IMG/VR virus record: IMGVR_UViG_3300033141_004289
Span: 1-64,000 of that record
Reading direction: 5' to 3' (one strand)
From: a virus
Length of the DNA stretch: 64,000 nucleotides
Every line of letters begins with the position of its first letter. Position 1 is the stretch's first letter. Both the position numbers and the translations under genes were made by a program. The notes under the pieces were generated by a model. The model made no database searches and was not told the DNA's origin. It was given only the letters and a program-made list of their open reading frames with translations. Positions 1 to 64,000 of this stretch are shown in pieces.

Positions 1-903
1 CAATGAATGTATCGGCCAATTGTATTACTAGTGCTAATATTTTTATTGATAATACAAAGAGAACTCTAAGAAAAGTTAGTACAGAAGATTTAGAACAAGT
101 TATTCAAGATTGGATAGACATTAAAAATAATCAAAATGGATATCTTACAGGCCTTACACCGAATTGGAATGCAAGAACATTAGCAGAGATTAAAACCGAT
201 CTATATATACACGCTGATAAAGAAGCTACAAAATATAGAAATATTGTAGGTAACTTAGATCATGAGAATCATTTATTGCAGTTTCAAAAAGATAATATAG
301 AAATTAATGATGACCTAGCAATAACTCTAATTACAGATGTTCAAATAATGCTAGTATTTAAAGAGTGGCGTAAAAGAATAATAAAAGGAGACTAAATGAA
401 TTGTAATATAACAGATAAGGAAAGAGAAAACGGAAAAAGGTGTAGAAGTTTTGAATGCACAGGCTGTAGGGAATTTGCTCGTAAAAATATATCTCAGAAA
501 CAACAAGAAACAATAGATCAATTAGAATCTGCTTTAAAAAAAGCTGAGGTAGCAATTAACTTCACTAAAAATATAGCTGATATGACTGTAGCAAGTAACG
601 ATCAATTACAAATGTCTAATCGAGAAGCAATGTATCGTTTTAGTTCTATATCAAGGTTATTATCAGAAGCACTTGAACAAATCAAAGAGAGGTCTTAATG
701 AGTATGTATGATTGCGCTGCTTGCGGAGAAATTAGATGTGAACATGTTATAGCTGACAGTGAAAAGCAACAAGAAAGAATTAAGAATCTTGAATCAGAAC
801 TATTAACTTGGAAGTCATCAGCTGTAGGATGGAAGTTTATGTATGACGAACTTTATTATGCATCAGATGCTAACAATAAAGATTATGGATTACCTATGAG
901 TGA

Positions 904-1482
904 GTGGAGAAAATAATGCGTATATTAAAATTTAAAGAAGTTAATGAACATAAAAAAAGATGTGATCTTCAAATAGCTAATTTAATAGAAAAAGGAATAA
1001 AAGGAAAATGGGGTGATGAGCCTCACTTTTCTGAATCTGTAGTTGAAGATGAATATGGTGATTCAGTATTTTGTACAGTTCTTAGAAATCCAAATACCCT
1101 ATCCTTATGTGGATATGTTGGGGTATCTAAATCTCACCCAGCATATGGAAAACACTATGATGATATATATTCTATGGGCCAAACAATTGGTTGCCATGGT
1201 GGATTAACTTATTCTGATAGTAATATTTTAGTAAGTGCAGTAGCTAAAAGCGGTTTATGGTGGTTTGGATTTGATTGTGCCCATGCTAATGATTTAATTC
1301 CATCAATGCTAGTTCATAATCTACCTACACTTAATAAAGGTATATATAGGGAATTTGATGATGTTGTGAAAAATACTAAAGAATTAGCAGAACAAATTAT
1401 AAGGATTAGAGATGAAGGATTCAAAGGTTATTTGTCCAGATTGTGGAGAAGATTTCGATATTCAATGCCATGGTGGGGATAA
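904..1482 (+). CDS. Conserved phage protein of unknown function
   Basis: Motifs LCGYVG, HGGLTYS and WWFGFDCAH recur in a widespread phage hypothetical family. Confidence 0.6.
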   Translation: MEKIMRILKFKEVNEHKKRCDLQIANLIEKGIKGKWGDEPHFSESVVEDEYGDSVFCTVLRNPNTLSLCGYVGVSKSHPAYGKHYDDIYSMGQTIGCHGGLTYSDSNILVSAVAKSGLWWFGFDCAHANDLIPSMLVHNLPTLNKGIYREFDDVVKNTKELAEQIIRIRDEGFKGYLSRLWRRFRYSMPWWG

Positions 1483-1628
1483 AATGATTTGTAATAAATG
1501 CGATACTATTTGGGAATCCATTATGGAATATTGTAATTATTGCAGAGACTATACTAGATCAATAAAAAGAGCTGGTGGTGATTGTGAAACTTGTGGGTTT
1601 TCAAAGGTAACTCCAATAGATAGATAAG

Positions 1629-1844
1629 ATGCTAACTTTAAAAGAAAACGAAATTCAACATATTATAAAAGCATTAATTCATTGTGATGGCGATTTATTA
1701 AAAACAAGTAAATTACTTGATATTAATGTAAGAACTTTATATAACCGTAGAAGAAAATTTCCAGAATTAGAAAAATATGTTGCTACTAAAGCTGAAAACG
1801 ATAAAGAATTAAAGGATTACAAGTTAGATCAGTTTACAGGTTAG
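1629..1844 (+). CDS. Fis-like (HTH_8) DNA-binding protein
   Basis: TLKENEIQHIIKALIHCDGDLLKTSKLLDINVRTLYNR matches the Fis/NtrC C-terminal HTH pattern. Confidence 0.7.
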   Translation: MLTLKENEIQHIIKALIHCDGDLLKTSKLLDINVRTLYNRRRKFPELEKYVATKAENDKELKDYKLDQFTG

Positions 1845-1861
1845 AGGTTATGGATACGGCA

Positions 1862-2464
1862 ATGATTAAGATATTATTACTATTTTTATTATCGTTTAAT
1901 TTATACGCTTATAAATGTGTAAGGTTATCTAATCAATTTATAAAGTCAGGAAAAGAAATAGAATTACTTCACTTTCCTGAAACCAGATTAAACCATGCTT
2001 CAATCCAAGCAGAATATCGAAGCATTGATGTGGGTCATCTAAACTACACTATAGAAGATAAGAATTGGTACTATATTGATCTAGTTAAAACAAAATATAA
2101 TTTTTTAAGAGAAGGTATTCAGTCTACTTTAATTAAAACCTTTATAGAATTAAATAAGCCAGATAAAATTACTCTCCATTTTGGTGAAACAAATAAGAAG
2201 ATATTTCTAGAATCTGCCTTTGATGAGCTATTTAATCACCTCGCAGAACCATTCTATAAGGCCCAATTGGCCGAGGCACATCTAATTGATAACCAATGGT
2301 TAGGGCCATCAGATAAAATAAGTAGAGCGGCATTTAATACACCCACAGGCAAGGCACTATATAGGAATGGTTTTAATAAGGTGGTTGTTTCATTAAGCAC
2401 TTACCCAATTGCAGGTCACAGAAATATAAGAATTTTTTTAATATTTACTAAGGAGAAAAAATGA
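1862..2464 (+). CDS. Putative secreted protein
   Basis: Signal peptide MIKILLLFLLSFNLYA; no recognised domain. Confidence 0.5.
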   Translation: MIKILLLFLLSFNLYAYKCVRLSNQFIKSGKEIELLHFPETRLNHASIQAEYRSIDVGHLNYTIEDKNWYYIDLVKTKYNFLREGIQSTLIKTFIELNKPDKITLHFGETNKKIFLESAFDELFNHLAEPFYKAQLAEAHLIDNQWLGPSDKISRAAFNTPTGKALYRNGFNKVVVSLSTYPIAGHRNIRIFLIFTKEKK

Positions 2465-5096
2465 CACATTCAATTCCAAGAATTCAAGGAAAAATAGGTA
2501 CTATAGAGAGTGATGATGAGGATAATGGTAAATATGTTGCCACCATTTATGCGACTGTAATGGGTGGTGGAAAAGGTGAGGAAATGGGAACCATAGGCCC
2601 ATTTGAAACAGAAGAGATAGCAAAAAAAGAATTGTCAAAAGTATGTGAAAACATATGTAAGGATATTGAAATAGAAATGACTGGAAAGAGTTCTGGAATG
2701 TATGTTGATATGAAAGATAATAAAACAAAGAAGTGGGGAGAAGATGAATCAAGAGATTAGAGTATCTGAAACAGAGTTATATTTATTAGCTGCAGAAGAG
2801 GTCATGGAAAATTTACCTTTGACCAATAAAGAATTTTATCCAAAAACCAAAGATGAGTGTATTGATAAATTAATGGAGATAGTAGCAAATAAAGGTTTAA
2901 CTATTGATTGGATTAAAGCAGTAGCCGAAGCAAATATATCAAATAAATATACTGCAATTGATTGTAGTAATGAATGGCAGTGGTCTTTCCTAGGTGGGAT
3001 GAATAAAGCAAAACACACCAGAGAAGAGTTCGTTGAAAAGATAGCAAGTATTCAAAAAGGTTTAAAGGAAAAGAAAATAATAGTGAGTGATAAATATGGA
3101 AAAAGGTATTTTACGGATGGGGAAAAGTAATGGATAAAGAAGATACTAATAATTTTAATCAATTAGAACAAGAGGCAACAAAATTATTAGCTTATTTGGT
3201 TATGGGGGAATCATCAAACCCAAACCACCCTATTGACAAAACAATTGAAAAAGAAATGCCGATACAGATAATTCAAAAAAGAATTAATGTACTTGGTTTA
3301 CCTATTAAATTAAATAGTTATGCATTAATTAGTTCATTAATATTCTCTACTAATGCTGGTAGAGCAGTTGTTTTTTTAATAGATATACTAAGGAGTTTAC
3401 CAAATTCAGGTGAACTACACTCCAAATGGTGTGATAAAAAACTAACTGAAGATGATATAAAGAGTATTGACTTGAATTATATTTGTGAAAACGTATATCC
3501 ATTTGGAGTATATAAAGAAGAGGTTTTTGGAGATTATATAGATAACTATTTGAAACCAAGAAAAGTTAATTGGAGTGAAATATATTAATGGACTATGTAA
3601 AATTAGTTGAAGACACAAAGAGATCACCTGATTGTTATATTGGAAAAGTAATTAATATAGATTTAGATGATAAAAATGGAGTATGGGATTGTATCGCCAT
3701 TGTTACAAATATTGATGAATCTAAGAGTATCTTTATTGAACACTTTAGTAGTACAGACTATTTAATATCAGATGTAGATAAAACTGTAGTAGAATCAGCA
3801 TTTAGACAAACTATTTCAATGTTAAAAATAAAGGCAAATGAAGCCGAATATGAAATGCATAAGTGTATAAATAAACTAAACCGTTGTAATCACTACATAG
3901 AAGATGCTTTAAAATAAACTTGTATTTATCCTTTTTGGAATATAAATTTAATGCAAAATAGGGGTGTGGATATGAAATTTTTAAAACATTGGCTTATAGG
4001 ATTTTATCTAATATTAAAATTAATAATAGGTTGTATTATTGTTCTGTTATTGTTTATCCCTATGGCCCCATACATGTTTTATTGCGACCATAAAGAGATT
4101 GATAATAAATATGCTAAGTGGTGGTTTAAATTTACATTTGGATTTGAATAATGGGTAAGTATAAAATAAATAATATTTATTACACAGTTGGTTCTAGAAA
4201 ATTTAATTCCTGTAGAGAGATGGCAACTCATTTTAATGTAGCTGTTGAGACTATTCATGTATGGGTTAAAAAAGGTGTAACAACTGATGGCGATATTATA
4301 AGGGTAAGAAAAGTACCGATAAAGTAGGAGCAAATATGGATATTGGAAAATTTAATCAAAAAATAGGCAAACTAAAAAGACCAATTGAATTTACAGAATT
4401 TTGTAATAGTTGGTTACAGAACGAAAAAAGAATAGGCATGAACTATGGAGATAAAACATTACAAATCTTAGAACAAGTAATGTTTATAGGTTATTCATTA
4501 AAAGAAGAACTCAATGGTCCAACTATTATTGATGAACCAGATACCTTATCTAACGAATTAGATAAGGCCTTTGAAAAATTAGATAATCAAGTAATTGAAA
4601 AACCTAAGAAGAGAAGAAGACGGAGAAAAAAGAATGTATGATAATTGGATTAGCGGAATATATAACATCACCGATGGGATGTTCAAGTATTGGGAATCCC
4701 AAGATGAGACAGTATGGCTTAGAAAAATTATAAGGGAAAATCTGGGAGAAGATTATTTATATGACGAGAATGAAATAAGTAAGTTTGTACCTAAAGATGA
4801 ATATGAGGGAATAAAGAGAAGCCAAACTACCGAGGGTAAAAAGGGAATAAAATGAATAAGATATTTATTTGGGATAGAGCAGAGAACACCACAGAATGTT
4901 ATCATAATGAGGCAGCAGTTGTTATAATTGCTTTAACCGTTGGTCAGGCAAGGGCCTTATTAAGAAATAATATAGGGAATAATTTAAAAGAGTCTAGTGA
5001 AGTGTTTACAAAATCACCCGACCATATAGTTGAGATTACAGATCATAAATATTTTGTATTCCCAGATGCGGGATGTTGTTAATTTAAAATAAGGAT

Positions 5097-5510
5097 TTGG
5101 ATATGTTAAGTAGTACAAGAGTCAATGAAATTTTAATAGATTGTTTATTTAGGCCCAATGAGATTGGAGCCGATGACATACCTCTTTTACCAGATGTTAA
5201 AGTTGAAGGTATAACAATGACATTCTATTTTCATAAAGGAAGATTAGAGAATCATAGAATAGAAATTCAAAGTTTATTATTAGAATTACCAAATGAATTC
5301 ATGGAAACAGGTGGCGGTGGTTATTCTTTTCTAAAGGCCTGTTATGATAGAAAAGGAAGACAGTGGGGTGAACATAGAAATATGGAGGCATTATTTTGTC
5401 TAGGTATAGGTATTAATAAAGTTGCTTACTGTATGCCTAGAGATGTATGGGAGGCATTACCGGGATCAGTGCCTTATTTGATAGTAAAAGATAAGAGCTG
5501 GTTATGCTAG
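5097..5510 (+). CDS. Conserved phage hypothetical protein
   Basis: GGGYSFLKAC..QWGEH..LPG.VPY motif pattern. Confidence 0.5.
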   Translation: MDMLSSTRVNEILIDCLFRPNEIGADDIPLLPDVKVEGITMTFYFHKGRLENHRIEIQSLLLELPNEFMETGGGGYSFLKACYDRKGRQWGEHRNMEALFCLGIGINKVAYCMPRDVWEALPGSVPYLIVKDKSWLC

Positions 5511-5743
5511 TTTTAGAATCTAAAGCAGTTATTGGGATGATATTTATACTAGTTAGGTATTCTAAAAATTATAATCAAGAACAGATGTGTAAAATATTAT
5601 TAACTACTCAAGGTAATTTATCTAAAATTGAATCAGGTGCTAAATTACCTAGTGGCGAAATAGTCCTTAGAATGATTGAATTATTTAATATAAATGCTAA
5701 AGAATTTTTTAGGGAGGCAACAACAGATGAGCTTAAATATTAA
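5504..5743 (+). CDS. XRE-family HTH regulator
   Basis: NQEQMCKILLTTQGNLSKIESGAKLPS fits the Cro/CI-type HTH. Confidence 0.75.
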   Translation: MLVLESKAVIGMIFILVRYSKNYNQEQMCKILLTTQGNLSKIESGAKLPSGEIVLRMIELFNINAKEFFREATTDELKY

Positions 5744-7686
5744 AACAGTTTGGGCATTATGTGATGATTGCGGTAAAATGGCCCATTGTGCTTTATGGAG
5801 AGATACACATTTTCTAATCTGTCCAGATTGTGGCTTATCAAAATTTAGAATTGATGACTTTATATTAAAAGAAATTGAGGAGGATATGGAAAATGGGAGC
5901 ACCTGAAAGATTTCAAATTAACTTTCAAAAATATATTGGAATAGGTATTGGTATAGATACTTTTCCTTATGCTTTGTTTATTACCATAGATATATTATTT
6001 ATTAGTATAGCGATAGGAATTGGTAAACCATATACTGAAAAGTAAAGGAAGAAATGAAAGAAGAATTAATAGGTACAATTATGGGGATAGTTTTTGCATA
6101 TATAGTTTTCGGTATGTTTCAACTACTTGTAGCAACAGTAGAGAGTGATAAGAAAATGTGTAACCACCCACCTAGAAGGATTGAATATATTCTTCCGGGT
6201 TATAGGCTAGGATGTTGGTTAAACGAAAGAGTAGACTAAAGGTATAGAAATGATCGAGATAGCATTGTATTTTGAAAATAAGTCCCATAGTGTCTTTGTT
6301 ATAGTATCTGGAACCTTAGATAATAAAGAGTGGCTTATTGAATCTGAAAATGGAGAGCATGGAACATTTGATATTGAAGGAAATCATATTGATTATTTCA
6401 AAAAACAACTATTAAAAAATGATTACCATCTTATAGGTATTTTATAATAATGAATAACAATGAGCTAAGAGAAGAGAACATTAAGTTAAAGAGATTATTA
6501 AGAGGTCATAATTCAGCATTACAATTATTAAACAAATGTGATGAACTAGAAAAAGAGAATAATATCTGGGTGCATAGATACAGAGATTCATTATCCCAAC
6601 TAGAGGCCCTTAGAGTTGATTTACTAGATGATAGAGTAGGGAATAAAAGGAAATTAGAAAAGGTTTTTAAAATAATAAGAATAATAAGAGGTGAATAATG
6701 ACCAGTTTTAGTTTTAATAAGTTTTTAATACCGATCTGTTACGCTGGGGTTGTTATTTCCACTGTAGGTGAGATTTTCTTTGATATTAATATGGGTAACT
6801 CATCATGGTTTTTTCTTATCATGGCAGGGATGTATGAGATTCAGGAGAAACTTAATGATAAAAATTAACATGCCTGATAACGAACAACTCATTCGAGAAC
6901 TGGAAAGTGAAGTTGCTCGGTTGAAGGAAGAGAATAAAGAGTTGATAAAAGCAGTTGAATTTTATAGCAACTCTGATGACCTTGGAGTATGGGGATTGCA
7001 AGCTAATGACTTTGGCGACTTTGCAAGAGAGTGTCTAAAGAAAATACAAGAGTTGATGGAGGAATGATGGATGCTCAAAGAGAAATGACTTTAGACGAGT
7101 GGGTTAGGAAATTACCGAGATATCACTTAGCCAGCATAGAATATAAGACGTTAAAGGATAAACTAGACACAGCAATTTCTGCCCTTAAAAAGCTCCGTAC
7201 CATGGATACTTGGCAGAGCGTAAAACAGATTAACGATTTTTTAGATGAGACTTTAGAGGGGGTTGAATAGAATGGGAAAATGTAAGCATTGTTCTATACC
7301 GAACATAGAAGAAGAGATTGAGAAAAAATACAATATTTCTATATATGAAATTAAGTTCATTGCCCATGGTTGTGGTACATCGGTTTGGAGAAAACTCGTT
7401 GAGAAAATACCTTTTAAAAAATGGGCAAAAAGAGAGCTAACCAAAAACACTGCAAATTATACCCTGTAAAGTATAAATTGAGTTAATACTCTAAGGAGTA
7501 TAACGCTGGAGAGAGTAATGTACTGGGTAGCTGATTTAGAACACGATATAATGTGCTATTGTTTAAAAGAAAAAGGTAAGTGGTGGGCCAATCATTTTTT
7601 TAGAAATAAAGAGGTTAATGATTTGTATTTAAAGATTAGAAAACTTCCAGTTGATAATGTTTATAAATATATATTAGGAGAAGATA

Positions 7687-8037
7687 ATGAATGGTAAAGA
7701 GTTTGTAGAGTTTCACAAAAAGACAGTTACTAAAATGAATGAAATCTGTAAGGCCAAGAATGATGATTATTCAGGTGGTGGAGACGTATATGCCTTTAAT
7801 AATTTCACAATGGTTGAAAGAAAAGGTGTTTGTTCTACCGAAGCTGGCTTTTTAGTTAGAATGGAAGATAAGATGATGAGAATAAATAACTTAATTAAAA
7901 AAGGTAGTGCATCCGTTAAGGATGAATCAATAGCAGATACTTTAATGGATTTAGCCAATTATTCTATCCTAATGATGGGTTATTTAGAATCTAAAAAAAT
8001 AGCCATTGGGGATAAATATAAAAGTATAGGAAATTAA
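7687..8037 (+). CDS. DUF1599 / nucleotide-modification-associated domain 1 protein
   Basis: KNDDYS...VRMEDKMMRINNL...DESIADTLMDLANYSIL signature. Confidence 0.75.
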   Translation: MNGKEFVEFHKKTVTKMNEICKAKNDDYSGGGDVYAFNNFTMVERKGVCSTEAGFLVRMEDKMMRINNLIKKGSASVKDESIADTLMDLANYSILMMGYLESKKIAIGDKYKSIGN

Positions 8038-8646
8038 AGTGAGTAGTCACAGTGTTAAACTACATCAGCGATTAAAAGATTTTAAGGCCATACAGAAGTC
8101 ACTTAGTTATAGCGTTAAAAATGAGTACAATATGGGTGTTTATAATGGTTTAGAAATGGCATGGTCATTACTAAATAATAAGAAACCTGTTTATATGGTA
8201 AAAGAAAATGGAAAGAGAACATATGCATTAGAGCAAATAAAAAGAGAGGATGATGAATAACAATATAGATAAATTTAAAAACGAGTTAACTCATTTAATT
8301 AATAAATACAGTATAGAAAATGAATGGGATATGCCCGACTTCTTAATTTCTGAGATGATTACAAGATTCATTATAACCTGTGGTCCAACAATGAGAAAGA
8401 ATCTTGATTGGCATGGAGTAGATTCTGTTTGTCATCCAAGGTTAGTAAAGAAGCACCCATTAGTTGGTCAATTACCTAAAGATGATCTTGGCCCAAGTGT
8501 TACATGATCCAGAGTGTCAAAAAGTAATTCAAAAATATCCAGTACTTAGATATAACCGTTAATCCAGTAATTTCAATATTTGTCTTTTTATAATTTAGTG
8601 ATAGGCTATTAACTATACTATTAAGGTTAAAAACAAGGAGTAATTA

Positions 8647-9132
8647 ATGAAAGTTTACAACCATGACGTATCGAATTTAGTACGAAGAATGCGAAGATTC
8701 AAGGAAGAGATGGTAAAATCAGTATCTTCTGGTGTTTCTGAATTAGTCTCTCACGATTATGTTAGACTAAATTCCTATTTGGCAGCAATTAAGTTTTTCA
8801 AGGCATGGATGGTTTCTCAACCAGTTCTTGACCTTCCAGAATCAAGTCCAGAAGAAATTGAATTAGGTGAAATGCCAGAAGCTCAAATGGTTGATAATGA
8901 TGACCTCGCCCTTATTATTAAATTATTTGAACTAGTAGAATACGAATTAGTTAATTCTCAGAGTGCAAGAAGAAGTACAGGCCTTGTCTCTCATGACGCA
9001 TTAAGATTTGACTCTTATGTTGAAAAAATTGAAAGATTCTTAGCTGATTTCGTAGATAATACTAATCCTCTTGATTTACCAGAATCCGCACCAGCAGTTG
9101 AAATGACTGGATCAGGTAGATTAGGCGTTTAA
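8647..9132 (+). CDS. Internally duplicated hypothetical protein
   Basis: Strong SD (AAGGAG), own terminator, two LVSHD..R..SY...LDLPES.P repeats. Confidence 0.7.
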   Translation: MKVYNHDVSNLVRRMRRFKEEMVKSVSSGVSELVSHDYVRLNSYLAAIKFFKAWMVSQPVLDLPESSPEEIELGEMPEAQMVDNDDLALIIKLFELVEYELVNSQSARRSTGLVSHDALRFDSYVEKIERFLADFVDNTNPLDLPESAPAVEMTGSGRLGV

Positions 9133-9159
9133 TTTTTAAAGTCTATTTTTGAATTATAG

Positions 9160-9183
9160 AAGGGGGAATATTCCCCCTTTTTT
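9160..9183 (+). terminator. Rho-independent terminator
   Basis: AAGGGGGAA-TA-TTCCCCCTT followed by a T-tract. Confidence 0.85.
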
Positions 9184-9559
9184 ATTACCACAGGATGTAG
9201 GTATGTATAAATTGACAAGCATTGTTAGGAATAGACAATATGCAATTCATAAATATGACACCACTATTGGATTCTTTCATATCTTTTTAAACGGCAATAC
9301 TGGAACAATTTATGGATTAGAAGGTAGAGGAATTTTTAAAGGATTGGCCAATAATTTAGATTTAGTATATGACGAGTGTAAAATAGATATTATAAATGCA
9401 GTAATGGAACCTCATGTAGTACAAAAAATAGAGAAATTTCTAAACTGTGGATATGAATTAGAAGTTGGAAAAGAATTGAAATACGATGGCAAACGAATGT
9501 TTGAAATTTCAATTACTAAAAAAGTTGGCTTTTAAAAATTTGGAGAATAAGATAACTTT

Positions 9560-9880
9560 AATAGAGTTTTAATGACTACTGAGGGTAAATACACCGGTCA
9601 GCGTAATTTAGTACGAACCTCAATCAACTATTTAAATAAGGCCGGTTCATTAAGACAATACAATAATATCACCCTAACCGTATTAGCCATGCTGTGAGAA
9701 GCAACTATGAGGGAAGGGGATTATGGTCAAAGGTAGAACCAATCTCACAGAGGTTTTACGGGGTAGGAAAGCTTTTAACGTTCTGTCAGGTATAACGTAA
9801 ATGTTGTATTATTGATAAGGAACTATGCTAGACCGAAGCTAATGGAAAATCTTAAATAGAAGTCGCCTACCCTTTTTTAT
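9560..9880 (+). ncRNA. Candidate structured non-coding RNA(s), family unknown
   Basis: No ORF in the track, GC-elevated, nested helices (CTGTGAGA/TCTCACAG, CCGTA/TACGG, AATACAATA/TGTTGTATT, TTAAGA/TCTTAA), ends in a T-tract. Confidence 0.55.
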
Positions 9881-9917
9881 TTCTTTAATTCAGTTTTTCA
9901 TATATCATTTAATTAAT

Positions 9918-9996
9918 GGGGTATTGGTCTAGTCTGGTCTAGGATATCTGCCTGTCACGCAGAAGGTCACCAGTTCAAATCTGGTATATCCCGCCA
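9918..9996 (+). tRNA. tRNA-Asp (GUC)
   Basis: Acceptor GGGGTAT/ATATCCC, anticodon arm TCTGC-CTGTCAC-GCAGA, T arm ACCAG-TTCAAAT-CTGGT, discriminator G, encoded CCA. Confidence 0.95.
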
Positions 9997-10015
9997 TTTT
10001 TTTTAAGGATATGGA

Positions 10016-10312
10016 ATGACTAAATTATTTAAGCACCACCATAATAGTCACATAATTGTAGCATTTGATGTCGATGATACTTTAATCACTGTTACAAATA
10101 CCCCTAAATATGAAAATATCCAATTATTCAACCTATTTAAAAAACTAGGTTGTCATATGATTATCTGGTCTGGTTGTGGAATAGACTATGCTACCAGATG
10201 GTCTGAGAAATTAGGATTAGAAGCGCAGATATTAGAAAAGGGTAGTATATCACCCCATATTGTTTTTGATGATATGGAAACAGCTATGGGGATAGTAGCA
10301 ATTCAAGTTTAA
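10016..10312 (+). CDS. HAD-superfamily phosphatase
   Basis: AFDVDDTL motif I, IIWSG motif II, FDD motif IV. Confidence 0.75.
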   Translation: MTKLFKHHHNSHIIVAFDVDDTLITVTNTPKYENIQLFNLFKKLGCHMIIWSGCGIDYATRWSEKLGLEAQILEKGSISPHIVFDDMETAMGIVAIQV

Positions 10313-11910
10313 TGGAGTAAATTATGGAACCAGATTTTAGTGACGGAGGTAATGGAATACTATGGCAAGCAGAGTATGAGATCATAGATGGTAGGCCCTC
10401 AAATAATATGTATCATCGACAGTTACATTTTTTATCAGAATATCATAGAACCAAAGGTGATGAATCTAAAACAGATCAGAATTTTTCATTAGATAATATG
10501 ACAGGTGTTATTTGTTGGTTAAAAAAATTTGATAATCCAAATAAAGATGTTCCATTATTAGGGCATCACTCGTTACATCCTAAAGACTTCTTCTTTTTTC
10601 TATATGCTAAATATCCAATCATAGGATTCTGGTTCTTATGGATTCCTATGATTGCAATGATTCACAGCTGCTGGAAAACATATAAGGTCAGAAACGGTAA
10701 TAAAATGATTGCAACTGACGGAAAAATACTAGCTTTTACTAGAATTAAAGCATTTGATTTAAAAATCACTGGGATTCTGTGTGATTATATTATATTAAAA
10801 CATAGTAAATTCAAGAATTGGAAAGAAGTATTTGACCTTTATCATGGTGACAGGTTTGGAGATAGAGTTTTAAACTACACTCTATAAAATATGGATTTGG
10901 TTAGGGGCATAAGATGATTGATTGGAAAACGGTATTTATTCGTGCCACAACAAAATATGAAAATAGTAGAATGGGCTACAACGAGTGCATTGTAGAAGAG
11001 GCCCAAAAATATGTATTAAGAAGTATTGAAAGACAAGGTGTTCAAATTCAAGAACTTAATCATCAATATTTACATAACGTGAAAGTATTCGAAGACGAGA
11101 TAAGTAGATTAAAAAGATATCTAAAATGTTCTGGCCCGCATAACCCAACCTTTTTAACTAATGGCTCTTGTCCTAAATGCGGTTGGTTAGAATTTGAGTT
11201 TCATGGAGTAAAAAAATGACACAGATAACAATTAATGTAGAAACTTGGTTTTCAGTACTTATGTCCATAATGTTCTGTTTTATAACGGTCTTAGAATTTA
11301 TAAATATTTCTTATAATTACCGACTATTTAAACTTAAAAAAGAGAGTAATAAATGGAAACAAGAAATTGCGAAATCTGCGGCGGTAATGTCACAGTCCTT
11401 GGAGAAGTAACTAAGTATTACAAAAATTTAGATTTAGGTGAAATAACTAATTTAAAAAATGACAATCAATTCTTAAAAGACATATTAAAGATTATTGCTG
11501 GACTAGGTGATATGGAAACTAAAGAACAAATTATAGATCGTGCCAATAGCGCACTAAATTACTTGGAGGAAACAAATGGGAAGTGAAGATAAAAGGGATT
11601 TTAATGCTGTAATAGAGAATATGATTAAATCAACTGTAGCTATAGAAGCAGAACAGGCATCATTGGTCTTATTAGATTCTGGTTATAGATTAACTATCCA
11701 ATTAGATAAAGAAGATAAGGAAGAGGAATGACCGTAACATTAGACCTTATTCAAATATTTGTAATTATATATGCTTGCTCTGTTAATTTCATAATGATTG
11801 TATTCTCAGATTGGCAGTCTAAATATGGTTGGGATTTATTTTGGACGGTTGCTATATTTATTACAACAAATGTAATGATATTCTTAGCTTATAACCACGA
11901 TCTTATTTAA

Positions 11911-11939
11911 TTGCACCTTTAATTCTTTTAATTTAAACT
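11911..11939 (+). promoter_or_regulatory. Sigma70-like promoter
   Basis: TTGCAC-N17-TAAACT, 6 nt before the ATG at 11946. Confidence 0.5.
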
Positions 11940-12559
11940 TTCATTATGAAACTACCAAGTATCCCAACTGGGAAAACAGTTTACCTAATGTGTCATAGTT
12001 GTCTTCAATTTCAGCCAACAGATGAAAGTAATTTAAAAAGTAGTAAAAGTTTAGGTAAAGACTTTATTGAATATATATGTCCAGACTGCAATATACTTAA
12101 TATTGTATTAAAATCTCAAATCGCTTATTCAGAAGAAGCAGCCTATATTTCGGCCATTATCTTTTACCAAAAATTAGATGAATTAAATCAATCTAAATTT
12201 AATGATCTAATGGACCAATATTCCTCAACTGTCAAAAAGATAGGTTTAGCAAATTCTCTCATATATACTATGGAGAAATACTTCTATGATATAATTGAAC
12301 TACTAGAGGCAAAGGATTATTCTGGGGTTCACAATGAAGCAATGGATGGCCTAAATTTTATAGAATCTCAAAAAGGTGATATAAGTGAAAAGCGAAAATA
12401 GATATACAATTGGTAAGGTGATTTGTTTTATAACATTCTACGATGAAACAGGTAATTGCGATGTAAGAATTGAGAACCAATTATTTAAATATATTCCTAT
12501 AGAATTAATAGAATTAATTGCTGAACCAGCACCGTAAAATAAATAAAGGAAGGTAAAGA

Positions 12560-12997
12560 ATGGAAGATAATATTAGTGCAGTTAGAAAAATACATTTTTG
12601 TTACGGGCACAGAGTGATGAATCATGAGTCAAAATGTGCTACTGCACATGGACATAATGGTGTGCTGTGGATATATGCAAGGCCTAAAAAGAATTTAGAT
12701 TCATTAGGTAGGGTAGTTGATTTTTCTGTATTAAAGGAAGAGGTCGGTGGTTGGGTAGATGAATATTGGGACCACAATTTCTTAGTAAACAATAAAGATA
12801 TTGAAGTAGTTAAGGGCTTGGCGGCAATGCCTAGAAGAAAAGAACCGTTTCTTTGCGATTTTAATCCTACAGCAGAAAATATGGCTAATTACTTATTAAA
12901 GAAAATTTGTCCTGATCTTATGCAAGATTATGATATCGAAGTACATAAGATTATAATGTATGAAACTGAGAATTGTTATGTAGAGGTGACATTATGA
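12560..12997 (+). CDS. queD: 6-carboxytetrahydropterin synthase
   Basis: FCYGHR, CATAHGHN, G.VVDF, WDH and PTAEN..ET motifs. Confidence 0.93.
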   Translation: MEDNISAVRKIHFCYGHRVMNHESKCATAHGHNGVLWIYARPKKNLDSLGRVVDFSVLKEEVGGWVDEYWDHNFLVNNKDIEVVKGLAAMPRRKEPFLCDFNPTAENMANYLLKKICPDLMQDYDIEVHKIIMYETENCYVEVTL

Positions 12998-13359
12998 AAT
13001 TAGCTGAAAAAATTTTGAGATTATGTGAGGTCAATGAATTAGAGAAGTTATTAAAAAAGCATAAAGGGGCCAAAAACCCTATTATTATGTTTAAATCCAA
13101 ATTTAAAAGTCCTCAAAATAAAGAATCTCTACTAAAGGCACTACCTAAGGATTTTGTAATACTTAATTCTAAGGCCGGAGAAGAGTTTAAAGAGTTTTAT
13201 GTGGACTACCAAGCTGGAAGATCAGGTGAGGCAGCTATACATTTAGGGGTAGAGGGTGAGACAGATGCATTTGTACATTTGGAAAGCGATTTAATGCCAA
13301 TGGATAAACAGTATTTAAGTGAATACGGAAAGGGATTAGATATATTAAAGAAACTCTAG
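12994..13359 (+). CDS. MKLAEKIL-leader protein (putative internal head protein)
   Basis: ATG 12994 overlaps the queD stop (ATGA); shared leader MKLAEKILRLCE. Confidence 0.6.
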   Translation: MKLAEKILRLCEVNELEKLLKKHKGAKNPIIMFKSKFKSPQNKESLLKALPKDFVILNSKAGEEFKEFYVDYQAGRSGEAAIHLGVEGETDAFVHLESDLMPMDKQYLSEYGKGLDILKKL

Positions 13360-13367
13360 GAGAGAGA

Positions 13368-14183
13368 ATGTGGGCAAAAATTAAAAGATGGTTTAGAAAT
13401 CTAAATAGAGATCATCAAGATGATATTGATAGAACAGTTAATGATGACTTAATTCCTGAAAGGCATCCAACCTCATATAAAGTGTGGATTCCAAATGCTG
13501 AGAATATCCATAAAACAGAAAATATTAAAATGAGAACCAGAGGGGAATATGATAAAGGATTTCCCAAAGGTTTAGTGGTTCACTGGACCAGTGGATGGAT
13601 GCTACCAAAAAAAATATTTCCTGATCCATTTCCTAGATTAAATCAAGGTACTTCTAAGTTAAAAAAGATGGCAAGAAAGTACGCATTACGCACGGCTAAA
13701 GGTGGAACTAAGAATGGGTATAATTTTTTAATCATGGATGTATTGGGTAATATCTATCAATCACGTCCACTAACTAAATGGGGATTTCATGCTGGAAAAT
13801 CTTATTGGTCTTCAGTTGGGCATAGTGTTTCAAATGATTTTGCAGGAATAGAAATATTAAATCCGGGTAAATTAGATAGAATAGACGGAAAATTTTATAC
13901 TTGGTTTAAGCAAGAGATTCCAAAGGAATTAGTTAGAGTTGCTCAAGAGGGTGATGGATATGTGCATAATGGTTTTTACTGTATGTATACTAGAGAACAG
14001 GAAATGGCATTAAAAACCCTTTGTCGACAATTATTAGAGATGAGTCCTCATAATATATTTAAAATAGATAATATTGTAGGTCATGATGAGGTAGCTCCTA
14101 ATAGAAAATCTGATCCCGGAGGATCATTAAGCATGAATATGAAAGAATTTAGGAAGTCGATAAGATTACCAATTAATAGTTAG
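13368..14183 (+). CDS. N-acetylmuramoyl-L-alanine amidase (Amidase_2), probable endolysin
   Basis: VVHWT, FHAG, GIE, GHDEVAP.RKSDPG motifs. Confidence 0.85.
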   Translation: MWAKIKRWFRNLNRDHQDDIDRTVNDDLIPERHPTSYKVWIPNAENIHKTENIKMRTRGEYDKGFPKGLVVHWTSGWMLPKKIFPDPFPRLNQGTSKLKKMARKYALRTAKGGTKNGYNFLIMDVLGNIYQSRPLTKWGFHAGKSYWSSVGHSVSNDFAGIEILNPGKLDRIDGKFYTWFKQEIPKELVRVAQEGDGYVHNGFYCMYTREQEMALKTLCRQLLEMSPHNIFKIDNIVGHDEVAPNRKSDPGGSLSMNMKEFRKSIRLPINS

Positions 14184-14192
14184 GAGTTAGTA

Positions 14193-14804
14193 ATGATTAA
14201 AACAGTAATTCAATGGACAGATGTACATGTTGGAGCACCCCATCAATTAGAACATAATATTCAAAAAATTCTAGAGGATTTTGAAACTCATCAACATGAC
14301 CCAGAAGTTATTGTTATCGGCACAGGTGACATAATTGATAATAAAAATGTTAAAAGATCAAAAATGCCATTCTACGCTAGAATGCGAAATGAACTTAAAA
14401 GAATAATGGGTAAGTTCTATAAATTTGGAAACCACGAATGTGAAGTTGACCCAGATGGGTATATATCAATTGAAGAAGATATTATGTGGATGCATTATCA
14501 TGTAAAAAATTGGTGTAATTCATTTATTAATGCTTGTAAGAAAGTAATTAGATGGGAGAATAAAAAAGAAGGTTTAAAGTGGTGGAAATATCTTGGCTAT
14601 AGATTTAAACATAGAGTTGTTTATCGTGGTAAAGAGTGGCATCCATCTGAACAAGAAATAACTGATTTAGTAGCATTTGCTAAAAAGAACAATTGTAAGT
14701 TCGTATTCCTTGGACATATCCATAAGTTCTATGATCAAATTCATGATGGGATAAGGATATGTAATGGTGGTAGAGGCCGAAAGGTTTATCACTTGGAAAG
14801 GTAG
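14193..14804 (+). CDS. Calcineurin-like metallophosphoesterase
   Basis: DVH, GDIID, GNHE, GHIH motifs. Confidence 0.8.
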   Translation: MIKTVIQWTDVHVGAPHQLEHNIQKILEDFETHQHDPEVIVIGTGDIIDNKNVKRSKMPFYARMRNELKRIMGKFYKFGNHECEVDPDGYISIEEDIMWMHYHVKNWCNSFINACKKVIRWENKKEGLKWWKYLGYRFKHRVVYRGKEWHPSEQEITDLVAFAKKNNCKFVFLGHIHKFYDQIHDGIRICNGGRGRKVYHLER

Positions 14805-14808
14805 GGAT

Positions 14809-15573
14809 ATGGATTTAAATATAATTGGTGATGTTCATGGTAGATATGACGAACTTATTTTACTACTAGATAAAATGCCCACTGCTGTACCTGTTTCTGT
14901 AGGTGATATGATTGATAGGGGTAAAGGGTCATATAAAGTTTTAAATCATTTTCTAACCCATGGTATGGCCGTATTAGGCAACCATGAACACCTGTTCCTA
15001 GACTATTATTATAATAGAAATTATTACGATAGGTGTATGTGGTTTCTAAATGGTGGACTACAAACACTCGGTTCTTTTTTAGAATTATCTGATGAGAAAT
15101 ACGCCTGTCCTCCATTATTAAAATTAGTCTCATTAGTTGATAATTATGCTCATGGTATTTATGTTGATATAGCTGAGTTAAATAAGGCCTCTAATGAGGT
15201 AATAGATTTTGTTAAATCCGTAATTCCAGAATCTTATGCTATCTGGATAAATGAATTACCGCTAACTTTAGAATGGGATGACTTAATTATTACTCATGCT
15301 GCGATTAACCCAGCTATTCTGTTTAGTGAAACTAAAATAGTTGGGCCAAATGCTTCTTCTCCAAGATGTGATTCTTCTATTTTATGGAATCTTGGTTCAA
15401 CTAGAAGAAGAGAGGAATTTCAAGTTCACGGTCATTATGCTTATAGAAAAGCTCAAGAACTTAAAGACAGAAATGGTCTTTATGGAATGAATGTAGATAC
15501 TTCCAGAGGTAAAAAATTAACAGGTATCCATTGGCCGTCAAAGGTTATTTATGAACAAAATTTTTTAGATTAG
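14809..15573 (+). CDS. Ser/Thr protein phosphatase-like metallophosphoesterase
   Basis: GDVHG, GDMIDRG, GNHE, HA, VHGH motifs; start moved to ATG 14809. Confidence 0.85.
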   Translation: MDLNIIGDVHGRYDELILLLDKMPTAVPVSVGDMIDRGKGSYKVLNHFLTHGMAVLGNHEHLFLDYYYNRNYYDRCMWFLNGGLQTLGSFLELSDEKYACPPLLKLVSLVDNYAHGIYVDIAELNKASNEVIDFVKSVIPESYAIWINELPLTLEWDDLIITHAAINPAILFSETKIVGPNASSPRCDSSILWNLGSTRRREEFQVHGHYAYRKAQELKDRNGLYGMNVDTSRGKKLTGIHWPSKVIYEQNFLD

Positions 15574-15581
15574 GGGTAATT

Positions 15582-15977
15582 ATGGAAATAGCACTAATAG
15601 CAATCTTATTACCGATATTTCAATTAAAACATTTTTTAGCAGACTATCCTTTACAAACTGACTATATGTTAGGGAAGTTCAAAACAGGAACTGAGTGGAT
15701 ATTACCTTTAACAGCTCATGCATTGATTCACGCTTTTTTTACGCTAATTATAGTTTGGCTATTTGCAAATAATGATTGGGTAATAGCTATTAAATTAGCA
15801 ATTATGGATTTTGCTATTCATTTTGTTATTGATAAAGGAAAGGTATTAGCAAACAGAGTCTTTGGAAATGATATCCAAAAACCAGTATTCTGGTGGATTC
15901 TAGGTGCAGATCAGGCACTGCATCATTTGACCCATTATTATATTATCTGTAGAATATTTTTATATCATATCAAGTAA
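15582..15977 (+). CDS. DUF3307 family membrane protein
   Basis: KHFLADYPLQ, H..IH, HFVID..K, GADQALH. Confidence 0.8.
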   Translation: MEIALIAILLPIFQLKHFLADYPLQTDYMLGKFKTGTEWILPLTAHALIHAFFTLIIVWLFANNDWVIAIKLAIMDFAIHFVIDKGKVLANRVFGNDIQKPVFWWILGADQALHHLTHYYIICRIFLYHIK

Positions 15978-16371
15978 AGCAAAGGACAAGTCATGAAATT
16001 AAACGAAGTAGGATTTGATGAATCCGTAGTAGCGAATCTTCTACAAAAACCATTATTAAGAGATAATATTAAAAGCATCGAAGCCGATTATGTAAAAATC
16101 TATAAAGAGATATTTAATGTAGATATGGATTTTGAAGTAGATGATCTTGTAAAAATTAAATCTGACCTATTTGCAGCTTTTTGTCACGGTGTTCAATCAG
16201 CAACTAGATTAGATTCTAATTTTAGAATGAACTTCCGTATGCCTAAAGAATTTGATTCTAAGAAACAGATTATTACTCCAAATAGTAATTTAGTTACAAA
16301 CCCAAGTAAAATTATCGTATAATTTTGTTTCTTTGACTTAGTTTGTTATAATAATTCAAGTAGGTGAAAAT

Positions 16372-16929
16372 ATGGAAGATGTAAAAAAAAAGAAGAGAAG
16401 ACGTAAAAAAACAGTTGTAAAACAACCAGAAAAAATTCCAACTATGGAAGAAAGAGAGAAATCTGCAGATGCTATTAAATCAGTTAAACCTCCAATTTAT
16501 AGTAAAACCGGTACACAAAGATTGAATGATATCCCCGACTATACTTTAAATCTGAATCCAAATACTATCTCAAAAACTATTGCAGCATGTCAGCAAATGA
16601 CTATCACAGAACTAAATGTCTCATTAGCTGACCCTAATAATACTGTTATGGAATCAAATATAATTGCACTAACTATTAGGTCAATTAAGGAAAGTGGAAG
16701 TGCATTATCTATTACTAAATATCTCCACGATAGAATGGAAGGTAAAGTAAAAGAGAGAATAGAGTATTCTGGGCCTAATGGTGGACCGATTGAAACAGTC
16801 GAAACTAAAGCACCAAAATTTGATGTGAAGAGTATGGACAAGGCAACAAGAGATAAGTTCAAGAAGGCCTTATTGGAATTACAGAAAATGCCAATGAAGG
16901 AAGATGATGAACCAAGCACAGATTCTTGA
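16372..16929 (+). CDS. Putative terminase small subunit
   Basis: Overlaps TerL; C-terminal IEYSGPNGGPIE motif typical of TerS. Confidence 0.6.
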   Translation: MEDVKKKKRRRKKTVVKQPEKIPTMEEREKSADAIKSVKPPIYSKTGTQRLNDIPDYTLNLNPNTISKTIAACQQMTITELNVSLADPNNTVMESNIIALTIRSIKESGSALSITKYLHDRMEGKVKERIEYSGPNGGPIETVETKAPKFDVKSMDKATRDKFKKALLELQKMPMKEDDEPSTDS

Positions 16930-18499
16930 GGCAGTATTATCTGATGATAAACTGTCTATCCCAGTATATCTTGAAGAGGTTAAAAAACAAGAAGCCCGAG
17001 AATCACTATTAGATTTTATTCTATATACTAAAAAAGATTATGAAGTTAATTGGCACCATCAATTAATCTGTGAAGAATTAGATGGGTTTTTAGCTGACCC
17101 AAATAGAAACAGACTAATGGTTTTCGTTCAACCACGATCAGGTAAATCAGAAATTATTTCTAGAAGACTTCCAGCATACTATTTAGGGAAAAATCCTAAA
17201 GGCCAAGTTATCGCTACTTCTTATGGTGCAGAATTAGCTCAAGCAATGAATAGAGATGTTCAAAGGGTAATTGATGACCCTAAATACACAGAGCTATTTC
17301 CCGAAACACGATTAAATTCTGTAAATGTTAGAACTACAGCTAAAAAGAATTATATTAGAACTACAGATAAATTTGAAATTGTGGAGCATGGAGGTATTTA
17401 TAAATGTGCCGGCATCTGTGGGGCATTAACAGGTTTTGGGGCCACCCTTGCCATTATTGATGACCCAATTAAAGATATGCAAGAGGCAATGAGTCCTAAA
17501 AGAAAAGAAATGGTTCACGAATGGTATCAGGCGGTACTATCAACTCGTCTAGTAGGTGAAGAAAAAGTAATTATTATTCTAACCAGATGGGCAGAAGATG
17601 ATTTAGCTGGAAGACTATTAAAAGAAGCAGAAGTTAATCCTGATGCCGATCAATGGGAAATAATTTCTCTACCCACAGCTTTTACAGCTGATAATCCATA
17701 TATTCATCCAAGTGACCCTAGAATCGAAGAAGGCGAAATTCTTTGGAAATCAAGAATGACACCTGAGAAGGCCAAGAGTGTAAAAGCTTCTGTTGGGTCA
17801 AAGGTTTGGGAATCATTATATCAACAAAATCCAACACCTTCTGGGGGTATAATTTTTCAACCTCATTGGATTCAACATTATAAAGACTTACCAACCTTAG
17901 AATATAAAATAGCTTCATGGGATTTTACATTTAAAGATTCTAGTGCATCTGACTATGTTGCCGGAGGTGTTTGGGGAATAGCAGGGCCGAATAGATATCT
18001 ATTATATCTTATTAGAGAGAGATTAAATTTTGTTGATTCTATTAAAGCAATGTTAAGAGTTAATCACTTATTTCCTGATCTAAGATTTAATGTAATAGAA
18101 GATAAGGCAAATGGACCAGCTATTATCTCAACTCTAAAAGATAAGATACCATCCTTATTAGCTTACTGTCCTAAAGAAGGTAAAGAAGCTCGAGCAAATG
18201 CTGTAGCACCTCAATTTGAAGCAGGGAATATTTGGGTACCCGATATGTACTATGGACCTAATAGAACGGCCCATCCTTGGATGATGCAATATTTAGAGAT
18301 ATTTTTAAATGAGTTTAAAACATTCCCCTTTGGCCCACATGACGATATGGTTGATATGACAACTCAGGCACTGTTGAAATTAGGTAGTACACCTAATTGG
18401 TTAAATCAGTTAGTAAGTGAAGCAATGAATGAAAAGCCGTCACAGCAAGATGCTTATACTAATAAAATAGCTGATCTAATGAATTGGGATTTGGGGTAG
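16904..18499 (+). CDS. terL: Terminase large subunit
   Basis: Walker A QPRSGKS, Walker B IIDDP, TRW, YQQ.P, SWD, EDKANG, HDDMVD nuclease motifs. Confidence 0.95.
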   Translation: MMNQAQILEAVLSDDKLSIPVYLEEVKKQEARESLLDFILYTKKDYEVNWHHQLICEELDGFLADPNRNRLMVFVQPRSGKSEIISRRLPAYYLGKNPKGQVIATSYGAELAQAMNRDVQRVIDDPKYTELFPETRLNSVNVRTTAKKNYIRTTDKFEIVEHGGIYKCAGICGALTGFGATLAIIDDPIKDMQEAMSPKRKEMVHEWYQAVLSTRLVGEEKVIIILTRWAEDDLAGRLLKEAEVNPDADQWEIISLPTAFTADNPYIHPSDPRIEEGEILWKSRMTPEKAKSVKASVGSKVWESLYQQNPTPSGGIIFQPHWIQHYKDLPTLEYKIASWDFTFKDSSASDYVAGGVWGIAGPNRYLLYLIRERLNFVDSIKAMLRVNHLFPDLRFNVIEDKANGPAIISTLKDKIPSLLAYCPKEGKEARANAVAPQFEAGNIWVPDMYYGPNRTAHPWMMQYLEIFLNEFKTFPFGPHDDMVDMTTQALLKLGSTPNWLNQLVSEAMNEKPSQQDAYTNKIADLMNWDLG

Positions 18500-19382
18500 T
18501 TATGGATACAAAAATAGAGACCACTATTGGCATAAAATATTTAGATGGGAGTGCAGCAATAATTAAAATAGCTGTAGATGTAAATGCTCAAGGAATCCCA
18601 GCTTGGTCTGACTTTATTTCTTTTAATGGTAAAATTTTTAAATTTGATTTTAATAGGGTTAGAAAAAGGATGGTCTATGAAGAGGTTGAACCTGACACAC
18701 CTGAAGAGAGGACAGTTGAAGAACAATTAAAGGATGCTAAGGCCATTATAGTTAGGCAACTACAGATAACAGATATTTTTCGTGAAAAAGAGAGAGAATA
18801 TATTAAAATCATTGAAGATTTAAGAAAAAAATTAGATGATGTAAAATAATTCTTGATTTAACACATAACAGTATATAACCTTCGAGTACGATTTACCCAT
18901 TGATTTGGATTTCACTATTGATTTAATCAAAAATCGCATTGAGTTGCACATGTATTTAAAAACGAAATTAAAATTTAGGAGAATAAGATGAAAGAAGTCA
19001 GCGGCTACGTAGTCGATAGGTTACTGCAATTAGGTAATATTATTGAGGATAGAAATACCAAGATGATAGAAAAGTTGGACTGGTTCACAGTAGATATTAA
19101 ATATGCTGAGGCCCAGTTAAAGGGGATGGAGGCGGAAGAATTTTCTTATGGTTGGGATGAGGAAATATTAGGAGAATATGGCGAAGTTGTAGGCCATGTT
19201 GGGGGTCAACTTAGATGGACAGGTGATAAAATTCTATATCACTTTAGTGAAGATGAACCTTCCGATGAGGGTACTTTACTAGGCCAGAGTGCACAAATTA
19301 GATATATGTGTGCACATTATTTTGACGATTTTCTAAAACGTGGAATAGCAGCTCACGAGTTTGAAAGATAGTTTAATTAACC

Positions 19383-19409
19383 AGTGGGGAGAAATCCCCA
19401 CTTTATTTT
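19383..19409 (+). terminator. Rho-independent terminator
   Basis: AGTGGGGA-GAAA-TCCCCACT plus T-rich tail. Confidence 0.8.
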
Positions 19410-20225
19410 ATAAGGAGTAAGTCATGACAAAGAAAAAAATTACTAAAAAACTAAAGCACACATTTGAAATTGAATCAGGATTCAGTAAAGGCGATATTTT
19501 TGCCTATGCTCACCATGAGGGTTTTGTTGATTTTGAGAGGGTAGAAGAGATATCAAAAAATATTAAAGGTGTTTTTACTATTTGGGGTGAAGGTGGAACA
19601 GGCTGGGACAGCAACAATAAGGATTTAGTCAGAGTAGGTCATTTATCAGATAACGATTTTGAAGTTCTATTAAATGAAGCTGAAGGTATGGCCAGTAAGT
19701 TAGATATTATTCTAAATGATGATGAAGATGATGGTGATATGTCAGAGTTTGATGACTGTGATTGTAATGATAACGAAATATGTGAATACTGTGATCCGGA
19801 GGAGAACTAATGACTGACTTACAATATTTTTTAATTACGATAACGACAAAAACAGTTAATAGTGACAGTGAATATCAGAGCTACTTTCATTTATACTATA
19901 GCTGTGTTGATTTCATATTAGATGAGTTTATTACAGAAGCCGATGATATTATTGATAAAGCAATTGGAAGTGGTATTTCAACCAGTGCTGTTATTGTAAA
20001 TAGAGTTACAGTTACGGAAAAAGAATTTCTAGCAAATGGAGGTATGTAATGGATGAAAGATATGTTTGCCCAATATGTAATTCAGACGATTATGAACAAA
20101 CACCAGCATTAGTTATAGAGTGTAAGAGTTGCGGAAATTTCATTGAAGAAAAAGATATGAAACTCATAGAAAACCTTAATGAAATAATGCCTAGTGGTAA
20201 AAAAGGTTCAAAGATTAATAGTTAG

Positions 20226-20254
20226 TTGAAATAAACATATTTAATCTATAAAAT
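20226..20254 (+). promoter_or_regulatory. Sigma70-like promoter
   Basis: TTGAAA-N17-TAAAAT, 6 nt before the ATG at 20261. Confidence 0.55.
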
Positions 20255-20651
20255 TATCATATGGAAAATCTATCTTACACTAGGATTAGGCGTAAGAAAA
20301 AGGATCATGCCAAATTAAGAATATTTGAACGATTTGCTATTATCCTATCCGAACAAGAGTATAAGGATGTTTCTCGCCAAATAGAATCCTATGAAAACCG
20401 ACCTGTTTTCATTAATCCAGAGAACGGTAAAACCTTCAACCACTTTAAATTACAAGGGGCTGATATGGTTTTACTGTACGATTGGGAATATCATTGTGTT
20501 CTAACTGCCTATAGAGTTCGGTGGTTCACAAAGATTGATAAGTATAATTGGATTCAAAAAATCAGATACAAATCTAAGATGATAAGAAGAAGAAATAAAG
20601 AAGTTTGTTAATTGTCTATTAGCCTGTTATTCTATTACTACAGGAGTCATT

Positions 20652-21326
20652 ATGGACATTAAGAAAATAAAAACAGCACCTTATAATCCAAGGATTATGG
20701 GCAAAGATGCTAAAAAGGCATTAAAAAAATCAATTGAAGAGTTCAGTGATATCTCAGGTATAGTAGTAAATAGCCAAACAGGTAATGTCTTGGCCGGTAA
20801 TCATAGATGGAATCAATTAGTAGATAAATATGGAATAAATAAGTTACAATTATTTGATCTACAAGATAATGAGCATTTCTTACTTATGGATAGTAAAGGT
20901 GATTCTACAGGCTTTATTATTCGAGTAGTTGATTGGCCTATTGAAAAAGAAAAAGCAGCAAATATTACAGCTAATTCAAACTTAATTTCAGGTCAATTTA
21001 CATCAGGATTACAAGATGTGTTAGATGATCTAGCAAGTAGTTTGGATAACCCAACCTTTGAAGGATTAAGGTTAGATGAACTACAAATAGATTTAGATGG
21101 ACTAGATGATCTAACCTTTGATGAACCACATGCAGATATTGAAAAAGCCTCTCGAGAGAGTAATGGAGAATTATCTGAATCTGATAATCCAGAAGCAGAT
21201 AGTGTAAAAGAAGTTAGAGGAATTATAAAGGTTTCTGTACCATCCGATTTAAAAGATGAAGTTAGAGAAGATGTATTAGAATTTCTAGCAACTAAAGAAT
21301 ATTATGGATTAATTAATATTGTCTAA
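20652..21326 (+). CDS. ParB/Srx-like N-terminal domain protein (paralog 1)
   Basis: PYNPR..ALKKSIEEF..GNHR..EKAANI..N. Confidence 0.8.
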   Translation: MDIKKIKTAPYNPRIMGKDAKKALKKSIEEFSDISGIVVNSQTGNVLAGNHRWNQLVDKYGINKLQLFDLQDNEHFLLMDSKGDSTGFIIRVVDWPIEKEKAANITANSNLISGQFTSGLQDVLDDLASSLDNPTFEGLRLDELQIDLDGLDDLTFDEPHADIEKASRESNGELSESDNPEADSVKEVRGIIKVSVPSDLKDEVREDVLEFLATKEYYGLINIV

Positions 21327-21334
21327 GGATAAAT

Positions 21335-21802
21335 GTGGATTCTAAATATATGAAGGCCTGCTTATGTGCCTATTTCAGATTTAGTAGAGGTGTTGGTCAA
21401 ATAGCCACTGAGGTTGGAGAATTTAACTCTGACTTCTTAGCTATTAGAAAAGGCAATATGTTCGAAATAGAAATTAAAACTTCTAAAGCAGACTTAAATG
21501 CTGACTTTAAAAAAAGAAAACATACTATCTATGAACAAGATAAATCAGTGTGGACTCCTAATTATTTTTATTTTGCTGTACCAAATAATCTAGTAGAATA
21601 TGCCTTTGCTAAGTGCGTTGATAATAATTATGGTGTTTTAGAGATACTAGAATCCGGCCCTTGGAAGGAAAGAGTAAGGGTTGTTAAAAGAGCTAAGAAG
21701 TTACATAATAGATTTGCACCTGAAAAAGTTAAGTACTATTTAATCAATCGTTTGTCCTCTGAAATGGCAAATTTAAGGATAAATGAGCAACTTAATAAGT
21801 AG
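21335..21802 (+). CDS. MmcB-like PD-(D/E)XK nuclease
   Basis: EV...D...EIEIKTSKADLNADFKK, YFYFAVP. Confidence 0.7.
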   Translation: MDSKYMKACLCAYFRFSRGVGQIATEVGEFNSDFLAIRKGNMFEIEIKTSKADLNADFKKRKHTIYEQDKSVWTPNYFYFAVPNNLVEYAFAKCVDNNYGVLEILESGPWKERVRVVKRAKKLHNRFAPEKVKYYLINRLSSEMANLRINEQLNK

Positions 21803-21825
21803 TTAAAGAAAGAAAGGAATGACCG

Positions 21826-22509
21826 ATGGTAAAAACAAGAAGGCGAAAATCTGCCAAGAAAAAGACTATTAAAAAAAGTGTTACCCCTCAAGATTTAATC
21901 CCTGCAGATTATAATCCAAGATCAATGGACGATGATTCCAAGAAGGCCCTAAAAAAGTCTATGGATGAGTTCAATGATATTTCGGGGATAACTTGGAATA
22001 AGGTTACTGGAAATATTGTAACAGGTCATCACAGGTGGAATCATCTATGCGATATCTACGGCCTTGATAACCTAGTATTTAAGCATCTAACAGGCGATAA
22101 GCACTTAATCCTAGCTCAAGAAGGGGAAGATACAGGTTATATTCTAAGAGTAGTTGAGTGGGATAAGTCTAAAGAAAAAGCAGCGAATATCACTGCCAAT
22201 TCTCCTAAAGTTGAAGGTATCTTTACTGTCGATTTACAAGATGTTTTGGATGATTTGAAATTAGATATTAATAGCGATCTTTTTAGTGAACTTAGATTAG
22301 ATGAATTAACAGATTCTTTAAACTCACCAGATGACGAAGGTTCGTGGGAAACAGATATTGAAGCAGTAGAGAATGTTGACTCTAATTTAGACGGAATTAT
22401 TACTACTATTAAAGTAGAATGTGCTCAAGAAATGAGATCAGATGTTTTTAAGATATTAGATGAAGCTGTTACTGATGCCGGATTATCGGGTAAAGTAATG
22501 GTTAAATAA
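21826..22509 (+). CDS. ParB/Srx-like N-terminal domain protein (paralog 2)
   Basis: DYNPR..ALKKSMDEF..GHHR..EKAANITAN; clearly homologous to 20652. Confidence 0.8.
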   Translation: MVKTRRRKSAKKKTIKKSVTPQDLIPADYNPRSMDDDSKKALKKSMDEFNDISGITWNKVTGNIVTGHHRWNHLCDIYGLDNLVFKHLTGDKHLILAQEGEDTGYILRVVEWDKSKEKAANITANSPKVEGIFTVDLQDVLDDLKLDINSDLFSELRLDELTDSLNSPDDEGSWETDIEAVENVDSNLDGIITTIKVECAQEMRSDVFKILDEAVTDAGLSGKVMVK

Positions 22510-23324
22510 TGGATTATAAACTAAATATCCTAATTGCTTATCCTTATATAAATGAATCTATTCTAAAAAAATTAGTTAAATATAGAAAAAGATTAAATTT
22601 TGTATTGGATTCAGGGGCCTTTACTGCTTGGAAATCCGGTAACCCAATTAAGTTAGATGATTATTGTAAATTTATTGAGTCATTACCCTTTGAGCCATGG
22701 CGGTATTTTACACTAGATAAAATTGGTGACCCCGAAGGTTCCTTTAAGAACTATGAGATAATGTTACAGAGAGGATTTAAACCTATTCCAATTTTTACTC
22801 GAGGTGAAAGTATTTCTATGATCGATGAGTATTATAAAACATCTGATGTTTTAGGACTCGGTGGGTTAGTAGGAACCAAAGGTAATAAAGGTTTTGTAAA
22901 AGGCGTAATGGATGTAGTAGGCAAACGTAAAGTTCACTGGTTAGGATTTACTAACAAAGATTTCGTTTCATATTACAAACCTTATATGTGTGATTGCTCA
23001 TCATGGTCCTATGTATCTCGATATGGAAATATGTTTATTTATGACTTTAAAGGTGGGTTTCATTCTATCTATAGAAAAGACTTCAATAAAAGACCACCAA
23101 AACATATTACTAATGCAATTATAAAAATAGGTTTTGACCCTAATGAGTTTGCATTAGAAGAATCTTGGAGGGGAGAATTTAATAAATCTATGACGCTGAC
23201 AGCTAAGAGTTATCTTCTAAAATCTATGGATGCACATAATATTTTTAAAACTAATATGTTTCTAGCATGCGGAGCTCATAATGATATTGAAATATTCATT
23301 AAGCTCTTAGACGAGATGAAATGA
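22509..23324 (+). CDS. TGT-fold DpdA-like deazaguanine transglycosylase (paralog 1)
   Basis: LDSGAFT, LDKIGD, GLGGLV, VHWLG, CDCSSW; Que gene context. Confidence 0.75.
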   Translation: MDYKLNILIAYPYINESILKKLVKYRKRLNFVLDSGAFTAWKSGNPIKLDDYCKFIESLPFEPWRYFTLDKIGDPEGSFKNYEIMLQRGFKPIPIFTRGESISMIDEYYKTSDVLGLGGLVGTKGNKGFVKGVMDVVGKRKVHWLGFTNKDFVSYYKPYMCDCSSWSYVSRYGNMFIYDFKGGFHSIYRKDFNKRPPKHITNAIIKIGFDPNEFALEESWRGEFNKSMTLTAKSYLLKSMDAHNIFKTNMFLACGAHNDIEIFIKLLDEMK

Positions 23325-24157
23325 AAAAGTTAAATCTATTAGTAGCTTATCCCTATATGGAAGTTCCAGAAGTTATCGATTATTTAGTTGCAAATCAAGA
23401 TAGTATTAGATTTCTATTAGACTCAGGTGCTTTTACAGCTTGGAAATCAGGCAATTCAATTAAAGTAGATGACTATTGTAAATTTATAGAAAATCTACCC
23501 TTTGAACCTTGGAGATATTTTACATTAGACGAAATAGGCGATCCAGAAGGTTCTTTTAAAAATTATGAGATAATGCTTAAAAGAGGATTTAACCCTATCC
23601 CTATTTTTACAAGAGGCGAAGATATTTCGATGGTAGAAGAATATTATAAGACTTCTGAGGTCTTAGGAATTGGTGGACTAGTTGGGACCAAAGGCAATAA
23701 AGGTTTTGTAAAAGGGATTATGGAAGTAGTAAAGGGCCGTAAAGTGCATTGGTTAGGGTTCACTAACAAGGAATTTATTAAATATTATAGGCCCTATTCT
23801 TGTGACAGTTCAGCTATGAAAACAGCAGAACGATTTGCTACCTTAGAAATTTTTGATGAAAAAACAGGCCTTTGGTATAAGATGAGTAAGTCAGATTTTG
23901 CTAAAAGACCTTCTAAGAAGATACTCGATTTAATCAATACTTATAATATGAATCCAAGGGATTTCGCATTAGAAGAGAAATGGAAAGGTGGTTATTCTGT
24001 TAGCTCCTATTTATCTTATAAAAGTCATATTCGTGCTTCGCTGCGGTATCACGAGAAACTAAATACTAAGTATTTCTTGGCCGCCATAGCTCATGCCCCA
24101 GTTGTTAGTATAGAAAAATTAATATCCACATATGAAGAAGAGTTAAATCGGTTATAA
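23321..24157 (+). CDS. TGT-fold DpdA-like deazaguanine transglycosylase (paralog 2)
   Basis: LDSGAFT, LDEIGD, GIGGLV, VHWLG, SCDSS; near-identical core to paralog 1. Confidence 0.75.
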   Translation: MKKLNLLVAYPYMEVPEVIDYLVANQDSIRFLLDSGAFTAWKSGNSIKVDDYCKFIENLPFEPWRYFTLDEIGDPEGSFKNYEIMLKRGFNPIPIFTRGEDISMVEEYYKTSEVLGIGGLVGTKGNKGFVKGIMEVVKGRKVHWLGFTNKEFIKYYRPYSCDSSAMKTAERFATLEIFDEKTGLWYKMSKSDFAKRPSKKILDLINTYNMNPRDFALEEKWKGGYSVSSYLSYKSHIRASLRYHEKLNTKYFLAAIAHAPVVSIEKLISTYEEELNRL

Positions 24158-24186
24158 TTGCTTTATAATATGTTCTAACTTAAACT
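24158..24186 (+). promoter_or_regulatory. Sigma70-like promoter
   Basis: TTGCTT-N17-TAAACT upstream of three leader-bearing genes and queC. Confidence 0.5.
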
Positions 24187-24223
24187 ATACTCATTCGAAT
24201 AAATTCACCTTTAAGGATAAATT

Positions 24224-24895
24224 ATGAAATTAGCTGAAAAGATATTATCTTGTACTAAGAAAACAGAAGCATTAGAGAAGCCTCGACTTGATATAAAAAC
24301 TACAGGTAGTAAGTTAATATTCAGTGATGCTACAGATCAAAAACTTGCGAAGGCCATATTAATCAAAAAAGGCATGAAAGGGATTGATAAGCAAAAAGGT
24401 AAAGAACTAGAATTTGCTGATGAAGAAACTATGGAGCAAGCATTAGAATTAGTTGAAGCAGATAATGTTAAGGTACAAAAACGAGCAATGGATAATATTC
24501 AGTCTATTATAAACAATTTAGAAGCTGCACTAGGTAGAACCGCTAAATTATTTAGTGATAAGTTTGATATAAAAGCAATTAAGAACGCTACCTCACTTTT
24601 AGCTGATATAGAAGATAGTCTTATGGATATTCATATGGGGTTTGAAGAGGCGAAAATTAGTGAGGCAGAAGATACAGCGAAGTTAGATAAAATGCTAAAA
24701 TCCTTAGATGCCAAACTAATATCTAGTAATAAGAAGCATGTATTATTAGAGTTCCCTAGTGACTCTAAATGGATGATCTATACTAATGAGATCGCAAAAA
24801 ATAAAAATATTCCCGGACGACCTTTACTAGATATATCTTTATCAGACGCAAAATCAAGTGAAGTAGAGCCTATGATTAAAGGGATGGTAAAATGA
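24224..24895 (+). CDS. MKLAEKIL-leader protein
   Basis: Shared leader MKLAEKILSCTKKTE. Confidence 0.6.
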   Translation: MKLAEKILSCTKKTEALEKPRLDIKTTGSKLIFSDATDQKLAKAILIKKGMKGIDKQKGKELEFADEETMEQALELVEADNVKVQKRAMDNIQSIINNLEAALGRTAKLFSDKFDIKAIKNATSLLADIEDSLMDIHMGFEEAKISEAEDTAKLDKMLKSLDAKLISSNKKHVLLEFPSDSKWMIYTNEIAKNKNIPGRPLLDISLSDAKSSEVEPMIKGMVK

Positions 24896-25392
24896 AAATT
24901 ATACAGGAACTGAATAACCTACTTAATGAGAAAGAGTTAGTAGAAAATAAAGATGTAGAAAAACAGCTCCAAATGACCTTTCCTAATTGGGTTCGTTATG
25001 CTGTTGGTAAAAAGCCCAAAGATGATTTAGACGACAAATTTGATCAAAAAAAAGCGGCCAAGGCGTTTGTGAAAACATTTGTACCACATCTCCGTAAAAA
25101 ACTTAATTCACTACAACGTGAATTTGGTGCAGGTGTAAAAACACGATCTTGTAAAGAAGCAGAGATTTTTAGATACGTTATTGGTAAAAAGTCTGAACTA
25201 TCGTTTTTTGCATGTATGCAAGCGTTTGGTAGTAAGTATTATGGGTTTTCTATTTTTGGTTCTATAAAAGGGGTAGAGTACAGCTCTCCTAAACTTGAAA
25301 AAACCAAAATGTCTAAACTTGTAAAGGACCTTGAAAAAGAAGTTGCCTCTTATGAGAAAAAAGTCAGACAACAAAATAAGGCAATAAAATGA
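24892..25392 (+). CDS. MKIxxE-leader protein
   Basis: Leader MKIIQELNNLLNE. Confidence 0.6.
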   Translation: MKIIQELNNLLNEKELVENKDVEKQLQMTFPNWVRYAVGKKPKDDLDDKFDQKKAAKAFVKTFVPHLRKKLNSLQREFGAGVKTRSCKEAEIFRYVIGKKSELSFFACMQAFGSKYYGFSIFGSIKGVEYSSPKLEKTKMSKLVKDLEKEVASYEKKVRQQNKAIK

Positions 25393-25688
25393 AAATTATA
25401 AATGAAATAAATACTTTACTTGGTGAAGGCAAATTCACTGTAAAATGGGATAATATAAAGCCTGTAAAGAAGATTACTTCTGCTAAAGGTTTAAAAGATG
25501 GTGATAAGATTCGAGTAGCTTTACCCGCTGACGATATGGCACCGGGAACTGAGCTAGGATACTATGAATTTAAGGATGGTAAATTTAAATTTGTAGGTGC
25601 AAACTTTTCACCATCTGATTTTGGGGATTATTCTGAAAAAGAATTCTTTATTGAATTTGCTGATAGTGATATTTTTTTATTAAAGTAA
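25389..25688 (+). CDS. MKIxNEIN-leader protein
   Basis: Leader MKIINEINTLLGE. Confidence 0.6.
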   Translation: MKIINEINTLLGEGKFTVKWDNIKPVKKITSAKGLKDGDKIRVALPADDMAPGTELGYYEFKDGKFKFVGANFSPSDFGDYSEKEFFIEFADSDIFLLK

Positions 25689-25696
25689 ATAAAGTC

Positions 25697-25754
25697 AGGG
25701 ATTGAAATACTCATAACGAGTCAACCGTTAGGCCCTTCTATATTCTGTAGGAGG
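25697..25754 (+). promoter_or_regulatory. Structured queC leader with SD-sequestering hairpin (riboswitch-like)
   Basis: CCTTCTA 25734-40 pairs with SD TAGGAGG 25748-54; alternative AGGG/CCCT; ACTC-ATAAC-GAGT hairpin whose loop complements GTTA. Confidence 0.45.
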
Positions 25755-25758
25755 AATT

Positions 25759-26496
25759 ATGAAAAATGGAAAAGCTGTTATTATTTTATCTGGGGGTATG
25801 GATTCCACTGTAGCCCTTTATTTAGCTGTAAGAGATTTTGGTGCTGAAAACATTAAGGCAGTCACCTTTGATTATCAGTCAAAACATAATGAGCAAGAGT
25901 ATTTAAGAGCAAAGAAATCTTGTGAAAAGTTAGGTGTAGAACATTGTCTAATTGACCTCTCTTCTATGGCAAGTCACTTTAACTCAAATCTCTTAAAATC
26001 AGGCGGTGAGATACCCGAAGGGCATTATGCTGAGTCAACTATGAAACAAACCGTTGTACCCTTTAGAAATGGCATTATGCTCTCCATAGCCTGTGGTATT
26101 GCTGAGTCTATGAATGCTAAAAGTGTTATTATTGGAAACCATGCGGGTGACCACCAGATTTACCCAGATTGTAGGGCCACCTTTATTTCAGCTATGAATG
26201 AGGCTATGGCATATGGGACTTATATTAATGTAAATATCCTCTCCCCTTTTTGTTCAAAAACTAAAACAGATATTGCTATTTTGGGTGAGGATTTAGGTGT
26301 CGATTGGGCAAATACTTATAGCTGTTATAAAGGCGGTGAAGAAGAGTGTGGCCTCTGCTCGACTTGCTATGAGGCAAAATTAAGTCTTTATGAAGCGGGT
26401 GTTAGTGAAATTCTATATATGGGTAAATATAAAGATAAGACACCGATTTTGGAGTTAAAGACAAAATATGAGGAAAGATTAGTAGATGAATCATAA
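25759..26496 (+). CDS. queC: 7-cyano-7-deazaguanine synthase
   Basis: SGGMDS PP-loop, VPFRN, YPDCR, SCY..CG.C..C zinc site. Confidence 0.95.
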   Translation: MKNGKAVIILSGGMDSTVALYLAVRDFGAENIKAVTFDYQSKHNEQEYLRAKKSCEKLGVEHCLIDLSSMASHFNSNLLKSGGEIPEGHYAESTMKQTVVPFRNGIMLSIACGIAESMNAKSVIIGNHAGDHQIYPDCRATFISAMNEAMAYGTYINVNILSPFCSKTKTDIAILGEDLGVDWANTYSCYKGGEEECGLCSTCYEAKLSLYEAGVSEILYMGKYKDKTPILELKTKYEERLVDES

Positions 26497-26500
26497 GTAC

Positions 26501-26525
26501 ATTTATTGACAATTTGTCAATAAAT
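26501..26525. repeat. Perfect 25-bp palindrome
   Basis: ATTTATTGACAA-T-TTGTCAATAAAT. Confidence 0.9.
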
Positions 26526-26608
26526 AATTCTAGAAATTTGGGCTGTTTCCCTTGAAAAATCAGCGGGTTGTTAGTTAAATATATTCTAACTTTTCAAGGA
26601 GAACAGCT

Positions 26609-26899
26609 ATGACAGATATTATTCTAAATGAGAAAAGCCCTACTTATCGTAGTGGATTTGCCCTTTATCAACAATGGTGTAAGGCCAAGAAAAAGAAGGT
26701 TTGGGCAAAAAATCCTAAAACTATAGAACTATTCTTATCTGATCTTAAAGAAGGATTCCCTAGTGATAAGCCTAAAGCTGTAGGTACATTAAAGGTCAAA
26801 TTAAGTGCTGTAAGGAATCATTTTGAATTAAATGAACAAATAGGTAAGCTTGATTTTAAGGCATTACAGAAATTTGCTATTGACCTCTATTCTAAATAG
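26609..26899 (+). CDS. Possible stand-alone tyrosine-recombinase N-terminal (SAM-like) domain
   Basis: TYRSGFALYQQWC..TIELFLSDL..TLKVKLSAVRNHF resembles integrase core-binding helices; no catalytic domain. Confidence 0.45.
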   Translation: MTDIILNEKSPTYRSGFALYQQWCKAKKKKVWAKNPKTIELFLSDLKEGFPSDKPKAVGTLKVKLSAVRNHFELNEQIGKLDFKALQKFAIDLYSK

Positions 26900-26962
26900 C
26901 CCACTATAAATATTTTCATTTAAATTCTTTTTCCCTTATAATATAGGGGAAGGAGAATACAT

Positions 26963-27181
26963 ATGAAGATTGCAAATGAGATAGATAGAATACTCGCTGA
27001 ACAATTCTTACCTAAAAATATTGAAATTGGAAAAAAATACGAAAGTGTTTTTGTTGATGATAAAACATTTAAAGACCTTATTTTAAAAAATATAAATACA
27101 GATACTTCAGAACTATTTTTTGTCGGGAAATCAGGCAAGCATAAGTTCAATTATATTGAACAAGAAATAGAGATTAATTAA
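26963..27181 (+). CDS. MKIxNEI-leader protein
   Basis: Leader MKIANEIDRILAE. Confidence 0.6.
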   Translation: MKIANEIDRILAEQFLPKNIEIGKKYESVFVDDKTFKDLILKNINTDTSELFFVGKSGKHKFNYIEQEIEIN

Positions 27182-27219
27182 AATTAAATAAGTTCTTATT
27201 ACTAATATTTGCCAAGGAT

Positions 27220-28647
27220 GTGCGAATGAGTAAAAGCGAGAAGCTGTTAGGCCGCAAACCAAAAAACAGCTCCCCTACAAGAAAACAGTTAATTAAATCA
27301 TACATTGATCTTAAAAGAAAAGAAAAAGATCAAACCATTTCTATCTTCCGTGACGATTTTGTGCGGTGTTCCCCATTTAGCAAACGACTAATTGTAAAAC
27401 TATTTGGGTCATGGGGCAGCTTTAGAAATGAGGCTGAAGAAGAGTGCTACAAAAAATTGCCTAAAAAAGCTAGGGCCCTCTTATCTGAAAGGTCAAAAAA
27501 GTTCGATGAGAATGCTACTAAAGATAGTTGTATTGATAATCTAAGATTAGTTCAAGAAGAGAATCCCACCTCAGATATATCTAGAAATTTTTATAGAGAA
27601 ATAGGTAAATATTCCGACAGTACTTGGAGTAGGTTTTTTGGAACCTTCCAAGAATTTAGAAGACAAGCTGGAATTGAATTAACCAGACACCAACATAAAT
27701 TGGAAAGGGAGGTTGCAAAACATGCGTCATATGATAACTTGCGAGAATTTTTCAGAACTGAGGTGCTTCCTTTTCATAACAAATTTGATAAATTTAATAG
27801 TAATAATAATCGCTATAAAACAATTTTAGTTGGGTCAGACTTTCATGATGTTGACTGTGACGAGTTTGTGCTATCTGTTTTTATTGATACGGCAAGGAGA
27901 TTACAACCTGACGTAATTGTTTTAAACGGTGATTTATTCGATCTTTACGACTGTTCTAAATATTCTAAGGACTTGCGACAATTAAAAATAGTTGAAAGGT
28001 TTGATTTTGTTAAACGGAATATTTTTAAACCATTAAGGGAGTTATGCCCCAATACACAGATTGATTTTATACTTGGTAACCATGAATGGCGTTTATTAAA
28101 TTTACTTTCGGATAAAACACCAAATTTAAAAGTAATCTTAGCAGATGTGATGGGCCTATCTTTAGCAGATGTGTTCGGTTTAGACGAGTTTCAAATAAAT
28201 ATGGTATGTAAATTAGACCTGACTGCCTTTACAAAAACAGACATGAAGAATGAATTGCGCCAAAACTATCGTGTTTATTACGACTGTTTTGTAGCTGGCC
28301 ATTTTAAAGATTTAGGTTATGGGATGTCAGGAACCAGTGGTCACTGTCATAGGCCCGCAACTATTACATTTACAAATTTAATTATGGGTAAGTGTTCATG
28401 GGTTGAAACGGGCTGTATGTGTATAACAGATGCCGAGTATGTCCCCCATCGCAGTAAATGGACAAATTCATTTTTAATTGCACATATTGATGCGGCTTGT
28501 AAAAGTGTCTCTCCTGAACATATAATAGTTCCATACGATAACGTAGTTATTCATGGGGTTAGGTATGAAAGAGAAGGCGATAGCGCACAATTCGAAAGAT
28601 ATAACGGGAAAAAGGTTTGGTTACCTGACGGTATTAAAAAGAGCTGA
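27220..28647 (+). CDS. Metallophosphoesterase with N-terminal homing-endonuclease-associated repeats
   Basis: FGSW/FGTF repeats followed by SDFH, NGDLFD, GNHE, SGHCH. Confidence 0.75.
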   Translation: MRMSKSEKLLGRKPKNSSPTRKQLIKSYIDLKRKEKDQTISIFRDDFVRCSPFSKRLIVKLFGSWGSFRNEAEEECYKKLPKKARALLSERSKKFDENATKDSCIDNLRLVQEENPTSDISRNFYREIGKYSDSTWSRFFGTFQEFRRQAGIELTRHQHKLEREVAKHASYDNLREFFRTEVLPFHNKFDKFNSNNNRYKTILVGSDFHDVDCDEFVLSVFIDTARRLQPDVIVLNGDLFDLYDCSKYSKDLRQLKIVERFDFVKRNIFKPLRELCPNTQIDFILGNHEWRLLNLLSDKTPNLKVILADVMGLSLADVFGLDEFQINMVCKLDLTAFTKTDMKNELRQNYRVYYDCFVAGHFKDLGYGMSGTSGHCHRPATITFTNLIMGKCSWVETGCMCITDAEYVPHRSKWTNSFLIAHIDAACKSVSPEHIIVPYDNVVIHGVRYEREGDSAQFERYNGKKVWLPDGIKKS

Positions 28648-29254
28648 GAGTTATGAATATTACACACCAAGTGGAAAACGTAGTTATAAGTCACAGTGGC
28701 TATGTGAGTGTGAGTGTGGGAAACAGTTTGTACGACAATACGGGGCAATAACTAGTAAGTCTGTAAAAATAAAATCGTGTGGCTGTAAGAAGGCTGAAAG
28801 ACTTAAACAAATTAATGAAACAAAAAGAAAAAACGCAGGAGATTCGGCATTTAATAGTTTGATGAAGAGATACAAAAACGATGCTGAAAGGCGTGGGTAT
28901 AGCTGGGAACTAACTGTGGCAGAGTTTAGATCACTAACCAAGGGTATGTGCCATTACTGTGGCGTTGAACCTTTTCAGTTACAGAAAGGCCATTGGAGTG
29001 ATTATTCATATAATGGGATTGACCGGATTAATTCGGACGGTGGTTACACGGAAGCAAATACTCTTTCCTGTTGTGGTAGTTGTAATCATATGAAATTAGA
29101 TTTGTCCTATTGTGACTTCATATCTATTTGTAAGCGAGTTGCTTTGAAGAGTATTGGTGATGAAGGTTACAAAAAATATGAGGACAACAGAAAAACAGCT
29201 TATGAGAGAAGATACGGGAAACCAAGGATGGTTGAGGATGAGCGAAAAGATTAG
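28565..29254 (+). mobile_element. Free-standing HNH homing endonuclease
   Basis: GKRFGYLTVL, WLCECECG, SCGC, CHYCG, GIDRINSDGGY..N..CC..CN..K; overlaps both neighbours. Confidence 0.85.
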
Positions 29255-29558
29255 ATTTAGACTACCCGAGTCAATAAAAATAAAGGGCAAAAAATATAAG
29301 TTAAAGCATGTTAAAAATTTAAAGGATGATGATGGCAAACCTTGTATGGGCCTACACGATCACGAAAATAAAGTTATCTCAATTGATAAGTTAGTAATTG
29401 GTTCTGAGAAGAGACAAACACTATTACATGAATTTTTTCACGCTTATTTATATGAGTGTAATATTAGAGAAGGATTGGATTCTCAATTAGAAGAAGTAAT
29501 AGTTGAAGCACTATCTCAAGGTATAGAAGAACATTTTGATATTAAGTGGAAAAAATGA
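29238..29558 (+). CDS. Zincin-like HExxH metallopeptidase-domain protein
   Basis: QTLLHEFFHA...EE; likely start ATG 29238. Confidence 0.7.
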   Translation: MSEKIRFRLPESIKIKGKKYKLKHVKNLKDDDGKPCMGLHDHENKVISIDKLVIGSEKRQTLLHEFFHAYLYECNIREGLDSQLEEVIVEALSQGIEEHFDIKWKK

Positions 29559-29591
29559 TCTAATAAGTTAAATCATTTAAAGGAAAGTCAT

Positions 29592-30320
29592 ATGTTAATT
29601 TTAGCACCTAGTGAGCCAACCTTTTACACCCTACAAGGAGAAGGTAAATATATTGGATACCCATCTGTATTTATTCGATTATCCAGATGTAATTTAAGGT
29701 GTATGTGGCAAAATGCTAATGGTACATTTACTAAATGCGATACACCGCACACATCATTTGAACCTGAAATTGATGAAGTGAAGATAAGTAAATTAGTTGA
29801 AACGATTTGTAATTATGACACTGAGCATATTGTTATAAGTGGTGGGGAACCATTCTTTCAAAAAAAGGTAACAATATTAATCCACGAATTAGTTAAGTAT
29901 GGGAAGTTTGTAACAGTTGAAACTAATGGTACAATCTATCACGAGAATGAGGCCCAATTTATTAGTCTATCACCTAAACTCTCGACCAGTTCAGGCCATC
30001 CAACTTATGGAAAAATGCACGATCTACATAGAATAAATTATAGCGCATTATCTAATTTTATTACTAAATCAAAGGATTTCCAGTTCAAATTTGTAGTCAA
30101 TACCGAAGATGATATTAAAGAAATTCTAGAAATTAAAAGAGTTCTATTTGAAAGAACAACTATTGATATAAATGATTATATTTGGCTTATGCCTCAAGGA
30201 ATTGCAGAATACCAATTTGATGGTAGACTTAAATGGTTGGCCGAAATTTGTAAACAATATAAGTGGAAATTAACTGACCGCTTTCATATTAGATTATTTG
30301 GAAGTGGAGTTGGAGTATAA
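29592..30320 (+). CDS. queE: 7-carboxy-7-deazaguanine synthase (radical SAM)
   Basis: FYTLQGEG, CNLRC...CDT, SGGEP, ETNG, SPKL, KFVV. Confidence 0.93.
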   Translation: MLILAPSEPTFYTLQGEGKYIGYPSVFIRLSRCNLRCMWQNANGTFTKCDTPHTSFEPEIDEVKISKLVETICNYDTEHIVISGGEPFFQKKVTILIHELVKYGKFVTVETNGTIYHENEAQFISLSPKLSTSSGHPTYGKMHDLHRINYSALSNFITKSKDFQFKFVVNTEDDIKEILEIKRVLFERTTIDINDYIWLMPQGIAEYQFDGRLKWLAEICKQYKWKLTDRFHIRLFGSGVGV

Positions 30321-31070
30321 ATGAATAAAGAAGAGTTATCCATATTAAAAAGTATAGTTAAAAAACCTAAATTGGATAAATTAGGTATGTCAGTAAAAAG
30401 ACAGAGAGTTATTGATAATCTTGAGAAGCAGGGATTTATTGACTATAAGGCTTCCGTAGGTGGAATCACTGCTTATAGGGTTACAAAAAAAGGTCAAGAA
30501 ATGCTTAATAAAAATGAAGGTAGAATGAAATTAGTAAATGAAATAAACGATCTATTAAGTATTGATGAATCAAATAATGTTATGTTTTTTGATAATACAG
30601 TAGGTGGCTTACAAAAATCAGAATTTGACCCGATGGTTAAAGATATATTTAAGGGTAGTGGTTTAAGTCCTGATGTAAATGAAGGCCCATATTATGGTAC
30701 GGATAAGAGTAAAAATGCCCATTATAATGGAGTAGGACTTTTTGCTAGTGATGGGGCCAAAATAGAAGATGATTCTATATATGCAAGTGGTTCTCTTCGT
30801 AGATATTTAGTGCCTGTAAAAAATAGTGATTCCGAAATAGCCAAAGAGTTTTGGGAACTAAGATTAGAATTTGATTATAGCTTAGAAGATGATCTTATGG
30901 ATTATTCTGAAATGTCAAAACCAGTTGAAATGTTAGCAACAGCTAATGGGGATTTTGATGCTAAGAAGTTATCTAAAGACATTAAGAAGCTTATTAAAAA
31001 AGTTAAAGTGGACCAAAAAGTAGCTACAAAAAAAGCTATAGAACAAAAAAAACAGGATAACTCATTATGA
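30321..31070 (+). CDS. Hypothetical protein with internal MKLVNEIN leader (second start at 30525)
   Basis: In-frame GAAGG-TAGA-ATG at 30525 begins MKLVNEINDLLSIDE. Confidence 0.55.
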   Translation: MNKEELSILKSIVKKPKLDKLGMSVKRQRVIDNLEKQGFIDYKASVGGITAYRVTKKGQEMLNKNEGRMKLVNEINDLLSIDESNNVMFFDNTVGGLQKSEFDPMVKDIFKGSGLSPDVNEGPYYGTDKSKNAHYNGVGLFASDGAKIEDDSIYASGSLRRYLVPVKNSDSEIAKEFWELRLEFDYSLEDDLMDYSEMSKPVEMLATANGDFDAKKLSKDIKKLIKKVKVDQKVATKKAIEQKKQDNSL

Positions 31071-31312
31071 AAATAGTAAATGAGATAAATAATTTGTTAG
31101 AAGGCCTTTTTAAAGTTGGTGATAAAGTTGAGCTTTCAAGAGACCAACAATTCTCTAATGTGGATATGAAAACGCATAAGTCAAAAATGTTTATTATAAA
31201 AAAAGGTACTAAAGGTATTGTGAAAAGTGTGGCCAGTGATGGGATACCCTCTGTGTTATGGGATAATCAAACTGAACCAAAACTAACTCCACCAGTGGCC
31301 TTAAAGAAATAA
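31067..31312 (+). CDS. MKIVNEIN-leader protein, SH3/KOW-like body
   Basis: Leader MKIVNEINNLLE then FKVGDKV..G.KG.V. Confidence 0.6.
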   Translation: MKIVNEINNLLEGLFKVGDKVELSRDQQFSNVDMKTHKSKMFIIKKGTKGIVKSVASDGIPSVLWDNQTEPKLTPPVALKK

Positions 31313-31322
31313 GGATAAAGTA

Positions 31323-31949
31323 ATGTCAAATTTTCCAGAAACACCAATAAAAAAGAACGGTCTATCAAGGCTTGAAAAGAAGTGTTTAATTGAGCAACAC
31401 TTTAAAGCAATAATGGAAACATTAGAACTTGATCTATCTGATGACTCACTGAAAGATACCCCAAAGAGGGTAGCTAAAATGTATGTAGATGAAATATACA
31501 AAGGGTTATTAGAAGAGAATTTTCCTAAGATAACCTGTGTAGATAATAAGTTTGGTAGTCAAATGGTGACTATGGGCGACATAACTTTAAATTCCAGTTG
31601 TGAGCATCATTTTGTAACCATTTGTGGGTACGCCCATATTAGCTATATTCCAAATGAAAAAGTAATTGGATTATCAAAATTAAATAGATTGGTTGATTAT
31701 TATGGTAGTCGTCCACAGGTTCAAGAACGATTAACAGAACAAATACAGAAAAAGATATGTGAATTATTGGATACTGAAGATGTTGCTGTTACAATTGATG
31801 GAGTACATTTTTGTGTTAGAGCAAGAGGAATTAGAGATAGTAGTTCTGTAACTAGAACAAGCTCACTAGGTGGAACATTTATGAGTGTTGAAACTTGTAG
31901 GGCAGAATACTTTAATAATATACCCAAATTAGCAGATTTTAAATTATAA
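31323..31949 (+). CDS. folE: GTP cyclohydrolase I
   Basis: TPKRVAKMY, CEHH, GLSKL.R, PQVQERLT, HFC..RG. Confidence 0.95.
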   Translation: MSNFPETPIKKNGLSRLEKKCLIEQHFKAIMETLELDLSDDSLKDTPKRVAKMYVDEIYKGLLEENFPKITCVDNKFGSQMVTMGDITLNSSCEHHFVTICGYAHISYIPNEKVIGLSKLNRLVDYYGSRPQVQERLTEQIQKKICELLDTEDVAVTIDGVHFCVRARGIRDSSSVTRTSSLGGTFMSVETCRAEYFNNIPKLADFKL

Positions 31950-31958
31950 GGATTAATT

Positions 31959-32387
31959 ATGAAATTAGCAGAAAAGATTTTAAACATAGGCGAGGCAGTA
32001 TCTAATATCCCAGACGGGTTTTATGAAGTTAAGAAATTTTTTAGAGTTGGGTTCGGTGCTTGGAGCATGACTTTTAGGCCGGGACAAATACTTTCTTATA
32101 AAAAAAGAAAATTAGAGCAGTGGGACGCACTCTCAAAAACATTTAAGACCAGAAAACCACCTATACAAGGTAGAGAGACATTTGATCTGACAGCTTATGA
32201 CGATAATTACGAGCAGAAGATTCAAATCAAAAAATTCTTGGATAATGTTGAGTCACTAAAAGAGAAAGAATTTAATAAACGAATAATGGCGTCACTCCCT
32301 GAAATTACAGGTACAGTTAAAGATGTAATGAAAAAGATGAAGGATTTACCACCTAAAACTAAAGTGAAGTTAATTGTAGAAAAGTAA
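31959..32387 (+). CDS. MKLAEKIL-leader protein
   Basis: Leader MKLAEKILNIGE. Confidence 0.6.
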   Translation: MKLAEKILNIGEAVSNIPDGFYEVKKFFRVGFGAWSMTFRPGQILSYKKRKLEQWDALSKTFKTRKPPIQGRETFDLTAYDDNYEQKIQIKKFLDNVESLKEKEFNKRIMASLPEITGTVKDVMKKMKDLPPKTKVKLIVEK

Positions 32388-32620
32388 TGGATTTTTAAAG
32401 GATTAAGAATGCATAAAATCTTTGTAGACATGGATGTTCTACGGTCTTTAATAACTAATGGATTTCAAGCATCCAAAATAGCCAATCATTTCAAAATATC
32501 AGCACCAACAGTAAAACGAATCTGTAAAGAAAATAAACTATTTCATCAATTAAAAGCCAATGGAATTAAGGCCAATCAAGAGCATTGTAAAGTTGTTAGA
32601 TTTAAATATTGAGGTTTATC

Positions 32621-33043
32621 ATGAAGATTTTCTTATTATGTTTATTGGTTGTGCCATTAAATTTATTCGCTATTAATTTATTTCCAGATATTAAATTTAC
32701 TTCTGGTTCTTTTTGTACTGCTAAACATTCAGATTTTAAAGAGTATAGATATAAGGCCAATATTCCTATCTGTAAAAGAAGAGTAACAAGTGGTGTAAAA
32801 ACAAAGGTTTATAACAGCTATAATGTACCTAAATCAGAAAGAAAAAATTATACTGTTGACCACTATATTCCATTATTTATGGGTGGGGATAACAGCATAG
32901 AAAACTTATGGCCTCAACATAGGATGCTTAGTACAGCAAAAATAGAACAAAGGCTTTATTTTTTACTATCAGGTGGTAGACTATCACATAACGAAAGTTT
33001 GTGGTTTATGCTGGAGATTAAAAACAAAAAACCAAGGAAGTAG
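32621..33043 (+). CDS. Secreted HNH-motif protein
   Basis: Signal peptide MKIFLLCLLVVPLNLFA; VDHYIPLFMGGDNSIENLWPQH. Confidence 0.75.
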   Translation: MKIFLLCLLVVPLNLFAINLFPDIKFTSGSFCTAKHSDFKEYRYKANIPICKRRVTSGVKTKVYNSYNVPKSERKNYTVDHYIPLFMGGDNSIENLWPQHRMLSTAKIEQRLYFLLSGGRLSHNESLWFMLEIKNKKPRK

Positions 33044-33249
33044 TATGTTTATTTCATGGGAACAGGCCAAGAGTATCTTACAGCAGAGGATTATTGAGCT
33101 GTCCAAATTTGATGCTATGGATATTGATAGGATATCTTCCGAAAGAGAAAGGGCCATAGCAAGGATTAGCCAGCAGACTTTAAAGCTCAATAAGCGCCTA
33201 TTAATGGAGAGTAAAGGCCATAAAAGCAATGGCCGATATCACTAACCTT

Positions 33250-33555
33250 CTATTTAGCCTCCTTTTTAAAATAGATTGCTTCAAATGATCTTTTAGATAA
33301 ATATTTATGATCTAATTCTGGGTTTTCTTCCCTGCAGGTTTTAGCATCAAAATAATCCCTTTCAACTTTAGCATGGACAACAATACATTTTTCAAACTTA
33401 TAATTTTCATCTAATAATAACCTGTTTTTAACAAATACTTCGACCACCTTAATCTTCTCTTCAATTTCAGTTTTTTGTTGTCTAAGCATTTTCAATTCTT
33501 TAACATATTTTTCTTGGTCTTCACTTAGTTCTTTTATTTCATTTAGATTTTCCAT
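33250..33555 (-). CDS. Hypothetical protein (minus-strand island)
   Basis: Intact ORF with SD, last gene of the island. Confidence 0.6.
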   Translation of the reverse strand: MENLNEIKELSEDQEKYVKELKMLRQQKTEIEEKIKVVEVFVKNRLLLDENYKFEKCIVVHAKVERDYFDAKTCREENPELDHKYLSKRSFEAIYFKKEAK

Positions 33556-34196
33556 GACTTCTCCTTTTACTGTGACCTCTCATTAATTCTTTAACAATCC
33601 AATTACCGAATGAGTGTAATTCACTTATATCCATATTTTCAGATAGTTCTAATAGCTTTTTAAATTCACCATGTTTAAAAAGATTCGCATTAGAAATATC
33701 TCTCCTTTGTTTTAGTTTTCTACTTTCACTCATAGCGAGTTCATGCTCAATTGCCCACGTTTCGGCCTTCTTATGCCTTTTCATCCAGTCTATTAAGTCT
33801 GGTGAGCTTAATATCGTTGTGCCGTTTTTCTTAGTGTGCTTGGCTATATACCAAAATCCAATACTAGTTTGCTTCACTGCACAATTCCATATTTTTTCCA
33901 TACCTTTTTCATCTAGAAATACACTCCTTAATTTTCCATTTATAAATCGTCTACCCTTATAAGCGAGGGCAATTTCACCTCTTTTTAGTTTTTCTTTTTT
34001 CATCCTTATCTCCCTTCTATAATTACCCATTTTTCAGCCACATCTAGCAAATGGTTGTAGTTACCGGATTTCATATCTTCCATTTCTCTTTCCACTGCTT
34101 CCTCAGATGCGTTTTGTTGTAGCATCGCTTTTTTAACTATTCCCATAATGGCAAAGGCGTTTCCCATCGGACCATTAATGTCGATAAAATAAGTTT

Positions 34197-35066
34197 TCAT
34201 TCTTCCTCCTGTTTTTTATTTAATATATAATCTGCGGCTTTTTGGGCCTGAGCAGCACCTAGTATTAATAATTTTGGGTCATCTTTTAATCGTTTAATCC
34301 AACCACTAATGTATGCAACTGAGTTATCCATTATCTCTTCACTATTTATATTTGTTTCAGCACATAAAAATGAACTAGTTATTTCAGCGACAATTTCTTC
34401 TTTGCTATATTTATGATCTCCAAATTTTCCTATATTAGTTACCCCTTCTCTATCTAACCTTTTTACATGGCCTGTAGAGTGACCTAATTCGTGGAATAAG
34501 GTTGCATAATAGTGTTCTGGATTATCGAATGTTTCCTTTTTAGGCATTGCTATAGAGTCTGACTCTGGATTATAACAGGCCCTAGAACCTCTTATTCCAA
34601 TTCTAGGCGGTTCCTGCATACCTGATATAACCGATTCACATTTATAGATCGGATTAAATTCGTTTAACTCAATTTCAGGTTTATCGTATTCAATCCCTTC
34701 TGTTTGCTCTAAATTAAATACTCGATAGTATCTTAATGTAAAAAATGTTTCATCTTTTTCAACACCTTCTTTAACTACTTTTTTGGTGTAGGTTTTCCAA
34801 AATACAATTGGAAAACTTTTTTCACCTTTTATAACCTTGCCTTTTTTTTCACTTATCTGCTTATAAGTTAGCCAATAAGGTGACTCATATCCGGCCATCA
34901 ATAAGAGGAATACATTTATCCCTCTATATTTAGAATCTGATTTAAAATTTTTAGGCCATTGCTCAGAAGATTTCCAAGGTTTATGCCAAGGGATTATACC
35001 CTCTTCTAATTTTTTAATAATTTGATCTGTAATAATCTGATAAACATCTAATTTAGCCATATCCAT
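34197..35066 (-). CDS. ardC: ArdC-like ssDNA-binding antirestriction protein
   Basis: ITDQII..LE.G..PW.KPW, YRGIN, WLTYKQ, VFN..Q, HELGHSTGH, EE.VAE. Confidence 0.9.
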   Translation of the reverse strand: MDMAKLDVYQIITDQIIKKLEEGIIPWHKPWKSSEQWPKNFKSDSKYRGINVFLLLMAGYESPYWLTYKQISEKKGKVIKGEKSFPIVFWKTYTKKVVKEGVEKDETFFTLRYYRVFNLEQTEGIEYDKPEIELNEFNPIYKCESVISGMQEPPRIGIRGSRACYNPESDSIAMPKKETFDNPEHYYATLFHELGHSTGHVKRLDREGVTNIGKFGDHKYSKEEIVAEITSSFLCAETNINSEEIMDNSVAYISGWIKRLKDDPKLLILGAAQAQKAADYILNKKQEEE

Positions 35067-35575
35067 ATCCTTGTTTTTTATAGTTACACTTCTCCTAAAT
35101 AAAAGAGTGTTGATAAATATTGGTTGTTTGTTGGGTCATTTTCACGATCATGTTCATTAATATACTTTATTGAATTGTTAGACTGGTGAATCTCATAATG
35201 GTATAAAAAATTGTTAGGATTTAATCCCCATATTTTGATATCGTATCTAACAATAACAATCTTACCGAAAATATCTAAATATACACCGTTTGGTAGTTGC
35301 ATTTTAACCTCTATATGTTTTTCATTTTATTAAAATAATACTTACACTGCTTATGAATTTCTTTATCCGTATTTCTTGCTATGATGCCATGTAGTAGGGT
35401 AGTTAGAATATCCACTTCACTATTAATATTATCTATACATTCTTCATGGTTTTGTTCCCATGTTGCCCTTGAAACACTCTGGTCTTTAAAATATTGCTCG
35501 TGAAGTTCACTCCAATATTTAATGTTTTTTAGATGTAAATTAATTTGATCTCTTGTTTCTTTTAATAGCTGCATT

Positions 35576-36247
35576 TTACCCCTCCCTTTTCATTTTGTTC
35601 ATAAATGCCATTTCTTCTTGCTTCATTTCGTACTCGGCAAATGCTGTTTTGTCTTTTCTATGCTCGAGCGCATCTTTTCTATCATCATATTCCTGTGATT
35701 CAATCTCACCATCGTTGTAAAGGTTTTTTAATCCTTCCAATTCATCTTTAACTTGATCGTCAATTTTCGTTCTCTTTTTCTTTTCCACTAACGGCTTACC
35801 AAATATCATTTGGAAACAAATAGGACCAAATCCACTTAGGATAGATTCAGGAACTGTTAAGGTTCTCGCACATTTAGCACAATGACCTTTATGATAGAAA
35901 TTTACATGATCGGGTATTTTGTGATCATTTAAGCAGATTACAAACCAGATAATTGATTTAACTGATTGAGCATCCCTTCCAATTCTGGATTTATGAGAAT
36001 GATTGTAATAAGTCTTATCGCCTTTAACTCGGAGTGAGCCTATAAAGGTGTAATCAGAATCGTTGTCTGAGCCAGTTAAAACATTTACGAACCAAATATC
36101 AGGTGCATCTGGACTCTGCTTTTTGTCATCTTTTAATTTTTTGATCTTATAGGTTAGTCGATTACCTGTCTTTGTATTCTCCATTGTAAAGGTGCAATTA
36201 CCTGCTAAAACGAACTCTTTAATGTTATGCTTAATAATGTTGTCCAT
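35576..36247 (-). CDS. DUF6011-like zinc-finger phage protein
   Basis: CAKCARTLTVPESILSGFGPIC. Confidence 0.7.
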   Translation of the reverse strand: MDNIIKHNIKEFVLAGNCTFTMENTKTGNRLTYKIKKLKDDKKQSPDAPDIWFVNVLTGSDNDSDYTFIGSLRVKGDKTYYNHSHKSRIGRDAQSVKSIIWFVICLNDHKIPDHVNFYHKGHCAKCARTLTVPESILSGFGPICFQMIFGKPLVEKKKRTKIDDQVKDELEGLKNLYNDGEIESQEYDDRKDALEHRKDKTAFAEYEMKQEEMAFMNKMKREG

Positions 36248-36274
36248 AATATCTCCCTATTTTAAAGTGTTTTA

Positions 36275-37066
36275 TTACCAACGATATCTGTTACTATTTA
36301 GTCTTCGAGTTGAAAGGTCATCTCGTCTTTGATTTGCTTCTACAGCACCTTTTTCTAAAAGTGGCATAAGAACCTTTAATAGCTTTTTGTAGTTTTTAGA
36401 ATTTAACTGGATTTTAAAAGTTCCTGTAACATGTGGCCCATGGCCGATTCTTACGAGGCCGTTATCTTTTAATCTGATGGCGTAATATCTGTTTGAGGTA
36501 GTCGATCCTCGAGACGCATTTTTGATTAATAAGGTAGGTAAGCACCAACCAAAACCTTCAACATACCATAATTTAATCTCACTATAGAAGCCCAGTTTTT
36601 GCAATTTTTCTATCTCGGCACACCCATATTTCATACCTTTAATTTCTGGATTATTTAACAAATCTGCTGGTGTAAGGCCGCAAGGTAATGCTTCGCCTAA
36701 AATCTTAATTGCTGCTGTAGCTGTTTTAAGAGCATCTTTATATCTTTTTATTTCGCTCTTTTTGAAAGACTCGTCTTCCTTTTTATCCGCAGCTTTTTGT
36801 TTTTTAACATAGGCCGGATATTTTTTTAAGGCAGCTTTTTTGAATATCTTGATTTTAGTGTCGTCACTAAATTTTGGTGGCTTTCGAGAATCGTATAGTT
36901 CACGTGAGGCTGAAACCATACCGCCATATGTATCTATTATAGAGTAGTCACTTTTACTATCACCTATCTTTATTAAAGCATCAAAGGTGTTTTCATTAAC
37001 TAGGTATTTTTTTCTTTCAAATGTGAATTTATAAGCAAACTCTCTGAATTTTTTTAAAATAGCCAT
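36275..37066 (-). CDS. First gene of the early island, hypothetical
   Basis: SD AAGGAG before ATG 37066; the track's upstream ATG lies inside the promoter -10. Confidence 0.7.
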   Translation of the reverse strand: MAILKKFREFAYKFTFERKKYLVNENTFDALIKIGDSKSDYSIIDTYGGMVSASRELYDSRKPPKFSDDTKIKIFKKAALKKYPAYVKKQKAADKKEDESFKKSEIKRYKDALKTATAAIKILGEALPCGLTPADLLNNPEIKGMKYGCAEIEKLQKLGFYSEIKLWYVEGFGWCLPTLLIKNASRGSTTSNRYYAIRLKDNGLVRIGHGPHVTGTFKIQLNSKNYKKLLKVLMPLLEKGAVEANQRRDDLSTRRLNSNRYRW

Positions 37067-37100
37067 TGTCTCTCCTTGTTTAAAATAATGGGTATAACCC

Positions 37101-37129
37101 ATTATAGCTCACTGCACTAATATAGTCAA
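37101..37129 (-). promoter_or_regulatory. Near-consensus sigma70 early promoter
   Basis: Minus strand TTGACT-N17-TATAAT. Confidence 0.85.
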
Positions 37130-37147
37130 GTGTTTAACTTGACTATA
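37121..37147. repeat. Inverted repeat overlapping the -35
   Basis: TATAGTCAAG-N7-CTTGACTATA. Confidence 0.85.
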
Positions 37148-37268
37148 CCTATGATATTACAGGGTTAGCTTTTTTGCAGATTTCGAGTAAAATAGGTGGG
37201 AAAGGCAGCTAAATTTAGTGGATATAACCGCTTAATAGTAGGTGTTTAACTAATAACAAAGGATTGTT

Positions 37269-37997
37269 ATGCATTTTATAACTAAGGTATTTTGGGCGTT
37301 TAGGCCCATTGTTAAGTTTATTGATAAAGCCTTTACTGCCCCTTTTTCTGTTAAAAAAATCACAGGCGATCACTATTATCTATGGAGGGACCAAATTCAG
37401 TCTGGCATGGTCTTTTTAACTAATATCCGAGGTTCAGGTTCTAACCTTATAAACCCTTCCGATTTTAACCATTCTGCTATCTATTTCGGCAAGGGCCTAA
37501 AGTCTGCGATAATTGAAGTTTTAAATGATCTAGTTTATGAATATGACCAAACTAAAGATGTAAATCTAATACCTGTTATTGATAGGCTAAATCTCTTTTT
37601 ATTAAATCATGATATAAGTGACCATATCTGCTATGTTATTGAGGCATTAGGAAAGGGTGTAGTTATTAGCAATTTAGTCACCTTTATAACTACTAAAGAT
37701 AGGGTGATGATATTTAGTCCTAAATTTGCTTCTCTTGAAAGAATAAAAGACACACCGAAGCAAACACTTCGCCATTTAGGGCTACCTTATGATTATGGGT
37801 TTGCTCATGATAATAATGCTAAATATTGTTTTGAACTAGTTGTTGATGCTTATCAGGATGACTTTAAGGATTTAAAGCTTCATCAAAAAGTGTATAGCAT
37901 TTTTGGAAAAGAATTGTATCGTGCTTATTTATCCGATACCTTTACTGATAAGGATAATTGGATGTGCGTTATAGACTCAAAGGACTACATAGTTTAA
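37269..37997 (+). CDS. Permuted papain-like NlpC/P60 (YiiX/YaeF-like) protein
   Basis: FNHSAIY, VIEA, G.PYDY.F, YCFELV (His before Cys). Confidence 0.75.
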   Translation: MHFITKVFWAFRPIVKFIDKAFTAPFSVKKITGDHYYLWRDQIQSGMVFLTNIRGSGSNLINPSDFNHSAIYFGKGLKSAIIEVLNDLVYEYDQTKDVNLIPVIDRLNLFLLNHDISDHICYVIEALGKGVVISNLVTFITTKDRVMIFSPKFASLERIKDTPKQTLRHLGLPYDYGFAHDNNAKYCFELVVDAYQDDFKDLKLHQKVYSIFGKELYRAYLSDTFTDKDNWMCVIDSKDYIV

Positions 37998-38003
37998 TCT
38001 TAT

Positions 38004-38032
38004 TTGTAAAAATATAGTATATGAAATACTAT
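38004..38032 (+). promoter_or_regulatory. Sigma70-like promoter for the RRM-portal operon
   Basis: TTGTAA-N17-TACTAT. Confidence 0.5.
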
Positions 38033-38072
38033 TAGATGTACGTTAAATTTTCACCGAAAAGGGTTGTTGTTT

Positions 38073-38324
38073 ATGAAGAACAAGTTATTCATCGGTGGCT
38101 TAAATTATAAAACTAAAGAAAAGTCACTTAAAGAAGAATTATCAAAATATGGCTCAGTTCTATCACTTAGAATAGTGGTAGATGTTGAATCTGGAAAATC
38201 AAGAGGTTTTGCGTTTGCAACTCTTGATTCTGAACAAGCAGCCAAAAAGGTCATAGAAGAATTAGATAATACCATTTTTGATGACCGAAGAATTGGTGTC
38301 AAAGAATCAATAGATAGGAAGTAG
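38073..38324 (+). CDS. RRM RNA-binding protein
   Basis: RNP2 LFIGGL and RNP1 RGFAFATL. Confidence 0.92.
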   Translation: MKNKLFIGGLNYKTKEKSLKEELSKYGSVLSLRIVVDVESGKSRGFAFATLDSEQAAKKVIEELDNTIFDDRRIGVKESIDRK

Positions 38325-38326
38325 TA

Positions 38327-40033
38327 ATGTCAAAAATACAAATTAATCCGAATGTGAATTTAAACTATACTCCAAAGAGTAATGTTATTTCGGTAACTAA
38401 CAAACTACCAAATAACGAAGATTATTCTAAAGCATTAAAAGAATTTTTCCAAGCTGCTGAAATAAATAAACTAAGTGGGTTAGAAAATCATTATGCTTTA
38501 ACTGCCTATGCTGCAATTTATACGAAGGTAGCAAGTCAATTACAGGCCGTAATTAGATCAGTAGATAATATGAGATCATTTTATCTGGTTGATGTTATTT
38601 TAAGCCAGATAGCAGAAGATTCACTAGCACCTAGAGTTGGTAGTGAACAGTTGCTAAGATATTCCCACCCTAATGAAAGTATTCAAAAAGAATTAGATGA
38701 CCTACATAAAAACATTGGGTTAGATCAATTAATTGAAAACATAGCACCTGATATTTTAGCTTATGGGGAATACACATTAGCCACTAGAATAGGTGAACCA
38801 CCCCAAGTTAAAGAAGATGAATTAGGTAAAAAGAAAAAGAAATTTAAAGCTAAAAAAAGTGGAAAGGGTATTATTGATGTAACCGATATTGTAGATCAGG
38901 GAACTGTTATATCTTTAACGCAAGATGGGAAAACGGAGGGATACCTAGTTGTTAATGAACAATCAGGAAAAGTTGAAGTTAAGGAAACTGCAGACTACAT
39001 TAAGTTTTCTTTAGGTGGACAAAGGGTAAGAGTAGATATTAAAAAATCTATACCTGATGGAGCATGGAGAAACAATTCTTTAAAAGAAGTGTTAGATAAT
39101 ATTCCAAGATTTATTAGAGTTGGAAAATCTGTCTTATATCCAGTTTTATCTAAATTAAAAGAATTAGAATTATTAGAAAAACTAATACCAGCAACCAAAA
39201 TTAATAAGTTGTCGCAGGGTAACTTAGTTGGAATGAACCTACCTGAAAATTTTGATTTAGAAACTGCTCAAGTAGCTGTTAAGAAAATTGAAGGAATGAT
39301 AAATAAACGAGTTAATGTTGACCCTTCAACTCAAGAGATAACTGTAGAATCTATTTTATCAACTGCTGGAAAAACAAAAATTATTCCTTTATTTGGTGAC
39401 AAAGGCTCATTATCTAATATGGATTATAAGTCTGATGAACCAGATAGTTTGATGGGTGATACTAAAGAAATTAGAGAACTAATTCTGGATTCAGTTGGTG
39501 TTCCATCTGAATTAGTATTTAAATCCGATGGAGAATCTAAATCAGAAATTCTAAAGAGATATGCTAAATATATTAGAAAATTAAAAAGGCTTCAAAAAGC
39601 CATTGCTACAGGCTGTAGACAAATAGCCTTTATCCATTTAGCTAATAGAAATATTAAATATAAAGAAGAAGAAGTTGAAGTCATCTTTAATAACACATTA
39701 GTTGAAATTGATAATTTAGATACATTAGAACATGCTGATGTAACTCTTGGATTATTGGCCAATGTAAGGGATTTCTTTAATGATATGGCAGATGAAGATA
39801 GTCCATATGCAGATAACATTAACTTAAATAAAGTAACTGAATATTTAGAATTTAATTTGAAAACTATTGGATTATCTGATGCTATGATCTTACCTAAAGA
39901 AGGTGGTGGTGATGTTGATGCTAAAGCAGATGAAATTGGTGATGTTTCACCCAATGTTAAAGCAGAACCTAAAGTTGAGGAACCAGTTGATAACGAAGAT
40001 GACGGGGAAGAATTAGTAAAAGAAGAGGAATAA
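38327..40033 (+). CDS. Portal protein (T4 gp20-like)
   Basis: 568 aa, first gene of the head module, GKSVL, GVPSEL, KRLQ patterns, acidic tail. Confidence 0.75.
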   Translation: MSKIQINPNVNLNYTPKSNVISVTNKLPNNEDYSKALKEFFQAAEINKLSGLENHYALTAYAAIYTKVASQLQAVIRSVDNMRSFYLVDVILSQIAEDSLAPRVGSEQLLRYSHPNESIQKELDDLHKNIGLDQLIENIAPDILAYGEYTLATRIGEPPQVKEDELGKKKKKFKAKKSGKGIIDVTDIVDQGTVISLTQDGKTEGYLVVNEQSGKVEVKETADYIKFSLGGQRVRVDIKKSIPDGAWRNNSLKEVLDNIPRFIRVGKSVLYPVLSKLKELELLEKLIPATKINKLSQGNLVGMNLPENFDLETAQVAVKKIEGMINKRVNVDPSTQEITVESILSTAGKTKIIPLFGDKGSLSNMDYKSDEPDSLMGDTKEIRELILDSVGVPSELVFKSDGESKSEILKRYAKYIRKLKRLQKAIATGCRQIAFIHLANRNIKYKEEEVEVIFNNTLVEIDNLDTLEHADVTLGLLANVRDFFNDMADEDSPYADNINLNKVTEYLEFNLKTIGLSDAMILPKEGGGDVDAKADEIGDVSPNVKAEPKVEEPVDNEDDGEELVKEEE

Positions 40034-40036
40034 TAT

Positions 40037-40546
40037 ATGAAAATTACAAATGAAATCATGGAGATGATGGGTACAAAAAAGATTATTAAATCTGTGGCTA
40101 TAAATATAAAAGATGGCGGAGATGGGTATAATAAGGCCGTTGATAAATTAGACAAGTCAGGTGGCTCGATTACAGATAAACAAGATAAAGAAGGACTAAT
40201 ATCTAATCTTATTGCTAAAAAATTAGATATCTCTAAGGATACTAATTTCTCGTTTGATTTCGCTAAATCAAAGGGGGATAAAATTGTTGTCTCAGGAGTA
40301 ATTATTGATGAGGCCCAACATTATAATACTAAAATACGCCAATTAGAAGGTGCAGGTAGTAGAAAAATAAGACTTGGTGTTAAGCAATGCGTCGAAATGT
40401 CTGAACGGATGTTGAATCCTAATAATAATTATCCAAATCCAGCAGATGAATTAGGTAGAATTGCTTTGTTAGAAGGTATTCAAATGATGAATATGACTAT
40501 GAAAAAGTTAAAATCTGTTAAAGATAAAAAGGGTAAAAAACAATGA
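40037..40546 (+). CDS. MKITNEI-leader protein
   Basis: Leader MKITNEIME. Confidence 0.55.
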   Translation: MKITNEIMEMMGTKKIIKSVAINIKDGGDGYNKAVDKLDKSGGSITDKQDKEGLISNLIAKKLDISKDTNFSFDFAKSKGDKIVVSGVIIDEAQHYNTKIRQLEGAGSRKIRLGVKQCVEMSERMLNPNNNYPNPADELGRIALLEGIQMMNMTMKKLKSVKDKKGKKQ

Positions 40547-41214
40547 AATTAATACAACAATTATTTGAAGAAATGCTTCCCCAATCATCTGATCTAATTA
40601 GATTAGCTTTAAATCAAAGAATTTTTGATTTAGGTATCGAGGGTGTTTTTGTAGAGGAAGTAGATATTGAATTTGATGGGGATGTTATAGTTGAGTTTGT
40701 GGATAATGAACAAAACGAAATGAGTGTACTATTTCAATATGACCCAGTTGATGGTGCTGAAGCAATAGTTATAGATGATGAAGGTGGGGATTTTGAGGAT
40801 GAAGAGAATGGTGAATTTGAAATTGATATGATTGATATTGACCCATTAGTTCCAACTATTATCAACTTAGGTAATGGAACTCACTCAATTGATTTAGTTA
40901 ATAATAAATGGATGAATAGATCATTTTTTGATGCTTTATTTTCATTAGCAGATCATATGGAAAGTATGCCAAGTGATATTGATGAAAGAGCTGCATTTGT
41001 TATTAAAGGTGGTAAAAAGGTAAAGGTAGCACTAGTTAGAAGAAAAAGAAAAAAGAGACTAACTTCTAAACAAAAAGCTGGTTTTAAAAAGGGTGCTAGA
41101 AAAAGGAAAGCAAAGAAGGGCCAAATAAATAGAAAAAGGGCCAAATCTTTAAAGGTTCGTAAAAGACTTAAACTAAAGAAAAATACTAATAAGAAATTAA
41201 AGGTAATGCGATAA
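40543..41214 (+). CDS. Prohead core protein (gp68-like)
   Basis: Acidic N-half, very basic C-terminus VIKGGKKVK..RAKSLKVRKRL; lies between portal and protease. Confidence 0.6.
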   Translation: MKLIQQLFEEMLPQSSDLIRLALNQRIFDLGIEGVFVEEVDIEFDGDVIVEFVDNEQNEMSVLFQYDPVDGAEAIVIDDEGGDFEDEENGEFEIDMIDIDPLVPTIINLGNGTHSIDLVNNKWMNRSFFDALFSLADHMESMPSDIDERAAFVIKGGKKVKVALVRRKRKKRLTSKQKAGFKKGARKRKAKKGQINRKRAKSLKVRKRLKLKKNTNKKLKVMR

Positions 41215-41732
41215 TGAAAGTCATCAATGAAATAAATAATTTTTTATGGGCAAGCATTTTTGAATCTATTGATCTGAATGAAAACATTAACATGCGGTTT
41301 GTTTCTGAAAAAGAATGTGACGAATATATTGAAAGAACAGAAATTTGGAGAATTGAAGGGGATGAATCTGACCCTGAGGGGACAGAGGTGCTTTCAGCTT
41401 ATTCTAAAGTTGACGGGTCATATATAGGTCAAATTAAAGAAGCTGACATAATGGTGAAAAAATGGGGATTATCCCAAATTCAAAAAGCCGAAAATGGTCA
41501 CAGCGTTGCATCAATCGGATTTAATGAAAAGAAACAAGAATGGTGTGGGTGGAGTCATAGAGCAATGTGTGGTTTTGGAATTGGTGATAAAGTATTTGAT
41601 GAAAGTTTTGGCGGCACAATGGATATAGGCCAATTGGAAAAAATGCCCTTTAGAAAAAGGGGTAGTATAGTTATCGCTAAATTAGAACAAGCAAAAAAAG
41701 CAGCAAGTAATTTTGCTAAATATGTGAGCTAA
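41214..41732 (+). CDS. MKVINEIN-leader protein
   Basis: Leader followed by SIGF..W.GWSHRA..GFGIGD conserved phage domain. Confidence 0.6.
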   Translation: MKVINEINNFLWASIFESIDLNENINMRFVSEKECDEYIERTEIWRIEGDESDPEGTEVLSAYSKVDGSYIGQIKEADIMVKKWGLSQIQKAENGHSVASIGFNEKKQEWCGWSHRAMCGFGIGDKVFDESFGGTMDIGQLEKMPFRKRGSIVIAKLEQAKKAASNFAKYVS

Positions 41733-41959
41733 AATGGCAAAGGAAAAAGAAGAATTAGTTGGTAAGGCCTTAATGACAGAGCTTTCAAGATATGCTCTTA
41801 GAATTGGTAGAAAAGCCGAATCCAGTGCAGTTAAAGACAAAACTAATTTAATTTTGGCCATTGGTTTAATAAATCATGCCCAAGGATTAGTGGAAGTTGA
41901 TGCCACTAAAGCAAGGCGTTTAATGGGCCAAGTTAAGAAACTGATATAAGGGGTTTTGC

Positions 41960-42211
41960 ATGGATGCTAAAGGAATTGGTGTTGGTACTATATTAAGTGG
42001 AATAATTCTTGGCTTAATTGCTTGGTCAGGTGTTCAGATTGTTTCAAATGCAAAGGCAGTTACTAGATTGGAAGAACGAGAAATGGCCACTAGGGATATT
42101 ATCATTAGAATGAGAACTGATTTTGATAAAAGATTGGATAGTATAGATTCTAATGTAGATTGGATAAGACGAAATTTATATTATAAGGGAACCCCTATTA
42201 GGGGTAAATAG
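41960..42211 (+). CDS. Single-TM coiled-coil protein (possible holin-like)
   Basis: N-terminal hydrophobic helix then coiled coil. Confidence 0.4.
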   Translation: MDAKGIGVGTILSGIILGLIAWSGVQIVSNAKAVTRLEEREMATRDIIIRMRTDFDKRLDSIDSNVDWIRRNLYYKGTPIRGK

Positions 42212-42223
42212 TAAGGACAAGTC

Positions 42224-42943
42224 ATGAAATTTAATACAACTTTAGATGCACAAACATTTTTAACTGAGGTTAGAGAGTTCTCTAAGATTAAAGATGCTGA
42301 TGAGAAGTATGAGCCAACTAATGAGGAAGTTCAATCATTTTTAAAGGCCCGCACACCGTTAGTTAAAAAATTAAAAAATAATAGAAAATCATCTGCTCAA
42401 AAAGCAAATTGGCGACAAAATAGATATAAGATGATGAAAGGTATTAAGGCCTTCCATAAGTCTGTTAAAGGGAAGAGATTTCATAGAAAATTAGGTACTT
42501 TTTTAGCCACTAGATTATTTCGTGCTAAAACAAGTGAAAGTGGCTTTTCAATGTTATTATCAAAGCAGGGTTATTTGAAAGGACTTAATTCAGCAAAACA
42601 GCATTTATTGGTTGAACTCGAGTATTTTCATCAATTACAAGAACAGGTAGAATTAGAAGAGTTTATTACTGATTATGCCTATCCTTATTTTAGATCGATA
42701 GAAGAAAAAGTTATAATAGACGAAGATTTGACAGATGATGAATTAGTGTTCTTGTTTGATTTAGTTGAGGCCAATGCTTTGATAACTTCATTTTCTGATA
42801 AAACAGGGTTAACATTTGCACAAATCGAGAAAATGTGGAATGCTATAAGGAATGATTTAAATAAAGAAGGGATTACAGATGATGATGAAAAATTTTATCC
42901 CTTTTTGGTTACTCGTTTAAAAAAACAGATAGGAATTAAATAG
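42224..42943 (+). CDS. Putative prohead core protein
   Basis: Basic W..NR.K..GI..FHKS..GKRFHR segment; immediately before the protease. Confidence 0.45.
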   Translation: MKFNTTLDAQTFLTEVREFSKIKDADEKYEPTNEEVQSFLKARTPLVKKLKNNRKSSAQKANWRQNRYKMMKGIKAFHKSVKGKRFHRKLGTFLATRLFRAKTSESGFSMLLSKQGYLKGLNSAKQHLLVELEYFHQLQEQVELEEFITDYAYPYFRSIEEKVIIDEDLTDDELVFLFDLVEANALITSFSDKTGLTFAQIEKMWNAIRNDLNKEGITDDDEKFYPFLVTRLKKQIGIK

Positions 42944-44319
42944 TGAAACTTGAAAAAATTTCATGCGTAATTGACCCCGAAGTTAAATTTTCTCTAGTTG
43001 AGGAATCTAATGAAGTTGATGGGGAACATATTTTAGCAAAGATCAAAGGTCAGTTCTTTGTTCCTAACGGTAAATCCAGAAATGGTAGATTTTATCCTTC
43101 TGCTTTATGGGAAAGAGTAATTAATGACCCAACAGTTAAGAATAGATTAAATAAAAGAGTAATGTTTGGTACAGTGGGTCATGACGCCGAATTAAATGAT
43201 AAAGCTGTTCGAGAAGGTCTAATTTCCCATTTTATGACAAATATTGGAATTGATGATAATGGTAGAGGTATGGGTGAAGCCTTAATTTTAAATACTCCGA
43301 CTGGGCGTATTTTAAATACAGTTCTAAGAGCTGGTTCCCAATTATTTGTTTCCTCAAGGGCCAATGGCACCTTTAAAGGAAAGCATGACGGTTTGCCAGT
43401 TGTAGATGAGGACACTTATGATATTGATGGTTGGGATTTTGTAATTGACCCCGGTTTTTTAGAGGCCAACCCATCAGTTTCTGAAAGTCTAAAGAAAATA
43501 GGAGAAAAAAATATGAACATTAATAACAAGGAAGTCAGCATGAACGAAAAACTGATTGAGCACATTTCTAATGAGAACCATGAACTTAAAACTAAAGTTG
43601 GAAATCTAACTGATGAAATTAAAGCATTAGAAGAAGATACAACTACTATTAAAGAAGAGAACACACATCTTAAATCTGAAATGGATAAGTGGGAAGCTGA
43701 TAAAAAGGTTATCGAATCTTATACAAATATCGGTACAGTTGAAGAACTTACTGAAAAACTTGCTAAAGCAGATGAAGATGGAAAGGTTCTAACGGCCTAC
43801 AATGAGCTTTCTGATTCCCCAGAAATTGCTAAAGAAACTCTTGAAAGTGCTAGAGACTTTATCAAAACTGTAACAGAAGAGTTTGGAACAATTGCTCAAA
43901 TTAAAAAGGCCCTTGAATCAGCTATTTCTTTTAGAGAGTCTATTGAAGAAATGGGAACAACTGATCAAATTAAAGAAGCCCTTACTGCTTATTTAACAAT
44001 TCTTGAAGCCGAAGAAGCTAAAAAAGAAGATATTAAAGTTAAAGCTCTTGCAGAAGAACTTGGAATTGAAGAAGGAAAAATGAAAGACCTTCTACTTAAA
44101 TATTCTGAAGAAGATATTAAGGCCCTTCTTGGAAATAAGAAAGAAGAGAAGCCAGTTGAAGAAAACAAAGAAGATACTACTACTGATGAAGATGCTTATA
44201 AAAAGAAGAACTTCACAGAAGAAAAAAAGGAAGAAGATACGAATACTGACGTTTCTGAAAGTAATATTTTAGGAAAATCAAGAGCTGATCGTATCGCTGA
44301 AAGATATAACAGAGTTTAA
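42943..44319 (+). CDS. Prohead protease (gp21-like) fused to scaffold
   Basis: SRNGRFY, GH, SH, TPTG, VSSRA.G, DFV.DPGF..A.P then a long acidic coiled coil. Confidence 0.9.
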   Translation: MKLEKISCVIDPEVKFSLVEESNEVDGEHILAKIKGQFFVPNGKSRNGRFYPSALWERVINDPTVKNRLNKRVMFGTVGHDAELNDKAVREGLISHFMTNIGIDDNGRGMGEALILNTPTGRILNTVLRAGSQLFVSSRANGTFKGKHDGLPVVDEDTYDIDGWDFVIDPGFLEANPSVSESLKKIGEKNMNINNKEVSMNEKLIEHISNENHELKTKVGNLTDEIKALEEDTTTIKEENTHLKSEMDKWEADKKVIESYTNIGTVEELTEKLAKADEDGKVLTAYNELSDSPEIAKETLESARDFIKTVTEEFGTIAQIKKALESAISFRESIEEMGTTDQIKEALTAYLTILEAEEAKKEDIKVKALAEELGIEEGKMKDLLLKYSEEDIKALLGNKKEEKPVEENKEDTTTDEDAYKKKNFTEEKKEEDTNTDVSESNILGKSRADRIAERYNRV

Positions 44320-44398
44320 TTTCTCTCCTATTGAACTGCACTTCAGTCGATAGAAGGATTTAAGTCAATATTATTAACTTATTTGATAGGAGAGTATC

Positions 44399-45814
44399 AT
44401 GGATACTAACAAAATCGAAGAAAAGGCCGTTGAAAGAATGGCTGAGGGATACTTCGCTAAATACAAATCCCAAATGCAAACACTCGAAAAATCTCTAGTT
44501 TCTAAAGCTATGGATTTGACTGAGCATCACCTAGTTCAACTTGGAAAGCAACTTGACCAATGGGAAGTTTATCGTTCCATGTGTGAAGCTAATGGTTCTT
44601 TGAACACTCTTGGTGAGCTACCTAAAGTTGCTCTTGATGTTATTACAGCTACTATGAGTAATAGTATTCTTCCTGTAATTGCTTCTACGCAAACTATTGA
44701 GTCTCAAAAATCAATTATCTGGTTCAAGAATGTAAAAGCTCTTGATTCTAAAGGTAATATTACTGCTGGTGATAAATTGATTGACCCACGAGTTGGAAGT
44801 AAGACACCTTCTGGATATGCTTCTTCTGAAGTTATCGGTGAAGAAGCTGTTAACCCAACTATTGCAACTCAGGTTGCTTACGCTTTTAGTGTAAATGGTA
44901 GTGAGTCAATTCGCAGTCAATTTATTAAAGTTTATCTAGAGTCTGATCCTTCCATCTATGCGAAAGATTTTGAAGGAAAAGGTATTCTTCTTGGTAACGG
45001 AATGAGTGGTACAGTTAATTATACAACTGGTGCTATCACTATTGATCTTGCAGCTGATCCAGGAGGAGCTGATAAGATTCTTGTTGATTATCAACAAAAC
45101 CTTGAAGAGATGAGCGATGTTCGAAGAATTAGCTCTGAACTTGAATCAACTGACATCGAAGCAAAACCATATGCACTTAAAGGTGTTATGGGAATGTTCC
45201 AGATGTTCGCTCTTAAAAAAGCATTTGGTGATTCTGCTCTTGATGACCTAACTATGGACCTTACTCGTGAAATCAATGCTGAAATCGGTGGCGATTTTAT
45301 TCGTAAGTATTCTAGTGAAGCCGTTGGTACAACTAGTTTTACTGATTATAACCCTCTTGTTCAAACTGGTTATTCTGAGAAGCAATACAGAGAGTCTTAT
45401 GCTTTCCGTATGGCAGATGCAGAAACAGTTATGATGGGTAATGTTGGTCGTGGTGCTATTAAAGTTATGATCGTTGGTCGTGAGCATGCTGCCCTCGTAA
45501 GAGGACTTGATGGATTCAACCTTCTTTCTGATGGTGGAAGTCTTGGTGCACACGTTTTTGGAACTTATAAGGGTATTACTTATATTCGTGTTCCAGAAGA
45601 AGCACTTCTTAGTGCTAAATTAGGTATTGGACTTTACACTGGTGCTTCTCCACTTGAGAGTGCTGGGGTTTATGCTCCTTTTATGCCTCTAACTGTTCAA
45701 GCTGCACCTTTAGGGCCTAACCCACTAACTGACCAAAAAGTTGCTGCCACTATGGCTGGAACTAAGGTTGTTGTTCCCGGTTATGCTACTAAATTTAATG
45801 TAGTTGCTCCTTAA
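44399..45814 (+). CDS. Major capsid protein (gp23-like)
   Basis: Follows protease/scaffold; EINAEI, YAPFMPL motif; strongly biased codons; terminator after. Confidence 0.9.
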   Translation: MDTNKIEEKAVERMAEGYFAKYKSQMQTLEKSLVSKAMDLTEHHLVQLGKQLDQWEVYRSMCEANGSLNTLGELPKVALDVITATMSNSILPVIASTQTIESQKSIIWFKNVKALDSKGNITAGDKLIDPRVGSKTPSGYASSEVIGEEAVNPTIATQVAYAFSVNGSESIRSQFIKVYLESDPSIYAKDFEGKGILLGNGMSGTVNYTTGAITIDLAADPGGADKILVDYQQNLEEMSDVRRISSELESTDIEAKPYALKGVMGMFQMFALKKAFGDSALDDLTMDLTREINAEIGGDFIRKYSSEAVGTTSFTDYNPLVQTGYSEKQYRESYAFRMADAETVMMGNVGRGAIKVMIVGREHAALVRGLDGFNLLSDGGSLGAHVFGTYKGITYIRVPEEALLSAKLGIGLYTGASPLESAGVYAPFMPLTVQAAPLGPNPLTDQKVAATMAGTKVVVPGYATKFNVVAP

Positions 45815-45844
45815 TCTTCGGATTAAAGAACTAAAAGAAAATTT

Positions 45845-45882
45845 AGGGGAGGGGATGAGAAATCACTCCCTCCCTTTTTTTT
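45845..45882 (+). terminator. Rho-independent terminator after capsid gene
   Basis: GGGAGGG..GA..TC..CCCTCCC plus T8. Confidence 0.85.
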
Positions 45883-46232
45883 AAATAAGGAAAGAAAAAA
45901 ATGAAAGTCAAAGTAACAAATTTACTAAAGAGCGTTCTGGTTATTGCATCAACTCAAGGAAAGCAATTAGCACTTGGAAGTGAAAGAGGCCATATTTTTG
46001 AGAAACACGAGTATGCTTTTTTCAGTAAGTCCTGTGAAAATTTTAAAAAGACAGGTTGGTTAAAAATTGAACAGGTTAGTGAAGAAGCTGTTGTAGGAAA
46101 AGCAAATGCAGAGCCAGTTGATAAAGCAATTGAAATTGCAGGCAAAGAAAAGCCAGTTGTGAAAAAGAAAAGAGGCAGAAAACCTAAAAAGAAGACTGCT
46201 TAGTAAATTAATTTATAAACTAGGGGATTGTT

Positions 46233-46904
46233 TTGAGAATCGAGGACATTTTTGATCGTATCCTCTTACGGTCCGGTCAATTTATTTTAAGAAAAAGCCG
46301 TATCGATATAGATATTGATAGTTTCAGAATATTAGTAGAGGATGCTCTATCTGAATATTCTGGTTTTGTTCCATATGAAAAACCATATACAATGGATTTT
46401 AATAGTCAGAGAAATTTTACATTTCCTGATGGTTGGGATACTGATTTAAATAGATCACCTGATTGGATTGCAGAGGCCACTCCTATTAATTCCTTTGGTT
46501 CAATAAATACTATTTTAAATTATTCTGGTAGCCCACAAAATGCTTTGATTGACCCTATTCAAGCACCTTGGGATTACAATAAAGTTAATAAAACATTAAC
46601 TGTTCCATATAGTGCTTTTTATAAAGTAGTTGCTTGTTATGAGCATGAAATAGTTAGTGAAGTAATTGATGGTGTAACAGTTTATTCTGTTCCAACAATA
46701 GATAGAAAAGACCAACCATTCTTCGACTTATTGAAAGGAATGTTTTTACAGGGTATTGGTAGAAGCCGTAGGGCCTTTACATTAAATGATTTACCTATAT
46801 TAATGGATGCAGAAACACTAGCATCTGAGGGTGATGAGATAATGGAAAGAGCTCTTGAAGGACTACAAGCAGATCAAAAATTTTACTTAGCATTTGGGGG
46901 ATAA
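46233..46904 (+). CDS. Putative neck protein (gp13-like)
   Basis: Position after capsid; C-terminal L.SEG.E..E pattern. Confidence 0.5.
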   Translation: MRIEDIFDRILLRSGQFILRKSRIDIDIDSFRILVEDALSEYSGFVPYEKPYTMDFNSQRNFTFPDGWDTDLNRSPDWIAEATPINSFGSINTILNYSGSPQNALIDPIQAPWDYNKVNKTLTVPYSAFYKVVACYEHEIVSEVIDGVTVYSVPTIDRKDQPFFDLLKGMFLQGIGRSRRAFTLNDLPILMDAETLASEGDEIMERALEGLQADQKFYLAFGG

Positions 46905-47175
46905 TATGAGTATAGCAAAAAAGATTTTAGATAAGTTACCTAAGAAAGAAGAGACGAAAGTGGATGAAAAAGTTGCTCCTTCTTTTTTTGATGCCGCAAA
47001 TGCTTTGGCTTCTTTAATTAAAAGATGGAAAAGCGGTGATAAGAATTTCGCTGGTGTTCAAAAACTATTTGTAGAAATTCTTGATAGTTTAGACGAAGTT
47101 GATGAACAACAAGCATTAGCTAAAATGGATGCATTAGCTAAATTTATTAGAAGCAAGGATATTGAAGGATAAATA

Positions 47176-47751
47176 ATGCCTGTCTTTTTAAAAGATATTA
47201 AAAGGGAATTAGAATCCGATATTGGAAAGGTAGGACAAGCTGCTGATGGTAGCTATAAGTTTGAACCACCCAATATTGTAGGTAGGAAAATATCAAAATA
47301 TACTAAATTAAAAGTTACTAAGGTATCTTCTACACCAACTTTCGGTACAAATTCTATATCATATAATGGATTAGCTGCTTCTGAATCAGATAAGGGTATT
47401 AAATATAAAGTAACTATTAGATTTCACGATATGCAGTTTAAGGATATTGCTTCTAAACAATTCTCTACAGAAGCAAAAATGGGTAAAGTTACTAAGTATC
47501 ACAGGATACCTACAGTTCAAAGAAATCCAGTAATGCTAAAATGTAGCTGTCAGGATTTTAGGCATAGATTTGAAACTCAATTATCAAATGCTAGTGGATT
47601 AGTTGGTGGTCCTAGAAAATATACTAGAAAAACCCCCCCATGGCCTATTGGTTATCCATTTGCCAACTCAACAAATAAGTTAGGTATTTGTAAGCATGTA
47701 AACTCTCTATTATTTATTTTAAAAGATAAGGGTTTAATTAAGGAGCGATAA
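47176..47751 (+). CDS. SWIM-like zinc-finger protein
   Basis: CSCQDF...GICKH. Confidence 0.6.
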   Translation: MPVFLKDIKRELESDIGKVGQAADGSYKFEPPNIVGRKISKYTKLKVTKVSSTPTFGTNSISYNGLAASESDKGIKYKVTIRFHDMQFKDIASKQFSTEAKMGKVTKYHRIPTVQRNPVMLKCSCQDFRHRFETQLSNASGLVGGPRKYTRKTPPWPIGYPFANSTNKLGICKHVNSLLFILKDKGLIKER

Positions 47752-48035
47752 TGAAATTAGCAGAAAAGGTATTACTATTTAGTGAGGCTTTCGATACTGA
47801 GCAAGCAATGAAGAACGTACCGATTCAGACAGGCAAGGTTAGATTCTTTAATGCCAGTGATTTAAAAGGTTCGATAACAGGTGATGATGGCGGTTCTTAT
47901 GACATCTTCCTTAATCAACATAATAAAAAAGACGTTAAAACGGCCAAGAAAATAAAAGATGGTATGAAAATTAAGTTTAAAGACCTCGATGTAGAACCAC
48001 CAATGGCCTATATTGGTGATTTTAGTTTTAAGTAA
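47751..48035 (+). CDS. MKLAEK-leader protein with cold-shock-like OB fold
   Basis: Leader MKLAEKVLLFSE; TGKVRFFNASDLKGSITGDDG..DIF resembles CspA. Confidence 0.6.
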   Translation: MKLAEKVLLFSEAFDTEQAMKNVPIQTGKVRFFNASDLKGSITGDDGGSYDIFLNQHNKKDVKTAKKIKDGMKIKFKDLDVEPPMAYIGDFSFK

Positions 48036-48046
48036 TAGGAGACTAA

Positions 48047-48451
48047 ATGTCATTTTATAGTGAAATGGAAAAAATCATTGATAAGCATGGAGAGGATGGT
48101 TTAATTCATTTAGAGCATTATTATGGCATTGATTTAGAACTTTACAGACAGGTTAAAAACAGTGCCTATAGTACGGTTCATGGTAGAGATGCAGGACAAC
48201 CAGCAAGTCATTTAAAAAACTTTATTGGTATATTACAGAGTGACGATTTCTTCCCAGCAAATAGTACCCAAGCACCGGCCTTTGAAGCTGGTTTTTTACA
48301 TACTAGAGAACTAGAAATACTAGTTGGTGATGTAATTAAGATAGTTTCAAACGATGATAGAAATAGAAGATATAGAATAATTGAGATTGATTCAATTGGT
48401 TTAACTCAACAAGTTTATAAACGATATAAATTAAGTGCATTAGGTGATTAA
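48047..48451 (+). CDS. Putative head-closure protein
   Basis: Position; VGDVI..RYRI beta-barrel pattern. Confidence 0.45.
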   Translation: MSFYSEMEKIIDKHGEDGLIHLEHYYGIDLELYRQVKNSAYSTVHGRDAGQPASHLKNFIGILQSDDFFPANSTQAPAFEAGFLHTRELEILVGDVIKIVSNDDRNRRYRIIEIDSIGLTQQVYKRYKLSALGD

Positions 48452-48452
48452 G

Positions 48453-48722
48453 ATGAATATTATTATAGAAATAAAAAAATTATTAGAAGATGCCCAAGAA
48501 GATTTTTTAAGTAAGCATAGTAAGACATATGATCTTGATAAATATGCTGAGTATATGGATACTAATTTTCTAAGCGGTAGGGACAATTCAAGAAGGCGAT
48601 ATGATAAGGCAATTGATTCATATATAAATGCTAATTTTGGAAATATAAAAGATAAGAAGGTATTAAAGGAAATCAAAGATAAGTTAGTTAATCAATATGA
48701 ATATGAAGATGGGGTTAATTAG
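48453..48722 (+). CDS. Leader-bearing protein
   Basis: Leader MNIIIEIKKLLE. Confidence 0.5.
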   Translation: MNIIIEIKKLLEDAQEDFLSKHSKTYDLDKYAEYMDTNFLSGRDNSRRRYDKAIDSYINANFGNIKDKKVLKEIKDKLVNQYEYEDGVN

Positions 48723-48903
48723 TAAAATATGAAACTACTTTACTTCATTCACGCTATTTTTTGGAGTATTTTTACAGGCATTTTTGCTATCTGTGAAACC
48801 ATTTATTATCATGCTGAGATAGCATCAGAGCAAAATTGCTTTATAGACGAAATTGAACCACTATATTTAGAGAAACTAATAAATGAAAAATTTGGAGAAT
48901 AAT

Positions 48904-49173
48904 ATGAAATTAGCTGAAAAATGTTTAGAACTAGGTAAAGAAGAAATCGTTGTAGAGGCCAAAAAAGTTAATGGAGAGAAGATGATTGCTGATATGGAAA
49001 AAGCAATTGAATCAAATGATGAGAAAAGTCTTTTAAAATTTATGGCAATGGATAAAAAGAACTTCTTTAGTAAGAATAATTTAGACATGCTTGCCGATGA
49101 AGGACAAATTACAAAGGAACAAGCAAGTCAGTTAGGTAAATTATCAATTCAAGTTGCTCAAGCATTGAGATAG
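48904..49173 (+). CDS. MKLAEK-leader protein
   Basis: SD GGAG then MKLAEKCLELGKEE. Confidence 0.6.
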   Translation: MKLAEKCLELGKEEIVVEAKKVNGEKMIADMEKAIESNDEKSLLKFMAMDKKNFFSKNNLDMLADEGQITKEQASQLGKLSIQVAQALR

Positions 49174-49180
49174 GTTAATA

Positions 49181-49867
49181 ATGGCAAGTAAATCTGAAAA
49201 TTTAGATAATAGTCAAAATGATGTTATTACAACAATGACGCATGTGCTTTATCGTTTTCAGGAAATGGTATCTAAAGAAATGCCATCTATTCCTGTTGTT
49301 TATACAGAAGATTTATCTTATGAAAGTGCTTTAAAACAGATAATTGCTAATGCTAGTTATGGCGGCCATGCTCAAGATAGTATTCCCTTTTTTGCTTATA
49401 ATAGAACAGTATTAAATGAGATTGAAGATAGGGCATTAAGTAGAAGGGCAAAAAACTGTATTGGTTGTCAAAAAGTAGGTGACCAACAAATTACTTATGG
49501 CTGTGCATATGGAGAGTTTGATATCCAATTTCTCTATGTATCTAATAATATTGAATTAACAGAAAAATTCGAAGTAGTTTATAACTCAGATGAAGGCATT
49601 AGTGGAACTAAAGAATTAATCGTTGATATGGAAGAATTAGGACAATTTAAATACTTCCTAGATTATCAGGATTTAGTAGAACAACAAATTAGTCATGAGG
49701 ATGTTTACTATAAGGGAATAATTGGTAGTATTAAAGTAAGAGGATTTTATTTTACCTTTAGAGGTGCTAGTGGATTAATTGAAGAAATTAATCAGCGCAT
49801 TATCACTTCAAGGGATATCCCAAATAGGGAAGAGAACGAAATTCTTAGTGATATACAAATCGTCTAA
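49181..49867 (+). CDS. Putative tail terminator/completion protein
   Basis: Size and position before the sheath gene. Confidence 0.4.
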   Translation: MASKSENLDNSQNDVITTMTHVLYRFQEMVSKEMPSIPVVYTEDLSYESALKQIIANASYGGHAQDSIPFFAYNRTVLNEIEDRALSRRAKNCIGCQKVGDQQITYGCAYGEFDIQFLYVSNNIELTEKFEVVYNSDEGISGTKELIVDMEELGQFKYFLDYQDLVEQQISHEDVYYKGIIGSIKVRGFYFTFRGASGLIEEINQRIITSRDIPNREENEILSDIQIV

Positions 49868-50227
49868 GGAGTTAAAGGATGGTCAAGCAAAAAAATGACA
49901 TTGATGTTAAGCTAATTCAGGGTAACTTAATTAGCAATCCTACCAAACCTGATGTAGAATTATATAAAGAATTGGTAGAGAAGGGTAAAATAGTTGAAGA
50001 AGTTGTTCACCCCGCTTTAGTAATTTCTAGATTAGATTACCCAGTTGTTTTGAATTATGGGGAATCTAAGATAAGATTGTCACCAAGAAGTATTTTAAAA
50101 GTTGGTGATGTTGATAAACTTGGTGAGCTTGAAAAGGGTGTGTTCCTAAAGAAGATTACCTCCGTTAAAGTAAAGTAAAGTCATTATAAAATTAATTATG
50201 TAATAAACTTAGATATGGAGGTTTAAA

Positions 50228-51817
50228 ATGGGTGGAGCTGCTTCTGTAAGAATTAAGGAAGTTGACCTATCGACAAGAGTTGCCTCGTTTGAGGGTGTTT
50301 ACGGTGCAATCGTAATTCCCGCAACCAAAGGACAATCCGATAGGCCCTTTTTTGTTTCAAGCGATACACAGTTATTGAATACTGCAACCCCAGATGGAAC
50401 AGTGGCCGTTGGTTATGATCTATCTTATTTTTCTGCTCTGGCATACTTAGAGCGAGCTAATAAATTGTGGGTTCAGAGAGTTATTAACGGGGCATTTTAT
50501 GCCGGTCTACTGGTTAAGGAAACTGCTAGTCTTGATCCAAATATTGGAATCACTGCTGGTTCTGATGTTTCTGACCCTACCGCATTTGTACTTGGTGCAG
50601 AAGATGCGCTTTTCATTTATTCTGCAAATGAAGGGACATGGGGAAATGATATTGGAATTAAGATTACAACAATTGATGATGATGAGGACTTAATTGAGCC
50701 AAATTCATTTTTAATTGAAGTTTTTAAATTTGCTAATCAAGTAACTCCTGTTGAATCCTTTTTAGTTTCACGAGTTCTTGGTCAAAAAGATGGCCGTGGT
50801 CTTAACATGTATGTCGAAGATGTTTTAGAAGGTTCTGAATATATCAGAGCTATTTCTAATCCAACTATTGCTGAAACTGTTTTACCAAAAACTCAAGCTG
50901 CTTATTTAGCAATGACAGATGGTGATGATGGTCTAGCAATAACTGATACAAACATGATTGCAGCTGCAAATAATTTTGCTAATAAAGCAGAAGTTTCAGT
51001 TACTATCTTAATGGACGGTGGTTATGCTGTTCCAGCATATCAGATTGCACTTGATACAATTGCTCAGAGTCGTCAAGATTGTGTTGCCATTCTTTCAGTT
51101 CCTTATGCTGATGAAGCTGGCTCAACATACATGGTCGACATTGTAGATTATAGAAAAACAGATTTGAATTTAAATAGTTCATACTCTGCTCTTTATACTC
51201 CTCACCTTCAAATCCAAGATCGTTTTAATGATAGATCAATTTGGATTGCACCAGATGGCCATGTAGCTGGAAGTATTTCATTTGCTTCTAATACATTTGA
51301 AATTTGGTTTCCAGCTGCTGGATTTAAGCGTGGTGTGTTAAATGTTCTTGATACAAAAAGAAGATTCTCAGATGGTGAGTTGGATGAACTTTATAATAAA
51401 GGGATAAACCCAATTCGATTCATTCCCGGAAAAGGGATTGTAGTTTGGGGCCAAAAAACATTATTGGCCAGAGCATCTGCTCTTGACCGATTAAATGTTA
51501 GACTTCTTCTAATTGTTATTGAACCAGCAATTAAAGAGCTTCTTGAAAACTTCTTGTTTGACCTTAATGATGCAAGTGTTAGATCAATTATTGAAACAAA
51601 GATTGAATCTTACCTTCAAACCATTCAGGCCAGAAAAGGTATTCAAGATTTTGATGTAGTCGCTGATGATACCAATAACTCGGATGCAGATATTGATGCC
51701 AATCGACTAAACGTAGATATTTTTATTAAGCCAACCAGATCAATTGAAGAAATACCAGTTAGAGTTGTAATAACTCCTTCAAATATTTCTTTTAGTGATG
51801 CTGCAGGCGCTATTTAA
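50228..51817 (+). CDS. Tail sheath protein (gp18-like)
   Basis: I.EVDLS, WFPAAG..RG, LYNKGINPI, WGQKT, DRLNVR.L. Confidence 0.95.
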   Translation: MGGAASVRIKEVDLSTRVASFEGVYGAIVIPATKGQSDRPFFVSSDTQLLNTATPDGTVAVGYDLSYFSALAYLERANKLWVQRVINGAFYAGLLVKETASLDPNIGITAGSDVSDPTAFVLGAEDALFIYSANEGTWGNDIGIKITTIDDDEDLIEPNSFLIEVFKFANQVTPVESFLVSRVLGQKDGRGLNMYVEDVLEGSEYIRAISNPTIAETVLPKTQAAYLAMTDGDDGLAITDTNMIAAANNFANKAEVSVTILMDGGYAVPAYQIALDTIAQSRQDCVAILSVPYADEAGSTYMVDIVDYRKTDLNLNSSYSALYTPHLQIQDRFNDRSIWIAPDGHVAGSISFASNTFEIWFPAAGFKRGVLNVLDTKRRFSDGELDELYNKGINPIRFIPGKGIVVWGQKTLLARASALDRLNVRLLLIVIEPAIKELLENFLFDLNDASVRSIIETKIESYLQTIQARKGIQDFDVVADDTNNSDADIDANRLNVDIFIKPTRSIEEIPVRVVITPSNISFSDAAGAI

Positions 51818-51831
51818 GGAGGGAGTGAGTC

Positions 51832-52365
51832 ATGGCAAATTTCTCGATTGACCAATTAAGAGCTTTACCCGACTACGCACAGGTTACAAAATGGGATGTC
51901 ACCTTTGTAACTCTCCCTGCTGTCGGTGCATTGGGTTTTCCAGTAGCAGAAGATATTAATCTTCGTTGTGAATCCGTTGAACTTCCTAAAGGTGCAAACC
52001 AGAAATATGAAGTAATGACTAGAGGTCATAAAACACTTCATAGTGGAATCATGGATTATGGAAACACTATTACATTAACTTTTACAGAAACAGTTGATAA
52101 TTTCTTGTTTAATTTTGTAAAAGCATGGAGAGAACTGGTTTGGAGTAGCCGTCAAGGACAGGCTTTTTCTAAAGCAGATATTGAGGCAACTCTATTGATT
52201 ACCTTGCTTGATAACCAAGATAATCCAAGGGCCAAATATACTGTTTATGGTTGTTTTTATGAAAGTGATGATTTTGGAACATTAGATGGTTCAACCTCTG
52301 ATGCTATGAAACCATCATTGACATTAAGTTTTGACCATTTTGTAGATGCACCTCTAAGCGTTTAA
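51832..52365 (+). CDS. Tail tube protein (gp19-like)
   Basis: Follows sheath; C.SVELP, ITLTF.ET, W...V, LSFD. Confidence 0.85.
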   Translation: MANFSIDQLRALPDYAQVTKWDVTFVTLPAVGALGFPVAEDINLRCESVELPKGANQKYEVMTRGHKTLHSGIMDYGNTITLTFTETVDNFLFNFVKAWRELVWSSRQGQAFSKADIEATLLITLLDNQDNPRAKYTVYGCFYESDDFGTLDGSTSDAMKPSLTLSFDHFVDAPLSV

Positions 52366-52375
52366 TTTGATTTAT

Positions 52376-52408
52376 AGGGGGTAATAACTATATGTTACTA
52401 CCCCTTTT
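52376..52408 (+). terminator. Rho-independent terminator after tube gene
   Basis: AGGGGGTAA..TTACTACCCCT plus TTT. Confidence 0.7.
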
Positions 52409-52452
52409 CATCTTCCAAATCAGTTCATATAATATTCCAGAGAGGTTTAACT

Positions 52453-53136
52453 ATGGCACTTGTTCCTAGTTTTATTCCGGGTGGCGATAAAATCAATAAT
52501 GCTGTAAATAGTTTTCTTGATGGTGGAGCTGTAGGAATAGAAACAATTCGTTCTATTAATTATGGAACAACTTATTTATGGACTGTCGATTTTATTGATA
52601 CTAATGGAATTAAACCACCAGCTCCATTTGATGCATTTTTTCCAGCATCCGAAGTTACCTTTAATTTGGGTATCATTAATTCACATACTGTAGAGATGGG
52701 GCAATCAAGCATTACATTTCCAAGAAATACTACTTTTAAGACAGTAGATGTAACCTTTTTTGATGACGAAAATAGAAGTTTACAAAGATGGATGAGTGAT
52801 TGGATGAATGTGGATTTACTAAATTATGGCGAATTTATGTCTGGGATAAATGATAGTCATCAAGTAGTTGCAGCCGATTCATTTGGAAATAGTAGTAGAA
52901 GTGTTCAACCAATGAGACATATTAGAATTGCACTATTAGATAAATATAAATCAGAAACTGTAGTATATAATTATAATGTTGTACCTGATGGTAATATTGA
53001 TTTTGGTGGGACTCAAGCAAGTGAAGCATCTCAGTTTAGTATGAAGTTTAATATCGTAGAGGAATTAGGAAGACCGAAAGCCGGTGATAGTAGTTCCTTT
53101 AATTTTGTAAGAAATATATTAGGTAGGTTTATATGA
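52453..53136 (+). CDS. Tube-fold baseplate/tube initiator (gp54-like)
   Basis: VTFFDDE...W..W tube-like pattern; position. Confidence 0.55.
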   Translation: MALVPSFIPGGDKINNAVNSFLDGGAVGIETIRSINYGTTYLWTVDFIDTNGIKPPAPFDAFFPASEVTFNLGIINSHTVEMGQSSITFPRNTTFKTVDVTFFDDENRSLQRWMSDWMNVDLLNYGEFMSGINDSHQVVAADSFGNSSRSVQPMRHIRIALLDKYKSETVVYNYNVVPDGNIDFGGTQASEASQFSMKFNIVEELGRPKAGDSSSFNFVRNILGRFI

Positions 53137-53479
53137 AATTAGTAAATGAAATTAATTCAATGTTGGAAGAGGTTGATGCTAAAACAGATATGAAAGTTGA
53201 TGATTTTGTTAGTAAATTTTTAATGAAAACCTATAAATTAGATTCCTATCCAGATGGTAGTGGAGTTGAAGGTAAATCAATTAGAAAGACTTTCCCTGTT
53301 AGGGATATAAAAGATGTTGATGCTAAAAAAATAGAAGATGCTATAAATGGTAAATTTAAAGATATTTTAAAATCTGTGTCTGTTAAAAAGAAAAGTCCTA
53401 GGAATCAAGTCGCCCAGTATTGGGTGGATATAAAATTTAAATAAAGGTAAGTTTATATGAAATTAGTAAATGAAATTAA
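53121..53479 (+). repeat. 35-bp direct repeat (1 mismatch) at the starts of two adjacent leader genes
   Basis: AGGTA[G/A]GTTTATATGAAATTAGTAAATGAAATTAA at 53121 and 53445. Confidence 0.9.
53133..53444 (+). CDS. MKLVNEIN-leader protein
   Basis: Leader MKLVNEINSMLEE. Confidence 0.6.
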   Translation: MKLVNEINSMLEEVDAKTDMKVDDFVSKFLMKTYKLDSYPDGSGVEGKSIRKTFPVRDIKDVDAKKIEDAINGKFKDILKSVSVKKKSPRNQVAQYWVDIKFK

Positions 53480-53705
53480 AAATTTAATTGAAGCAGTAGA
53501 TGGAAAAGAACTAAAAGCAGAATTATTAAAGAATAAAAACATTCAAGCAGTAGATACAGAAAAAGGAAAACTTATTGCTATTGTTTCACCAGAAATGAAG
53601 CATAAATTTTTGGCAGATATAAAGAAGAGTAAACTAATGAATCAATCTGCAAATTGGGTAGATTCAGCAGGTAAAACAATAAAGTTTTACTTCGATGTAA
53701 AGTAA
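53457..53705 (+). CDS. MKLVNEI-leader protein
   Basis: Leader MKLVNEIKNLIE. Confidence 0.6.
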   Translation: MKLVNEIKNLIEAVDGKELKAELLKNKNIQAVDTEKGKLIAIVSPEMKHKFLADIKKSKLMNQSANWVDSAGKTIKFYFDVK

Positions 53706-53715
53706 AGGAAAAGTC

Positions 53716-54519
53716 ATGACAGAAAGTAAATTCATTCCAGAAATCGAACTGGATGTAACTAAACTACCTTCTAGGGGTTTAAGTTATCCAACAGGTACAA
53801 AAATTAAGTATCGAACTTATACATTTGGAGAAGTTAGAAAAATCAGCACCTCCAATATGAGTATCGAGTCCTCATTAAAAATGGCAATTGAAGGTATTGA
53901 AACAGATTTTGGTGCAAAAAATTTAACCTTAATGGATGCTCTTTATATTGGGATATTAAGAAAAATATCCTCATTAACGGAAATGAAATTTGAAGTTCCT
54001 TATATGTGTACTAAATGTAAAAAGGCGGCCAAAGGTGTTTTCAATCATAATGACATTACTTTTCGAGATATCGACAAAGACGTTAGCTCTCTTCCTATAT
54101 ACATTGACTTGGGAGGGAAGGAACTTGCTTTTAGTCCTATGACGGTATCTGATTATTTTGAATTAACTTCTGGTAAGCATGATGATGTTTTTAAAGATAG
54201 TAAAATTGATAGAGTAGCAGTTCAGGCAATTAGTATTAAAAATATGAGCTTTAAAGCTGCCTATGAAATGCTTTATAAAGTTAATACACCAGAAGATATT
54301 GAATTAATCACAGAAGTTGATAGACTGTTACTACACGATATAGAAAATTTAAAGACAACGTGTAGAAATAATGTTGAAGGAAAGACTTGCGGGGGTGAAA
54401 ACTCGATTAAATTAGAGGGTCGGGAGGCCCTCATTAGCCCGTTTCGTAGCTCCGAAGGAACTGTTAGAAATAGAATTCGTTTTAGCTCTACACCAAAGCC
54501 TCAGTCCATATCAGATTGA
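53716..54519 (+). CDS. Baseplate hub assembly / tail chaperone (gp26-like)
   Basis: LPS.G..Y, D..YI..LRK.S, CxxC and C..C motifs. Confidence 0.7.
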   Translation: MTESKFIPEIELDVTKLPSRGLSYPTGTKIKYRTYTFGEVRKISTSNMSIESSLKMAIEGIETDFGAKNLTLMDALYIGILRKISSLTEMKFEVPYMCTKCKKAAKGVFNHNDITFRDIDKDVSSLPIYIDLGGKELAFSPMTVSDYFELTSGKHDDVFKDSKIDRVAVQAISIKNMSFKAAYEMLYKVNTPEDIELITEVDRLLLHDIENLKTTCRNNVEGKTCGGENSIKLEGREALISPFRSSEGTVRNRIRFSSTPKPQSISD

Positions 54520-54589
54520 TTATCTGGAATTTACTAGGGTTTTAGAATTGGAAAGTAGGCTAAGAAAGTATCTGAAGAAGGATAAATAA
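54443..54589 (+). CDS. Start-less +1-frame ORF (gp51-like), probable frameshift extension
   Basis: FVAPKELLEIEFVLALHQSLSPYQIDYLEFTRVLELESRLRKYLKKDK; its stop overlaps the TMP ATG. Confidence 0.55.
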   Translation, partial: FVAPKELLEIEFVLALHQSLSPYQIDYLEFTRVLELESRLRKYLKKDK

Positions 54590-56262
54590 TGTCGGAAGTA
54601 GAAAACCTTATTCAAGAACAGGCGACAACAAATTTAAATTTGGCTTTATTGCTAGATACTAAGGCCACATTTGACGATATTTTATTAGAGAATATGATAT
54701 CTAATGAATTATTAGATACTAATTCAAATGCTATTGTCTCATTAGATAAAACATTAAAATCTGAAATTACAAATCTTAGTTCTACTATTGCTAGTTTTAA
54801 ATTAGATGAACCAGAAGAATTTAAAAGTCTTCCACTTCCAATAGAAACAAATTTTCCGCTATTACCCGCACCAGAAGGCACAGTTTTTGACCAGAGTGAA
54901 GTTGTAAATGCTTTAACAGAATTACAACCAATTGAACCTGAATTAAGAACTGTTATTAATGAAGCCGAAGATGATACTCAGATTTTATCGGATATATCTG
55001 AAACAGGTGACGATTCTGTATCTCATTTATCAGATATAAATGACGGTATTCAGGAAATTATATCCAGAGATGAAACAGAAGAGTTTGAATCTCAAAAAGG
55101 TGTAGCAGTAGATAGGCAAAAAGATAGTGAGGCCTCAGAAGGTTTATTTGAAGGAATGGGCGGAAAAGCTGCTGCATTAGCTGGTAAGGCCGGTGTTATT
55201 GGAGCAGTCGCACTTGCCACAGGTGCAATTGTAAAATCAGTTTTTGATGGATTAACAGATGATAAGGTGATTCAAGATATTACAGGTAAGGCGAGAAAAG
55301 ACCTTACTGCAAGTGAAGAATCCTTTGCAATATTATCAAATGTGGTTGAGACACTTTCATTTGGTTTATTTAGTGCTAAAGAAACATTTGAGGCAGTACA
55401 ACCTTTAGCAGAAGGATTTCAGAAGGCCACAGATGCTTTATTTGACCCAGATGAAGGGGTATTTGGGTTCTTTACTAGTTCTGTTATAAAGCTATTTGAA
55501 GGTGATATAATGGGGGCCTTAGAGGATACTGTAATTGGTATTGCTAAGTTACCTTTAAAAATATTTGAATTAGGTCAAAAAATTGGAACAGCTTTATTTG
55601 ATTTGCTGCCTACAGATATTCAAAATCAAGTATCTGATTTTATAACTCCAATTACTGACCCACTATTTAAATTCTTTTTTGAAGATATCCCAAATACATA
55701 TCAGGCAATTGCTGACACTATTAAAAGCGGTTTTGATTTTATAATGGATATTCCTAATAAAATTGAAACTATGGTAACTAATTTTACCGATTCAGTAATT
55801 GAGGGATTAACTAGTGCATTTGATTTTGTAGGTGATATCGCTTCAAAAATAGCTGATAGTGTATCAAATTTTGCTTCTGATATAATTAATGGGATTAAAG
55901 GTAAGGCAGTTGAACTAGCAAGTGACCTTCCATTTGGGATAGGTGACAAGATAGTGTCACTTTTTGACACTATTGAAGCTCCTGAGAAAAAAGAACCAGT
56001 TCAAAATAAAGGAATATTTAAACCCATTCTTTCTAAAGAAGCAGGAGAGAATATTCCAATTTCAAAATCACCATCAGTTGTTGATGCCGAACCTACAGCA
56101 AAACTATCTAAAGAGAGATTTGACCAACAACAAGTAATTGTTCAATCAACACCACCTCAACCAATTATTATTGAAAAAGAGAAGAGAGAAGAAAAGAAAA
56201 TAAGCAGAAGAACAGAGTCAAATGACATGACTTTATCAATGCTTGGAATGGGGAATTTCTAA
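54589..56262 (+). CDS. Tape measure protein
   Basis: Helical, periodic F residues, TLSFGL motif; position after chaperone. Confidence 0.7.
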   Translation: MSEVENLIQEQATTNLNLALLLDTKATFDDILLENMISNELLDTNSNAIVSLDKTLKSEITNLSSTIASFKLDEPEEFKSLPLPIETNFPLLPAPEGTVFDQSEVVNALTELQPIEPELRTVINEAEDDTQILSDISETGDDSVSHLSDINDGIQEIISRDETEEFESQKGVAVDRQKDSEASEGLFEGMGGKAAALAGKAGVIGAVALATGAIVKSVFDGLTDDKVIQDITGKARKDLTASEESFAILSNVVETLSFGLFSAKETFEAVQPLAEGFQKATDALFDPDEGVFGFFTSSVIKLFEGDIMGALEDTVIGIAKLPLKIFELGQKIGTALFDLLPTDIQNQVSDFITPITDPLFKFFFEDIPNTYQAIADTIKSGFDFIMDIPNKIETMVTNFTDSVIEGLTSAFDFVGDIASKIADSVSNFASDIINGIKGKAVELASDLPFGIGDKIVSLFDTIEAPEKKEPVQNKGIFKPILSKEAGENIPISKSPSVVDAEPTAKLSKERFDQQQVIVQSTPPQPIIIEKEKREEKKISRRTESNDMTLSMLGMGNF

Positions 56263-56894
56263 TGTCTGATTATAGAGACTTTTTAAGTAATAAAAAATAT
56301 CAAGTTGTAATTGCCGGATTATCTGGTGGGCCAGTAGTGGCAGTTATGCAAAACGATTTATCTATAGCTGGTGGAAATGATTTCACAACTGCTGGAGAAG
56401 TGTTAAGAGATGTTCCAATTGCTGGTGCCGCTTTAACTGTAAAGGATAAGGCAGCGAGTTTAGTAAAAATTGCTGGACGATCTGTTACCTCTCAATTTGA
56501 AACTCGATTGGCTTGGAGTAATAGTTTAAAACCAAATTTTACTATTGAGATGACCTTTTACCAAGATGATGCAAATGCTAATGATTCCATACTATCTCAA
56601 TATAAAAGAATAAAAAGTGCTGTACTCCCAACAGCTCAAGGTAAATTTTATAAAGCACCACTAGGTTACAAAATTGGTAACTTAAAGGGTCAATCTTTGA
56701 GGCCAAGTGGAACACTTAGTATTCAAATTGGTGAATGGTTTAGAGCAACAAATGTAGTTATGGTTTCAGAAAATTTTACCTTCTCTAAAGAAGTAAATAT
56801 TAATGGTCAACCTTTATTTGCTACTGGTTCAATTACTTTAGAACCATTTAAAGCAGTAACCTACAAAGAATACCAAGATTATTTTATTGATTAG
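56262..56894 (+). CDS. Baseplate tube-cap-like protein (gp48-like)
   Basis: Position after TMP; G.PL.ATG.ITL pattern. Confidence 0.5.
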   Translation: MSDYRDFLSNKKYQVVIAGLSGGPVVAVMQNDLSIAGGNDFTTAGEVLRDVPIAGAALTVKDKAASLVKIAGRSVTSQFETRLAWSNSLKPNFTIEMTFYQDDANANDSILSQYKRIKSAVLPTAQGKFYKAPLGYKIGNLKGQSLRPSGTLSIQIGEWFRATNVVMVSENFTFSKEVNINGQPLFATGSITLEPFKAVTYKEYQDYFID

Positions 56895-56902
56895 GATTTT
56901 AT

Positions 56903-57280
56903 ATGACCAAAGAAGCAGAAGCTAAAGCATTTTTTATAAATTTAGACCTTGAATCACCTGAGAGATTCGATATGTCTCGTTTTATGCTTTATGACGAAGA
57001 TGTTTTTGAACCAATCACTTCTCATGTTCTTGAAACAATTAAGGGATTAGAGGCCGGTGGCCAATATGTTGTAACAGGAGAAGATTATAGACCTGATTCT
57101 GTTAGTGATAAAATCTATGGAACAACAGAATATTGGTGGATTTTATTAATATATAATGAAAAACTTTCATTTAATGATTTACAGCATGGGGATGAAATCC
57201 GATTCCCTTCAATTCAGGCATTAGAAGATTTATATTTTAGTTTAAAAGTACAGCAAAATAATGTTGATAGGGAAGATTAA
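56903..57280 (+). CDS. Baseplate wedge LysM-like protein (gp53-like)
   Basis: RPDSVSDKIYG..YWW.LL.YN. Confidence 0.85.
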   Translation: MTKEAEAKAFFINLDLESPERFDMSRFMLYDEDVFEPITSHVLETIKGLEAGGQYVVTGEDYRPDSVSDKIYGTTEYWWILLIYNEKLSFNDLQHGDEIRFPSIQALEDLYFSLKVQQNNVDRED

Positions 57281-58410
57281 TGAGTTTCGGAGTTGATGGA
57301 CAATACATTTTATCAATTAGTTTAAATGGAAATTCTGACTTTATTGAACCAGAGGATTTGGAAGAACTAACTATTTACGAATATGCTGGAAATATATTAC
57401 CTACATTTGAATTAAATTTTAGATCAAATGACGAAACATTATTAAAATCTTTAAATGAGGGTAACTCTATTAATGTTCAAACTGGTAAATCAACCAGTGA
57501 GTCAATTGATATATCTCTTTATCCAAATACTTTAAAGACCGTTAAAGATGGCCCTGATATGCGATATTATGAGGTGAAAGGTTTTGCTGCTTCAATTAGT
57601 TATATCACAAACCATAATTTACAAATAACAGATGAAAAATCTGGTATTGAAGTAGCTATAGAATTAGGAAATGACAATTTTTCTAAAGTGGAATCTAATG
57701 TTTTTAAATCAAGTGATAAGCAAAAATGGATTCAGCCAAATATTACAGATAAACAATTTATGAACCAAGTTATTTTACATAGTGACCTTGGCACATCATT
57801 TCCAGTTTATGGGATTACCTCAGATGGAATATTTATTGTAAAAGATTTATTAAAAGCTCTTAGCTCAGGGTTTGATTGGAGATTAACTAAAAATCCGTTA
57901 AAGCCAAATGATATATCATATGATTCAGATGTAACTATTGACTCTAAATCTGGATTTATAAATAGTTGGATTGGCTACGGTAAAGAATTAAAAGTTATTA
58001 ATTCAATAGATGGAAAGGTTGAAAGCGTTTTTGAAGACCCAGAAGTAATTATGTCAATGTCTAAAGAATTGGATAAATCAAGTGACATAGAAAGAAGATT
58101 TGGTGGGACTAGAAATATTAATGATAATGTTCATGCTAAATTTTGGGAAAGCCATAACCATAATTTACAATCTTTGGCAAATTTATCAAAAATTGATAAC
58201 ACCCTCAGTTTTACAGATCAATTTCATTATGTGAAGCCATTAGATGTTGTAATGTTTACGGAAGAATCAAATTCTAATACAATTCAAGCAGGCGAAGAAC
58301 AATCTGGATTATACATTGTTTCAGGTGTTGTTAGAACATTTCAAATGAAAAGAACTAGTACAGTATTAATATTAAATAGAGAAGCATTTAATCAGGTGAA
58401 AAATACATAA
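57280..58410 (+). CDS. Baseplate hub (gp27-like)
   Basis: Size, position before spike, SGLYIV C-terminal motif. Confidence 0.65.
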   Translation: MSFGVDGQYILSISLNGNSDFIEPEDLEELTIYEYAGNILPTFELNFRSNDETLLKSLNEGNSINVQTGKSTSESIDISLYPNTLKTVKDGPDMRYYEVKGFAASISYITNHNLQITDEKSGIEVAIELGNDNFSKVESNVFKSSDKQKWIQPNITDKQFMNQVILHSDLGTSFPVYGITSDGIFIVKDLLKALSSGFDWRLTKNPLKPNDISYDSDVTIDSKSGFINSWIGYGKELKVINSIDGKVESVFEDPEVIMSMSKELDKSSDIERRFGGTRNINDNVHAKFWESHNHNLQSLANLSKIDNTLSFTDQFHYVKPLDVVMFTEESNSNTIQAGEEQSGLYIVSGVVRTFQMKRTSTVLILNREAFNQVKNT

Positions 58411-59180
58411 TGTTAATTAGATTATCAGAACATATGGTGCCAGTTAAGGGTTTAAGCAAACCGCTTAAAGGTATTGTAGTAGATAATGAAGACCCAAAAA
58501 AATTAGGTAGAGTTAAATGTACTATTGCTGGAATCATGGAAGCAGATAAAGAAAAACTTCCTTGGATCACATCTCCATATAGTCCATCTAAATTTGATGT
58601 ACCCGAAATAAACGAAGAATTAATAATTGAATTTCCGTATGGTAATGTCTATAATCCGTTTTTCACAGGATATTGGCACAATGAAGCAAACCACGATACA
58701 CTTTTTGACACTGATTACCCTAATAGTTTTGGCATTTCTAAGCAAGGCTTCATCCTAAAATATAATAAAACATTAAAAAAAGGTGAGTTTATTCATCCAT
58801 CTGGAACCACAGCTACTTTATTAGAAGACGGCACTCTCCAAATAAATATTGCTAAAGACCTTGCTCTAGTAATATCGGGAAAAGTTACCCAGTCTGTTAC
58901 AGGAGATATTGAATTTTCATCAGACGGTAATTTAAAATTAATTGGTAAAGGTGGTGTTGAAGTCACTAGTGATGGAAGTGCTAAGTTTGCTGGAAAAGGT
59001 AGCACAGAAGTTGGTGATGGTGGAAGTAGTACAGAAGTTAAAGGAACCAGTATTTTATTAGCTGGTGGTGGACTTGGTGTAGCACTACTTACATCGCAAA
59101 CAATAGCTGTCGGGAATCTCGGTGCTCCTGTAGTGGGGAACATAATAGAAGGAAGCAGTAAGGTGTTTGCACCTAAATAA
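58410..59180 (+). CDS. Baseplate central spike (gp5/gpV-like)
   Basis: GIVVDNEDP..LGRVK OB fold, LPW, HPSGT, beta-helix repeats. Confidence 0.9.
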   Translation: MLIRLSEHMVPVKGLSKPLKGIVVDNEDPKKLGRVKCTIAGIMEADKEKLPWITSPYSPSKFDVPEINEELIIEFPYGNVYNPFFTGYWHNEANHDTLFDTDYPNSFGISKQGFILKYNKTLKKGEFIHPSGTTATLLEDGTLQINIAKDLALVISGKVTQSVTGDIEFSSDGNLKLIGKGGVEVTSDGSAKFAGKGSTEVGDGGSSTEVKGTSILLAGGGLGVALLTSQTIAVGNLGAPVVGNIIEGSSKVFAPK

Positions 59181-59423
59181 AGGATATTTTATGCAGCATT
59201 ATCAGTGTAAATGTGGAAAAACGAAAGCAAGTGGTTCTATGCCACCTTATAAATGTGACTGGTGTGAAGATTGTAATTCTAGTATTGCATTAGGGCCTAA
59301 AGCACATAGAGATAGAATCCCTCATAAATACATTGAAACTAAAGTTAAAATAGATGGCGGGTATGGCGTACTTACTAAGTGCGAATATTGTTTAATAACT
59401 AAGGATAAATTAGAAGGATAGTA

Positions 59424-60929
59424 ATGGCCTTAATTTTTACTGACAACCAGATTAAATCATTAACAAAGGACACACTAGACCTTCCTTTAATTATTGATAA
59501 TCCAAGTGAGGGAACTGGTTTAATCCAACAACAAGCAGCTATTCAAGTAGCTAAAGATGAAATTTATATTGTTGACCAACAGAATAAGGTTTTTAGCAAT
59601 CATTGGATTGATGTTATATCCAAATACCATACCGAACTTGAAAGGCTAAATAAGACAGTTAAATCACTTTATAGCGAGGTTATTTTAGACGATGGGGCAA
59701 GAGGCTTACCAGATCATTATACCCCTACATGGCCTAATCTTGTTCCAATAGTTGTTGATCAAAATAATGGATCACCAACTTCTGTTAGTGGAGTACAATC
59801 TGAAACTGAAAGAATTGCTACACTTGAGTCCTCAATTGACAAGTTAATCAATGGATTTACAGGAACTGGTTCAGTTGATGATGTATTAGATGACCCATAC
59901 ACCATTGGTGACGGTTTTTTATCTACATCAGCTACTTTAACTTCTGGTGATTTAGTTATTGTAGATAGTGGTGGCTCATCAATGTTGGTATTAATTGGAG
60001 CAGCTGGTGGTTTTTGTACTCCAACTGCTACCCCCGATACAGAGGCCCAATGTACTATTGAAGGTGGTGCATGGACTAGTACAACTTCTATTATTATACT
60101 CTCAACGGATAAAAATTTTGGTGCTGGTGCTAGAATTAGAAACTTTCATAGTGGATTTACAAATAGTGAGAGAGGTCATCAAGGTGCGCCCAATTATGCC
60201 TTTGATGTTATGGTTTATTTTGAGGGTGAAATCACCACTAATACTACTGGTTGGAAGATTAATTTAAACGATCAAAAAACAAGTTTAGAAAATAATGACG
60301 ATATTGCGCCAAGAAATGCTTCAAATATACTCGAGTTAGCTGAACTAAATGTAGTAATCCCAGATATTACAATTTGGGAAGGGATTGTAATTGTTGACCC
60401 AAATGGAAAATTCACTGATGCATCTTTAGTTTTATATATTTCAGATAATGTTGTAACTAGGAATTTTACTGTTCCATTAAGAATTGGTGAAATAAATATT
60501 AATTTAGGAAGTGTTGTTCAAGCTGGTGACGGTAGTGTAGTTGAGTCTGGTGTTTATGGGGATTTATGGAAATTTGTTTTAATTAGAATTTCTAAATCAG
60601 GTGGTTCATTAACTGGTTATTATGGAATGGATTTAGGGATAATTCATTTTGATACAAAAATTGCTAATGCAAATAGTCAATTAGAGCAATATGAGAATAC
60701 TTTTGCAATCACACTAATTATAGAAGATACTATAGTTGGTCAAATATCTTTCGAGGTAGAATCAGTAGTTGATTTTTCAATAGGTCAAACTGTTAAAGTT
60801 ATGGATAACGAATCAGTGGTTTATACTCGTATTATTAATAACATTCTCGGTTCTGATATAATTTTAGATAGTGGCATACCCTCAATATTAACTACTGGAA
60901 ACCAAGCTAGAATTGTGAGGCAGAAATAA
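59424..60929 (+). CDS. Putative virion structural protein
   Basis: 501 aa acidic ORF coupled to gp25, between spike and gp25. Confidence 0.5.
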   Translation: MALIFTDNQIKSLTKDTLDLPLIIDNPSEGTGLIQQQAAIQVAKDEIYIVDQQNKVFSNHWIDVISKYHTELERLNKTVKSLYSEVILDDGARGLPDHYTPTWPNLVPIVVDQNNGSPTSVSGVQSETERIATLESSIDKLINGFTGTGSVDDVLDDPYTIGDGFLSTSATLTSGDLVIVDSGGSSMLVLIGAAGGFCTPTATPDTEAQCTIEGGAWTSTTSIIILSTDKNFGAGARIRNFHSGFTNSERGHQGAPNYAFDVMVYFEGEITTNTTGWKINLNDQKTSLENNDDIAPRNASNILELAELNVVIPDITIWEGIVIVDPNGKFTDASLVLYISDNVVTRNFTVPLRIGEININLGSVVQAGDGSVVESGVYGDLWKFVLIRISKSGGSLTGYYGMDLGIIHFDTKIANANSQLEQYENTFAITLIIEDTIVGQISFEVESVVDFSIGQTVKVMDNESVVYTRIINNILGSDIILDSGIPSILTTGNQARIVRQK

Positions 60930-61297
60930 TGTTCTATAAAGATGTAAATTCAATTACCTCTACAAACAGACCAGATGTAACAGATGTTGATGCTATCACT
61001 CAGGCCCTATTGAATTTAATTAGAACAAGAAAAGGTGAAAGACCATTTAATAATGATTTTGGATTAGATATTGAAGATAGATTATTTGATTTAATGGATG
61101 ATGGTACAAAATTAGAAATACTAACTGAAATTTTTGATGCAGTTAGTAGATATGAGCCAAGAGTTGAATTAAGTAGATCAAGAAGTGATATAGAATTTGA
61201 TGAAGAAAATAATAAAATTGAGATTACATTAGTTTTCTCAATACTTGGTTTTGAAGATGATAAATTATTCGAAGTAACTACTAGCCTTGAGAGATAA
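60929..61297 (+). CDS. Baseplate wedge gp25-like protein
   Basis: AI..ALLNL..T.KGERPF..DFG, YEPRV. Confidence 0.92.
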   Translation: MFYKDVNSITSTNRPDVTDVDAITQALLNLIRTRKGERPFNNDFGLDIEDRLFDLMDDGTKLEILTEIFDAVSRYEPRVELSRSRSDIEFDEENNKIEITLVFSILGFEDDKLFEVTTSLER

Positions 61298-61299
61298 TA

Positions 61300-63528
61300 A
61301 TGGGTGAATTCATAATTGACGTAAATTCAGTAAATAATGTAGCAATTAGAAGTGATCTTGAAGCCTTTATTGCTTCCAGACCAGATGCCGATAAATGGAG
61401 TCAATTTTTCCAATCTTCAAGTGGTCAAATAACAGTTGATTTAATTGCAGCATTTACAGCTTTTTTAAAATATGACAGCATCTCGTCACGAAGAGAAAAC
61501 TATCTTCCTTATGCTCAAACTCGTGGAGGTATAGTAGCTGGTGCACAGCAATTAGGTTATTCCGTAAATCGAGGTAGAAATGCAATTATTGAAATCACTT
61601 TTACTCCTCTTAATTCTGGTGTGTATCCTCAGTGGTATGTATTAGGTTCAGTAAATGGATATGGACTTGTATTATTAGATGAAACTGTTTATAACGCTGG
61701 TGTTTCTGTAACTGTTTCGTGTGTAGTAGGGGATATTTTAGACCAGACTATTCAAGCAACAACAGATAGTAGTGCAACTTTTAGATTTACAGAAAAAAGA
61801 GTTTCAGAAGATGTTCGTATTTATATTGGCGCCACACTAGTTAGTCACTCCTCAGATATACTTGATCTACTAATTGATAAATTTTTTATTCAAAGCAATG
61901 CTGTTGGTTCAGTTGATGCTAAATTTTTAAATCAGTCATCAGCTTCTTTAAGATATAATAATGGCGATAATATTAAACTTGAATGGATTGAATTAAAGGA
62001 TATTTCATTTACTGAAAGCTCTGTTTTATTAGATGAAACAGAAGGAACTTTAACTGCAATTACCATAACAGATTTATTTCAATCCTTTGAAACAAATGAA
62101 AGTGTTAAAGTTAATGCCCCATTACAAAATGAAACAAAATTTACTATTCGTGGTAGAAATGATTATAGCAAAATATTGCTTTTAGCTGACCCTGACTTTA
62201 TTGCTGCTGGTGGAAGAGATACTGCAATTGCTGCTATAGTCGAAATTTTTGCAATTAGAAATGATTTATCTATTTTAACAGCAGTTGAAAAACAAGCATT
62301 GCTAGATTCTATTTTTGCTAATAGGCCATTTGGTGTTCAGCCACCAATTATTATTGACCCCATTATGAATTTTTTAGAAGTTGCGGTTAATTTATATTTA
62401 GAATCTGGTGTTGTTGGTGACCCAAATGCAGAAGTTAGAGCAATTTTAGAAACTTATGAAAAGAAGTTATCTACACCAGAAGAAATTCAAACAATAGATT
62501 TTATAGAAATTGAAAAATTAATGACTGCTTCTGATCTAATTAGAATATCTAGAATTGTTGTTAAATATAGTACATGGATTGGAAGTAGTGTTTATAGAAG
62601 AGGCCTCCATGTTGAACCAACTGTACCAAATACCTTTATTTATGAAGCACTTGGATTTGTAAGATATTCTGGTTCTGTAGAACCAATATGGCCTGATCCA
62701 ATTCCATTAGTTTTACCTTTAGTTGGTTTTGAATACGGCCAACAGGTTACAGATAATGAATTAATTTGGGAATCCATTCAAGAAGCTCCTACACTTGACC
62801 CATGGGAAGCTGATAAAGTTTATCGTGTCGGTGATGAAGTTAGACATACTGGATTTGTTGGTAATGACCCAGAAGCATCTTTTAGACTAGTACGGGTTTT
62901 ACATAGGTCTGGTGAATCAACAATAGCTCTAGGTGCTTCAAAAATAGATCAAACTGTAACTTATACAGCAGATGTTCTTGGAGCAATTGGAAATGGAATC
63001 TCATTAGTTTTTGATGGGATTGATGATTTAGATACCGTAACAGGTGCTTGGAATTTATCCAACCCCGCAAATACAGTATCCTTTGCTGGTCAATTAGGAA
63101 CCTTTGTTCCAACAATTATTACAGTGACTTTAGAAGGTGGGTTAGATGCCTATGATGCCGAACCAGTATGGCCTATCCCTGCAAGTCTTTTAGGGCCAGA
63201 TGAGAGATCATTTGTTGATGATAATCAAATATTATGGTTAATGATTGAAAAGAGTGGAACACCTTCTGCTTGGAGTAGTAATACACTTTATGAAAATGGT
63301 GATACAGTTATTCCAACTATTGTAGATTCAGGCCAAGTTAATATTATGTTTCAGATGGTTGCTTTTATCGGAAAATCGGGCAACAGTGGGCCAATTTTTC
63401 CAATATCATTCGGTGAGACAGTAATTGATGGTCATGTTGAATGGGTTACAAGGACAAAAACCGATAGTCCTGAAAGTCCTTTATCGAATGAATATTATTT
63501 AATTAGTGAAGACATAACAGTAAGTTAG
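61300..63528 (+). CDS. Baseplate wedge gp6-like protein with C-terminal repeats
   Basis: REN.L..A..R..A..LGY motif; three W....Y..GD.V repeats. Confidence 0.8.
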   Translation: MGEFIIDVNSVNNVAIRSDLEAFIASRPDADKWSQFFQSSSGQITVDLIAAFTAFLKYDSISSRRENYLPYAQTRGGIVAGAQQLGYSVNRGRNAIIEITFTPLNSGVYPQWYVLGSVNGYGLVLLDETVYNAGVSVTVSCVVGDILDQTIQATTDSSATFRFTEKRVSEDVRIYIGATLVSHSSDILDLLIDKFFIQSNAVGSVDAKFLNQSSASLRYNNGDNIKLEWIELKDISFTESSVLLDETEGTLTAITITDLFQSFETNESVKVNAPLQNETKFTIRGRNDYSKILLLADPDFIAAGGRDTAIAAIVEIFAIRNDLSILTAVEKQALLDSIFANRPFGVQPPIIIDPIMNFLEVAVNLYLESGVVGDPNAEVRAILETYEKKLSTPEEIQTIDFIEIEKLMTASDLIRISRIVVKYSTWIGSSVYRRGLHVEPTVPNTFIYEALGFVRYSGSVEPIWPDPIPLVLPLVGFEYGQQVTDNELIWESIQEAPTLDPWEADKVYRVGDEVRHTGFVGNDPEASFRLVRVLHRSGESTIALGASKIDQTVTYTADVLGAIGNGISLVFDGIDDLDTVTGAWNLSNPANTVSFAGQLGTFVPTIITVTLEGGLDAYDAEPVWPIPASLLGPDERSFVDDNQILWLMIEKSGTPSAWSSNTLYENGDTVIPTIVDSGQVNIMFQMVAFIGKSGNSGPIFPISFGETVIDGHVEWVTRTKTDSPESPLSNEYYLISEDITVS

Positions 63529-63536
63529 GAAATTTA

Positions 63537-64000
63537 ATGAGTACATTAGATAGTTCAATTCAGTTAATTGCAGAAAAGCTTAGAAGTGATGAGTTTTTCA
63601 TTAAATTTGCTGAATTATTAGATAATGAAAAAGCTAATTATGATGTTGATTTTAGTGATGTAAAGTATAAATTACTTGACCCTACTCAATTAAGAGAAGA
63701 TGCAATTAAAGAAATAATTGATGAATTAGGCTTTAATTATATTAGAAACTTAATGGATACCCTTACAAATATCGAATTTAATGTTTTGATAGATTTCATT
63801 TCTCTGTTAAACTTATTGAAAGGGTCAAGAGAAGGTTTAGAAGTTGTTTTAAAGTTACTTGGTTTTGACTCTGTAATCACTGAATGGTGGGAAGCGTCAC
63901 CCCAGAAAGAACCATTAACCTTTGATATTACAATTATCATGAACACTTCTTTAGTACCTGATTTTTTACTAACATTAGAAAAAGTAAAAATATTTATTCA
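63537..64000 (+). CDS. Baseplate gp7 / tail protein I-like (runs off the window)
   Basis: Open from ATG 63537; LKGSREGLE..L.LLG..ITEWW. Confidence 0.7.
   Translation, partial: MSTLDSSIQLIAEKLRSDEFFIKFAELLDNEKANYDVDFSDVKYKLLDPTQLREDAIKEIIDELGFNYIRNLMDTLTNIEFNVLIDFISLLNLLKGSREGLEVVLKLLGFDSVITEWWEASPQKEPLTFDITIIMNTSLVPDFLLTLEKVKIFI

Follow-up and report, generated by a model that had tools for sequence, protein, structure and literature searches.

A common N-terminal leader that probably loads assorted small proteins into the head of an uncultured contractile-tailed phage

One of the closest known systems to the one described here is the capsid targeting sequence (CTS) that the T4 and T-even phages place on the internal proteins Ip1-3 (and Alt) and remove with gp21. 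The T4 proteins Ip1-3 have only an N-terminal leader in common, which directs packaging, and each of them inhibits one GmrSD nuclease (PMC12373910). The targeting sequence of T4 is about 10 residues long and receives a single cut. Phage P1 delivers its Dar anti-restriction proteins with the DNA; these large proteins are incorporated during head morphogenesis by an ordered protein-protein hierarchy and are not known to depend on a common short leader. Among the giant phages, the SPN3US paralogues gp53 and gp54 have an identical 15-residue N-terminus that reminded its authors of the T4 leaders (PMC5694885). Proteases of the S77 family in T4, phiKZ, 201phi2-1 and SPN3US all cleave behind the Glu of an x-X-E motif, and the propeptide of T4 gp23 measures 65 residues (PMC5694885).

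In this study, we analyzed an uncultured, contractile-tailed, 105-kb phage (whole contig 104,850 bp), with a window formed by the first 64,000 nucleotides of IMG/VR record IMGVR_UViG_3300033141_004289. A common amphipathic N-terminal leader of 12-13 residues is clear in 14 of its genes and marginal in 3 more, about one-tenth of the phage genes (14-17 of about 170; Table 1, with genes named below by their first position). The leader probably loads assorted small proteins into the virus head, by analogy with T4. It follows the pattern M-K-hydrophobic-hydrophobic-x-(E/K)-hydrophobic-x-x-hydrophobic-hydrophobic-x-E, after which a flexible linker leads to the body, and it occurs as two sub-types, class A (MKLAEK.L) and class B (MK(I/L/V)xNEI). 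All 17 starts listed in the preliminary description are present on the + strand at the coordinates it gave and read as it claimed. When we compared residues 2-13 of the 166 called proteins of the whole contig, 15 pairs had at least 7/12 identities versus 0.07 expected from 500 column-preserving shuffles (shuffle maximum 2), whereas internal 12-mers of the same 166 proteins gave no such pair. When a 13-residue position matrix was scored at each of the 4,093 start codons of the six frames, its 17 top scores were exactly the 17 starts, the next best start codon reaching 13.4, and no member falls beyond 12994-53705. The leaders are strongly amphipathic, their helical hydrophobic moment averaging 0.58 versus 0.29 for other N-termini (p 1e-9).

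Table 1. Leader genes and head genes discussed in the text
Feature	Coordinates	Strand	Description
Leader gene, class A MKLAEKIL	12994..13359	+	121 aa; L-C-E at residue 12
Leader gene, class A	24224..24895	+	223 aa; no known family
Leader gene, class B	24892..25392	+	166 aa; L-N-E at residue 13; basic body
Leader gene, class B	25389..25688	+	99 aa; L-G-E at residue 13
Leader gene, class B	26963..27181	+	72 aa; L-A-E at residue 13; strong ribosome-binding site
Leader, class B, at internal Met	30525..31070	+	own ribosome-binding site
Leader gene, class B	31067..31312	+	81 aa; L-L-E at residue 12
Leader gene, class A	31959..32387	+	142 aa; I-G-E at residue 12
Portal protein	38327..40033	+	kept in all relatives; start of head module
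Leader gene, class B	40037..40546	+	169 aa, basic; kept downstream of portal gene in relatives
Core-like protein, marginal leader	40543..41214	+	F-E-E at residue 10
Leader (class B) and Tad6-family body	41214..41732	+	PF25188
Protein of no known family	42224..42943	+	239 aa; candidate core or scaffold partner
Prohead protease-scaffold fusion	42943..44319	+	S77 domain about residues 20-170, T4 gp21 fold
Major capsid protein	44399..45814	+	conserved (M/I)-x-E then (A/S)(N/D)G junction, residues 63/64
Marginal leader gene, MSIAKKIL	46906..47172	+	88 aa; no counterpart in relatives
Leader gene, class A	47751..48035	+	94 aa; F-S-E at residue 12; small beta-rich body
Marginal leader gene	48453..48722	+	89 aa; L-L-E at residue 12; no counterpart in relatives
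Leader gene, class A	48904..49173	+	89 aa; good ribosome-binding site
Leader gene, class B	53133..53444	+	103 aa; M-L-E/L-E-E at residues 12-13; inserted 3' of tail tube genes
Leader gene, class B	53457..53705	+	82 aa; L-I-E at residue 12; insertion site same as 53133

Leave-one-out matrix scoring keeps 14 starts as clear members (at least 7.7) and sets three apart. Gene 46906, previously called a weaker match, is indeed marginal (0.4); 48453 had been placed in the MK[LIV].NEI class and does carry the leader, but only marginally (3.4); and the leader of 40543, described as similar, has one of the 17 best matrix scores but falls to -6.0 when left out. In 11 of the 17 genes no other possible start separates the leader Met from the in-frame stop that precedes it, and 48904 has a weaker possible start 7 codons upstream. 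At 30525, which had been taken for an ORF start, the leader is present but lies 68 codons inside ORF 30321-31070; the 68 residues before it are in frame and winged-helix-like in appearance. Past residue 16 the bodies diverge completely, as had been proposed (all-against-all BLASTP best E 0.07). The SH3-like bodies once reported among them find no support in Pfam, and the cold-shock-like body gives a match below threshold (E 0.0045). A homologue search with the 31959 product returned only its own sequence.

The DNA-modification genes at 13-32 kb have eight tagged genes among them, including 12994 directly 3' of a QueD-like gene, and three others occupy the interval from the portal gene to the protease gene. 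Within the head-tail block, relatives lack a counterpart for six of the nine tagged genes but for only 3 of the 22 without a tag (p 0.007), which indicates that the tagged genes are accessory. No late promoter could be defined.

Most leaders close with the motif behind which proteases of the 42943 product's family cleave. A hydrophobic-x-Glu at residues 10-15 is found in 12 of the 17 leaders, five being without it, but in only 16 of 150 proteins that have no leader (Fisher p 1.7e-7), in keeping with the earlier remark that the leader usually ends at E; this evidence overlaps the family resemblance itself, and the two are not independent. The description of the 42943 protease as gp21-like is borne out by Pfam S77 (31.1 bits versus a cut-off of 27), by PHROG 207 'head maturation protease' (E 1.5e-23) and by the match of its AF2 model to T4 gp21 (5JBL; E 8.8e-10, target TM 0.75), and His80 and Ser137 of its S77 domain are invariant. 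The C-terminal half is acidic and helical and bears most of the protein's 27 hydrophobic-x-Glu sites, whose density is 5.9 per 100 residues in the protease-scaffold versus a genome mean of 2.47. By gene call, six of the seven leader-bearing relatives compared keep the 42224 gene immediately before that of the protease, and the seventh, L009, does so by tblastn only. Hydrophobic-x-Glu also marks the conserved junction of the major capsid protein at residue 63, compared with the 65 residues of the T4 gp23 propeptide. This capsid protein has a second junction (M-A-E then GY at residue 16); it gave no PHROG match, and its identity to the capsid protein of any phage in the searched collection does not exceed 36.6%.

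The 41214 product matches PF25188 with an E of 2.7e-31 over residues 38-172, nearly the whole profile, and its body retains the conserved core motifs of Tad6; on these sequence grounds, we consider it a clear homologue of this inhibitor of Thoeris (ThsB). The AF2 model of the product places the leader in a detached helix (residues 2-18) that is followed by a disordered linker. Because of this detached helix, and because the leader is seen only in the closest Tad6 homologues while more distant family members begin at the body, we regard the leader as an add-on. The anti-defence cargo proposed earlier fits the Tad6 homologue, the only cargo with a functional assignment, but is indicated for only 1 of the 17 proteins. 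The texts consulted on Tad6 do not describe its packaging. Thoeris senses late capsid proteins (review PMC13728456), so that delivery of a ThsB inhibitor in advance is not obviously needed.

Relatives whose proteases are 35-52% identical to that of 42943 bear common leaders of their own (MKLC.. five times in contig G001, MSKA.. five times in contig L010, and others), and hydrophobic-x-Glu also closes most divergent leaders of these relatives. Homologous bodies bear the leader of the local genome, be they Tad6-like or related to 40037, 40543 or 47751. The 40037 homologue in G001 has G001's own leader, each homologue of 40543 has that of its own genome, and homologues of the 47751 body elsewhere bear four other leaders. 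The leader thus tracks the genome and not the gene. The head regions of two cultured distant relatives, E. coli phage IME392 and Rhizobium phage RHph_TM30, contain no such leader family.

The reading that we favor, and think reasonably likely, is that the leader serves as a T4-type capsid-targeting propeptide. The leader helix would dock new proteins onto the assembling prohead core, where the coiled-coil half of the protease-scaffold fusion, the 42224 product and the core proteins 40037 and 40543 are candidate partners, and the closing capsid shell would then enclose the docked proteins. The S77 (gp21-fold) protease would cut after the leader-terminal Glu, the same type of site at which it would cut the capsid protein and the scaffold, and the trimmed proteins of about 60-210 residues would be retained in the head with the DNA. 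More tentatively, the trimmed proteins may exit with the DNA at infection, and would in that case be active ahead of all phage gene expression. We expect the Tad6 homologue to inhibit ThsB, the sensor of type I Thoeris, and cargo encoded among the 7-deazaguanine genes may, if T4 Ip1-3 are a guide, block nucleases aimed at modified DNA. Every step from docking to ejection is our inference, and packaging, a cut behind the leader Glu and injection are drawn solely from the analogy with T4. All computationally testable parts of the capsid-targeting reading came out favorable, and the interpretation given in the preliminary description is partly supported. Points against this reading are the five leaders without hydrophobic-x-Glu at residues 10-15, the eight tagged genes among DNA-modification genes, the late capsid proteins as the trigger of Thoeris, the single cargo with a functional assignment and the lack of such a family in the head regions of IME392 and RHph_TM30.

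Alternatively, the leader could be a docking or recognition tag for a partner other than the capsid, such as a common host or phage protein, an enzyme that modifies the tag or a protease that times degradation, and its resemblance to T4 would be superficial. A short amphipathic helix is a generic binding element, and about half of the tagged genes adjoin 7-deazaguanine (preQ0) synthesis genes, including one for a radical-SAM enzyme, rather than structural genes. We nevertheless regard such a tag as unlikely: the sole radical-SAM gene is QueE, part of a full QueC/QueD/QueE/FolE set, and G001 has a five-member leader family yet no radical-SAM match or Que genes in 76.7 kb. What the leader-bearing relatives share instead is the block of portal, 42224-like, protease-scaffold and capsid genes, and a non-capsid partner does not predict the hydrophobic-x-Glu of the relatives' leaders and of the capsid junction.

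It is also rather improbable that the leader targets the prohead and is cut but that the proteins serve only head assembly or DNA condensation. They would then belong to the core or scaffold, or resemble histones, and would be broken down, expelled or kept instead of being injected as effectors. Such a role would suit 40037 and 40543, which are kept across relatives among core genes, and the 40543 product has an acidic middle followed by a very basic, Lys/Arg-rich tail that is DNA-binding-like. Most tagged genes, however, are lineage-specific inserts without counterparts in relatives, which would be surprising for proteins of head assembly; their bodies show no relation to one another and vary widely in charge, and one is a homologue of Tad6, which is known to act within the host cell.

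Very little probability remains for shared starts that reflect a nucleic-acid feature with the peptide incidental, either a gene-capturing cassette (a duplicated expression or recombination unit) or the site of a translational regulator. T4-type genomes do contain mobile regulatory cassettes, and the tagged genes do sit at insertion hotspots between conserved genes. However, the DNA upstream of the leader starts is unconserved except for the ribosome-binding site, and synonymous codons vary at conserved leader residues, so it is the peptide, not the DNA or RNA, that is under selection; both sub-types and the relatives' leaders also preserve the amphipathic arrangement and the closing Glu despite their divergence in sequence. 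Chance resemblance from AT-rich codon usage at gene starts, with Met-Lys and Asn/Ile/Lys-rich N-termini in a contig of 32% G+C where many genes begin Met-Lys, is refuted by the shuffles, which preserve that bias, and by the matrix scan, in which non-start positions in six frames gave no score in the family range.

The resemblance to T4 extends to several features. In both systems a short N-terminal leader is the sole feature common to otherwise unrelated small proteins, and it ends in Glu with a hydrophobic residue two positions earlier (I-A-E at residue 10 in T4). Both phages encode a gp21-fold protease, place some tagged genes between portal and protease, where the core genes of T4 lie, have a tagged protein with a Lys/Arg-rich tail (here 40543), count an anti-defence protein among the cargo (here the Tad6 homologue), vary in their tagged genes between relatives and have modified DNA (predicted here). 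The leaders themselves, in contrast, show no sequence homology (best 4/10 identities, 40543), and the lineage is remote by its capsid protein. Protease and scaffold form one polypeptide here but two, gp21 and gp22, in T4, and instead of three internal-protein genes at two loci there are 14-17 tagged genes of two sub-types over 40 kb, extending into the DNA-modification region. The identified cargo would target a signaling defense, Thoeris, rather than a type IV nuclease, and the present system, unlike that of T4, is known from sequence and models alone. The internal head proteins of phiKZ, 201phi2-1 and SPN3US have N-terminal propeptides that S77-family proteases remove by cutting after the x-X-E Glu (PMC5694885), but these propeptides are mostly >100 residues long and belong to head proteins that are paralogous or conserved, in genomes of >200 kb, with no single short tag on many unrelated accessory proteins. 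The proposed likeness to P1 Dar lies in anti-defence proteins that would be packaged in the head and delivered with the DNA, through a common short leader on small proteins here in place of an ordered hierarchy of large ones. With Tad6 (a ThsB-binding inhibitor of type I Thoeris, PF25188) the 41214 product shares its body, to which it and its closest homologues, unlike distant Tad6 members, add a leader and linker of about 25-35 residues. The principle is known already from the T-even internal proteins; what is new is the lineage, how many genes are tagged, how they are dispersed and what type of cargo they encode.

In the window, 14 clear and 3 marginal members of a protein family begin with one short shared sequence and continue into unrelated bodies, as is characteristic of a T4-type leader system. 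The preliminary description had claimed 17 leader starts, all of which (17/17) read as it stated, followed by completely divergent bodies, which our comparison bears out. Its expectation that the leader would be enriched over shuffled N-termini also held: among the 166 called proteins, 15 pairs have at least 7 of 12 identical residues at positions 2-13, versus 0.07 in shuffles. These shuffles preserve composition at every position, and the test is therefore biased toward chance. No pair of internal 12-mers of the called proteins reached seven identities, and when a 13-residue position matrix was run over the 4,093 start codons in six frames, the claimed starts took the first 17 places. Leave-one-out scoring upholds 14 of the 17 members, the marginal ones being 48453, 46906, and 40543 (genes are named by their start coordinates); 40543 was kept because its homologues in related contigs bear those genomes' leaders. 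The leaders fall into two sub-types, MKLAEK.L (class A) and MK(I/L/V)xNEI (class B), both of which form an amphipathic helix, with a hydrophobic moment of 0.58 versus 0.29 for other N-termini. The leader of 30525 lies inside a longer open frame, in which 68 N-terminal residues that look like a winged-helix domain are followed in frame, without an intervening stop, by a class B leader with a ribosome-binding site of its own. This frame would yield either two products or a fusion with a possibly excisable internal leader. Its layout recurs in another phage, in the protein P0025, a homologue of the 47751 product, where a single frame encodes a leader, a basic tail of the 40543 family (56% identity), a second leader, and a 47751-type body.

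The source virus is a contractile-tailed phage. Its single contig, of which the window is the first 64 kb, is 104,850 bp long and 88% complete as estimated by CheckV, has a G+C content of 32%, and is coding almost wholly on the + strand. Phage records searched at the near-DNA level gave no match and no close cultured phage. None of the phage records searched exceeds 36.6% identity to the capsid protein; the top matches are in Rhizobium phages of the RHph_TM30 group (with RHph_TM30 itself classified in Kleczkowskaviridae), and scattered other myoviruses match it at about 30% identity. The same protein matched no PHROG family, despite its ~36% identity to annotated Rhizobium phage capsid proteins. 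The preQ0 pathway is complete, which implies DNA modified with 7-deazaguanine, and eight tagged genes are interleaved with its four genes (window 12560-31949). Elsewhere in the window, two genes had no Pfam match, and a protein of 475 residues combines a homing-endonuclease-associated repeat with a metallophosphatase domain. The ~900 bases of overlapping short frames that follow it matched no family and may represent a mobile element or a gene in decay. A lone tRNA gene lies within a 480-base gap that has no called genes of at least 50 residues.

Features of the window, with start coordinates or ranges
Feature	Position	Remark
tRNA-Asp (GTC)	9918-9996	
QueD	12560	preQ0 (7-deazaguanine) set
T4-type large terminase	16904	
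Two genes with no Pfam match	22509-24157	
QueC	25759	preQ0 (7-deazaguanine) set
475-residue protein	27220-29558	
QueE	29592	preQ0 (7-deazaguanine) set
Open frame containing the leader of 30525	30321-31070	
FolE	31323	preQ0 (7-deazaguanine) set
Portal	38327	
Prohead protease (fused to scaffold)	42943-44319	
Capsid protein	44399-45814	
47751 body	47751-48035	
Tail sheath	50228	
Tail tube	51832	

The distribution of leaders among relatives indicates a relationship between leader and genome. Protease-based scans identified uncultured relatives at 35-52% identity, each of which has its own within-genome leader family: the 76.7-kb contig G001 carries an MKLC.. leader five times, L010 an MSKA.. leader five times, and L008, L012, and L009 have leader pairs or triplets ending in L-L-E. 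A Tad6-like body bears the window's leader in the window and an MNLC.. leader in G001. Homologues of 40037 and 40543 in relatives likewise bear the local leader, and the 47751 body has homologues elsewhere with four other leaders. The leader follows the genome, not the gene. This concerted pattern, in which the terminal Glu is mostly kept, is consistent with leaders that co-evolve, within each phage, with a partner common to them. The leader-bearing relatives have in common the portal, the protease-scaffold, and the capsid protein, and most also have the family of 42224, the conserved gene directly upstream of the protease. Within the head-tail block, 6 of 9 tagged genes have no counterpart in relatives, compared with 3 of 22 untagged genes (p 0.007); most tagged genes of this block are therefore accessory inserts at hotspots. 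At the site of 48453 and 48904, G001 holds two differently tagged genes. In G001, moreover, the two proteins flanking the Tad6-like gene (9278-9727 and 10871-11287, in the coordinates of the same contig listed as L004) share another, longer N-terminus, MK(N/S)I(S/N)EAMK.FK.NEK, so that genomes of this clade seem commonly to have more than one leader class. No leader family was seen in the 28-41 kb inspected of the cultured distant relatives IME392 and RHph_TM30.

The head module encodes a gp21-family (S77) protease, again as in a T4-type leader system. The product of 42943 has 458 residues, and its assignment as gp21-like in the preliminary description is confirmed by matches of the N-terminal domain to Pfam S77 (PF03420, 31.1 bits against a cut-off of 27) and PHROG 207 and by the fold, since its model superposes on T4 gp21 (5JBL; Foldseek E 8.8e-10, target TM 0.75). 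The candidate catalytic residues His80 and Ser137 are invariant in 10 relatives, with a spacing similar to that in T4. The C-terminal half is acidic and has long helices and is thus scaffold-like; the fusion contains 27 hydrophobic-x-Glu sites, or 5.9 per 100 residues, versus a genome mean of 2.47. Its N-terminus, MKLEKIS (42943-42966), falls short of the class A leader MKLAEKIL by a single residue and is not common to the proteases of relatives. At the level of the motif, the leaders appear to end at a gp21-type cleavage site, a Glu that has a hydrophobic or small residue two positions ahead of it: hydrophobic-x-Glu occurs at residues 10-15 in 12 of 17 leaders versus 16 of 150 other proteins, and it also terminates most leaders of relatives. 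S77-family proteases of T4 and giant phages all cleave after Glu in an x-X-E motif (PMC5694885). Aligned capsid proteins of 15 relatives share a conserved junction, (M/I)-x-E followed by (A/S)(N/D)G, at residue 63, close to the length of the T4 gp23 propeptide of 65 residues (PMC5694885). The interval from the portal gene to the protease gene contains three tagged genes, 40037, 40543, and 41214. The 40543 product consists of the leader, an acidic middle, and a Lys/Arg-rich tail, a layout like that of an internal DNA-associated protein.

The preliminary description proposed that the tagged proteins serve as anti-defence cargo, and one body, that of 41214, supports this in that it can be assigned to Tad6 by a full-length profile match (PF25188; E 2.7e-31, 109 bits against a cut-off of 27, profile positions 9-145 of 145) and by the core motifs WSHR and GFGIGD, both of which it keeps. 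Tad6 is an inhibitor of type I Thoeris that acts by binding to ThsB (review PMC13728456; PMC13402655). The leader is limited to the closest Tad6 homologues, and more distant family members begin at the body. In the 41214 model (pLDDT 87.8), residues 2-18 form a helix that stands apart from the compact body, which begins at residue 25, and a disordered linker connects the two; a Foldseek search of the PDB with this model and a PDB sequence search found nothing and no solved Tad6 structure. This is the only identifiable body. The remaining cargo proteins have 72-223 residues, vary in charge, and are without relatives or families: PHROGs gave nothing save a weak match for 24892 and one match for 40543, and Pfam, apart from Tad6, gave below-threshold matches only. 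Among ten tagged proteins of relatives, Pfam returned only below-threshold methyltransferase-like matches, for one protein. Atlas look-ups of the 24224 and 42224 products gave no usable lead, a word-based search with the 31959 product found only itself, and tblastn of the 24892 product against phage records found nothing. Several very large proteins from other sources, 860-1,970 residues in length, contain the small, beta-rich 47751 body as a multi-copy repeat, with 4-8 matched stretches; the proteins listed with this recurrence are P0020, P0022, P0023, and P0026-P0028.

Our tentative proposal, which we consider possible rather than probable, is that in an uncultured myovirus clade remote from T4, a genome-specific, fast-evolving "address code" stocks the capsid with a large arsenal, rapid in its turnover, that is delivered along with the DNA. 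In this phage the arsenal would comprise at least 14 proteins (~9% of genes), among them an inhibitor of a signalling immune system (Tad6, directed at Thoeris) and perhaps proteins that counter nucleases acting on 7-deazaguanine DNA. We infer packaging, cleavage, and ejection of the tagged proteins, and likewise their timing; no late promoter could be defined, and the recurring AACTATACT motif was not enriched (28 observed versus 31 expected). It is unlikely that the leader is instead a tag for a non-capsid partner. One version of this idea, in which a radical-SAM maturase recognizes the leader in a RiPP-like manner, is not supported, as no dedicated radical-SAM/SPASM enzyme was found with the tagged genes. 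The sole radical-SAM match in the genome is QueE, inside the complete preQ0 gene set, and G001 has a leader family and no radical-SAM match in 76.7 kb (a contig estimated to be 64% complete). Slightly less likely still is a role of the tagged proteins in assembly only, which suits the two conserved core-like proteins but is ill-suited to the variable accessory set and to the Tad6 homologue. A nucleic-acid cassette is very improbable, as it is the peptide that is conserved: the tagged genes differ in their upstream DNA, and synonymous codons vary at conserved residues. The column-preserving shuffles and the matrix ranking leave almost no room for chance resemblance.

If the address-code proposal is true, the sequence by itself could reveal injected proteomes and new anti-defence proteins, via the leader shared within a genome. 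If the tag loads the head, this genome lists ~15 candidate pre-packaged effectors; as most of them have no relatives, they would be a promising place to look for novel functions in anti-defence or host takeover. Ready-made delivery would then also extend beyond inhibitors of restriction nucleases to inhibitors of signalling defences such as Thoeris. That leaders go with genomes offers a simple computational way to predict the virion cargo of uncultured phages, and a short tag with its matching protease could load foreign proteins into non-T4 phage capsids.

The internal proteins of T4 are the closest parallel. Their only shared feature is an N-terminal leader of ~10 residues, MKTYQEFIAE, which directs them to the scaffolding core and is removed by one gp21 cut; foreign proteins fused to it get packaged. 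T-even phages have at least ten such proteins, discovered via the leader, and each of Ip1-3 inhibits a single GmrSD nuclease with activity against modified DNA (PMC12373910). The leader described here is not homologous in sequence to that of T4 (at most 4 of 10 identities, for 40543, by eye), so this system is not a member by sequence; the two leaders have in common only the helical pattern and the terminal Glu. Judged from sequence, it is an analogue or a very remote relative of the T4 system, and it probably works like it. The lineage is different, the protease is fused to the scaffold, 14-17 of ~170 genes are tagged with two leader sub-types, the tagged genes are dispersed over 40 kb that include the DNA-modification region, and the type of cargo differs. 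The interleaving of tagged genes with 7-deazaguanine genes parallels T4, whose injected Ip proteins shield modified DNA from modification-dependent nucleases.
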